From Candidatus Micrarchaeota archaeon (GTDB lineage Archaea > Micrarchaeota > Micrarchaeia > Anstonellales > Bilamarchaeaceae): a DNA stretch of 32,946 nt. How positions within the stretch are numbered: position 1 is the first letter of the stretch; every line of letters starts with the position of its first letter. Of the stretch, positions 1 to 32,946 are shown piece by piece. The stretch is from assembly GCA_043816005.1 (NCBI GenBank), contig JBDRIM010000024.1, positions 1 to 32,946 of the forward strand, given 5' to 3'. Made by a program: the position numbers and the translations under genes. The notes beneath the pieces were generated by a model. That model saw only the letters and a program-made list of their open reading frames with translations. It was not told where the DNA came from and did not search any database.

Positions 1-466
1 GCTTAATCTTATTTATTCTGGACCGTTGATCAACAAAGTAAAACAGACAAAACACAAATACAAATACGTAGTACCAGGTAATCTTGAAAAACAACTAAAA
101 CCAATTTTAGGTAACGATGCAGTTTATGGCTGGCAACATAATATACTAAAGTACTATTCTAATTGCGAAATGGTTTTCTGTCATGGTGGACACACAACCA
201 TAATGGAAGCTCTTAGCTATGGCAAACCAGTAATCTCTATTGTTGATTCTGCCTACAGCGAGAGGGTGAACAATGCCAAACAACTTCAAGAACTTGGTGT
301 TGGTGTCTATCTCGACAAGAATTCAGTTTCTGAAAACTCCATAAGAAATGCTATTGATTATGCAAAAACACTAAACCCAAAACGTCTTCAACTATACTCG
401 AAAATGGCATCGAAGTCTCCTCTTGAAGAATTTGACAAACTCTTCTATAAATGCGCTCTAAAATAA
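1..466 (+). CDS. Glycosyltransferase family 28 C-terminal-like domain protein (5'-partial)
   Basis: Frame is open from the window start. Motif VFCHGGHTTIMEALSYGKPVISI...ERVNNAKQLQELGVG is typical of GT-B/GT28 C-terminal domains. Confidence 0.8.
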   Translation, partial: LNLIYSGPLINKVKQTKHKYKYVVPGNLEKQLKPILGNDAVYGWQHNILKYYSNCEMVFCHGGHTTIMEALSYGKPVISIVDSAYSERVNNAKQLQELGVGVYLDKNSVSENSIRNAIDYAKTLNPKRLQLYSKMASKSPLEEFDKLFYKCALK

Positions 467-1200
467 TCCTCAACATGTAATTGTAATTCCTTATTAGTTT
501 CAAAACCAAACTTTTCATGCAATTGAAGCAAATAAGGATGGGGAGAAAAATGGGGAACAGTAATGGCATAGCCTTCCATATCCATTGAACCTGATTTTAG
601 CGATGCGCCGCTATACTTATCGTAAACGTTTTTGAATCTTGTTGAGGCGGCTGCATGTTCCTTAGAAACTATTTTGCCTTGTACACTTTGATTAACAAAT
701 GAAAATGCAATTTTTTTCTTTTCCACTTTCCCAGTGATCAAATTAATCAGTGGTTTCTCAATTTGTACAGTTATTTTTATCTCTCCTCCAGCCATTTTTG
801 CATCATATTCACCTTTCTCGAGGTGCAATAGTAAAAAAGAAGTGAAAAATTCCTTTGAGTCATGGAAATTAGTTGCTTTGGAAAAAATTACTAATTTCTC
901 CCCAGCAAAGAACATTGATCTCATTGCGCCATGTCCAAATGAATTTCCAAATCTCTCTTCATCAACATTAATATTCTGAAAATAATTGTTGGGTACTGCA
1001 TAAGCAGCCCTGGCTTCAAACATTGGGTAGATGAGTTTTACCGGCCAGTTCATAGAGGAGTAGATGGTTTTTGATATCGGAGAAAGCGTTTTGGCCATTA
1101 TCTTTGAAAACTCCATCCTGCCTTTGTCCTCTTCAATCATCTTTTCCATAAATTGGACATATTCTTGCATATCTTTTGCCTTATCACAGAAATTGCACAT
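445..1200 (-). CDS. Hypothetical protein (251 aa, N-terminal CxxC)
   Basis: Long ORF with protein-like composition. No family recognised. Confidence 0.7.
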   Translation of the reverse strand: MCNFCDKAKDMQEYVQFMEKMIEEDKGRMEFSKIMAKTLSPISKTIYSSMNWPVKLIYPMFEARAAYAVPNNYFQNINVDEERFGNSFGHGAMRSMFFAGEKLVIFSKATNFHDSKEFFTSFLLLHLEKGEYDAKMAGGEIKITVQIEKPLINLITGKVEKKKIAFSFVNQSVQGKIVSKEHAAASTRFKNVYDKYSGASLKSGSMDMEGYAITVPHFSPHPYLLQLHEKFGFETNKELQLHVEDYFRAHL

Positions 1201-1265
1201 ACTACAAAACCGTCGGCTTGATTTTTAAGTTTATTTATTCAATTATCTTCACTTCTATCTATACC

Positions 1266-1297
1266 AAGGAGATTCAAAAAGGATCAAAGTCCTTTTT
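1266..1297. repeat. Dispersed AAGGAG-hairpin repeat, copy 1
   Basis: AAGGAGATTCAAAAAGGATCAAAGTCCTTTTT resembles 6452-6483 and 23907-23935 and contains stem AAAAAGGAT/GTCCTTTTT. Confidence 0.55.
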
Positions 1298-1310
1298 AAG
1301 AGGTTTAATC

Positions 1311-2396
1311 ATGAAAAAAAGTATTCTTACAAAAGAGAACATCCTTAAAATCGCTGTCGTAGCTATTGCGCTTCTTTTCATTACTGAAACATTTTATTTC
1401 GGTAATGGATTGTCAAATCTATTCAGACCCTCTAGTTCTGGTTCGAATATAACTGGTGTTGCTGTTTTCAATGGCACAATAAGGACCTATGATCCATTTT
1501 TATTTGTTCAAGGCCAAATCCCACAGCCTGTTATAGACAAACTCAATGCAAAAAAAGAAATTCGTAGCATTCAACAGGTATCAGGTGGCATCATGATTAA
1601 TTTAGATAGTCGTGACAGTGTATATCCTATTGCGGTATTTCTAAGGGAAAACAATGTTACTTCATATTCCAGGGCAAATATTGTAGTTGATGAGCAGATT
1701 GTAGTTCAAACTCTAACTGGTAAAATACTAACCTCCATTCCTAATGGCGTCATACAGGTTATTTCACAGCCTCTTGTTGATGCTGACAGCGTTGTTCCAA
1801 TCCAAATGGAAATTGTGTTGAGCAATGATGTGGTAATATATTACGGTACAGCATCGCTTTTGGAAGAGGACATAACACTTAATTTGGATGCACAAATTAT
1901 TTCCCTAGATCATAAAACATACACCTATATAATTCCATGGGAGGATAGGAATTCTCTTGGCAATCTTTCAGCTTATGGGGATATAAACTACAAAAAAGTC
2001 GACAGTATAATTTTTACCCAACCGCTATCTGTTGATCAAATTCTTCTTAAGAAAAATTCTCCATTTATAACCTATATTGATGCAAACAGTGCACAAGTAG
2101 AATCATCATTTGATGATTTAGAACAACTTAATTCAACTTTTCAAGGAATTGGTTTTGTTCTTCCTTCATCTAATCTGGTTATAACTACCAACACTACTCC
2201 AGACTTGCAATACAATTCTACTGTTGTTTACAACTATATAGTAACATTAAACAGTACTTATACGTTTGAACAAGATTCGTTTTTGATAACATCTTCAACT
2301 CCTTATGAAGATGGATCAGATATTAAAGTTTCAATTGATGTATTGGCAATGGGAAATAGGGTTCTTTCTATTAAACATGTCTCCCTCCCATCCTAA
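1311..2396 (+). CDS. Hypothetical membrane-anchored extracellular protein
   Basis: ATG at 1311 preceded by GAGGT. One N-terminal hydrophobic helix (IAVVAIALLFITETFYF) and several N-x-S/T sequons. Confidence 0.7.
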   Translation: MKKSILTKENILKIAVVAIALLFITETFYFGNGLSNLFRPSSSGSNITGVAVFNGTIRTYDPFLFVQGQIPQPVIDKLNAKKEIRSIQQVSGGIMINLDSRDSVYPIAVFLRENNVTSYSRANIVVDEQIVVQTLTGKILTSIPNGVIQVISQPLVDADSVVPIQMEIVLSNDVVIYYGTASLLEEDITLNLDAQIISLDHKTYTYIIPWEDRNSLGNLSAYGDINYKKVDSIIFTQPLSVDQILLKKNSPFITYIDANSAQVESSFDDLEQLNSTFQGIGFVLPSSNLVITTNTTPDLQYNSTVVYNYIVTLNSTYTFEQDSFLITSSTPYEDGSDIKVSIDVLAMGNRVLSIKHVSLPS

Positions 2397-2901
2397 CAAT
2401 TTTCTTTAATCTTTGTTCTGCTTCAATGCTGCTAAGGTATTTTATCACATTAGGTGGCACATGTTTTTCCCATTCTTTATTTCCTTCCCCCATAAGTTTC
2501 CTTATGTTGGTGCCTTCCTTCGGTCCGCGATCATAATAAGCAACTGGTTTAACCAGTACGCCGTGTTTTGAAAATAGCATTTTTATCAATGCATTATTTG
2601 AATAAACTGACCCAACGTCAACTGGTGGTATATGCATGAAAAGGTGATCCACCCATATTCTATTATCATTTACGTCTGGTACTGGGACAATAACCAACTT
2701 TGCCAATTCGCTTTTACTGAAGCAAAGCCTTATCATTTCAATACGTTCGCCGCATGTAAACGGATTTTCGGTTGTAAAACCATCCTCTGAACTTCCAATT
2801 GCTATTACCACTTCAGGATATTTTTTTAATAGTTTTTTTACTGCATACTGATGTCCGTGGTGGAAGGGTTGAAACCTTCCTATGAACAATGCGCGTTTCA
2901 T
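2371..2901 (-). CDS. nadM: Nicotinamide-nucleotide adenylyltransferase
   Basis: FIGRFQPFHHGH (HxGH), IGSS, ENPFTCGERIEMI and GTNIR motifs. GGTGA SD precedes the ATG at 2901. Confidence 0.92.
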   Translation of the reverse strand: MKRALFIGRFQPFHHGHQYAVKKLLKKYPEVVIAIGSSEDGFTTENPFTCGERIEMIRLCFSKSELAKLVIVPVPDVNDNRIWVDHLFMHIPPVDVGSVYSNNALIKMLFSKHGVLVKPVAYYDRGPKEGTNIRKLMGEGNKEWEKHVPPNVIKYLSSIEAEQRLKKIVRMGGRHV

Positions 2902-2916
2902 ATTACATATCACCTA

Positions 2917-5900
2917 TTATGTTTCTTTCATTACCTGTTTAAGCTTTATACCTACTAGTTTTGATACTCCGTCTACTTTTGTGACGCCAATTACAGAATC
3001 TGCATTTGACATTACTGTGTCATTATGTGACACCATTATGAATTGGCTTTCTTTGCACATGCCAATGACAAGGTCTGCGAGGTTTTTACTGTTGGTTTTA
3101 TCCAATGCTGCATCAACCTCATCAAGAATATAAAATGGGGCTGGTTTAAACATCTGAAGTGCAAAAACAAACATCATTGCCACAAGCGTTTTTTCTCCAC
3201 CTGACAATGCGTCAAGTGCATGTTCTTGATTATTCCTTCTCAATTTAATAAATAGACCGCTTTCAAAGGGTTCTGATGGATTACTAAGATGAAGGTGTCC
3301 TTGACCTACATTTATGTACTTAAACATCTTGCTAAAATTATCGCTTACTGAATTAAATGTTTCAAAGAATGCTTCTTTTTTATGTTCATCAATTTCACTT
3401 ATCATCGACAGTATTGCTTCTCTTTCCTGATCAAGTTTCTCTATCTTTTCTTGAACATCTGCCATTTCAGCCTTTTTCTTTTCATACATCTCTACTGCTG
3501 CCATATTTACATTTCCTATTGTGGAGAGTATCTCTTCGGATTGTTTTATCATATTGTTTAACTCTTCTTTTTCGAGTTCAAGGAATTCTGCACTGCCATA
3601 TGATGCAAATTCTATTTGCATATCTTCTAATCGTGTTTTTGTAGTTGCTGTCTTTACTGTGAGTTGGTTCATATCTCTTATTACTTTATCGAGTTCTATC
3701 CTTATCTGACCACGTTTGTTCCCAATTTTTCGTAGTTCCTCTTCACAGGACCTCATTTTTTCGAATATTCTTTCAATTTCTTTGCTTACTGATTTCATTT
3801 TTTCTTCCATATGTAAAAATTCCTTTTCATCGTCGCCAATCTGTTTTTTCATCTCTTTAATCTTTTCAACTACTTCTTTCTCTTCTTTTTCGAGTTTTTT
3901 GGCTCTTTCTTCTTTGGCAGTATACTCTTTTTTCCTTATATTCATCTCACTGTACCTGCCTTCTATGGTGGCTTTAAGTGATGAAACTGCAGCACTGAGT
4001 TCTGCCCTTTTTTTACTGCTTTCTTCCGAACTCCGCTTATACTCACTTTCTGCAGCCCTAAGATGTTCTTTTATCCCTGCTAATTTTCCCTCAGCTTCAG
4101 TAACTTTTTTAGCGATATGTTCTCTTTCAATTGTTCTTTCTTTAATTGACTTTTCAAATTCTGTTATTTCCTTTACTATCTGTTCTTTTCTTTTTGCCAA
4201 TCTCTCTATTTCTTCTCTTCTTTCACTTTCCATTTTTTCTTTCATTTCTGCTGTTTTTACATGAATCTCGAACCTAGCTTTTTCAGCTCTCATCTTTGAT
4301 TCTTCTTCTCTTATGGAATATAACTCCTGAAGTAAAGACTCTTTTGTACTTTTCATATCGTTGAATTCATTTTCTATCTTACGTAGATTATGGTTATTTA
4401 GAACTCCAGATTGGGTTCGTCCACCGCTTACTATCCCTGACCTTTCAAATATCTCGCCGCCACTTGTTACCATCCTACTTGTTCCAATACCAAGTTTTTT
4501 TGCATCTGTGACACTGTCAACAAGTAAGGTATCTGCAAAAACATATTCAATTGCTCTTCTGACATTTGATTTACACTCTACAATTTCTAATATCGAGGAA
4601 ATTTTTCCTACTTTGACTGGTTGAGGTGTTCTAATAGAGTCAAGAGGAATAAATGTTGCTCGCCCAGCTTTTGCTTTCTTTAATTTTTCTATAGCTGAAG
4701 TTGCTGTGTCTACACTATCTACAATGACATAGAGAAGTCGTGCTCCTCCTGCAGCTTCAATGGCATTTGCATATTCAGGATCAAAAGTGATGAGGTCAGC
4801 TACTGTACCATATATTCCATTTGTTGTCTTAGCAAGATCTCCTATGAAACTTAATGCAGGATTAGCTAATTGAGGTGAGCTTCTCACCCTGAAAATTGAT
4901 AGTTTTTCCTTAAGTTCTAGCATTTGTCTGTCCAGATCAGTCATCTGAGCATTTATTTCCTTTGTTTTTGTGAATGAGCTGTCTATTTCCTTAGTGATTC
5001 TTTCAATCTCTCTTTTTGTATGGTTTAAGTCCTCACGTTGTCCTTCGTTATCATCATTTACTATAATGCTTTCTTCTTCTGCTTTTTTTGCATCAACAAC
5101 CTGACGTTTTGCATCTATTTCTGAGGTTATTGCTCCTAGTTTTTCTTTTACTGATTCAAGTTCCTTCTCATGTTTTTCTAACGTTCTTCTTATTTCCGTT
5201 ATTCTATCATCTTCAGTACTTCCACCATGTTTTGCAAGTTGTTCCTCTGCATTCTTTAATTCGTTTTTTAATCTTATCATCTCTTTTTCAAGAGCTACAA
5301 GACTCTCCCTTTCTTTTGCAGATTCCCTCTCAATTTCTTCTATTTCGATTTTGATATCTCCAATTGTTTTTTCTTTGTCATCAACAAACTGTTTCTTTGA
5401 TGCACATGATGCCTTTAGCTCTTCAAGTCGTCTTATCATGGCATTTGTTTTTTGTTTTGACTGGAGTTCTTCACTTAATTTTGCTCTTACTGAATCAACT
5501 TCACCTATCTCTGTTTCAATGTCTGCCATCTCTTTTTCTTTTGTTTTTTGCGTAACATTGAATTTCTCTTCTTGGTTATCTAACTGTGTTTGATCCTTAC
5601 TTAATCGTTCAATCTCTTTTTTCAGTACTGTTCCCTTTGCATTTGTGAGATTTTTCTTGGCTCCAGTATATTTTATTGCAGTTTCTTTTTCAATTTCAAG
5701 TTCTTTGAGGAACGCTTCCCTCTCTCCCATAACTAGGTTTGCATCTTTTATTCTTGTTTCAACCATATTCAATTCGCTTAAAGCTTCTCTTTTTTTCTCT
5801 TCAAAATCAGCTATACCTGCAACACTATCTATTATTTGTCTTCTTTCCTTCCCATTCATATTTACTATTCGTTGAACTTCACCCTGTGCTATGGTGTTCC

Positions 5901-6276
5901 TTCCACTACTGTCAAGGTTATGTTTTTTCAGAGCTTCTACAACACTACCTCTAGTAGTTTTCTTATCATTAATTCGGTAGCGTATTTTACCATCTTCTCT
6001 TATTGCCCTTCGTATCTCATAACCATGGCCATCATCACTTTCAAGTACAAGACTTACTTCTGCAGTTCTTGATCCACCATGTATCAAATCAGTGACCTTT
6101 CTGGCACGAAGAGATTTTAGGCTTGTTTCACCCATTACAAATCGTATGGCATCGCAAAGGTTGCTCTTGCCACTTCCATTTGGACCTGCAAAACAAATGA
6201 ATGTTGCCGGCAAATGAACGTCTGCTGCTTTGAATGATTTGAAATTCCTTAATTTAAGACGGGAGATAAAAACCAT
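2917..6276 (-). CDS. smc: Chromosome segregation protein SMC
   Basis: Walker A GPNGSGKSN, long coiled coils, hinge (GIYGTVADLI...GRATFIPL...SGG), signature LSGGEK, Walker B YILDEVDAALD. Confidence 0.97.
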   Translation of the reverse strand: MVFISRLKLRNFKSFKAADVHLPATFICFAGPNGSGKSNLCDAIRFVMGETSLKSLRARKVTDLIHGGSRTAEVSLVLESDDGHGYEIRRAIREDGKIRYRINDKKTTRGSVVEALKKHNLDSSGRNTIAQGEVQRIVNMNGKERRQIIDSVAGIADFEEKKREALSELNMVETRIKDANLVMGEREAFLKELEIEKETAIKYTGAKKNLTNAKGTVLKKEIERLSKDQTQLDNQEEKFNVTQKTKEKEMADIETEIGEVDSVRAKLSEELQSKQKTNAMIRRLEELKASCASKKQFVDDKEKTIGDIKIEIEEIERESAKERESLVALEKEMIRLKNELKNAEEQLAKHGGSTEDDRITEIRRTLEKHEKELESVKEKLGAITSEIDAKRQVVDAKKAEEESIIVNDDNEGQREDLNHTKREIERITKEIDSSFTKTKEINAQMTDLDRQMLELKEKLSIFRVRSSPQLANPALSFIGDLAKTTNGIYGTVADLITFDPEYANAIEAAGGARLLYVIVDSVDTATSAIEKLKKAKAGRATFIPLDSIRTPQPVKVGKISSILEIVECKSNVRRAIEYVFADTLLVDSVTDAKKLGIGTSRMVTSGGEIFERSGIVSGGRTQSGVLNNHNLRKIENEFNDMKSTKESLLQELYSIREEESKMRAEKARFEIHVKTAEMKEKMESERREEIERLAKRKEQIVKEITEFEKSIKERTIEREHIAKKVTEAEGKLAGIKEHLRAAESEYKRSSEESSKKRAELSAAVSSLKATIEGRYSEMNIRKKEYTAKEERAKKLEKEEKEVVEKIKEMKKQIGDDEKEFLHMEEKMKSVSKEIERIFEKMRSCEEELRKIGNKRGQIRIELDKVIRDMNQLTVKTATTKTRLEDMQIEFASYGSAEFLELEKEELNNMIKQSEEILSTIGNVNMAAVEMYEKKKAEMADVQEKIEKLDQEREAILSMISEIDEHKKEAFFETFNSVSDNFSKMFKYINVGQGHLHLSNPSEPFESGLFIKLRRNNQEHALDALSGGEKTLVAMMFVFALQMFKPAPFYILDEVDAALDKTNSKNLADLVIGMCKESQFIMVSHNDTVMSNADSVIGVTKVDGVSKLVGIKLKQVMKET

Positions 6277-6303
6277 TTAACCGGACGATAATCTCAGAGC
6301 AGG

Positions 6304-6317
6304 TTAAAAAGCGTTTC
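6304..6317 (-). promoter_or_regulatory. Putative BRE/TATA promoter of smc
   Basis: Minus strand AGAAACGCTTTTTAA about 28 nt upstream of the smc ATG. Confidence 0.4.
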
Positions 6318-6347
6318 TGCGCTAACCCTTGGATTTAGACAAATTAG

Positions 6348-6395
6348 TCTGATAAAAATTAGGTGCGTGATTGAATTTCGCTTCAATAATCTGAT
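6348..6395. repeat. Degenerate double-hairpin-type insertion flanked by TCTGAT direct repeats
   Basis: TCTGAT-AAAAATT...ATTGAA-TTTCGC-TTCAAT-AA-TCTGAT has the same layout as the units at 9075-9178. Confidence 0.4.
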
Positions 6396-6412
6396 GTAAG
6401 AACAAGAAAAAA

Positions 6413-6491
6413 TGGACAACTCAGCGAACGTCGTTCGCTTAAGTCCAATAAAAGGAGGTTAAAAAGGGACCAAGGTCCCTTTTATTGGACA
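6413..6491 (-). mobile_element. Double-hairpin insertion in the tRNA-Ala 3' trailer with TGTCCA direct repeat
   Basis: Sense TGTCCA-ATAAAAGG..CCTTTTATTGGAC-TTA-AGCGAAC-GAC-GTTCGCT-GAGT-TGTCCA-TTTTTT, with a 73-nt spacing between the direct repeats. Confidence 0.5.
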
Positions 6492-6500
6492 CGGAGGGAT

Positions 6501-6618
6501 ATGTTCCCCGCTTTTTAGTAAAAAGCGGTCAAAAACAATCTGTTGATTTTGCCTTCGGCAAAATGCGAAAGCATTTTCATCAACTAATTTTTGACCGACT
6601 TTTTTTCAAAAAGTCGGA
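6501..6618 (-). other. tRNA-Ala intron 2 (118 nt, non-canonical T-loop position 58/59)
   Basis: BHB-like: central helix GTTC/GAAC, bulges AA|T and AT|A. Removal restores the T-loop TTCAAAT. Confidence 0.85.
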
Positions 6619-6639
6619 TTGAACCCCCAGCCTTCCACA

Positions 6640-6679
6640 AATTGGAAGTTTTTAGTTAAGTTTTTTTCCAAAAAACTTA
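6640..6679 (-). other. tRNA-Ala intron 1 (40 nt, canonical 37/38)
   Basis: Strict BHB: central helix TTGG/CCAA, bulges CG|T and TT|T, outer stem AAGTTTTT/AAAAACTT. Confidence 0.9.
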
Positions 6680-6716
6680 CGCCAAGCGGATGCTCTACCG
6701 TTGAGCTACGTGCCCA

Positions 6717-6751
6717 TTGTTCTTTTTTAGAAAAAAAGAACCAAAAAACTG
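6717..6751 (-). repeat. T/A-tract hairpin element in the tRNA-Ala 5' leader
   Basis: 33/35 nt identical to the reverse complement of 30641-30675. The two differences form one compensatory pair. Confidence 0.8.
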
Positions 6752-6768
6752 GCTGTTTAAAAAAAAAA

Positions 6769-6993
6769 TTAAGATGGAGATATGAAAGTTACAGAGTCGC
6801 CTCGGAGCAATATTGTTCCTACACCTCTCTTCACTTCACCGTTGACCATCTGCTCTGCTTTTTCTAGAACGATGTTCATGTGTACGTCATATGCTATCAT
6901 CACACCTCGGAATTCGCTTCCACCTTTCATCCCGATGATGACTGTGTTGTTCAATGCGCTATTCAATACATCAAATGGTCTCTTTTCTGGCAT
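6769..6993 (-). CDS. Sm-like archaeal protein (Lsm/SmAP1)
   Basis: MPEKRPFDVLN..., Sm1 motif (FRGVMIAYDVHMNIVLEKAE) and Sm2 motif (LLRGDSV). Confidence 0.95.
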   Translation of the reverse strand: MPEKRPFDVLNSALNNTVIIGMKGGSEFRGVMIAYDVHMNIVLEKAEQMVNGEVKRGVGTILLRGDSVTFISPS

Positions 6994-7138
6994 AAAAATT
7001 TCACCTTCCTTTTTCATTAATAAAAATTTTTATTATTGATCGTTTCGACGATCAATGGCATAAAAATTTCACGCTCCTTTTTCTTTATCTTTGAGGGAAA
7101 TTTTTATAATTGAACGGTTTTCCGTTCAATGGCATAAA
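6988..7138. repeat. Two tandem double-hairpin units (68 and 74 nt) triplicating the Sm start region
   Basis: TGGCATAAA at 6988, 7056 and 7130. Each unit has an ATAAAAATTT/AAATTTTTAT stem and a 9-bp ATTGA..TCAAT hairpin. Confidence 0.85.
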
Positions 7139-7223
7139 TCCACCTCAAAAAATTAAAACTTATAGCATCTTTAATCCAGTTAATATTTAAATCTTCTACT
7201 TATATTTTGTTTCTGGTGCTATT

Positions 7224-7736
7224 ATGGTTAAATCAAAATCTGAGTTACCTATTGAAACTACTTACAAAAAAATGTCTGATAAACTATTTTCCATTGAAGC
7301 TCCTATGGAGTGGGAAGCTCGTTATTTAGATGTAGGTGGCGTTTCTCAGCACAATATGATAACATTTAGATCACCAAAAGACGTACAAAAAAATTCCACT
7401 TCCCCCAACTCATTATCTGTTCAATACTTCGATCGGGATGGTCCAATTGAATTAGATGCTCAGACGTATGCTAATAACGAAGCATCAATTAATCCTGGTG
7501 GTAAAACCCAAGCCAAAAAATCTGATTTCAATGGTTTACCCGGTGTTCTAGCAATAACTCAGGATTTACCATTTAATCTAAATGAAGGACAAGTGCTATG
7601 CACGGTCCAGTCAAGGTATCTCCAAAATCCAAAGAACCTCAAATTGTTCAGAATAAGTTTTTGGTATGATAAAACAAAAGAAAAAGAATTTGATCCTCTA
7701 TTTGATCACATGCTCAAGAGCTTTCAATTCAAATGA
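7224..7736 (+). CDS. PsbP/DcrB-like domain protein
   Basis: FSIEAPMEW near the N-terminus, FNGLPGV, and C-terminal FDHMLKSFQFK match the Mog1p/PsbP-like fold pattern. Confidence 0.55.
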   Translation: MVKSKSELPIETTYKKMSDKLFSIEAPMEWEARYLDVGGVSQHNMITFRSPKDVQKNSTSPNSLSVQYFDRDGPIELDAQTYANNEASINPGGKTQAKKSDFNGLPGVLAITQDLPFNLNEGQVLCTVQSRYLQNPKNLKLFRISFWYDKTKEKEFDPLFDHMLKSFQFK

Positions 7737-8210
7737 TCATTCGTTATTTACGATCGTCTCTATTTTTCCAGGTCCTTTGAATATTATTATTCTATCTGCA
7801 GTGTTGCGCAATGCAGCGCTGAATGCAACATCTGTTGCAATTATCATTGTTTTTTTGCCATATGCTTTTGCCTTAACTAACACTGGCCTGTAATCTGTAT
7901 CCCTTGTCATCAAAGCAATAATATCTATGTTTTTGTCAAGTACATATTCCATTGCTTCTATGGCCATCGTCACGTCGACGTCTCCGGTTGTTATTTCAGT
8001 CTCAAACCCTTGGTTTACCATTGCTTCAATAAGTTTATCAGATGCAAACTGATCAAGATAAATTTTTGAGATTCTGATGTTACCATATTTACTGATCTCT
8101 TTTCTAAGCTCATGAAGGTCTACATTAAATGCCTTGCGTAGTATGTTCGGACCATCGACCAAAAGTGCAATATCTAATCTCTCCTTTTTCCTTTTCAAAA
8201 ATTCAAACAT
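7737..8210 (-). CDS. NYN/PIN-fold protein (TIGR00288/LabA-like)
   Basis: IALLVDGPN, GDVDVTMAIEAM, TRDTDYRP and ALRNTAD motifs. Confidence 0.88.
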   Translation of the reverse strand: MFEFLKRKKERLDIALLVDGPNILRKAFNVDLHELRKEISKYGNIRISKIYLDQFASDKLIEAMVNQGFETEITTGDVDVTMAIEAMEYVLDKNIDIIALMTRDTDYRPVLVKAKAYGKKTMIIATDVAFSAALRNTADRIIIFKGPGKIETIVNNE

Positions 8211-8215
8211 TATAT

Positions 8216-8944
8216 CTACTCCAACGTAAAGTCAAAAAACTTCATCGCATTTTCTGCGGTTGCTTTTGCAACTTTTTCTTCGCTAATTTCTTTTACTTCG
8301 GCAATATACGCGATTGCTTCGCGAATGGACTCGGGAGTCCTGCCAACATAGGGTGAATCACTTTCCACCAGAAGTCTATTCAGCGGTATACTATTAATAA
8401 CTTTTCTACGGTCTTTCGAACGAAGATGCATTATGGAAATGTATCCTCCATTTTGCACGATTTCTTTAGCATTTTCTTCAGATCCTGAATAAAAATGCAT
8501 CAAAATTTTCATTCCGCTAATTTTTTTCATTATGTTCTCAACTGCATTTTTTGGAACTTCATTTTCATTCGGATTGTTCCTCGAGTGTATAACAACTGGC
8601 AATCTCATTTCATTTGCCAATGCAATCATCCTATCAAATGCCTCATTTTGTTTTTCTACATCTGATTTTGTTTTTGCCCATTTGTAATCCAAACCTATTT
8701 CGCCAATAGCATTTGGCTTATTTTGTCTGATAAATTCTATCCATTCGTCCAGTTTTCCAATGCCTTCTTTTATTGTTGTTTGGGGGGCTATGCCAAGTAC
8801 AAATGGGTAGTTTTTTGCTTTTGCTAGTTCTACTGCCTTTTTGTTACTGCCATGAGAATAAGCACAGACAACTGGATAAATGTCCGACGGAAGAACATAC
8901 TCTTTTTTCATTTCAAAGAGGTGGGTGTGTGAATCTACAAGCAT
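8216..8944 (-). CDS. tatD: TatD family hydrolase
   Basis: DSHTH, AIGEIGLDY, VIHSR, HFYSG and LLVESDSPY motifs. Confidence 0.93.
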   Translation of the reverse strand: MLVDSHTHLFEMKKEYVLPSDIYPVVCAYSHGSNKKAVELAKAKNYPFVLGIAPQTTIKEGIGKLDEWIEFIRQNKPNAIGEIGLDYKWAKTKSDVEKQNEAFDRMIALANEMRLPVVIHSRNNPNENEVPKNAVENIMKKISGMKILMHFYSGSEENAKEIVQNGGYISIMHLRSKDRRKVINSIPLNRLLVESDSPYVGRTPESIREAIAYIAEVKEISEEKVAKATAENAMKFFDFTLE

Positions 8945-9072
8945 AAATTTGTTAAGTGTCTTTAATTATAAAAACTTTCTAATATCATTCCTACATAAGT
9001 ATGAATCTGTAAAGGGGAAAGTTTGATTTAAAAACCCTAATGCTTTATAAGTTATACTTCACTCGAATTATC

Positions 9073-9183
9073 AGGTGTAAAAATGTTCGTGCATTTTTAC
9101 TTAATAAAAATTCGAAATTTTTATAAGTGTAAAAACGCTGATGTGTTTTTACTTAATTGAAATCTGAATTTCAATAAGGTGTA
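9073..9183 (+). repeat. Two tandem 52-nt double-hairpin units triplicating the aIF5A RBS
   Basis: GTGTA at 9075, 9127 and 9179. Each unit has a 10-bp GTAAAAA..TTTTTAC hairpin, TTA, and an 8-9-bp hairpin, with covarying pairs. Confidence 0.85.
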
Positions 9184-9186
9184 TTA

Positions 9187-9579
9187 ATGGTTGATAAAGT
9201 TTTTGCTATTGCAAAGGAATTAAGGGTAGGAAGATATGTGCTCATAGACGACATTCCATGTAAAGTAGTGGAGGTAGAAAGCTCAAAATCAGGCAAGCAT
9301 GGATCAGCTAAAATGAGGATAACAGGTATCGGCGTATTCGAAGGCCAGAAGAAAACTCTTCTAAGTCCAGGTGATGCTGATGTTGACATGCCTATTATCG
9401 ACCGTAAAAATGTTCAGATAATGTCAGTAAATGGTACAAATGCCCAGGTCATGGATCAGCAATCATATGAGGTTTATGATATGGAGATACCGCCAGAGCT
9501 TCTAAGTGCAGCCGCACCAGGTAAAGAAGCAGAAATTTTGGAATGTATGGGTAGAAAAAAAATGGAGAGGATTAAATGA
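9187..9579 (+). CDS. eif5a: Translation factor aIF5A
   Basis: Hypusination motif SKSGKHGSAK. Confidence 0.96.
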   Translation: MVDKVFAIAKELRVGRYVLIDDIPCKVVEVESSKSGKHGSAKMRITGIGVFEGQKKTLLSPGDADVDMPIIDRKNVQIMSVNGTNAQVMDQQSYEVYDMEIPPELLSAAAPGKEAEILECMGRKKMERIK

Positions 9580-9902
9580 ATGTTAATATTATTTCAAACA
9601 ACGACAATAAACTGTTAGACAGAAAGGAAGTAGAAGCAGAGGTAAGTTTCGAGGGCGCAACTCCTAAAAGAGTACAACTCAAGGAAGCTGTTGGCCAAAA
9701 GATCGGAAGTAATCCTGATTTAATGGTACTAAGAACTGTAACTAGCAACTTCGGAAGACATATGGTGAAAGTTAGAGTGCATTCATATTCTTCAAAAGAA
9801 ACATTGATTGCAACTGAACCTGTACATATAAAAGTAAGAGAAGGACTAATGGCAAAACCAGAGAAAAAGAAAAAAGCAGCGCCGTCAACTAAAAAGAAGT
9901 GA
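9576..9902 (+). CDS. rps24e: 30S ribosomal protein S24e
   Basis: [16 protein letters not shown] and ..FG.. motifs. Lies directly upstream of S27ae. Confidence 0.9.
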
Positions 9903-9907
9903 TTTTA

Positions 9908-10075
9908 ATGGCTGATATTAAGAAAAAACCTGCTCCAGCAGCAAAAAAGAAAGAAAAGAAATTAAAACCATACAAAAGCGGCAAATCTTGCCTTAAATGT
10001 GGTGCCGGTGTACGATTGGCCGAACACACAGACAGACGTTCGTGTGGCAAATGCGGCTACTTTGAGAAAAAATGA
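9908..10075 (+). CDS. rps27ae: 30S ribosomal protein S27ae (55 aa, missing from the ORF track)
   Basis: Translates as [56 protein letters not shown]4 zinc ribbon with the LAEH..R..CGKCGY signature. Confidence 0.93.
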
Positions 10076-10749
10076 AACAATTTTTTCTATTTCTTGTTAT
10101 TTTTTCTATTATCCTATTCCTATCAATTATATTTTGCAATTCTCTTCATCTTGGAATCTGTGATTTTCTAGAACAGTACTATACTATTCTCGGATCTCTT
10201 GCAATTCAATTAGGTTTATTCTCGCTAGGGATGTTCTTTCTTTGGAAGAAAAATTTGAAAACAACGTTTGCTGAAATCGGGTTCCCTGGCAATCCAATAA
10301 AAACAATACTCTTTACTATTGCCGGCCTCATTTTGTTATTCGGCATTTTATTACTTCTTGGTATCATTGCAACATTAGCCGGTTTTAATGATCAACAAAA
10401 AGTCGCAGACAAAGTAGTTGGTCTACCAGTTATAGTCCTTCTATTCGCTGTATTTGCAGCACCAATAGCAGAAGAATTATTTTTCAGAGCATTTCTAGTT
10501 AAAGCATTTGACAATTTTTTTCTAAAATTAATAAAAATTCCAAACACGGGGGTTATCTTCTCATCCATTTTTTTTGGTATTGCACATTTTGCCTATGGTT
10601 CGGTTGTTGAAATTATCGGAGTACTTGCAATAGGATTAATACTTGCATCCATCTTCAAAATTTCAAAAAGCATAACTCCGTGCATTCTTATTCACATGAT
10701 TTATAATGGGCTTTCCATAATAGTTATGAAGTTTGTTTTAGGAATTTAA
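10072..10749 (+). CDS. CPBP (CAAX/Abi) family intramembrane metalloprotease
   Basis: Multiple TM helices, [15 protein letters not shown] and HMIYN motifs. Confidence 0.9.
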
Positions 10750-10761
10750 GGTGTCTGTTAA

Positions 10762-11742
10762 ATGATAACACTAGGTATTGAATCAACTGCTCATACACTC
10801 TCAATAGGCATAGCAAAAGACAGTAAAATTTTATCTAATGTTATTGATACTTATTCAGGTGGAAATGAAGGTTTAATTCCAAGGAAAATGGCTGATCACC
10901 ATACTAATGTTTTTGCAAATGTATTATCTATTGCACTGAAAAATGCGAACATCGCTCTAGCGGATGTGGATTTGATTGCCTTTTCTCAAGGGCCTGGAAT
11001 AGGTGCTCCGCTTTCTGTTGGTGTAAGTGCAGCAAAATATTTGGCATTGTGTTATGATAAGAAAATTGTGGGTGTAAACCATTGTTATGCACACGTAAAA
11101 ATTAGCGAATTTTGTTGTAAAATGAAAGATCCACTAGTACTTTACCTTTCAGGTGGAAATAGCCAAATCCTTCTAAGAGAAGGGGAATTTTACCATATCA
11201 TTGGCGAAACACTTGACATTGGCATTGGAAATTTATTTGACAGTTTTGCACGTGCAATAAAAATGAAAAATGCACATGGTTCTGCACTTTCAAAACTTGC
11301 AGAAGGTGGAAAATATATTGAACTCCCTTACTCTGTAAAAGGGATGAATTTAGTGTTTTCTGGGTTGCTAACTGCAGCAGAAAGGGCAGCAAAAACACAT
11401 TCACCTAAAGATGTTGCATATTCTCTTATGGAAACTTCATTTGCAATGACTTGCGAAGTTACCGAAAGAGCACTCTTCTTAACAAAAAAGAAGCAATTGG
11501 TAGTTTGTGGGGGAGTTGCGCAGAATAAAAGGTTACAACAAATGCTCAAGACTATGTGTAAAGAAGATAGCATAAAATTTGCTGTTGGGCCAGACGAATA
11601 TAATCGTGATAATGGTGCTATGATTGCATATGCGGGTTGGTTGCAGTATAAAAAACACGGGGAAACAAAAATCGAAAAATGCGTTCCGATTACTAATTAC
11701 AGAATTGATAGAATGAAGGATGTGTTGGCAGGAAAGCTTTAA
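10762..11742 (+). CDS. kae1: tRNA t6A threonylcarbamoyltransferase Kae1
   Basis: LGIESTAHT, SQGPGIG, VNHCYAH, LSGGNSQ, GETLDIGIGN, GGVAQN and DNGAMIA motifs. Conserved context after rps24e-rps27ae. Confidence 0.95.
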   Translation: MITLGIESTAHTLSIGIAKDSKILSNVIDTYSGGNEGLIPRKMADHHTNVFANVLSIALKNANIALADVDLIAFSQGPGIGAPLSVGVSAAKYLALCYDKKIVGVNHCYAHVKISEFCCKMKDPLVLYLSGGNSQILLREGEFYHIIGETLDIGIGNLFDSFARAIKMKNAHGSALSKLAEGGKYIELPYSVKGMNLVFSGLLTAAERAAKTHSPKDVAYSLMETSFAMTCEVTERALFLTKKKQLVVCGGVAQNKRLQQMLKTMCKEDSIKFAVGPDEYNRDNGAMIAYAGWLQYKKHGETKIEKCVPITNYRIDRMKDVLAGKL

Positions 11743-11765
11743 TCCATTCGCGGTGATTATTCCTC

Positions 11766-12524
11766 ATGAACTTACTCAAACTCGGCGGTTCAATTATTAC
11801 AAATAAATCTGGCTGGAGAGAAGCCAATCTTTCGGCTATAAATGCGTTAGCCAAAGCAGTTGCAAAAGCATGGAAAAAATCAAGAGACTGGATAATTGTT
11901 CATGGTGCTGGTTCATTTGGTCATCCTCTTGTTGTCAAGTATAATCTTAATGACGGTATTACAAGCACCGAACAAAAACTCAGATTTGCAGAAACACACG
12001 AAGCATGTACGGAACTTTCTGTTCTGGTTTGTTCTGCACTTAATAATGAAGGTGTTCCAGCAATTCCAATTCCACCTGCAGTTGTAATTACTTCAAAAAA
12101 CAAAAGAATTCATTCTTTCAATACAAAATTAATCGAAGACTATTTGAAATCTGGATATGTTCCACTTCTATTCGGAGATATGGTTCCTGATTTAGAACTC
12201 GGTGGTTCTGTTTGTTCAGGTGACCAGATAATTTCTTATTTAGGAAAGGGTGCTGAGAAAATTGTTCTTGCAACTGATGTTGATGGTGTTCTTGACGATT
12301 CTGGAAAAGTTATTCCAGAAATATCAGAAGAAAATTTTGCAGAAATTTCTAAACATTTAAAGAATTCAACAAAAAAAGATGTTACTGGTGCCATGGCTGG
12401 AAAATTAAAAGAACTTCTTGAACTTGATACTCCTTCTTTTATTGTAAATGGATTAAAACCAGAAAGAGTGGAAGCATTAATGTTAGATAAAAAAGTGCTT
12501 TGTACTAAAGTTTCTAAGAGATAA
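11766..12524 (+). CDS. ipk: Isopentenyl phosphate kinase
   Basis: Amino-acid-kinase fold LKLGGSIITNK, IPK-specific HGAGSFGH, CSGDQ and DVTGAMAGK. Confidence 0.9.
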   Translation: MNLLKLGGSIITNKSGWREANLSAINALAKAVAKAWKKSRDWIIVHGAGSFGHPLVVKYNLNDGITSTEQKLRFAETHEACTELSVLVCSALNNEGVPAIPIPPAVVITSKNKRIHSFNTKLIEDYLKSGYVPLLFGDMVPDLELGGSVCSGDQIISYLGKGAEKIVLATDVDGVLDDSGKVIPEISEENFAEISKHLKNSTKKDVTGAMAGKLKELLELDTPSFIVNGLKPERVEALMLDKKVLCTKVSKR

Positions 12525-12544
12525 AAAGAACTCCAGTTCTTTTT
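12523..12544. terminator. Palindromic hairpin between convergent genes (bidirectional terminator-like)
   Basis: AAAAAGAAC-TCCA-GTTCTTTTT lies between the ipk and AcnX-small stop codons. Confidence 0.55.
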
Positions 12545-12942
12545 CAATCTCTTATAGTTATCTTTCCTTTTGTTCCATCCACTTCTATCATCATTCCATT
12601 TTTCAAAATTTGATGATTGTCTGCCTTATCTACCATGGGAATTTTGGATATAATAGCACCAACAACAATAATTGGCTCTGCAGAAACATTGATTATAGCG
12701 GCTGGGGCTTTTTTGTTTTTAGCCAATTGAAGCATAACGTAAGAACCAACTGTTGATCCTTTGCCATTTGGAAAAACCAAAATTTTTCCAACAATGGATT
12801 TGCCCTCAAGACAATGTCCTTTTTCTATTACAATGCCTGTTTCAGGGTCTACACCGCCCAAGAATCCAATTGGGTCTTTACTAACTAAAACCTCGCCAGA
12901 AACTTTTCCGCGGGCAATTGAACGTGCTCCCATCTCAAACAA
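12544..12942 (-). CDS. Phosphomevalonate dehydratase small subunit (AcnX swivel domain, DUF126)
   Basis: FLGGVDPETG, GKILVFPNGKGSTVGSY and KAPAAII motifs. Confidence 0.9.
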   Translation of the reverse strand: MFEMGARSIARGKVSGEVLVSKDPIGFLGGVDPETGIVIEKGHCLEGKSIVGKILVFPNGKGSTVGSYVMLQLAKNKKAPAAIINVSAEPIIVVGAIISKIPMVDKADNHQILKNGMMIEVDGTKGKITIRD

Positions 12943-12972
12943 TCTATCACCTAGTTAATTATAAAAGAAAAA

Positions 12973-14307
12973 TTAATAGTCCATATACTGTTGTAGTTCC
13001 CAAGCAGAGACCTGTGTGGCATATTCCGTACATTCTCTTCTTTTTGCAGTTATATATGCACCAAACAAATGTTCCCCAAGAACCTCTTTCCCAAGCGCAC
13101 TTTTTTCTAAATAAGTTATTGCTTCAAGAAGAGACCCAGGAACAACTTTTATTCCATTTACTGCTCGTCTCTCTGCTCCCATTTCAAATACATTTTCGTC
13201 CACTGGATCAGGAGCATTTAGTTTTCTTTGTATCCCATCAAGTCCTGCACGTAACATTGCAGCTAATGCAAAATATGGGTTGAAACTTGGATCAGGAACC
13301 CGTAGCTCAACTCGAACTGATTTTCTATCTGCAGTGTGTGGAACCCTAAGTAATGCTGATCTATTTGTTCGTCCCCAGCAAGCGTTTACTGGCGCTTCAT
13401 ATCCAGGAACAAGTCTTTTATATGAGTTTACAGTTGGGTTTGTTAGTGCACATAACCATCCTATATGTTCAAGTTGTCCTGCAATAAATTGAAGAGCAGT
13501 TTCAGAAAGGTTATGCACTCCTTTAGGATCTGCAAACATGTTTTTTCTACCTCTCCATAAACTTTGGTGAACATGTGCACCACTACCACTCACTCCTTCA
13601 ATTGGCTTTGGCATAAAAGTGGCAAAATATCCATGTTGTGCTGCAATTGCCCTCACAACCATCTTAAATGTCATGGCATTGTCAGCTGTTCGTAAAACAT
13701 CTGAATACCCAAAAGCTATTTCATGTTGGCTTTCAGCTACTTCAGTATGTATCATTTCTGCACGTATCCCAAATGCCTTAAGTGCAGCGGCTATTTCCAT
13801 TCGCATATTCCACCCAGGGCTTCCAGCATCGTTACTAAAGTAAGTTCCATTTCCAGCAGATTTAACAATCTGTTTTCCATCCTCACCTATTTTAAATAAG
13901 AAAAATTCAAGTTCTGGCCCAGTGTTATATACTAATCCTAAATTAGCTGCAATTACAATTGCTCTTTTTAGAACGTTTCTTGGATCTTCTAAAGATGGTT
14001 GTCCATCCATACCATGTACATCACATATCAATCGCGCAGTCTTTTTTTCTGGATCAGTTACCCATGGGAGTAATGCATACGTTTTTTCATCTGGCGCAAG
14101 CACTCTGTCACTTTCACAAATGCGAGCATACCCCTTTACTGAAGAGCCATCAAAACCGACTCCGTTCCTTAGTGCCGTATTCACTCTATCAAACGGTACA
14201 ATACCTGAGTTAACTCCACCTTGTATATTTGCAAATTGCAAACATACAAATTTTACTTTGTCTGCTTTCATTCGTCGTACTAGTTCTGGTTGTCTCAGTT
14301 TTGCCAT
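12973..14307 (-). CDS. glnA: Glutamine synthetase type I
   Basis: GFDGSSV, GPELEFFLF, HTEVAESQHEI, ATFMPKP, GSGAHVHQSL, NSYKRLVPGYEAP, NRSALLRVP and ELRVPDPSFNPY motifs. Confidence 0.95.
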   Translation of the reverse strand: MAKLRQPELVRRMKADKVKFVCLQFANIQGGVNSGIVPFDRVNTALRNGVGFDGSSVKGYARICESDRVLAPDEKTYALLPWVTDPEKKTARLICDVHGMDGQPSLEDPRNVLKRAIVIAANLGLVYNTGPELEFFLFKIGEDGKQIVKSAGNGTYFSNDAGSPGWNMRMEIAAALKAFGIRAEMIHTEVAESQHEIAFGYSDVLRTADNAMTFKMVVRAIAAQHGYFATFMPKPIEGVSGSGAHVHQSLWRGRKNMFADPKGVHNLSETALQFIAGQLEHIGWLCALTNPTVNSYKRLVPGYEAPVNACWGRTNRSALLRVPHTADRKSVRVELRVPDPSFNPYFALAAMLRAGLDGIQRKLNAPDPVDENVFEMGAERRAVNGIKVVPGSLLEAITYLEKSALGKEVLGEHLFGAYITAKRRECTEYATQVSAWELQQYMDY

Positions 14308-14376
14308 TTCTCCGCCTCTTAATTCTACTCTGATAACAAATGATTATAAACAATATTATTTTGTGTTTTTTTATTC

Positions 14377-14934
14377 TTAATACAACAACGATAAAACTTG
14401 CATTAGTGGATTCACTGCGAAAACTAGGTTTAGAATAAACCATATAATTGCTATTTTATCCTTATTGAAAAAATAATCAATAAATGAATAGAATGCAACA
14501 AGCAAACCACCAAATCCCAAAAACAATCCAAAGTAAAGAGGATATATCTTAGCATCAGTTGCCATACCCGCAGCAATAAGTATTAGTCCAATAGTGCAAA
14601 CAAACGTTATTTTATCATTTTTATAGTTTTTTGTTAGTACGAGGTATCCCACTCCAACAACTGCAGCACCTAGCAATACAATATATTTGATAATGCTACC
14701 CACGTCTATAAAAGCTAAGCTCGAGCCTAGTGTAATAATAATTTGAAGAGTAAATAACATTTCTTGTTTGTTTATGCGAGCTACTGCAGTAAGTACGATG
14801 GCCCCAATAAGGAACAGTACTTTTTGCTGTAAAGATGCTGGTTCAGAAAATACACCTACAAGAAGAAGTAACATAGCAACTAATCCGATATAGAAAACCA
14901 AATCATTATTTTTCGATGATTTTTTTACTGCCAT
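14377..14934 (-). CDS. Hypothetical multi-pass membrane protein
   Basis: About 6-7 hydrophobic segments. Co-oriented downstream of the AcnX large subunit. Confidence 0.75.
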   Translation of the reverse strand: MAVKKSSKNNDLVFYIGLVAMLLLLVGVFSEPASLQQKVLFLIGAIVLTAVARINKQEMLFTLQIIITLGSSLAFIDVGSIIKYIVLLGAAVVGVGYLVLTKNYKNDKITFVCTIGLILIAAGMATDAKIYPLYFGLFLGFGGLLVAFYSFIDYFFNKDKIAIIWFILNLVFAVNPLMQVLSLLY

Positions 14935-14948
14935 ATTTCACATCTCAG

Positions 14949-16121
14949 TTATCTGTACAAAATATCTTCAGCATCTCCAAATGCAATTTTTTGTTTACAA
15001 AGATTTGGCAAATAAGATGCTGCCTTTCCAGAATTCGTTCCTGTTATATGGTAACCCATCTGCTCAAGAGGACAAACCACCATACAGGTGTCTGCAACAA
15101 TTCTTCCACCAGCTGCAAGAATTGCTTTTTCATAGCCAAATTTTACTGCCATTTCTTTTGTTTTTCTTGCAGTACAAATCCAAAATTCGCAGGTTGGTTT
15201 TTTCTTGCTGACCATCTCTGAAATCTGTTTTATTTCATCTAATGAAGCATGTGGGCAACCAATAGTTACTAAATCTGGTTTTAGTTTCATATCCAACTCG
15301 TCTTTTGTCTTTTTTATTTCATCATCAGTTACAATCAACCTTTCTGCATCATTACTAACATTCCATTCTGGTGTTATCCCTTTAATAAAAAATAATGGTA
15401 CTGAGCCTGTTGCTGCCATCGAGGCACCAAGTACTTTCAACTGTTCTTCTTTTGCAGTTTTAATTCCTTCAAATGCAGGATAGTTTGTTTTTGCCAATTT
15501 TCCAATGTACGAACCAAGTGCACTGAAATCCGCAACTGTTTTTAGTTCACATTTAACATCAACATGAAGCGTTGCCACTCTATTCTCATCTTTATGCAAT
15601 CCATATTCAGGAGTTACGCCGCAAATTGCTCCTGCCAAAGCAGAAGGTCCTCCTTCTCTATTTGTTTTTGCACCTAAAACAGAATTACAAAATGCAACCG
15701 CACTTGATTCTGCCCATGCAACATGCTCTCCTTCCTTTGGTCGTATTCCAATGAAATACGGGGTGCACGTACATGTTTTCATAATCCCCATTTTTCCATA
15801 AGCATCAAGAACTTCAAGTTGTTTTTTGGCAAATTCTTTTGGTATTTTCATCTCTTCCCATTGTTCAGCATCCATTCCAGCTGGATTTAAGAAAGTCGGT
15901 ATTTTTACCTTGGCACCTTTTTTTACTAAATCTGTAAGATATTCCAATCCCGCCTGGCCAATTGTCTTGAATGAAACTCCAGAAATCTGGGCACTAGTTA
16001 TATTTACCATTTTTTCTGCACTATAAATCTTTCCTAACGCAACCAAAATTTCCATTGATTGCTTGGCTGCATCGCCAAATTCTCCATCGTACATTTGTTG
16101 TTCATGTTTTGTTAATTGCAT
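14949..16121 (-). CDS. Phosphomevalonate dehydratase large subunit (AcnX catalytic, DUF521)
   Basis: AQISGVSFK, TCTCTPY, AWAESSAV, GAKTNREGG, GCPH, DTCMVV and TNSGKAA motifs, including the Fe-S cysteines. Confidence 0.92.
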   Translation of the reverse strand: MQLTKHEQQMYDGEFGDAAKQSMEILVALGKIYSAEKMVNITSAQISGVSFKTIGQAGLEYLTDLVKKGAKVKIPTFLNPAGMDAEQWEEMKIPKEFAKKQLEVLDAYGKMGIMKTCTCTPYFIGIRPKEGEHVAWAESSAVAFCNSVLGAKTNREGGPSALAGAICGVTPEYGLHKDENRVATLHVDVKCELKTVADFSALGSYIGKLAKTNYPAFEGIKTAKEEQLKVLGASMAATGSVPLFFIKGITPEWNVSNDAERLIVTDDEIKKTKDELDMKLKPDLVTIGCPHASLDEIKQISEMVSKKKPTCEFWICTARKTKEMAVKFGYEKAILAAGGRIVADTCMVVCPLEQMGYHITGTNSGKAASYLPNLCKQKIAFGDAEDILYR

Positions 16122-16125
16122 GCAA

Positions 16126-16362
16126 TCATTCCTTTCTAGTCCACATGAAAATTCCGAAAATAATTATCACTATACCAAAGACTATAGACCAAAATGATAT
16201 GTCACTAGTAGTTTTGATAAAATTACTTAAAATATTAGAAAAAGATCCTTCTGAACTTTTGAAAAAGGTTGCAGTAACAATATTGACTGCGCCCATAAGC
16301 AATAGACCAAAGACTGAGATTAAAAGTCCCCAGAAAAATGCATGTCCTGCGTGCTTTTTCAT
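16126..16362 (-). CDS. Small two-TM membrane protein
   Basis: Two hydrophobic helices. GAGGT SD upstream. Tightly packed between the UbiD-like and AcnX-L genes. Confidence 0.65.
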   Translation of the reverse strand: MKKHAGHAFFWGLLISVFGLLLMGAVNIVTATFFKSSEGSFSNILSNFIKTTSDISFWSIVFGIVIIIFGIFMWTRKE

Positions 16363-16372
16363 CTAATATACC

Positions 16373-17671
16373 TCAGATATATTCCGTTAGTTCAATTTTT
16401 TTCCATTTTGCTTTTTCGAAATTTTTCCCATGGGCAACCAATGGTTTAGTGGCATCAATTCCCATCTTTGTTGTTTCGTAAGTATGTGGATCAGCACTTG
16501 GATCAAGTGAAGAACCTTTTTGTTTTATTTTTATTACTATGTCTTTATCTGCCTGTACTCTTGTAGCAATTGCCCATTCAACTTCCATTGGATTATCAAC
16601 ATCAATATCATCATCAACGATAATAACGTGTTTGAGTGATTTATGGCCAGCAAATGCAGCTTCAATTGCTTTTTTGCCATCTTCTTCGCTTTTCTTTTTT
16701 ATTGAAACAACTGCATGGAGCCATGAGCATCCGCCAGGCGTAATGTTTACTCTTTTACATTCACACACTTTGGTTACTTCAGTAAAAATTGTTGGTTCTC
16801 TTGGCATTCCCATCAAAACTTTATGTTCCAATCCACCAGGAGGTAAAACATGCCAGAGTGCATCATTTCTATGATACATTTTAGTTATCTTCATCACTTG
16901 CTGTTTTCTTATAACATCATAAGTTTCTGTTAAATCAACAAATGGTCCTTCGTCATGCATTTCTTTTGTAATTCTTCCTTCAAATGCAAATTCTGCATCT
17001 GCAGGCACTTCTATTCCATTGCTTAATTTAACTGTACTAAAAGGCATCAGAGTATTTGCAAATTCTAGTTCATCCTGGCCAATTTGAACTGATGTTGCTG
17101 CAGATAAAAGAACATTGATTGGTGCACCCACTACAATTGCAACATTCAATTCTCCACCAGCCCTATCAATAAATTCCTGAAGGTGGCGTTTCAATATTCT
17201 GACAACAACTTTATTTTTGTCAATAACCATCATTCTATGGAAAGAAACATTTCTACCGTATTCTTTATCATGTGCAATAACTATTGCTGAAGATAAATAA
17301 GGCCCACCATCATTTTTAAAATGAACAGGAATAGGTAATTTATTAAGGTCAATTTCTGTTGTACTATTCTCCAAAATTGGTCCGCTTTCAATTAGTTTTG
17401 GTTTTGTTGGATTTGTAAGTGCATTGACAAGTTTTGGTATAAGTTCTTCTTTCGTAATTCCAAGATATTCACAAACCAATTCACGGGTTGAAAAAACGTT
17501 TCCAACTGCTTTGAATTTTGATCCTTCAACTTGTGGAGCATAAACAACATTACCATCAAGTGCATACATTATCCCGGCAAGGTCAAGTTGTTTTAAAACT
17601 GGTTTTTTAATTTCCTTTACTATCCCACTTTTTCTTAATTGTTCTATAAATTCACGAAAAGAAGTTGCCAT
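16373..17671 (-). CDS. UbiD family decarboxylase, probable anhydromevalonate phosphate decarboxylase
   Basis: DGGPYL, RNVSFHRM, EGPFVDLT, KHVIIVDDDID, EWAIATR, GSSLDPS and KMGIDAT motifs. Clustered with AcnX L/S, UbiX and IPK. Confidence 0.88.
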   Translation of the reverse strand: MATSFREFIEQLRKSGIVKEIKKPVLKQLDLAGIMYALDGNVVYAPQVEGSKFKAVGNVFSTRELVCEYLGITKEELIPKLVNALTNPTKPKLIESGPILENSTTEIDLNKLPIPVHFKNDGGPYLSSAIVIAHDKEYGRNVSFHRMMVIDKNKVVVRILKRHLQEFIDRAGGELNVAIVVGAPINVLLSAATSVQIGQDELEFANTLMPFSTVKLSNGIEVPADAEFAFEGRITKEMHDEGPFVDLTETYDVIRKQQVMKITKMYHRNDALWHVLPPGGLEHKVLMGMPREPTIFTEVTKVCECKRVNITPGGCSWLHAVVSIKKKSEEDGKKAIEAAFAGHKSLKHVIIVDDDIDVDNPMEVEWAIATRVQADKDIVIKIKQKGSSLDPSADPHTYETTKMGIDATKPLVAHGKNFEKAKWKKIELTEYI

Positions 17672-17716
17672 AAAGATACCTATATATTTTATGTTTAAAT
17701 GTTTTTGGTTCTTCTA

Positions 17717-18742
17717 TTAAAAACTACGTACACAATTTTCCATATCAAGAAGAACAATTTTTGTTTCGCCAGTTTTTTTACTTTTTTGTATGTATATTGA
17801 ACCATCACCATATAATCTAAAATGTGGGATTGCATTGTCTAATGCTCTCATATCTCTATCGTAAGCCTCTATGATCAAATCGGGTATGAGTCGTCTCTGA
17901 CCTTGAACACATGTGAGTGTTGCATTACCGCCCTTAGTGCAATCAGTCATTACTATTCCAGATGATAATCTTTCACCCAAAACCGCAAATACTTCTGGTA
18001 CAAATATGGTTTCGAGTGTCAGATCAGATGCTGTTCTATATAATTCTGCTTCTTTTTCCATTAATTTTCTGAGTCCCACTCCTGTTGATTCACTTATGGC
18101 ATTAAGCAGTACTGTATTTCTTCCTTCAAACCTTACTCTATAGGCATATCTTTTTCCACCATGATCTAGATACTGTGCTGTTCCCCTGTCTATTTTTTTT
18201 CTTTCTTCCGCTGGTAGTTTGGCTAAGAAGTTATCCAATGTCTGATATGCATACGAGCCTAATATATCTGTTTTTTGCAGAATTTCGCATAAATTTTCTG
18301 GTAGTTTTATCACGTGTAATTTTCCATCACCAATGTTTAGTGTGAATGTGAACTGAAAATTTCTTCTTATGTGCGCACTTCGTAAGGCTTTTTGGGCCAT
18401 TTTATTATCAGTAAAATCTCCAAGCAAACTTGCTATTACCTGTCTTCGTGCATCTTCTATTGCACTTGGTGTTGTTTCAATATTTAATAAGTTGACGAGG
18501 GCACATATAGTTTCAACATCTCTGTCAAGTAAGATGCCTTTTAATTCCTCATGTACTCTGTACAGTTCAATTGATTTATCTTGCAAAGTTTTTCCAGAAT
18601 TAGTTGGTCTTAAGGTTATTATTCTCGGATCAGCTAGTCTGTGATTAGCAATTCCTTCTAATGCAACATCTGCTATTTCTGCTCTAAGCGATCTTCTGTC
18701 TGCACCTCTCGTATGTCCCCCTCTTGTTAACCTAGCAGACAT
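17717..18742 (-). CDS. Hypothetical protein with possible C-terminal kinase-like fold
   Basis: Probable start MSARLTRGG at 18742. C-terminal segments YLDHGGKRYAYRV, KEAELY, VPEVF, GDGSIYI and IVLLDME occur in kinase-subdomain order. Confidence 0.5.
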   Translation of the reverse strand: MSARLTRGGHTRGADRRSLRAEIADVALEGIANHRLADPRIITLRPTNSGKTLQDKSIELYRVHEELKGILLDRDVETICALVNLLNIETTPSAIEDARRQVIASLLGDFTDNKMAQKALRSAHIRRNFQFTFTLNIGDGKLHVIKLPENLCEILQKTDILGSYAYQTLDNFLAKLPAEERKKIDRGTAQYLDHGGKRYAYRVRFEGRNTVLLNAISESTGVGLRKLMEKEAELYRTASDLTLETIFVPEVFAVLGERLSSGIVMTDCTKGGNATLTCVQGQRRLIPDLIIEAYDRDMRALDNAIPHFRLYGDGSIYIQKSKKTGETKIVLLDMENCVRSF

Positions 18743-18782
18743 AATTCTTTTGTGTATGTATATGTTTAAATGGTGTACTGTT

Positions 18783-19316
18783 TTATTGTTTCCATCTCTT
18801 CCCGATACTGTGTTCCAAACCAAGCTGATCAAGAACTCGAGCAACAACAAAATCTACTATATCCTCAACTGTTTTTGGCTTTCCATAAAATCCTGGGGTT
18901 GCAGGCAAAATTATTCCTCCAGCCAAAGTCACCAATTCCATATTCTTTATTGTTATAAGAGAATATGGTGTTTCTCTAACAACTAAAATCAGTTTCTTTC
19001 TTTCTTTGAGCACAACTTCGCATGCTCGCGTGATTAGTGTATCTCCGACGCCATTGGCTACTTCGCCAAGTGTTTTTAATGAACAGGGAACAACAACAAC
19101 TGCATCTGGTGGATTAGAACCAGAAGCATAAGGACAGGTAAAATCTTTTTCGTCGTAATCCGCTTTTGGCAATTCTATTTCTTCTGCTTCTGCAACTTTT
19201 TTTGCACCAGAACTAACAACTATCTTAACATCTGCTGTAATGTTTTTCAGTACTTCAACTAAACGTTTTCCATATTGAAGACCTGAAGCGCCAGTGATGG
19301 CTACGAGAATTCGCAT
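18783..19316 (-). CDS. ubiX: Flavin prenyltransferase UbiX
   Basis: ILVAITGASG, ASGS, PCSLKTL, LITRACEVVLKER, VRETP and PGFY motifs. Confidence 0.95.
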   Translation of the reverse strand: MRILVAITGASGLQYGKRLVEVLKNITADVKIVVSSGAKKVAEAEEIELPKADYDEKDFTCPYASGSNPPDAVVVVPCSLKTLGEVANGVGDTLITRACEVVLKERKKLILVVRETPYSLITIKNMELVTLAGGIILPATPGFYGKPKTVEDIVDFVVARVLDQLGLEHSIGKRWKQ

Positions 19317-19377
19317 AATCCTATTGAGTCCCAACAGAGTTTTAAATATTCCAGGTTATTACAAACTTGGTGAAATC

Positions 19378-19512
19378 ATGTCTCAAAGTTGTAAAAATTG
19401 TGGAAGTAGTGGACACCCAGTTATAAAAATGATTGGTAATGGTGCAAGTGGAATTTCTTCAAGTGATGAAAGTTGGGTATGTACTGTATGCCTCAAAACT
19501 CGTTACTTATGA
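19378..19512 (+). CDS. Small zinc-ribbon microprotein (44 aa)
   Basis: GGTGA SD precedes the ATG at 19378. MSQSCKNCG...WVCTVC contains two CxxC motifs. Confidence 0.6.
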   Translation: MSQSCKNCGSSGHPVIKMIGNGASGISSSDESWVCTVCLKTRYL

Positions 19513-19890
19513 TATAAATTCTTCTAATTTTTTTCCTAATCCTTTTGCATTTTCCCAATTTATTGCAAATGATTTTTCATTTTCTTTAAAAATCCCCAGA
19601 GGCAGAAATAGCCATGGCTCTCTACTTCGTCTCCAGCCAATGTAGCACGTTATCCCGCTAATTTCTTCCCATTTTCTTAAGTTTGTGAATTGTTCCCTAT
19701 CAATATTTAGATTTTCTTTTTCCCAGGCCTTTGCTTCAATACCAAGTTGTACTCCCCTTCTAAAGACAAGAATATCTGGGCTAAGTGAATTTACTCCACT
19801 TCCAGCTGCTCTTATCACGCAAAAGTCTTTAGTTGAAAAGTAGTCTATAAGTTCTCTTTCTGCGCGTGAACCTTTTCGGTATGTAAGCAT
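19507..19890 (-). CDS. hjc: Holliday junction resolvase Hjc
   Basis: YRKGSRAEREL, VIRAAGSG, PDIL and IEAK (PD-(D/E)xK) motifs. Confidence 0.93.
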   Translation of the reverse strand: MLTYRKGSRAERELIDYFSTKDFCVIRAAGSGVNSLSPDILVFRRGVQLGIEAKAWEKENLNIDREQFTNLRKWEEISGITCYIGWRRSREPWLFLPLGIFKENEKSFAINWENAKGLGKKLEEFIS

Positions 19891-19912
19891 GTTTTGTTAA
19901 CTGTTGTTTAGT

Positions 19913-21091
19913 TTAAATAGTTGCGTGCGTTTCAAGTAATCCGGTTAAAATTGTCGGATTAAATGGTTTCGCTACTATTTCCAAAGCACCAGCTGCCATA
20001 ATTTCTGCTCTTTCTTCTGCTGTGAGTTCTTTTGCAGTTAATACTACGACTTTTGCATCTGGTTTTTCTGCTTTAATTGCTCTTAATAATTCAAGTCCAT
20101 TCATATTTGGCATTTCCAAATCAGTTAATACAAGGTCTATCCCACCTTGTTTAAAAATTTCCAAAGCTTCTCTTCCATCAGATGCTGTTTTTGTCGGGTG
20201 TCCTTTTATCGAGACAGCCATTTCCATTATCATTCTCAGGTCTTCAGTATCATCAACAACAAGGACGGTTGCTTTTGTTCTAACTGGTGATACTTCTGGA
20301 GTTCCAGTTTCTATTGCAGTGGCATCTTTCACTGCTCTTTCCCATGCTTGGTTATCTACTGGTTTTACTAAAACATTTGAAATTCCTCCTATTTGTTCTA
20401 CTGCATCAAGTTGTTCTGGATTAGCAATTACAATAATTTTAACATCTGGATTTCCCTGCCTTATATATCTTAATATTTCATCAAAATGCAGCATTGAATA
20501 ATCAACTATTACTATGTCCATTTTTCTATCCTGAACCACACTCCCAGCTTCTGTTATACTATTTGCAGCAGTTGTTTTGTATCCAGCCATATTAAGCGCA
20601 GCCATTGCAAAAGTTCCAGTTTCTTCGTCGGTTACAACTAATGCGTTTAATCGTATTCCCATTGGAGGTTCAACTGCACAATCTTCTTGAAGTGCGATTT
20701 CAACTACATTTTGTAGTGTTTTTGGCGAATATGGTTTAGCTATAACTCCAACACAACCAGCATCAATAGCCATATCTAAATCTTCTCTCGCTGCCATACC
20801 TGTTATCATTACTACTTTTGCTTTTGGATCATGTGCTAATATTGCTTCTGTAAGTTGGTATCCGTCCATCTCAGGCATCTGACGGTCAGTTAAAACAAGA
20901 TCTATCCCACCTTTTTTGAATCTTACAAGTGCATTTAAAGGGGTTTCAAATACTTCTAAAGTATGGCCCGTAGATTTCAACACTCTATCAACTATTATTC
21001 TTTGCATTGGCTCATCGTCTACAATCAGTACTGTTTTTTTTGATCTTTCTACTCTTGGTCCAAGAGGACTGGTAATCTGTCTAAGTGTCAT
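19913..21091 (-). CDS. Response regulator with three tandem receiver domains and no output domain
   Basis: REC1 VLIVDD..DLVLTDRQMPEMDG..KPY, degenerate REC2 (DIVIVD..KPV), REC3 VLVVDD..DLVLTDLEMPNMNG..KPF. Confidence 0.88.
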   Translation of the reverse strand: MTLRQITSPLGPRVERSKKTVLIVDDEPMQRIIVDRVLKSTGHTLEVFETPLNALVRFKKGGIDLVLTDRQMPEMDGYQLTEAILAHDPKAKVVMITGMAAREDLDMAIDAGCVGVIAKPYSPKTLQNVVEIALQEDCAVEPPMGIRLNALVVTDEETGTFAMAALNMAGYKTTAANSITEAGSVVQDRKMDIVIVDYSMLHFDEILRYIRQGNPDVKIIVIANPEQLDAVEQIGGISNVLVKPVDNQAWERAVKDATAIETGTPEVSPVRTKATVLVVDDTEDLRMIMEMAVSIKGHPTKTASDGREALEIFKQGGIDLVLTDLEMPNMNGLELLRAIKAEKPDAKVVVLTAKELTAEERAEIMAAGALEIVAKPFNPTILTGLLETHATI

Positions 21092-21169
21092 GATCTACCT
21101 ATTATTACAACAGTATTTAAATGTTACTTAACATCTTTTTCCATATAACCCTACTATGAGTGAACTAAA

Positions 21170-23110
21170 ATGGCAGATCAATTATTACATAGTACTGCTC
21201 GTGATCATAACCGAAGAAATGGTCATGGTCGTTCAGTTGTTCTAGCAGAGCCTCTTATAAGAAAACTGGATCCAAAAGATATCTTGGCATTAGTACCACA
21301 ATCAGCACCAGCACAACATAAACTTTTTGCAGCACTTGTTCAAGGTCCAATAGCTTTATTTGCTGCAATGAAACTAACTGAGAGAAAAAGAGAGGGATTG
21401 AATCATGCGATAAATGCGCTGAATGACAGGTTGATGTCAGATACTGGTGTTACAGATGCTATAGTAAAGGAGAGACTAGCAGATGGTAACCCGGCATCTT
21501 TTGTTATGCGCTTAAATCCAGCTATTTTTCTTGCTCCAGAAAATCAACTTCTAAAACCAGGAATTACTGCATTACCTGAAGATATATTCCAGCCAGCTAA
21601 GGTAAGCGCGCTAAGGTTATTAGCCAAATTTAACTTTTCTGACGTCCGAGCTATTGCAGGGAGAGGAATAACAAGATCATCAGCTGAAATGCACATCACC
21701 GATGGCGGAATAAACCGAAGATGGAGAGAAGTCAAAGAATATATTGATTGTGAGCCTAATGATCCCGTAGTCATAACCCGTACTCAGCCTTATCTTTGTT
21801 ATGTTTCAGCAAATTGGGCACAAATGTTTGGGGTTAAATTAGAATACCAATCACCAAGATACCAGCATGCATTTTCCTCTCGTGATTCCAAATTTATTGA
21901 TTTGCTTCTTTCTAATGGCGGTATGAAAAATGCCGACGTGGTAAAAGTTTTGGGTATCAAGCGCAATTACATAAAACTTTGCGCTAAGCGAATAAATGAA
22001 AGATGTGGGGAATTTGGATGGCCAGAAGCTATTGTAATATCTGAAAAAAAACGTCGTCGCATTTATATGATAAACGAAGACTTTGTTGAGCATCTTGATC
22101 TTTGTCGAGTAGAGAGAAAAAAACTCGAAACATATTTTACTCCATCACAAACAGATATTATACGTCATACTATTCAGCATCCATTATCATCAAGCGAAGA
22201 AATCCTCAAATCCCTTGGCATAAGTTCAGCTTATTTTCATTCCTCAATACGAGCTATTTTAGCAATATGTGCTGAGTTAGGAAAAGCAGATCCTGAAGAT
22301 GATCTTGCCGATGAAAAACAATTACTATTAGTTGTGAGGAATCGTTCATTTGTATATAGGTTTTCAGAAGAATTTTGCAGAATGTTTGGTGAAGATTATG
22401 TTAATCCAGAACCCAAAAAAGTTATTACAAATGAGAAACTTAGGAGGGCCTATTTGTATTTAGTTGCACATCCAGGAGAGCCAAATAAAGAAAGTGCACG
22501 TGCACTTAGGATGAAAGAAACTGAACTGGGAATTGCTAAATTAAGGATAAATAGAAAATTAGTGGCAGCTGGTTTGGAACCGTTAAGATTATCCAGACCA
22601 CATCATCTTACAACCAGACTTCGTTATCTTAGGGACTATCTTGTTTCAGCAAGGAAAAGAGAAGGTGATTTTCCATCACCAAATGAACTAGTGAGAAGAG
22701 CAAATGAATGTAATCGAGTAGGACCAAAAACTACTGCAACAAGACGCAACTTACATAGAGCACTGAATGATGAAACCCTACTAAAACGCTATAGAACTGT
22801 AAAGGGAATTGTTTGCGCTGCTAAACATGCTATAACTGACGAACAGAAAGACGAAATTCATAGTTCTGATCGTGCAGCATTAAATAAATTATTTACTACT
22901 TCTGGTCCACAATTAGAAACTGGTGAATTAAGATCAGTTGGAATGTCTGTACTTGCTGCACTTACAAGAGGGGTGCCACGTACGCAAGTTGTAGAAATTA
23001 TCAGACAAAATAATGATGCTGGAACAATATTATCATTACTTAATGGGTTGAACAGTGGGATTGTTCATCAATCGGTTGCTAAAACTTCAGTGCACCAAAC
23101 AACAGTATAA
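21170..23110 (+). CDS. Hypothetical protein with about four tandem HTH-like repeats
   Basis: 646-aa ORF with repeated F(S/T)x..helix..LGI..RIN segments. Confidence 0.6.
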   Translation: MADQLLHSTARDHNRRNGHGRSVVLAEPLIRKLDPKDILALVPQSAPAQHKLFAALVQGPIALFAAMKLTERKREGLNHAINALNDRLMSDTGVTDAIVKERLADGNPASFVMRLNPAIFLAPENQLLKPGITALPEDIFQPAKVSALRLLAKFNFSDVRAIAGRGITRSSAEMHITDGGINRRWREVKEYIDCEPNDPVVITRTQPYLCYVSANWAQMFGVKLEYQSPRYQHAFSSRDSKFIDLLLSNGGMKNADVVKVLGIKRNYIKLCAKRINERCGEFGWPEAIVISEKKRRRIYMINEDFVEHLDLCRVERKKLETYFTPSQTDIIRHTIQHPLSSSEEILKSLGISSAYFHSSIRAILAICAELGKADPEDDLADEKQLLLVVRNRSFVYRFSEEFCRMFGEDYVNPEPKKVITNEKLRRAYLYLVAHPGEPNKESARALRMKETELGIAKLRINRKLVAAGLEPLRLSRPHHLTTRLRYLRDYLVSARKREGDFPSPNELVRRANECNRVGPKTTATRRNLHRALNDETLLKRYRTVKGIVCAAKHAITDEQKDEIHSSDRAALNKLFTTSGPQLETGELRSVGMSVLAALTRGVPRTQVVEIIRQNNDAGTILSLLNGLNSGIVHQSVAKTSVHQTTV

Positions 23111-23111
23111 T

Positions 23112-23879
23112 CTACATTTCCGGAGCTTCAGCCATTACTCTTACCAAAACTTTAGCTGATTCATGCAAATTTAATTCTCCACCTTTAAGATACCATTTTC
23201 TTCTTTCTGCTATTTTTCCTAAAACACCCTCAGAATCAGTTACTCCTTCCAAAGTTATACCAAATTTGTCTTCAAGCCATTTTCTTAATTTTGCTGATTT
23301 GAGTACTTTTTCTGCAAATTTGTAAGCATACTTTTCTTCATCTCCCTGAACATTCAATGCACTTTTCCTAACGAGTTCATCTTTTTTCTCATATTTAGGA
23401 AACATACCTCGATAATCTGTAAGTATTAAATCCTCATTAATTCGTATCCATTGCATACTTTTTGTTGTTCCAGCAACTGCAGAAACTCTTGTAACTTTTT
23501 TTCTTGCAAGCATGTTTATGAGTGTACTTTTACCAACATTTGGGTAACCTACTAAAAGTGCTTTTACTGGGCGAACATCTGTTCGTGCAATTATTGCTCG
23601 TATCAATCCCATCCTTACATTTTCATCAGTGCTTTTAGCACTCACATACATTCCTTTATTTTGGAGTTTAGGTAGAATTGTACCAGGAGGAAGAAGATCT
23701 GCTTTATTTACGATCATAAATAGTCTTTTTGATCCTGTCCATTTTTCAGCAAGTGGAAGTCTTGTTCCAGGAATATCTCGTGCGTCTACTACTTCTAGTA
23801 CTACACTTACGCCATGGATCATGTCTTTAAGGATAGACCATGGATTCATCTCTCCGTGATCTGTTGATTTTCTTTTCAC
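23112..23879 (-). CDS. Circularly permuted ribosome-biogenesis GTPase (RbgA/YlqF family)
   Basis: EVVDAR, G4 NKAD, G5 VSAK, G1 GYPNVGKSTLIN and G2 GTT in permuted order. GGTGA SD precedes the GTG. Confidence 0.9.
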   Translation of the reverse strand: MKRKSTDHGEMNPWSILKDMIHGVSVVLEVVDARDIPGTRLPLAEKWTGSKRLFMIVNKADLLPPGTILPKLQNKGMYVSAKSTDENVRMGLIRAIIARTDVRPVKALLVGYPNVGKSTLINMLARKKVTRVSAVAGTTKSMQWIRINEDLILTDYRGMFPKYEKKDELVRKSALNVQGDEEKYAYKFAEKVLKSAKLRKWLEDKFGITLEGVTDSEGVLGKIAERRKWYLKGGELNLHESAKVLVRVMAEAPEM

Positions 23880-23899
23880 AGTATTATATCACCTAGATA

Positions 23900-23938
23900 C
23901 AATTAAAAGGAGATTAAAAAAGGACCATGGCCCTTATT
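23900..23938. repeat. Dispersed AAGGAG-hairpin repeat, copy 3 (terminator-like on the - strand)
   Basis: CAATTAAAAGGAGATTAAAAAAGGACCATGGCCCTTATT aligns with 6446-6486. Confidence 0.6.
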
Positions 23939-24749
23939 ACTCATCCCAGATCAATATTTCAATATCTAGGTCTGGTGAGCTCGGAGAACGACATCTATAT
24001 TTGCGCATATCTAATCCATATCTATCGCTTAATTCATCACGGGCTCTTCTTGTAAGATTACGTAATAAAAATTTTCTGGCTTTATCCAACCCTTCCTTTT
24101 CTGCTACTTCCATTGCCTCAAAAAATATCTTCTCAGCATCCTTTGTTCCCCATCGTTTCAACACGGCTATACACTCTAGATATAAAAGTAAATTCTTTGC
24201 ATTTCCAAATGCAATTGCTCTATTGTCTCCAACTACTTTACTGCTTTCTATTCGTCTGATACCTTGAACACTGGAACGAAGTAATCCATTTGGTTCTGGT
24301 AATTCTAATGCATACATAAAACGAACGCAATGGCGTGCTAAAAGATGATACATCCTAACACGTTCGGCAATCTCACGTTGTTGCACCCCTCCATTGCCTA
24401 AAAGTGTGCTTTCAAATGCATATGCTGCTGATTCTTCCATACAAGTTAATCTAGCCATTCCAACTCCTTTTCTTTCTGCTCTCATGTGAAATTTTTCATG
24501 AACATCAGTTTCAGCAGACGGTCTACTTGGTTGGCCATCATAAAATAATTGTTTGTCTATGTATACTGCTTCTAATGGATACATAGCAGCAAATTTACTG
24601 CCATTTCGCAATCTTCCTAAATGTGCTTTAAATCTTCGTTTTGCAACTCTCCTATCAATAGTTGCAACAACTGTTAGTGTCTTGGTGATCTCTCTAGGGC
24701 TACATATGTCGGCTTCTGCCAGAAATCTCATTCGGTGTATTTTTGACAC
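23937..24749 (-). CDS. Hypothetical Arg-rich protein with an HExxH motif
   Basis: VHEKFH followed by MEESAAY, a gluzincin-like spacing. Confidence 0.6.
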   Translation of the reverse strand: MSKIHRMRFLAEADICSPREITKTLTVVATIDRRVAKRRFKAHLGRLRNGSKFAAMYPLEAVYIDKQLFYDGQPSRPSAETDVHEKFHMRAERKGVGMARLTCMEESAAYAFESTLLGNGGVQQREIAERVRMYHLLARHCVRFMYALELPEPNGLLRSSVQGIRRIESSKVVGDNRAIAFGNAKNLLLYLECIAVLKRWGTKDAEKIFFEAMEVAEKEGLDKARKFLLRNLTRRARDELSDRYGLDMRKYRCRSPSSPDLDIEILIWDE

Positions 24750-24802
24750 ATTTTATGTTTATGGCCAATTAGTTTAATAATTGTTATCGAGAATACCAAA
24801 CT

Positions 24803-25558
24803 ATGCTTGAGAATACATTTATCCATCTCCCGAATTTTGGTCCACGAAGAGAACGTAGACTTTGGAGCAGTGGAATAACAACCTGGGATGATTTTCTAGA
24901 AAGATTTGGTTCATCACAATTTCATAAAACATTCTGTACAAAACTTGCAAGTTCAAAACATGCTCTTCATCATGGTGATGGTGAGTTTTTTGCAAATATT
25001 TTGCCCTCATGTGAAACCTGGCGAACATTCCCTCATTTCAAAAAAGTTGCCTATTTAGATATCGAAACAACTGGTCTTGGTAGAGGGACAGATTATGTAA
25101 CTGTGATTGGAGTTTTTGATGGTAAAAAAGTACACAGTTATGTTCATGGTCAGAATATGGGCGATTTTAACTCTGACATCCGTGATTATGATGCTGTAGT
25201 AACATTCAACGGTTCATTATTTGATCTCCCATTTATCCGCAACAATATTCCTGGTGCAAAACTCCCAAAACTCCACATTGACCTGCGTTTTGCACTTTCA
25301 TCAATAAACATTCGCGGCGGGCTTAAGAAAATAGAGGCGCAGTTTGGTATGGAACGTGAAGATGATCTGAAAGGATTGAATGGTTATGATGCTGTTCTTC
25401 TTTGGCAGGCATACAAAAAAAGAAATGACAAAGCCGCATTAGACAAACTTATTCGTTACAATGCTGCAGATATTTCGAATTTGAAAATACTTATGGAATG
25501 GGCTTATAAGGAAAAACGAATCCGTACTGGTTTTGATGATTTAATTGCAAATAGTTAA
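24803..25558 (+). CDS. RNase H-like (YprB/RNase_H_2) exonuclease
   Basis: AYLDIETTG, VTFNGSLFDLPF, HIDL, GGLKKIE and YNAAD motifs, plus an N-terminal HhH-like segment. Confidence 0.88.
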   Translation: MLENTFIHLPNFGPRRERRLWSSGITTWDDFLERFGSSQFHKTFCTKLASSKHALHHGDGEFFANILPSCETWRTFPHFKKVAYLDIETTGLGRGTDYVTVIGVFDGKKVHSYVHGQNMGDFNSDIRDYDAVVTFNGSLFDLPFIRNNIPGAKLPKLHIDLRFALSSINIRGGLKKIEAQFGMEREDDLKGLNGYDAVLLWQAYKKRNDKAALDKLIRYNAADISNLKILMEWAYKEKRIRTGFDDLIANS

Positions 25559-25588
25559 GCTTAATAATTTTCAAAACTAATTTTTCAC

Positions 25589-26665
25589 ATGAAATTTTTC
25601 ACATTATTATTTCTTGTGGGTCTTTTGTTTGTATTTGGCTGCACTGATCAGCCACCAGTATCTGATAATTCTACTAATACGATTAATGACACATTCAACC
25701 AAACAAATTGCACAGGGCCAGTATGTGGTGTTGATGGAAATACATATCAAACAGATTGTGATGCAGAAATTGTAAATGTCACAATCGCATATGATCAAGA
25801 ATGCGTAGTTACTGAAAGTTGTGTCGATAGTGATGGTAATAATAGTGAAACAAAAGGCACTGTTACAAAAGGCGATGAAAGTTATGAAGACTATTGTTTG
25901 AATATTAATCAAGTGGCAGAATATATCTGTTCTGAAGACACAATCTCCCTTACAAATATTTTATGCAAAGTAGGTTTTATGTGTGTTGATGGTATTTGCA
26001 TTTCTGATCCTAATTATGTTCCAAACAATAGTGTTGTTCTAAATTGCACAGGTCCTACTGAGGTTGATTTGTTTATATCTTCAAATGTAACTTTTGAAGG
26101 TAATACATATTCTGATATTTGCATGGGGTATGATCTTACCAAAAAATATTACTGTAAACATGATAAAGTTGAATCAGTAAATCAACAATGTGATTCTGGT
26201 TATTTCTGTAATCTTGGTAAATGCGAACAAAAACAATTAAGTTGTAGTGAAAGTGATGGTGGTCGTGATAATACAACCCGAGGAAAAACCACCACTGTAC
26301 TAGGGATGCTTATAACTTCTGAAAACTGGGATTCCTGTCTTGATATTGCAACACTCAAAGAATTCTATTGTTTCTCTAATGGTACATCAACTAGTGAGGA
26401 TATTGATTGTGGCACAGGATTCAAATGTTTTGATGGTAGGTGCGTTCCAAGTCTTTGTACTGATAGTGATGGTGGACTTAACGTCGAGAAAGCTGGAGTT
26501 ACAATAGGAAAAGATCATAAAGAACATTATGATACGTGTGACACTAACAAATATTTGATTGAATATTTCTGCTTCGGTGATGATGCAATATCAGATGAAA
26601 TTTCCTGCGGCGTAGGTCATTTTTGTAATCAAGATTATTGTGTTGAAGGAAGTTTGCCTAATTAA
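25589..26665 (+). CDS. Cys-rich surface lipoprotein with a Kazal-like domain and CxDSDG repeats
   Basis: Signal peptide with lipobox-like VFGC, PVCGVDGNTY..C, and repeated C.DSDG...D.C...EY.C...C..G..C..G.C units. Confidence 0.75.
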   Translation: MKFFTLLFLVGLLFVFGCTDQPPVSDNSTNTINDTFNQTNCTGPVCGVDGNTYQTDCDAEIVNVTIAYDQECVVTESCVDSDGNNSETKGTVTKGDESYEDYCLNINQVAEYICSEDTISLTNILCKVGFMCVDGICISDPNYVPNNSVVLNCTGPTEVDLFISSNVTFEGNTYSDICMGYDLTKKYYCKHDKVESVNQQCDSGYFCNLGKCEQKQLSCSESDGGRDNTTRGKTTTVLGMLITSENWDSCLDIATLKEFYCFSNGTSTSEDIDCGTGFKCFDGRCVPSLCTDSDGGLNVEKAGVTIGKDHKEHYDTCDTNKYLIEYFCFGDDAISDEISCGVGHFCNQDYCVEGSLPN

Positions 26666-26696
26666 GTTTAAATGTTGATTCTGAGTTAATTAGTCT

Positions 26697-27341
26697 GTGA
26701 ACAATTTATCTAAAATTGATTGGGTTCTTAGACAAATGCACGAGTCTGCAGTAAAACGGAATGCACCAGTTCTTTATGCAGAGCATGAAACAAGAAACGA
26801 TCCATTCATGATTCTTGTATTTACTATGCTTTCAGCACGTACCAAGGACGTAACTACAATAAAAGTTGTTAATCGTTTATTTGCAAAGGCTAATACCCCA
26901 AAGAAAATCATTGCACTAGGGTCAAAAAAATTGGAAAAATTGTTGTACGGAGTTGGTTTTTACCGTACAAAAACAAAAAATCTTCTCGCCACCTGTACGT
27001 TACTTAATTCTGGCAAAATTCCACAAACTCTTAATGAGTTGCTTAAACTTCCAGGTGTTGGACGAAAAACCGCAAACATTGTTCTAGCTAGAGCATTTGG
27101 TCAAAACACACTTGGTGTTGATGTACATGTTCATAGAATCTCAAACAGACTTGGTCTTGTGAAAACCAAAAAACCAGAAGAAACTGAACGAGAATTATTG
27201 AAAATAATTCCATCCAAATATGTACGGTTACTTAACCAAAAATTTGTTGCTTTTGGTCAGACTGTTTGTTTACCAAGAAATCCGGATTGTATCAATTGTC
27301 CACTATCAAATAGTTGTCCAAAATTAGGAATTAAAAAATAA
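26697..27341 (+). CDS. nth: Endonuclease III
   Basis: HhH LLKLPGVGRKTAN, VDVHVHRI, and Fe-S motif C-x6-C-x2-C-x5-C. Confidence 0.93.
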   Translation: MNNLSKIDWVLRQMHESAVKRNAPVLYAEHETRNDPFMILVFTMLSARTKDVTTIKVVNRLFAKANTPKKIIALGSKKLEKLLYGVGFYRTKTKNLLATCTLLNSGKIPQTLNELLKLPGVGRKTANIVLARAFGQNTLGVDVHVHRISNRLGLVKTKKPEETERELLKIIPSKYVRLLNQKFVAFGQTVCLPRNPDCINCPLSNSCPKLGIKK

Positions 27342-27347
27342 AAAAAA

Positions 27348-28262
27348 TTATTTAGATTTTTTACTTGGCAATGGTGTTATCCCAGCTGCATCAGAGATTA
27401 TTGCAGATATGTCTGTACCCTCAGGAATCACATATTTTGTATTGGTACTCAATGCGTTTTCAGCCACTTGCAATTTTTTTAATGTTTGCGCATCTCCTTT
27501 GAAGTATTTCTGAGCAGCCTCATTAACAAGCTGAATTGCCTTTGCTTCTGCATGAGCTTTCATCTCAACTGCATGTGCTTCTGCCTGGGCTTGCAATTCT
27601 ATTGATTTTGCATAACCTTCAGCAACTTTAACTGCAGATCTTCTCTCACCATCTGCTCTTGTTTCTACAGCCGAAGCAAGATCAACTGCCGCAATCTTTT
27701 CATTTTCTGCTTTAACAACGTTGTTCATTGCCTGTTGAACATCTTGTGGCGGATCTATTCTCTGGAGTTCCACTCTAATAATATTCACACCCCATAAATT
27801 AGTTTCTTTGTCAAGTTCTTGTTCTACTTCCTGGTTGATTCTTTGTCTGTTTTCATTCGCTTCTGTGAGTGTCATTTTACCCATTATGGCTCTTAATGTT
27901 GTTTGTGCAAGAGAAGGAATAGCAGTTCTATAATTGTCTATTTGGTAAACTGCTTTCATTACATCATCAATTTTGTAATATACAATTGCATCAACTACTG
28001 CATTAAGGTTGTCTCTTGTAATAACTGTTTGTTGATCAACATCCACTCTCATCTCTGTTGTTGGTACCTTTATTACCTTTTCAACAAATGGTATTATTAT
28101 CAAAAGTCCTGGTTCAGCAGTTCTGCTAAATTTACCGAATCTTTCTACAAGAGTCTTTTCAATAGGCCTTACAACCTTTATCGCAGCAGCCAAAAAAATT
28201 AGTGCTATTATAGCTAAAAGCGGTACACAAAGCCAACCAAATACAAGTGGATCAAATGCCAT
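27348..28262 (-). CDS. SPFH/band 7 (stomatin-like, QmcA) membrane protein
   Basis: N-terminal TM helix, VERFGKF, PGLLIIIPFVE, QTVITRDN, AQTTLR and WGVNIIRVEL motifs. Confidence 0.92.
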   Translation of the reverse strand: MAFDPLVFGWLCVPLLAIIALIFLAAAIKVVRPIEKTLVERFGKFSRTAEPGLLIIIPFVEKVIKVPTTEMRVDVDQQTVITRDNLNAVVDAIVYYKIDDVMKAVYQIDNYRTAIPSLAQTTLRAIMGKMTLTEANENRQRINQEVEQELDKETNLWGVNIIRVELQRIDPPQDVQQAMNNVVKAENEKIAAVDLASAVETRADGERRSAVKVAEGYAKSIELQAQAEAHAVEMKAHAEAKAIQLVNEAAQKYFKGDAQTLKKLQVAENALSTNTKYVIPEGTDISAIISDAAGITPLPSKKSK

Positions 28263-28283
28263 ACATTGTTTATGCAAACTTGT

Positions 28284-29186
28284 TTATTTAATTATTCTGG
28301 TTGGGAACGAATCAAAGTTATGTTTTTTGAGATTTGTTGCCAATGCTATTGCATGATTTTCATCCCTTGCCAATGCAATGCAGCATCCGCCACCACCACC
28401 ACCAGTGACTTTGGTACCTAATGCACCATCAACCATGGCAATTTCATTTATTTCATCGTTTTTTTCATTCGAAACTCCAATCTCAGATAAAAGTCTTTGA
28501 TTGGTATTCATCAATCTTCCTACTTCCTCAAGGTCCCCTTCTTCTATTGCTTTTTTTGCATTGATCTCCAAATCAATATATTCATCCATAAGCTGTGAAA
28601 ATTCTCTTTTATCATTATCCTTAAACTTTTGTACTCGTTCTATCATTTTTGTTGTTTCACTATATTTTCCGCTAAATGTTATGACAATATCTAATGGCGC
28701 ACGCATTCTAATAAAATCAAATTGGCTTTCGGCCATTGTTTTTCCTCTTCGGTATTCAACAATTCCACCATAGGTTGCTACTGTGTTATCTACACCGCTT
28801 GGATTTCCATGGAATGCCATCTCACCATCATATGCATGTTGGTTTACTATATCATTTTTCAATCTTACTTTCTTTTCTTTTGCAAATGCTTTGACAAGTG
28901 CAACGCAGAATGCAGCAGATGAACCAAGTCCGCCATAGGTTGGCAAATCTCCACTCAATCTAACTTGATATTTTTTCTTCATCCCCATACTTTTCAAAAC
29001 TGCAGAAATTCCAGCAACACTCAATTCTTCAACTACTTTGAGTTCTGTAATTATTTTGTTTTCCTTAGCTTCAACTACATCAACAATAGCACTGTTTGAA
29101 ATTCCTCCTGCAATTGCCGGTGCACCATGAACTACGAAGTGTTCTCCAAACAATATTGTCTTTCCTCTGCCGATTCCTCTTGCCAT
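28284..29186 (-). CDS. mvk: Mevalonate kinase
   Basis: GKTILFGEHFVVHG, GLGSSAA, FHGNPSGVD and KVTGGGGGG (GHMP kinase, MVK type). Confidence 0.92.
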   Translation of the reverse strand: MARGIGRGKTILFGEHFVVHGAPAIAGGISNSAIVDVVEAKENKIITELKVVEELSVAGISAVLKSMGMKKKYQVRLSGDLPTYGGLGSSAAFCVALVKAFAKEKKVRLKNDIVNQHAYDGEMAFHGNPSGVDNTVATYGGIVEYRRGKTMAESQFDFIRMRAPLDIVITFSGKYSETTKMIERVQKFKDNDKREFSQLMDEYIDLEINAKKAIEEGDLEEVGRLMNTNQRLLSEIGVSNEKNDEINEIAMVDGALGTKVTGGGGGGCCIALARDENHAIALATNLKKHNFDSFPTRIIK

Positions 29187-29187
29187 A

Positions 29188-29448
29188 TCAACCCTTCTTT
29201 TCTATTAATTTTGTTTTACATTTTTTACAGGTGCCATCATACATACATCCTGCCAGAATATATCCTTTTTTTCGCTGGTCTGTTACCCAGCTATTCGTGA
29301 GCTTACGAAAAAGTTCTTTTTTATTTTTTATGATGTCACTGGTATCTCCATCTATTCCATTTTTTTTCATCTGTTCTTCTACTATGAGTTCCTCACTAAG
29401 TTTTCCGAAGATGTAATGTACTCTACATTTTGTACAATAATCCTTCAT
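29188..29448 (-). CDS. Small hypothetical protein with two CxxC motifs
   Basis: CTKC...CKKC. Fills the gap between neighbours with tight spacing. Confidence 0.6.
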   Translation of the reverse strand: MKDYCTKCRVHYIFGKLSEELIVEEQMKKNGIDGDTSDIIKNKKELFRKLTNSWVTDQRKKGYILAGCMYDGTCKKCKTKLIEKKG

Positions 29449-29454
29449 CTTTCA

Positions 29455-30231
29455 TCACTTCGGTTTCCTACCCTTTACTTTCGGTGGTTTTATATCCGGG
29501 TGGGCATCGGTCAACATGCCTGGACTTGCATATGGTTTGAATCCGAGATTTTCGAAAACTTTACAAACAAGATAAACATCATCTGGTCCGTTTGTTAGTT
29601 TTGTTTCAAGCTCTTTTAGTGCTGCTGCAAGATTATTATAAGATTTTCTCTTTCCTTTTACAATTGAATCAACCAACACGTCATTTTTATTTACTCCTGC
29701 AAAATCAAATGCTTTGTTCACTATAGTGTGATTTACACCTGATAATATTCCTGAAACTTCATAATCCTGGACTTTAGTTAATCCTAGTTTTTTTACTGCA
29801 ACCCATTCTTTGTATTTTCCCATGAATCCTATGAAATCTTCAATTTTTTCATCTGATGGTTTTGGTGTATTGGTTGGCATTATTTTGAATTGCACTCCTG
29901 CTTGGGTTAGCAATCTATTGAACAAATAACACTCAGCAACACAGACTAGTTTTGGATCATTTACATATTTTCCTAGTTCGTCTCTAAGTTTATTTGAAGT
30001 TTCAATAAAATTTACAATTGCCTTTAGACCAGTCCCTTTGAGTTTTGCAATTTCATCTATTTTTTTTGTATCAATTCCAGAAAATTCAAATGCTGGTTGT
30101 TCTATTTTTGAACTTACATATGCAAGTACTTGTGCCACTTCTTTTGGTTCTTTTCCTCTAAGATCAAAACAAATACCAAGTTTGAATCTTTTATATTCAC
30201 CAGTAAAAATTACTTCGTCTCCACCGAACAT
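29455..30231 (-). CDS. DUF2666-like protein (apparent tandem domain)
   Basis: IGFMGKYKEWVAVKKL..EVSGILSGVNHTI..KAF and C-terminal HPDIKPPKVKGRKPK. The N-terminal half (VIFTGEYKRF..EVAQVLAYV) parallels the C-terminal half. Confidence 0.65.
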   Translation of the reverse strand: MFGGDEVIFTGEYKRFKLGICFDLRGKEPKEVAQVLAYVSSKIEQPAFEFSGIDTKKIDEIAKLKGTGLKAIVNFIETSNKLRDELGKYVNDPKLVCVAECYLFNRLLTQAGVQFKIMPTNTPKPSDEKIEDFIGFMGKYKEWVAVKKLGLTKVQDYEVSGILSGVNHTIVNKAFDFAGVNKNDVLVDSIVKGKRKSYNNLAAALKELETKLTNGPDDVYLVCKVFENLGFKPYASPGMLTDAHPDIKPPKVKGRKPK

Positions 30232-30456
30232 TTAATCATCCTCCAAGCATTTTATTAGTTGTAAATTAAATAAGTTCGCAAAGATCAATAATAAAAAGCT
30301 ATTTGGCCATTTTCTTTAGTTGTTTTGATAAGTTATTGTAAGAAAACATGGTGTGCCTCGCGAGCCTTTATTTTTTTAAAGACGAGCGAACCAAAGTTTG
30401 AAGTAGGAATACGACGAACTTATATTAATGATCTTTTCATTAGTATTATCCAACAC

Positions 30457-30713
30457 GCCCCTGTAGCGCAGAGGTAGCGCGCGTCCTTGGTACCAACTTT
30501 TTGGAAACGCGATTGTTGCGATGCAACAATGCGCCCATTGTTCGATTCGAACAATTGGGAGTTGGATCAAAACTGGTTGTTTGAAAACCCTTTCGGGTTT
30601 TCGGTGAAAACCATTTTTGCGTAAGCAAAAATTAGCAATTCAGTTTTTTGGTCCTTTTTTTCTAAAAAAGGACAAAAAGGACGAGGTCACGAGTTCAATT
30701 CTCGTCGGGGGCT
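30457..30713 (+). tRNA. tRNA-Thr(GGT) with one long intron (exons 30457-30492, 30678-30713)
   Basis: Spliced GCCCCTGTAGCGCAGAGGTAGCGCGCGTCCTTGGTA|AGGACGAGGTCACGAGTTCAATTCTCGTCGGGGGCT forms a complete cloverleaf. Confidence 0.93.
30493..30677 (+). other. tRNA-Thr intron (185 nt, 37/38), multi-hairpin with a relaxed splice motif
   Basis: Central helix TTGG/ACAA has one mismatch. The intron is built of at least five hairpins plus an enclosing stem. Confidence 0.8.
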
Positions 30714-30823
30714 TATTTAATACCATTTTAGTCTGATTATATAAATGAGCTTTGAAATGATATTAAGGTATATAAATTTATATGTAGGATGCTAATAATT
30801 GATATCATGTCACGGGTGTCATC

Positions 30824-32946
30824 ATGAAGTTAATCAGAATTTTCTTGTTAATACTGATTTTATCAGCTTTTAACTTTGCTGCAACTCGTGCAGTAAACGG
30901 TACTGCTACTTCTTGTGTTCCAGGAGCAGTTGGTAATTATTCCACAATCCAAGCTGCAATAAATGCTGCGAGTGACGGAGATACAATAATTGTCTGTTAT
31001 CAAGGTCCGTCATACTCAGAAAATGTAGATATTAACAGATCAATAAACTTATATGGAAACCAATCAGCAGTAAGAGTTTATGCTTCAAACAGTTCTGATC
31101 ATGTTTTTCATATTTCAAGTCAATATGTAAATGTAAGTAATTTTACTTTAAGCGGTGCAGCTAATTCTCTTAAATCAGGCATTCGGATTTATGCATATAT
31201 GAATCCTTCTTATTCCACCATAACCAATGTGACTGTTCACAGTAGTTATAATGGTATCAGTAATGAAAAACCAGATATTGGTAACACTTTCATCTCAAAT
31301 ACAATATACAATTGTAGCGCGGGTTTCTATATCTTCTCACCAAACAATACTTTCATTTCTAATCTTGTTTATAACACTTCATTTGCCTTTGATATAAAAA
31401 ACTCATCTAATATTCTAACTTCCAACACAGCCAGCAACAACTCAGTTGGTTTCATGGTAGAATCTTTTAGCAACAACAATATATTAACAAACAACGTGGC
31501 CAATAACAACACTCAAGCTGGTTTCTCCATATCCTCCTCAAGTAATTACAACAACCTAACAAATAACACCGCATATAACAACTCCTACGGTTTCTATCTA
31601 TCCTCAAGCAATTATACTACATTAACAAACAACACAGCCTCCAACAACTCTCAAAATGGTTTCTATCTATCATCAAGCAATAACAATAATTTAACCTCCA
31701 ACACAGCAAATAACAACTCCCAAAGTGGTTTCTATCTATCCTCAAGCAATAACAATAATTTAACCTCCAACACAGCAAATAACAATACACAACAAGGTTT
31801 CTCATTATCTTCAAGCAACAATACTATACTGACAAATAATACTGCATTTATCAATATATATAATGGATTTCTTTTAACTTCAAGCAACTACAATACCTTA
31901 ACTAATAATACGGCGTATAACAATACTGAAGTTGGCATATACCTCTACACGAACTCTGACTATAATAATCTAACTAATAATCTCGTATACAATAACATTT
32001 TGTTTGGTTTCTCCATATCTTCAAACAATTATACTACATTAACAAACAATACGGCCAACAACAACAACAATTCTGGTTTCTATCTATCTTCAAGTAATTA
32101 TACTACATTAACAAACAACACAGCCAACAACAATTCTAATTTTGGTTTCTCCATACCTTCAAGCAATAACAACAATTTAACTTCCAACACAGCCTATAAT
32201 AACACCCAATCTGGTTTCTATCTAACTTCAAGCAATTATACTACATTAACAAACAACACCGCCTCCAACAACAACAATTCTGGTTTCTCTTTAAGTTCAA
32301 GCAATTACAATAACTTAACAAACAACACAGCCTCCAACAACTCCAATTATGGATTCTCTATATCTTCCTCCAATTACGTTACTTTAACCTCTAACACAGC
32401 CTCCAATTCTAGTGGTGGTTTCTCCATATCTTCAAGCTCTAACAACAACTTAATCTTCAACACGGCCCACAACAATACTATTCGTGGTTTCTACATATCT
32501 TCAAGCTCTAACAACAACATAACCTCTAACACAGCCTCCAACAACACTGGGAGTGGTTTCTATCTATCCTTAAGCAGCAACAACCTACTAACTTCAAACA
32601 TGGTTTATGGTAATTCGTCGTATGGAATTTTCCTACTATCTACAACTAACAATACTTTTGTAAATAATTTAGTGGCCAACACTGGTTATGGATTTGTTAT
32701 AGCACAAGACAATATCAGTAATTATACGACAAACAATATTGAAAATTGTAGTTATGGTTTTTATATTAGTTCTTATGTCGGAGGAGGCGGAAAAGGTCCG
32801 TTAGTCTATTATAACGGTTCATTGGTGACTACTTTCTTAGGAAATAATCTCACAAATACAACATATGCAATTTACTTAAATAATTCAAACTTAACTTTCT
32901 CAGGTAACAATGGAATTTACAATACCCCATCAACAGGAAAAGAAAT
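30824..32946 (+). CDS. Secreted or surface parallel beta-helix (NosD/CASH-type) repeat protein, 3'-partial
   Basis: Signal peptide MKLIRIFLLILILSAFNFA, YSTIQAAINAASDGDTIIV, and repeats of GFYLSSSNxNxLTNNTAxNN. Open to the window end. Confidence 0.88.
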   Translation, partial: MKLIRIFLLILILSAFNFAATRAVNGTATSCVPGAVGNYSTIQAAINAASDGDTIIVCYQGPSYSENVDINRSINLYGNQSAVRVYASNSSDHVFHISSQYVNVSNFTLSGAANSLKSGIRIYAYMNPSYSTITNVTVHSSYNGISNEKPDIGNTFISNTIYNCSAGFYIFSPNNTFISNLVYNTSFAFDIKNSSNILTSNTASNNSVGFMVESFSNNNILTNNVANNNTQAGFSISSSSNYNNLTNNTAYNNSYGFYLSSSNYTTLTNNTASNNSQNGFYLSSSNNNNLTSNTANNNSQSGFYLSSSNNNNLTSNTANNNTQQGFSLSSSNNTILTNNTAFINIYNGFLLTSSNYNTLTNNTAYNNTEVGIYLYTNSDYNNLTNNLVYNNILFGFSISSNNYTTLTNNTANNNNNSGFYLSSSNYTTLTNNTANNNSNFGFSIPSSNNNNLTSNTAYNNTQSGFYLTSSNYTTLTNNTASNNNNSGFSLSSSNYNNLTNNTASNNSNYGFSISSSNYVTLTSNTASNSSGGFSISSSSNNNLIFNTAHNNTIRGFYISSSSNNNITSNTASNNTGSGFYLSLSSNNLLTSNMVYGNSSYGIFLLSTTNNTFVNNLVANTGYGFVIAQDNISNYTTNNIENCSYGFYISSYVGGGGKGPLVYYNGSLVTTFLGNNLTNTTYAIYLNNSNLTFSGNNGIYNTPSTGKE
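31520..32600 (+). repeat. About 69-nt coding tandem repeat (23 aa)
   Basis: GGTTTCT starts at 31589, 31658, 31727 and 31796. Several units are nearly identical at the DNA level. Confidence 0.8.

Follow-up and report, generated by a model that had tools for sequence, protein, structure and literature searches.

The tRNA-Ala(GGC) gene in the window, that is, the whole stretch of 32,946 nucleotides analysed here (contig C24 of a 1.26-Mb archaeal genome with 36% GC, labelled G000), is followed by a genuine double-hairpin unit, a member of a modular family that is spread over the genus and polymorphic within it. Units of this family share a layout, recur, have empty alleles, duplicate their target, carry an arm that matches it and possess a second hairpin, hairpin B, of free origin. 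The explanation that we consider probable, if only just, is that a hairpin from the genome's repertoire was captured together with a duplication of the target, the arm matching the target being made by fold-back copying; this mirroring of the target is likely to arise when a polymerase folds back on its own strand at the birth of the unit.

Besides SMC, Lsm, aIF5A, Kae1 and Hjc, the window encodes, between Lsm and SMC and on the minus strand (6715–6486), the tRNA-Ala(GGC) that serves as target of the unit and whose orthologues stand at the same position behind Lsm in relatives. Its three exons (6715–6680, 6639–6619 and 6500–6486) are separated by a 40-nt intron at position 37/38 (6640–6679) and by a 118-nt T-loop intron at 58/59 with nested hairpins (6501–6618), which is not present in the related genomes G023 and G049. 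Both introns have bulge–helix–bulge ends, and with both removed the spliced tRNA folds into a 72-nt cloverleaf. It is because of these two introns that ARAGORN and Rfam both overlook the tRNA-Ala(GGC); Rfam matched no other family in the window either. Intron positions in this gene vary among close relatives, being in the D loop and at 37/38 in G023 and at 37/38 only in G049. Elsewhere in the window, a second intron-bearing tRNA (30457–30713, plus strand) is detected by ARAGORN with intron search only, under a name that is probably wrong, and positions 31400–32670 code for Asn/Ser-rich repeats of 69 nt (23 residues) in at least 13 copies.

The last six nucleotides of the tRNA had been predicted to recur 73 nt downstream, directly before a T6 run. 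Indeed, TGTCCA, which corresponds to tRNA positions 68–73 (6491–6486, minus strand, as are all positions of the unit), is found again at 6418–6413, immediately before T6 at 6412–6407, and the two copies enclose a gene-less unit of 67 nt. Hairpin A starts at the second tail base; its arms (6490–6478 and 6455–6443) pair over 13 bp, the 5′ arm comprising five tail and eight trailer bases. The original prediction of a 13-bp stem beginning inside the target was correct, with the qualification that 6 of the 13 bp are owed to the third arm of a three-armed free repeat (6483–6450) which forms the inside of hairpin A. Only the last seven nucleotides (6449–6443) are an antisense extension specific to the unit, and the last five of these are the reverse complement of tRNA positions 69–73, so that the element does contain the reverse complement of its own target. 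The free repeat is present in five copies in G000 and six in G023, as counted with a regular expression, and in G023 one stands directly behind the last tail copy. Relatives of it in the window (1263–1298 and 23904–23939) lie at gene boundaries; in contigs C20 and C54 and in G023 C8, a hairpin doublet is nested within the loop of the three-armed repeat.

The second half of the unit (6442–6419) consists of a TTA spacer, hairpin B and a GAGT spacer. Hairpin B (6439–6423; 7 bp, 3-nt loop) has a GCGAAC/GTTCGC core from the genome-wide hairpin repertoire, which is present in many free doublets of both G000 and G023. The longest nearby match to hairpin B is 7 nt, and it has no local source; accordingly, template switching alone does not build the unit, and capture of a non-local module is needed. 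The fold of the 79-nt stretch has a z-score of −4.95, with 0 of 200 shuffles as good, and a 6-nt tail copy together with a 7-nt antisense arm occurs in a fraction of 0.0001 of 100,000 shuffles of the 105-nt trailer. The T6 run, which follows the second tail copy, is likely a transcript terminator; its designation as the original terminator fits less well with the relatives, as the empty allele of G049 lacks a T run at this place and in G023 a similar one comes after the free repeat. The possibility that the unit is spliced as an intron was rejected: its ends lack a bulge–helix–bulge motif (two 3-nt bulges and a 4-bp helix), which is present at the two true introns of the gene, and hairpin A, as judged by eye, is continuous across the tail.

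It had also been proposed that the unit shares its junction motif with the units before aIF5A. The latter (9075–9189, plus strand), two sibling units of a ribosome-binding-site family with two diverged counterparts in G023, are as described, reading AC-TTA-hairpin-AAGT in the first and AC-TTA-hairpin-AAG in the second. The motif is present behind the tRNA as well; however, it is only one of at least four junction types (a–d) around hairpin B behind Ala tRNAs, that of the window being type d, and it has an extra T relative to the aIF5A register. Type d is also found at Ala(GGC) and Ala(UGC) of G012. Their arrangement differs between genomes: G022 has the series a, b, c, G047 has a, b, and G044 the reverse, b, a. 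A single A part occurs with b in G044 but with c in G022.

Across the genus, units of this kind are found at 12 of the 33 orthologous Ala(GGC) ends, with one to three or more units each; the 33 ends come from 34 loci, after one spurious G047 row was dropped and two G012 units were merged, and the 12 do not include the unit-like trailers of G024, G003, G018 and G050. The three closest genomes, which have the same tail and SMC downstream, represent three different states: the end is empty in G049, carries the window's unit in G000, and in G023 is followed by a different short unit and then by the free repeat without antisense arm. None of the seven Ala(GGC) loci from other families in the order has a nearby unit. 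In 16 of 18 rows inspected by eye, the second copy has in front of GTCCA the same base as the host tRNA at position 68; it thus tracks the host tail further than the antisense arm extends. A comparison of four contig sets with window positions 6100–9500 gave no piece across the unit among the matches listed, and hence no strain alleles, while a 20-nt tRNA pattern had three matches in metagenome contigs, all in unrelated DNA. Two further observations concern Ala tRNAs. C54:15034–15230 of G000 carries the 3′ half of a further tRNA of Ala type, which has a T-loop intron, is followed by three units in the order a, b, c and lies between flanks that have no match in G023; at two loci (L012 and L016), the first ~15 tRNA bases are duplicated around small hairpins upstream of tRNA-Ala(GGC), forming a 5′ counterpart of the tail units.

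The layout is not restricted to tRNAs. A strict scan for a repeat, a stem starting in the repeat, a second hairpin and the repeat again gave 31 matches in G000 (some arrays being counted on both strands and a few matches likely being due to chance) and 12 in the 1.147 Mb of G023, compared with 0–2 (mean 0.5) in 20 block shuffles; the sites are located behind tRNAs, at start codons, at ribosome-binding sites and at gene ends. When complementarity was not required, 152 hairpin doublets were recovered in G000, 34 of them with a repeat of at least 6 nt, and the repeat overlapped the stem by at least 3 nt in 25 of the 34; the corresponding figures for G023 were 66 doublets, 19 with a repeat and 17 overlapping. 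This second scan misses the unit of the window itself, where the repeat lies 4 nt off hairpin B. The expectation that first stems complement the flanking repeats throughout the genome is thus borne out as a systematic trend but not as a universal rule, given that the overlap is below 3 nt in 9 of 34 and 2 of 19 doublets, respectively. The window holds two sibling units of a start-codon family at the Lsm start (6988–7144, plus strand), antisense to the mRNA, at a site that is empty in G023. The start-codon and ribosome-binding-site families, including the Lsm and aIF5A units, carry a family stem of their own that overlaps the target by 1–3 bp.

G023 is ~80% identical to G000 in coding DNA and lacks many of its units, so that its empty sites define what was added in G000 and reveal target duplications of 5–21 nt. 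Two classes can be distinguished. The first comprises the start-codon and ribosome-binding-site families, with duplications of 5–7 nt and the family stem with its short overlap (C41:40505, C41:81578, C1:21098 and C80:22085). In the second, comprising four sites, it is unique coding sequence to which the stem corresponds as a mirror image. C73:15208 has an exact duplication of the final 21 nt of a gene, G000-specific codons included, at a site that is empty in G023, and an arm of 6–7 nt folds back on the duplicated gene end ahead of a family hairpin. At the end of the EF-2 gene (C41:64885), the unit lies inside the duplicated gene end; the second copy of this end reads Met-Glu-stop, with codons that differ from those of the first. 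At the gene start C73:11599, ATA now stands in place of the decayed former ATG and a new site is given by the unit, 8 of the 10 arm bases also resembling the Ala arm. Finally, at C60:40361, two 48-nt units stand in frame at the start of a pilin-like gene (C60:40361–40470), whose signal region contains RGQVA three times in frame, compared with one copy in G023; the RGQVA copies differ at third codon positions, and every arm is exact to its adjacent copy. Arms of this kind are beyond what a generic mobile element could bring along; they must have been copied from the target at least at birth, and at protein-gene ends with empty alleles the target is their only possible source, the mirror arm at the four sites likely being a fold-back copy of it. 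The idea that the ends are templated from the target therefore holds for protein-gene ends with empty alleles, but it cannot be generalized to the families whose stems barely overlap their target.

At tRNAs, matching of arm and tail could be assessed more broadly. Parsing of 121 tRNA ends (68 from G000 and G023, the rest from relatives' loci) yielded 50 candidates, 43 of which were kept, seven with a first part of more than 175 nt being left out. In the 16 nt before hairpin B, the longest match to the reverse complement of the own tail was 4.56 nt as compared with 2.93 nt for swapped tails, and the own tail prevailed in 39 of 43 units, although the genomes are related and such counts overstate independence. 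The arms read TGGAC for Ala, TGCCG for Met and Phe, and TGGG for Val and Ile. Behind Ala tRNAs, nearly all units have an antisense part of exactly five bases; as seen by eye, it is TGGAC or TGAAC, whereas TGGGC, as in the 5′ strand of the tRNA itself, never occurs. Tail copies in the parsed units measure 4–12 nt, that of the window 6 nt. Imperfect arms also exist, such as TGAAC at GTCCA tails, and 9 of the 43 units match over fewer than 4 nt. Among 13 homologous long A parts, which are kin and were chosen for having a stem, all six pairs next to the tail vary on both sides; 98.6% of cells pair, a level of covariation that 0 of 500 shuffles reached, and the sole G-U cell reflects an alignment slip, leaving no true G-U pair. 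Two other readings of the arm were rejected: a primer-binding site, as the Met and Phe arms do not include a complement of the added CCA (by eye), and a degenerate tRNA copy, as the Ala arms have A opposite U70 and not the G3 of the tRNA.

Capture with fold-back copying may be pictured in four steps. A hairpin module from the repertoire would first be joined at a gene end in single-stranded DNA, with duplication of 5–21 nt of the target. Next, the 3′ arm of hairpin A would be synthesized in a single step by intrastrand template switching, with the tail and the bases that follow it as template; the paired changes on both sides of the stem without G-U intermediates in the 13 A parts suggest this. 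Later gain, loss and exchange would take place at repeats of 5–11 nt, so that A and B parts could be swapped separately; the differing orders of B types and the association of one A type with b or c point in this direction. In a last step, an insert may be tolerated behind a tRNA because the antisense arm would be sequestered by the second tail copy, so that the acceptor stem would stay available for 3′ processing.

The predicted folds are relevant to this last step. The original prediction that the stem could compete with the acceptor stem agrees with the computed structures, as the spliced precursor with its trailer has two folds of −55.6 kcal/mol each: one in which the acceptor stem is intact and the arm pairs with the second copy, and another in which the arm is on the true tail and the second copy on the 5′ end of the tRNA. 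Computed pair probabilities at 37°C are 0.75 for tail and arm and 0.22 for the acceptor stem in the spliced precursor, and 0.58 and 0.41, respectively, in the unspliced one. The fold model includes neither tertiary contacts nor the order of folding, both of which favour the cloverleaf. The second tail copy is thus predicted to neutralize the antisense arm.

Several observations do not sit easily with capture and fold-back copying. Hairpin B, for want of a local template, requires a capture step from elsewhere. The five-base antisense part at Ala tRNAs suits an inherited module better than fresh copying, and the pairing of arms with the unit's own start is explained as easily by recombination of a circular cassette. 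Furthermore, the start-codon families carry their own stem, and several arms are imperfect. ATTGGAC, moreover, is an end that one free hairpin family has of its own (L164 and C73:15208), so that the 7-nt extension in the window could have been borrowed and not copied. At the locus of the window, templating and inheritance of a ready-made Ala module both fit.

The alternative that survives best, although we regard it as unlikely, is that the units are gene-less cassettes of an integron-like system, which are excised as circles, whose junction folds as one long hairpin (the 13-bp outer stem, a 3 × 5 internal loop and hairpin B) and which a tyrosine recombinase reinserts at a matching tail, the tRNA end being the entry site. 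The 3′ arm of an integron cassette is complementary to the cassette's own start, and in our units the arm likewise pairs further with the unit's own start in 19 cases and with the sequence after the second copy in 2, with 22 ties. When joined at the repeat, the unit folds as DNA into an attC-like structure of −17.5 kcal/mol, with the attC shape of an imperfect palindrome of two stems and an unpaired central spacer. Unit order differs between genomes, near-identical units stand behind tRNA-Met in G022 and tRNA-Phe in G021, which have the tail CGGCA in common, and at Ala and Gly additional units lie proximal to the tRNA in G023. Moreover, tyrosine recombinases adjoin tRNAs in four of five genomes; G000 has two such recombinases, at C41:50336–51574 and on C40. 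Conversely, of seven such recombinases five were scored, and none reached the cut-off for integron integrases (best 53 versus 265 bits), G000 being 86% complete. Sites of the attC type have a conserved GTT/AAC crossover core; such a core is absent from the units, in which there is no fixed crossover sequence and both core and outer stem change with the target. Strand asymmetry gives a divided picture. Of the 43 units, 13 carry loops of the type C-GNA-G, which form very stable DNA mini-hairpins, on the A-to-B strand and none does so on the opposite strand, yet in all trailer hairpins the ratio of these loops by strand is only 24:16; both DNA strands of the joined unit fold equally well (−17.5 and −17.4 kcal/mol), and the ratio of G-T to A-C mismatches is 4:0 in B stems but 59:59 in all trailer hairpins. 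In favour of this reading, attC sites are, by the account in PMC8946536, recognized as folded single strands with little sequence conservation; against it, no gene-bearing cassette with these ends was demonstrated, and arms that mirror single-copy coding sequence would require a copying step at birth in any case. It is tempting to speculate that both processes are combined in self-retargeting cassettes, moved by structure-specific recombination of a single-stranded junction, with the recognition stem being rewritten from every new target gene end. We hold this to be an improbable scenario, but, if true, it would turn tRNA tails and start and stop codons into new entry sites for ordered, shuffled arrays that have no fixed core.

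Rather less probable still is a selected RNA element of the tRNA-linked-repeat type, the alternative folds of which would tune 3′ processing or which would release a small tRNA-tailed RNA. Units behind tRNAs occupy the transcribed strand, the precursor has two folds of the same energy, the stem covaries strongly, and the E. coli tRNA-linked repeats are, according to the description in PMC8144298, transcribed and processed. However, 21 of the 33 orthologous ends do without units, at gene starts the sibling units are oriented antisense to the mRNA, the stem covaries without passing through G-U intermediates, and there is no Rfam match.

We consider it very unlikely that the units are REP- or IS200-like elements, in which a Y1 (HUH) transposase would bind hairpin B and the five antisense bases would be a guide pairing with the cleavage site. 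The repeat would then be the element's own end and target choice would be made by base pairing. The geometry resembles that of the guide 5′ of the hairpin foot in the IS200/IS605 elements as portrayed in PMC3479197, Y1 genes exist in 9 of 40 genomes of the genus, and two of six Y1 loci (L165 and L164) are nested with such hairpins. Against this, G000, G023, G012, G021 and G022 (81–90% complete) have no Y1 match, although all carry units, and Y1 shows no link to units, being found in 2 of the 12 genomes with Ala(GGC) units as compared with 7 of the 21 without. Furthermore, duplications that take in as many as 21 nt of unique coding sequence cannot be regarded as an element end, and no guide is conserved, as the bases at the foot change with target and junction type. 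The two nested loci show opposite arrangements: at L165 (G017), an IS200-type Y1 element lies inside a unit in the trailer of tRNA-Gly, and at L164 (G049), it is the left-end hairpin of a Y1 element that has received a double hairpin, which is missing from this end at L166.

Lastly, an attachment-site remnant of a lost tRNA-integrating plasmid or virus, with hairpins added later, is hardly credible: the genus does have tRNA-adjacent recombinases, some trailers with tail copies of 18–24 nt and, in G023, a tail copy 5.4 kb behind a tRNA, but the repeat is 6 nt here against the 44 bp given for SSV1 in PMC3293823, the two copies enclose 67 nt and no integrase-bearing segment between long tRNA repeats, with SMC as the next gene, the same layout occurs at protein-gene ends and units stand at non-tRNA sites with empty alleles, and the antisense arm is left unexplained. 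The distant tail copy in G023 (C9:81142 in coordinates of a rebuilt contig), which lies beside a unit, is likely the far end of an integrated island. Reverse transcriptases, with two matches in G000, one in G012 and none in the other three of the five genomes, have no link to units. G000 has an island behind tRNA-Leu (C41:50336–55321), where a tyrosine recombinase is accompanied by a reverse transcriptase split over two frames; together with a second broken reverse transcriptase on C4, this island may represent the remains of a diversity-generating retroelement.

To whichever process they owe their existence, the units strike where a very small genome is most sensitive, namely at tRNA ends, ribosome-binding sites, start and stop codons and a pilin signal peptide, without putting these out of action; new start sites and in-frame peptide can also be provided by them. 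In the open-access literature, no account of such units came to light, be it for Micrarchaeota or for other archaea. The set of filled and empty alleles offers a test of how perfect hairpins and tRNA-linked repeats are born; the E. coli tRNA-linked repeats were described in 1978 and their origin is, on the account of PMC8144298, still open. If a dedicated mover exists, it would constitute a recombination system that makes its site anew from every target.

Among known systems, the E. coli tRNA-linked repeats are the closest in position. As PMC8144298 describes them, they lie directly downstream of a tRNA or rRNA gene in one to five units per locus; here too, one to several units follow the tRNA and end in a copy of its 3′ end. 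Their copies, however, are given as 18–19 bp, whereas ours measure 6 nt (4–12 in most relatives), an antisense arm does not feature in the description of the E. coli repeats used here, and the layout here, unlike theirs as described, also occurs at starts and stops of protein genes on either strand. REP/BIME sequences and IS200/IS605 ends, in the terms of PMC3479197, likewise consist of short hairpins in alternating arrays at gene ends, with bases 5′ of the hairpin foot that are complementary to those of the far end; the present units differ in having no GTAG or other fixed guide, in the absence of a Y1 gene from G000 and in a real duplication of the target. The double-hairpin elements of fungal mitochondria, in the portrayal of PMC10085805, share the two adjacent hairpins, the mostly intergenic and patchy distribution and an unknown mover, but are GC-rich and nearly identical, whereas ours are AT-rich, divergent, modular and matched to their targets. 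Hairpins made by template switching, as presented in PMC8794818, also have perfect reverse-complement arms derived from nearby sequence in one event; here, by contrast, the arm is coupled in a fixed order to a non-local hairpin module and to a target duplication. With integron cassettes and their attC sites, as outlined in PMC8946536 and bioRxiv 10.1101/2022.02.06.479319, the units have in common stacking, self-complementary ends, an unpaired central spacer and a changing order, while differing in that no integron integrase was found, no genes are carried and the outer stem is target sequence. The unit behind tRNA-Ala is thus like a tRNA-linked repeat in its place and like an integron cassette in its geometry, and by the defining features of each it is neither.

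Follow-up and report, generated by a model that had tools for sequence, protein, structure and literature searches.

The window analyzed here, a stretch of 32,946 nt from contig JBDRIM010000024.1 of a Candidatus Micrarchaeota archaeon, contains two tRNA genes in which long introns interrupt different positions—58/59 in tRNA-Ala(GGC) and 37/38 in tRNA-Thr(GGU). The question is whether these introns are copies of one element and, if so, how such an element arrives in tRNA genes. The intron coordinates given in a preliminary description of the sequence were reproduced exactly by spliced alignment (Table 1). Removal of the introns restored complete tRNAs in both genes (ARAGORN on the spliced products), and both introns carry splice motifs, strict or relaxed, at both junctions. 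Default ARAGORN found 0 of the 2 genes in the window; Rfam also missed both, containing no family for the element and revealing no known ribozyme.

The Thr anticodon was fixed by intron-less orthologues in genomes G008 and G025, which rule out the Phe(AAA) call made by ARAGORN for this gene as a wrong register. The splice motif of the Thr intron is relaxed (3/4 pairs in the central helix), and its splice-helix partner consists of the last bases of the right end hairpin and an A tail. In tRNA-Ala, the exons of which are identical in G043 and G031, the central helix comprises 4/4 pairs in the 37/38 intron as well as in the 58/59 intron. The latter is built of 1 base, the element, a 4-nt splice-helix partner, and 2 bulge bases. 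ARAGORN accepted 7/7 registers tried for this T-loop intron; the register of Table 1 alone gives the T-loop of the relatives.

Table 1. Features of the two tRNA genes and their introns in the window.
Feature	Position	Strand	Remarks
tRNA-Ala(GGC) gene	6487..6715	-	exons 6715-6680, 6639-6619, 6500-6487; spliced-alignment script
58/59 intron of tRNA-Ala, 118 nt	6501..6618	-	
GAAC	6503..6506	-	pairs with exon GTTC (53-56) in bulge-helix-bulge motif
right end hairpin, Ala copy	6508..6528	-	CCGC allele
inner hairpins, Ala copy	6546..6577	-	TTTC-loop hairpin 6577-6560, second hairpin 6564-6546
left end hairpin, Ala copy	6595..6617	-	CCGAC allele; begins at intron base 2
37/38 intron of tRNA-Ala, 40 nt	6640..6679	-	short form, left-end hairpin only
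free half element	6719..6763	+	one end hairpin (6719-6741) and tail; hairpin faces tRNA
tRNA-Thr(GGU) gene	30457..30712	+	exons 30457-30492, 30678-30712; spliced-alignment script
37/38 intron of tRNA-Thr, 185 nt	30493..30677	+	full element
left end hairpin, Thr copy	30493..30565	+	CCAAC allele
nested two-hairpin cassette, ~50 nt	30509-30559	+	within A-tract of Thr left end hairpin
inner hairpins, Thr copy	30584..30632	+	TTTC-loop hairpin 30584-30601, second hairpin 30613-30632
right end hairpin, Thr copy	30651..30673	+	GTCC allele

The likeness of the Ala and Thr introns exceeds chance: their local score was 61, compared with 32.1 ± 5.5 for shuffled sequences, and none of 1000 shuffles scored as high. 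The folding z-scores of the two introns were -6.6 and -6.8. The earlier description of the modules contains one small error, the T-tract of the Ala copy having been counted twice: its two inner hairpins overlap in one ATTTT and are thus alternatives, and the spacer between the hairpins is absent from this copy. The nested cassette of the Thr left hairpin was also present elsewhere; the Ala copy also contains a hammerhead-like word, which is not conserved.

Further copies, expected if the two introns belong to one element, were found: 9 in the source genome, a metagenome-assembled genome (86% complete, 5.5% contamination) with introns of ~100–240 nt, and 99 matches in 17 of the 40 genomes of the genus. 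The family comprises 105 distinct copies in these 17 genomes, counts which are not independent, the genomes being related. Copy number per genome ranges from 0 to 27. Of these copies, 100 lie inside tRNA introns at five positions: 37/38 (66 copies), 15/16 (16), 59/60 (9), 53/54 (7), and 58/59 (2), and related introns occupy different tRNA genes and positions within one genome. Outside tRNA introns, one copy was found in 23S rRNA, three in one spacer, and one at the 3' end of SRP RNA. Many deleted and nested forms occur. Beyond the genus, none of 134 genomes gave a match at E 1e-7, with 24 candidates scored per genome and short end modules excluded. A single strict core pattern matched metagenome contigs 12 times, 9 of them in tRNA introns; the other 3 matches lack ends and were taken as chance. 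The same pattern had no match in viral contigs, and a viral carrier was dropped from consideration.

An assembly artefact, or a chance likeness of AT-rich hairpins, might be suspected in an AT-rich sequence from a metagenome-assembled genome with the contamination given above. It is extremely improbable: not one of the 1000 shuffles matched the Ala–Thr score, no end modules appeared in three genome shuffles, and independent genomes refute it, the copies differing in sequence and occurring in 17 genomes. A contig of run X1, which may be the source sample, also repeats positions 6552-6803 with one gap.

Nearly all copies are in transcript sense; by a strand-diagnostic motif, 77 of the 105 were sense only, 2 antisense only, and 26 undecided. 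End modules numbered 31 in ~8 kb of tRNA genes and 4 in ~96 kb of other non-coding DNA, a ~90-fold difference in density, so that random insertion followed by selection, the "safe haven" suggested at first, fits poorly. Free half elements adjoin the ends of tRNA and SRP RNA; the one in the window lies directly upstream of the 5' end of tRNA-Ala, where run X4 has a different allele.

Comparison of ends and interiors indicated that they move apart. In genome G031, the interiors of the Asp 37/38 and Pro 53/54 introns are 96% identical between different ends; in G038, those of Glu 37/38 and Gln 59/60 are 94% identical with different right ends. Among 62 copies, 7 interior pairs reached at least 85% identity, 5 of them within the same genome and none at orthologous sites. 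In a three-way mosaic from one metagenome, copy L238 combines the ends of L236 with an exact 51-nt insert common only to L245. Left-end alleles track the site, being common to 13/49 orthologous pairs vs 94/1587 unrelated pairs, and in 52/66 cases the distance between the 5' splice site and the start of the left hairpin is 0–2 bases. The 3' tail matches its own host at 37/38 (3.47/4 helix pairs vs 2.63 with shuffled hosts; 0/2000; 49 introns), such host-fit figures being inflated at the other sites by the motif bonus used in calling splice boundaries.

Because near-identical interiors lie between different, host-fitted ends in one genome, recombination within the frame of the splice motif is indicated. 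The reading that we prefer, at a probability of about 0.5, is that of a non-coding modular hairpin repeat which fills tRNA introns of one Micrarchaeota clade, is likely excised by the three-unit splicing endonuclease, and likely spreads by recombination without a dedicated transposase. Gene conversion between copies would act inside the splice-motif frame, with tracts spanning the shared sub-terminal CAAAA and TTTTG repeats; it would exchange interiors, sometimes inner hairpin arms, and spare the bases fitted to the splice motif of the host. End hairpins (107 perfect, 9 imperfect) may be kept perfect by palindrome repair or by selection to close the splice motif. Several observations count against conversion: mean interior identity within genomes (0.54) does not exceed that at orthologous sites (0.64); chimeric end hairpins, its expected intermediates, are rare; and with near-inverted ends, conversion ought to flip the interior in some copies, but the sense orientation dominates. 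The Lys 15/16 and Leu 59/60 introns of G000, 88% identical over the whole intron and alike in ends and interior across positions, fit whole-element moves equally well.

The enzymes for excision are predicted from the genome. The host splicing endonuclease, encoded at C64:47321-48493 of G000, is an orthologue of PDB 4FZ2 (E 1.9e-133), its gene was present in 38/40 genomes, and a gene for RtcB was found in all five genomes checked. On this basis, the host encodes a putative broad-specificity endonuclease and a ligase, and pre-tRNAs are presumably spliced by the endonuclease and RtcB.

Empty alleles at orthologous sites were found. The Ala 58/59 intron represents a gain because the two closest relatives, and also a near-identical gene of another sample, have a precisely empty site. 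No target-site duplication was seen there, and a donor of the Ala copy was not found in the 86%-complete assembly. The earlier proposal that the element creates introns fits this site; at Thr 37/38, where the relatives mostly have some intron, replacement of intron contents by the element is more likely. The first seeding of a site is unexplained by conversion because exon homology cannot shift position and conversion of interiors needs ends in place. For Ala 58/59, our best guess is that an intron at the same position may have been copied via the conserved T-loop flanks.

A rival route is transposition at the RNA level: the endonuclease and RtcB would religate excised or circular introns into other pre-tRNAs that are broken, and the product would be copied back into DNA. 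The near-total transcript-sense orientation, placement of copies exactly at splice sites, the precise, duplication-free gain at Ala 58/59, the half elements adjoining RNA ends, and the whole-intron pair spanning two positions all agree with this route, which we nonetheless regard as rather unlikely. The closest sister copies differ in ends and tails, and other introns hold the end modules and the second inner hairpin in either orientation. Reverse transcriptase was found in 2/17 element-bearing vs 8/23 other genomes, and the four relatives richest in copies yielded none; for want of association, it was dropped as a partner. The reverse transcriptase gene of G000 is split over two frames, and its product is presumably an enzyme of the diversity-generating retroelement type. 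A bolder version is doubtful: a transposase-free selfish element, pre-adapted as an intron, which would make endonuclease-spliced introns de novo and travel as RNA via the endonuclease and RtcB, then back to DNA. In this doubtful version, the pre-adaptation would lie in an end hairpin that closes the splice motif and a purine-rich right arm that pairs with pyrimidines of tRNA loops.

That the element is mobile, as first supposed, holds with respect to gain, loss, and copying between sites; its description as a MITE in the strict sense fails on the duplication and end tests, with no partner found among the gene families searched. Terminal 5-mers vary widely within a shared pattern (the commonest in 7/57 copies), and complementarity between the left and the right end is seen in 2/57. 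Target-site duplications were absent from 43 of the 57 copies and were at most 3 nt long, the same as in shuffles. No motif common to the sequence before the left end and no fixed terminal tetranucleotide on a palindrome were found. If a DDE or HUH transposase acted in trans on a non-autonomous transposon of the MITE or REP-like kind, retained only where spliceable, this would account for the size, the inverted hairpin ends and strong folding, for empty and filled sites, for the range of copy number, and for the few copies outside introns. Besides the variable, duplication-free termini, the ~90-fold density in tRNA genes and the single orientation make it unlikely. The HUH/Y1 transposase flanked by the same ends, suggested earlier as a search target, was not present among 12 Y1 loci in 9/40 genomes, the sole strong element match there lying in a neighboring tRNA intron; Y1 transposases occurred in 4/17 element-bearing vs 5/23 other genomes, and their ends are their own. 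Genes of PF13358, PF01609, and PF12762 with element ends were not found in five genome assemblies, and neither of the two DDE genes of G000 carries an element module; the assemblies are incomplete and the search covered four transposase families, which leaves this explanation some room. A candidate autonomous copy on contig C80 was rejected: its left and right modules, 7.2 kb apart, enclose housekeeping genes.

Paired positions covary, with 16 two-sided changes vs 4.5 in shuffles, and 94.4% of the cells of the element alignment are paired. RNAalifold recovered the two inner hairpins only, because the variable ends misalign. The covariation, together with two G-U pairs conserved on the strand that is transcribed, would suit a four-hairpin core selected as a functional RNA, such as a circle that is stable after excision; its spread would then reflect some advantage, for instance protection of tRNA genes against integrating elements. 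This is improbable: at the search threshold, the core is absent from 23/40 genomes of the genus, the deleted and nested forms are many, Rfam holds no such family, and palindrome repair alone also makes compensatory changes. Where the long stem varies, G-U is not favored over A-C (8 vs 9), which gives no support to RNA-level selection on it.

No paper on this repeat in Micrarchaeota was found in the open-access literature. The closest known system is the transposed tRNA introns of Thermoproteales (Fujishima et al. 2010, as related in accessible parts of PMC4090602, PMC4033280, and bioRxiv 10.64898/2026.10.13.758758), of which the Micrarchaeota family is a longer, modular variant. Unlike those, its introns are long and consist of exchangeable hairpin modules also present outside introns, and interiors and ends move apart, whole introns seldom being 80% identical. 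In Thermoproteales, 28.3% of introns are at least 80% identical across tRNA types, according to the available text of the preprint (10.64898/2026.10.13.758758); in G000, one pair (2/58 introns) reaches 80% by whole-intron global identity, a method different from that of the preprint. ARMAN-2 (Ca. Micrarchaeum acidiphilum) belongs to the same phylum and, in the accessible portion of PMC3239211, has the orthologous epsilon2 endonuclease (PDB 4FZ2), which cuts relaxed motifs in vitro, and shares the intron positions of the present family, 53/54 and 59/60 among them; the two introns assayed there are 25 and 13 nt long, and that portion mentions no shared repeat family. Prokaryotic MITEs, as far as outlined in the accessible text of PMC3184786, are likewise short, non-coding, and stably folded, with inverted ends and empty and filled sites; unlike them, the element has no target-site duplication, no conserved terminal repeat, and no matching transposase among the families searched, and is strongly biased to tRNA introns and one orientation. 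REP, BIME, and REPIN sequences resemble it as modular palindromes—single, paired, or nested—that are lineage-restricted and oriented to transcription (PMC3733652, in part); in contrast to REP/REPIN with RAYT as treated there, it has neither a GTAG or CGTC end tag nor a repeat-flanked Y1 gene, and it resides mainly in tRNA introns.

How introns transpose was called unknown in a 2014 review (PMC4090602, accessible part); for Asgard archaea, a preprint of 2026 (10.64898/2026.10.13.758758) found, in its available text, no general route of tRNA intron arrival. The family is a testable handle on this arrival: more than 100 of its copies can be traced, its filled sites have precisely empty counterparts, and its mosaics separate interior from ends, none of which is offered by the sets in the available parts of the review and preprint. 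The competing routes are separable by population sequencing and an in-vitro assay with a known enzyme type. Should the RNA-travelling selfish element be real, no vehicle by which archaea gain tRNA introns would have been identified before it. Such introns also hide tRNA genes from standard finders. Finally, no translocatable intron was known from Ser and Leu tRNAs (PMC4390854), whereas 15 of the 105 copies of the Micrarchaeota family sit in these tRNAs.

The element is real: tRNA introns, predicted to be endonuclease-spliced, that spread between genes as a traceable modular repeat. The tRNA-Ala(GGC) and tRNA-Thr(GGU) genes, on contig C24 of a 1.26 Mb Candidatus Micrarchaeota assembly (G000), and their introns lie where the preliminary description placed them. 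Candidatus Micrarchaeota is also the label of five of the six nearest relatives of the SMC protein. In silico splicing yielded both complete tRNAs; ARAGORN left the T-loop register of tRNA-Ala open, and only a 58/59 intron reproduces the T-loop of relatives. All four central pairs of the splice motif were present in Ala and three of four in Thr. Each gene was the only one for its anticodon found by scanning the assembly (86% complete); therefore, splicing of both is probably obligatory. Genes for RtcB and for a 391-aa splicing endonuclease, an orthologue of PDB 4FZ2 (E 1.9e-133), are present in the genome. According to PMC3239211, bulge-helix-bulge motifs of both the strict and the relaxed form are cleaved in vitro by this enzyme type, at 37/38 and at 59/60.

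The proposed likeness of the two introns exceeded chance (score 61; none of 1000 shuffles as high). The modules are ordered as left hairpin (variable GC stem, T-tract, short loop, A-tract), CAAAA, long stem, TTTC-loop hairpin, second hairpin, TTTTG, and right hairpin; the layout first drawn for the Ala copy needed correction, the inner hairpins overlapping rather than standing apart because the spacer between them is missing there. Inner helices were paired in 94.4% of cells, with 16 two-sided changes versus 4.5 in shuffles that ignore relatedness among copies (0 of 500 as high). Two G-U pairs are conserved on the transcribed strand, but the variable part of the long stem had no G-U bias (8 G-U vs. 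9 A-C), so the data do not demonstrate selection on RNA structure. End hairpins (107 perfect, 9 imperfect) had many alleles. A two-hairpin cassette can sit, in both orientations, within the A-tract or the T-tract of end hairpins, as it does in the Thr copy; it is perhaps a small unit that is mobile in its own right, nested in the first.

The family proved wider than the first reading of the window could reveal. A sequence-only profile from 15 copies matched 99 sites with E-values of at most 1e-8, distributed over 17 of 40 genus genomes (1 to 27 per carrier, 9 in G000), counts that are lower bounds since 86 candidates were scored per genome; no match was found in 134 genomes beyond the genus with 24 candidates scored in each. 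In an endonuclease tree covering 30 of the 40 genomes, one clade (support 99/93) comprised 16 genomes, 14 of which carry the element; so does 1 of the 14 genomes outside it, and two more carriers are absent from the tree. When the retrieved DNA was scanned again, 106 hits were obtained (75 placed by script, two of them corrected by eye, and 31 by eye), or 105 copies once two halves of one copy were merged. One hundred were in introns of about 35 tRNA species (66 at 37/38, 16 at 15/16, 9 at 59/60, 7 at 53/54, and 2 at 58/59), one in 23S rRNA, where it has a splice motif of its own, one at the 3' end of SRP RNA, and three, from three genomes, in the spacer separating tRNA-Pro from a gene identified by eye as rpsB. 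When strand was assigned by best score, 72 of 75 copies ran in transcript sense, the other three being weak and near-symmetric; by a diagnostic motif in the 105 copies, 77 were sense only, 2 antisense only, and 26 undecided. G000 contained 58 introns in 34 tRNA genes (a few boundary calls are uncertain), and 26 or more of these introns had an end hairpin. Its 41 end modules, with contexts partly assigned by eye, were found in tRNA introns (31), beside tRNA genes (5), in other intergenic DNA (4), and within a gene (1); three shuffled genomes contained none. The tRNA genes make up about 8 kb of G000 and the rest of its non-coding DNA about 96 kb.

Empty and filled alleles were found at Ala 58/59. 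No 58/59 intron occurred in Ala(GGC) in any of the 25 other genus genomes where the gene was seen, in a survey where the query of one search favoured intron-poor genes; two of the 25 had unrelated 59/60 introns. The closest relatives, G031 and G043 (98/98), had identical exons and an empty site. In metagenome run X4, a single contig (depth 2.8) aligns to 6619-6719 apart from two differences and one gap, and so shares the 37/38 intron; beyond this stretch it passes directly to the final exon, which makes it a precisely empty allele. The Ala intron is therefore, by parsimony, a gain without target duplication. Its nearest sister was at Ser(GGA) 59/60 of G043, a site empty in G000. Thr(GGU) 37/38 was empty in 3 of 15 genus genomes and held left-end-only (7), right-type (1), two-ended (2), or other (2) introns in the rest; with such varied contents, it is a hot site with turnover.

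If whole elements transposed, sister copies should have like ends. Of the 62 copies that could be parsed, seven pairs had interiors at least 85% alike, five of them at different sites of one genome; of these five, three were unlike at both ends, one was unlike on the right alone, and one matched at both. In G038, the interiors at Glu 37/38 and Gln 59/60 were identical over a run of more than 100 bases. Left-end alleles followed the site, being shared by 13 of 49 orthologous, 94 of 1587 unrelated, and 19 of 255 same-genome pairs. Locus L238 was a mosaic of L236 and L245, the 3' tails matched their own host's splice helix, and in 52 of 66 cases 0-2 bases separated the left hairpin from the 5' splice site. 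Unlike ends on like interiors, site-bound alleles, the mosaic, and host-fitted tails form a pattern of gene conversion, which, inside a host-fitted frame, would swap interiors between copies. Recombination between copies is the preferred mechanism (probability about 0.5). However, one whole-intron pair was 88% alike across positions, mean identity was no higher within genomes, inverted interiors were nearly absent, and no donor for the Ala gain was found in the 86%-complete assembly. Palindromes can be repaired by template switching, and gene conversion is efficient in archaea.

Transfer of the element between tRNA genes at the RNA level is unlikely; reverse transcriptase was found in 10 of 40 genomes and 2 of 17 carriers. 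Movement driven by a transposase is less likely still. Y1 transposases, with ends of their own, were encoded in 9 of 40 genomes and 4 of 17 carriers, and none in the incomplete G000 assembly; a search for three DDE families in five element-rich genomes yielded two genes, both in G000, with no element module near either. In incomplete assemblies, such enzyme absences are not proofs. In G017, Y1 transposase genes directly adjoin tRNA genes (L106 and L112).

The suggestion of a MITE-like mobile element holds for look and copy number; the copies had neither target-site duplication nor fixed terminus, and no partner transposase was seen among the families searched. The element resembles MITE (PMC3184786) and REP (PMC3733652) families but does not pass the tests that define them. 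Compared with PMC4090602, PMC4033280, PMC4390854, and bioRxiv 10.64898/2026.10.13.758758 (section 2.5), it works like transposed Thermoproteales introns but is longer and modular, has copies outside introns as well, and occurs in tRNAs for Ser and Leu. Literature searches returned no paper on this Micrarchaeota repeat.

Table. Locations of the two introns, the nested cassette, and further observations.
Location	Feature
Window 6501-6618 (-)	Ala copy, 118 nt, position 58/59
Window 30493-30677 (+)	Thr copy, 185 nt, position 37/38
Window 30509-30559; G000 C5:23193-23272, C6, C34	Nested two-hairpin cassette
Window 6425-6482	Interval from tRNA-Ala to the SMC gene, with two more short hairpins of different types; the tRNA-proximal one resembled in many genus genomes
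Window 11065-11113	Weak match (E 0.0016) to second inner hairpin within Kae1/TsaD gene; chance or in-frame remnant
Window 11766-19334, 28284-29186	Genes for aconitase X subunits, UbiD, flavoprotein, amino-acid-kinase family, GHMP kinase; together a gene set as expected of the archaeal mevalonate pathway
G000 C5:14421-14663 (L028)	Short splicing-endonuclease-like frame, second beside the three-unit enzyme
G043 C6:673872-676544	RtcB match broken up inside a 910-aa open frame, intein-like pattern
G000 C41:53391-53813 (L030)	Reverse transcriptase split across two frames, like diversity-generating retroelement enzymes
G000 C80:20310-20404	End module upstream of tRNA-His, then direct copy of the tRNA gene's first bases
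G000 C80:2328, C80:9540	Left and right module 7.2 kb apart, housekeeping genes between; same 16-base word adjoins each
G000 C8:7085-7249, C66:1772-1892	Two alike tRNA genes, probably Phe; introns closely spaced in anticodon arm, beyond the aligner's resolution
G000 C15:1198-1270, C36:1150-1620	Atypical tRNA genes without introns, several grouped on C36; their source may be a mobile element or contaminating contig
L019:1541-1720 (G024, other family)	Hairpin-rich 180-nt intron at Thr(GGU) 37/38, unrelated in sequence; suggests parallel repeat families elsewhere in the order

Follow-up and report, generated by a model that had tools for sequence, protein, structure and literature searches.

A dispersed hairpin module with a predicted triple-helix fold at tRNA junctions of a Micrarchaeota genus

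The window analysed here is a stretch of 32,946 nt from a Candidatus Micrarchaeota archaeon, whose genome is called G000 below, and it contains two interrupted tRNA genes. tRNA-Ala(GGC), encoded by the minus strand (6715..6486), is interrupted by a 40-nt intron at 37/38 and a 118-nt intron at 58/59, and tRNA-Thr(GGT) is on the plus strand (30457..30713) with one 185-nt intron at 37/38. A short hairpin element, called a module here, occurs in the leader of the former gene and in the introns of both. Its T/U-rich form is called hairpin-last and the A-rich reverse complement hairpin-first. The features are as follows, with the evidence in brackets where it applies.

6769..7017, minus strand: Lsm (Sm-like) gene, whose 3' spacer contains the leader module (PF01423, E 9e-20)
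6717..6751, minus strand: hairpin-last module in the Lsm/tRNA-Ala spacer; in minus-strand order, a U6 third tract (6748-6743), a linker, and the loop 6731-6729 between two stem arms (6741-6732 and 6728-6719) (33/35 match, tract pattern, folding, orthologue in the relative G023)
6680..6715, minus strand: tRNA-Ala(GGC) exon 1, positions 1-37 (spliced alignment, intron-less orthologues)
6640..6679, minus strand: tRNA-Ala 37/38 intron, 40 nt (spliced alignment; bulge-helix-bulge central helix 4/4)
6619..6639, minus strand: tRNA-Ala exon 2 (spliced alignment)
6501..6618, minus strand: tRNA-Ala 58/59 intron, 118 nt (spliced alignment; central helix 4/4)
6486..6500, minus strand: tRNA-Ala exon 3 (spliced alignment)
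6412..6485, minus strand: tRNA-Ala trailer of a different repeat type, with two other hairpins and an inverted, then a direct copy of the tRNA 3' end
30457..30492, plus strand: tRNA-Thr(GGT) exon 1 (spliced alignment)
30493..30573, plus strand: hairpin-first module with which the Thr intron opens; its loop contains two nested hairpins, and an A4 tract is present
30574..30640, plus strand: core of the Thr intron, with paired flanks and small hairpins (spliced alignment; partly by eye)
30641..30675, plus strand: hairpin-last module on the 3' side of the Thr intron, with its U6 tract at 30644-30649 and its hairpin at 30651-30673
30678..30713, plus strand: tRNA-Thr(GGT) exon 2 (spliced alignment, orthologues)

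The leader module comes after the Lsm stop codon and a T10 run, and stops 1 nt short of the tRNA-Ala 5' end. The 37/38 intron of this tRNA starts with a hairpin-first module (6679-6657) and an A5 tract, and its 58/59 intron has one module at each end, hairpin-first on the 5' side (6616-6596) and hairpin-last on the 3' side (6528-6508). In the Thr intron, the 3' module stops 2 nt before the 3' splice site, and the core is similar to the cores of several other G000 introns (partly by eye). Trailers in which direct and inverted copies of the tRNA 3' end are split by other hairpins are also found elsewhere in G000 (C43:5040-5350, C60:1-330, C64:76100-76200 and C54:15034-15230), and some tRNA leaders duplicate the tRNA 5' end. 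Other short paired repeats, which are perfect hairpins, lie upstream of Lsm (6988-7150) and eIF5A (9075-9171), and positions 30824-32946 encode an open-ended, secreted-looking protein with Asn/Ser-rich tandem repeats of 23 aa (69 nt), probably a beta-helix.

When 6717-6751 is compared with the reverse complement of 30641-30675, 33/35 positions are identical and the mismatches fall on both bases of a single stem pair (6721/6739), which is T-A in the former and C-G in the latter. No inverted repeat in the window is longer than the one formed by the two 35-mers. The best match in each of 100 random windows, generated by a first-order Markov model with the same dinucleotide make-up, carries 9-14 mismatches. 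Folding gives each 35-mer a stem of 10 bp and a loop of 3 nt, with RNA energies of -7.6 and -10.0 kcal/mol (z -2.2 and -2.9). The match, the compensatory pair and both positions had been claimed in the initial annotation, and all are borne out by direct comparison and by spliced tRNA alignment. Misassembly, with which the repeat would fall, is unlikely because a contig of run X2 bridges the leader copy (6552-6803, with 0 mismatches and one gap in a T-run) and G023 has the element at the same place in its Ala leader, with a loop insertion. Contig depth at the 35-mer is high in two runs; this depth sums other organisms and is therefore not a copy number of the 35-mer.

The tRNA genes of G000 were located with a custom spliced aligner, which gave 34 tRNA loci and 48 introns (one misaligned locus was excluded from later counts). 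The Thr and Ala introns have bulge-helix-bulge (BHB) or relaxed-BHB junctions with central helices of 3/4 (Thr) and 4/4 and 4/4 (Ala), and their removal restores the tRNA; intron-less orthologues of both tRNAs exist. Judged by sequence, they are ordinary relaxed-BHB introns whose excision is predicted. With automatic boundaries, the central helix is at least 3/4 in 34/48 G000 introns. Many introns of G000 have a module as their first or last part, and the module-built introns here range from 26 to 217 nt. The host EndA matches PDB 4fz2, which we take to be the ARMAN-2 epsilon2 endonuclease, along its full length (E 2e-133). Most tRNAs are concealed from standard tools by their module-built introns: RF00005 gave 13 matches in G000 versus the 34 loci of the spliced alignment, and in the window neither ARAGORN without intron search nor Rfam found a tRNA, both Ala and Thr being missed. 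In the 23S rRNA of another relative, G045 (L248), there are insertions of about 52, 41 and 191 nt when compared with the Rfam model, and the 191-nt one has a module at each end.

The repeat unit is larger than the hairpin and adds a third homopolymer tract (6743-6748 in the leader copy) and about 10 weakly conserved bases past it. The T/U-rich strand reads G-Tn-G..C-Tn-NNN-An-G.., that is, a hairpin (variable stem and Tn-loop-An) plus the third tract. The outer stem of 4-7 bp occurs in 32 stem types, nearly all paired and freely varying in sequence, and is spanned by mostly 1-3 free linker bases; the loop consensus is strand-polar. Among 77 distinct contexts from metagenome and viral loci, the compensating stem pair is T-A in 54, C-G in 23 and mixed in 0, and a T.G intermediate at this pair is present in G045. 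Both the architecture and the compensation in the stem are established by these counts.

A strict pattern gave 43 hits in G000, equal to 42 sites as one hairpin is read on both strands, and 0 in the reversed genome; 0/43 copies lie inside long ORFs. An earlier loose pattern had been dropped (60 hits versus 26 in the reversed control). The family was found in 40/40 genomes of the genus, with the strict pattern in G000 and a looser one in the 39 others (1-94 copies, some genomes having only 1-3). This looser pattern is abundant in a few other genera and near control level across most of the order. An ungapped scan with the 35-mer returned 6 places at <=8 mismatches, query included, and the pattern of the 35-mer subtype returned 25 places in 13/40 genomes of the genus (control 0) and was found in 10/401 genomes of the phylum, all from the same genus. 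A subfamily with a variable loop of 19-24 nt (25 distinct copies, third tract equal in 25/25) is located in tRNA leaders and tandem arrays (L095, L035, L108, L041, L043, L046, L009, L252, L224, L115 and others).

Placement was scored for 174 modules: 43 from G000, 95 from G045 and 36 from G023, the latter two sets coming from loci around 101 and 42 pattern hits. Of these, 124 lie <=10 nt from a called tRNA exon edge, 9 lie further away, 2 overlap a miscalled exon, and 39 have no called tRNA, several of them sitting at tRNAs missed by the templates (by eye). In 123/124 junction copies, it is the hairpin that lies against the exon, with the third tract on the far side, so that the polarity at junctions is a matter of observation. 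The hairpin-last form precedes 3' splice sites and tRNA 5' ends (54 copies), and the hairpin-first form follows 5' splice sites and tRNA 3' ends (70 copies). The initial annotation had proposed that the element also occurs outside introns and is linked to the junctions of tRNA processing. Both proposals hold, since leaders, trailers and intron ends all carry modules and, when the distances of the pattern hits to tRNA exon edges were tabulated, placement in G000 was far from random (35/42 sites <=10 nt from a called exon edge versus about 1.6% of non-coding positions). The same orientation before the processing site, as it had described, is correct for the two 35-mers of the window and fails as a rule, the reverse form being at least as common (70 versus 54). 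Its suggestion that the element survives only in trimmed RNA is insufficient, because it leaves unexplained the spacing of 0-9 nt and the fixed polarity in leaders and trailers, as well as copies before start codons, which are not known to be trimmed.

Not all copies lie at tRNAs. In relatives, 19 copies of the 35-mer subtype were placed by eye. Trailers contain 10 of them, and 4 are at the 5' ends of introns; another 3 neighbour fragments of tRNA ends, and of the last two, one precedes a start codon and the other follows a GTPase gene. The orientation of the two window copies is the minority one among the 19. Modules ending 5-25 nt upstream of apparent start codons, in hairpin-last orientation, were seen by eye at L226, L229, L232, L249, L247, L212 and L071. 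An insert of two modules lies between the D'- and C'-like boxes of an apparent C/D-box sRNA (L201, L242 and L252, by eye), loci for which Rfam gave no significant match. A conserved non-coding stretch with k-turn-like boxes stands beside a module after a YchF-like GTPase gene (G000 C5:19567-19760 and L088, by eye), and Rfam gave no family for it.

The third tract has the same length as the A-run of the hairpin in 193/210 copies, a count whose independence is overstated because related genomes and copies enter the tract statistics. By source, the tracts are equal in 41/43 (G000), 86/95 (G045), 31/36 (G023) and 35/36 (other loci), compared with shuffle means of 16, 35, 15 and 13. In families with identical linkers, 79/92 tracts are equal (shuffle mean 54, maximum 67). 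Where the two hairpins of an inward pair are unequal (29 pairs), the tract agrees with its own hairpin in 50/58 cases, and the two members agree with each other in only 3/29; tail-to-tail pairing of the two modules of an intron is thereby ruled out as the source of the tract lengths. At one orthologous site, all three tracts have shifted from 6 to 7 together. A second G in the third strand is present in 36/40 sequence types with a GG duplex versus 19/47 otherwise (Fisher 1.5e-6).

The covariation of the three tracts is itself established, and because the third tract equals and follows its own hairpin, it points to an intrastrand triple helix. In the predicted fold, the first Tn tract would fold back into the major groove of the Tn/An helix to give n T.A-T (U.A-U) triples, which would often be capped by G.G-C. 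The tract constraint is similar in both transcript orientations, 63/70 (A-rich) and 50/54 (T-rich), and therefore the fold would not be used only in sense RNA; such similarity is expected if it acts in a DNA strand or in either strand. As comparative evidence that a dispersed repeat forms a natural triple helix, length covariation among three tracts is unusually direct. The module linker, in crossing the outer stem, may be compared with loop 1 of an H-type pseudoknot, which crosses the deep groove. No covariation was found for a 2-bp pseudoknot between the 3-nt loop and upstream bases (p 0.40), and 6/25 long-loop copies pair upstream, in the manner of an H-type pseudoknot, better than shuffles at p<=0.05. 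Both window copies (T6, 5-nt linker, T6, 3-nt loop, A6) fit the definition of ITxF, which in the portion of PMC4666352 used here is three compatible blocks of 6-15 nt with loops of 1-6 nt; family members with n = 3-5 fall below this length minimum. ITxF counts T.A-T with C.G-C (parallel) or G.G-C (antiparallel) as canonical triads. The tract of the window copies would give T.A-T triads, and the base that covaries beside it is a G in parallel order, a non-canonical arrangement. In the MALAT1 helix, G is disfavoured in the Hoogsteen position, according to the relevant section of PMC4836648.

Between G000 and G023, SMC identity is 77% and 4-fold sites are 36.7% identical (278 sites) versus 30.0% by chance. 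Conservation between the two nonetheless extends to the Ala leader and one Leu leader, the trailer of His and one complete Leu intron. This last, the 37/38 intron of tRNA-Leu(CAG) (G000 C8:818-1005 versus L086), is 57/57 identical and its exons differ at two positions, which reflects either strong constraint or recent transfer of the intron. As orthologous copies are conserved despite near-saturated 4-fold sites, high identity is no clock. The recent spread that had been concluded from the 33/35 match is thus unsupported, the 31-mer being present in 13/40 genomes of the genus and in bacteria. As a side observation, the open frame of the SMC genes of three relatives (L018, L020 and L021) runs to about 1,675 aa and has a long insertion close to residue 37, which is probably an intein.

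Gain and loss were also followed at single sites. In the Lsm/tRNA-Ala spacer, a module that stops at the tRNA is present in 11/23 readable genomes, where it belongs to several sequence types, and is absent in 12/23 (6/29 loci were unparsable, and shuffles gave <=1 module). For the leader copy, no clean pair of empty and filled sites was found among the relatives compared. Gain or loss of whole introns is observed, the Thr 37/38 intron being missing in 11/30 orthologues, including that of G023, and varying widely in the others. This absence and the 1-94 copies per genome fit mobility, and conservation at orthologous sites fits host function as well as mobility.

The exact 31-mer pattern was also found in 118 metagenome stretches. 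The fetched 31-mer loci are L297-L376, L415:20001-20043, L416:3001-3034 and L417-L420; a bacterial-type GC-rich flank (median GC 0.62) was found in 68/82 of those examined (80 metagenome, 2 viral). Named records of Acetobacteraceae gave 12 hits in 5 plasmid records (control 0), with stem types in common with the archaea: plasmids of Pseudoroseomonas and of Komagataeibacter/Novacetimonas carry the 31-mer motif and two other archaeal stem types, often as doublets. The bacterial copies lie in intergenic DNA in all gene orientations. Sharing across loci, species and domains is therefore observed; between archaea and Acetobacteraceae it would be due to transfer or convergence. The two viral-contig hits lie in a tail-gene cluster whose closest match is a Rhodovastum plasmid, so that they do not point to an archaeal vector. 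When the window leader was compared with plasmids and phages by BLAST, only chance-level matches were returned.

Candidate mobilisers were also considered. A Y1 transposase (PF01797) was not found in G000 (86% complete) and is present in 9/40 genomes of the genus; IS110 is present in 1/40 and reverse transcriptase (RT) in 10/40, all of these counts coming from incomplete genomes. No association was found between the presence of a candidate and module copy number (p 0.15 and 0.19; Y1 p 0.15). Modules occur at 2/10 fetched Y1 loci, in one case about 200 nt after the gene. Y1, IS110 and RT do not track copy number and are unsupported as mobilisers. The RT genes of G000 lie at C41:53160-54304 and C4:4187-4798, one of them partial and the other broken across two frames. 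Among inward pairs, the two modules have a linker in common in 0/41 cases, and therefore they are not fold-back copies of each other; classical terminal inverted repeats are likewise ruled out. Copies of tRNA ends of 8-15 nt, which would be candidates for target-site duplications, flank some leader and trailer inserts (by eye), with none at the window leader or in introns.

The reading that we favour, and to which we would give about an even chance, is that the module is a structure-selected, non-autonomous dispersed repeat with a single-strand triple-helix fold, which is copied beside helices and RNA ends and supplies the ends of introns. Single modules or inward-facing pairs would be copied as single-stranded nucleic acid by a structure-recognising enzyme, and each copy would come to lie with the foot of its hairpin up against a stable helix or the end of an RNA, such as a tRNA arm, a tRNA terminus or an rRNA helix. 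In exons, copies would persist only if a broad-specificity epsilon2-type splicing endonuclease removes them, and would so become intron ends; at termini, they would be removed along with leaders and trailers. Since survival in exons would need splicing and terminus copies would be trimmed, targeting and survival would both act. Some copies would then be retained for long periods. A more specific form of this, put forward only tentatively, is a structure-defined mobile unit of DPANN and Acetobacteraceae with polar insertion at RNA-gene helices, in which the endonuclease makes the tRNA and rRNA introns and the enzyme is other than Y1, IS110 or RT. If that were true, the module would be an active source of new archaeal tRNA and rRNA introns.

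On the other hand, the module may be a host-functional RNA. The hairpin-last form would then be a minimal ENE-like U.A-U triplex guarding the new 3' ends that RNase P leaves on the Lsm mRNA and EndA on the excised intron, comparable to the MALAT1 helix that precedes a tRNA-like element, and the hairpin-first form would block 5' decay or aid processing. Should Lsm and the tRNA share one transcript, as their adjacency in many relatives suggests, the Lsm mRNA would indeed end with the leader copy, and the Hoogsteen-pyrimidine-purine strand order can form in RNA, as stated in the part of PMC4666352 drawn on here. Also in keeping with a host function are the 11/23 Ala leaders that carry modules of differing sequence, the orthologous copies that are kept (including the 57/57 intron), the joint shift of three tracts from 6 to 7, and the H-type pseudoknots that some copies of the long-loop subfamily could form (6/25, p<=0.05). 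We nevertheless find it rather unlikely. The A-rich orientation is as frequent and constrained (63/70), yet purine-motif triplexes are not formed in RNA according to the same part of PMC4666352; 12/23 Ala leaders are without the module and some genomes have 1-3 copies; and no RNA end is known that would be capped by the copies upstream of start codons or by those in bacterial intergenic DNA.

That no candidate enzyme tracks the module could also mean that it is an enzyme-free by-product, where the fold would stall replication or repair near tRNA hairpins, and template switching or gene conversion between tRNA loci would copy and correct modules. Many leaders and trailers do have direct and inverted tRNA-end copies and tandem truncated modules, and BoxC and TMECO triplexes are described in the section of PMC4666352 cited as having no known transposase and marking unstable sites. 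However, template switching gives arm symmetry, not the length match of the third tract or the T.G intermediate, and it does not explain the identical 31-mers at non-homologous loci and in Acetobacteraceae; nor do the paired modules of one intron share a linker (0/41). We consider this origin distinctly improbable. Still more doubtful is a terminator or a protein-binding site in duplex DNA (phased A-tracts) that recurs at RNA genes. U-tracts terminate archaeal transcription, the leader copy comes after the Lsm stop codon and the T10 run, and the tracts are spaced about one helical turn apart, but most copies lie within introns and in both orientations. Furthermore, the stem is free in sequence but paired, and the tracts co-vary from 3 to 7 without fixed spacing, which argues for a single-strand fold rather than a duplex site.

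The introns of this genus are built with an end module that recurs under a strict rule of position and is found also at tRNA ends and in rRNA, and this gives concrete test substrates. The motif types shared with cultivable, harmless acetic-acid bacteria make assays of folding, RNA stability and mobility feasible. The arrival of archaeal tRNA introns is stated as an open question in the relevant part of bioRxiv 10.64898/2026.10.13.758758. In Thermoproteales (Fujishima et al. 2010, as cited in passages of PMC4033280 and of the same preprint), transposed tRNA introns occupy different tRNAs and positions under BHB constraint. The families there consist of related introns, whereas the shared unit here is a sub-intron end module in both orientations that also occurs outside introns, in rRNA and in bacteria. 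The multi-intron tRNAs of ARMAN-2 (PMC3239211, in part) are similar to those here in their non-canonical positions, relaxed BHB and full-length three-unit enzyme homologue. Their two introns are 13 and 25 nt long, and no repeat is described in that part of the source, in contrast to the module-built introns of 26-217 nt here. MALAT1 ENE (sections of PMC4836648 and PMC8457004) has the same order of U-tract, U-tract and A-tract ending just before a tRNA(-like) 5' end. The module is far smaller, dispersed and dispensable, with an equally common reverse complement, and the likeness is limited to strand order and position.

Among dispersed repeats, BoxC/PIT/TMECO and ITxF (Holder et al. 2015, PMC4666352, in the portion used here) are like the module in being dispersed and non-coding, with three equal blocks and short loops. 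For BoxC/TMECO, the same portion also gives copy numbers that vary among relatives, inverted pairs, and no known transposase or function. The T-rich strand of the module has the order of ITxF class IV and the A-rich strand that of class II. BoxC/TMECO, as described there, belong to Proteobacteria and have a G/C-rich consensus with 9-nt C and G blocks, whereas the module has A/T tracts and is found in archaea; it differs from BoxC/ITxF as there defined by an extra variable outer stem of 4-7 bp and by many tracts of 3-5, under the ITxF minimum of 6. The module is strictly polar at tRNA junctions, and the term tRNA occurs 0 times in PMC4666352. In the main-text literature, mostly outside subscription journals, no account of the module was found; the ITxF supplements may list A/T-rich motifs. 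REP/BIME/REPIN-RAYT (Di Nocera et al. 2013, relevant part of PMC3733652) share with the module short non-coding hairpins, single or in inverted doublets, and a patchy copy number. Unlike these, the module has no GTAG/CGTC tag (flank logos, 32 stem types), an unconserved stem and a third tract, and Y1 genes are generally not flanked by it and have no tie to its copy number. MITEs have matching terminal inverted repeats, which the module pairs lack (0/41). The module is therefore a member of neither BoxC/TMECO, REP/REPIN nor MITEs; it works like BoxC/TMECO and is distributed like REP/REPIN.
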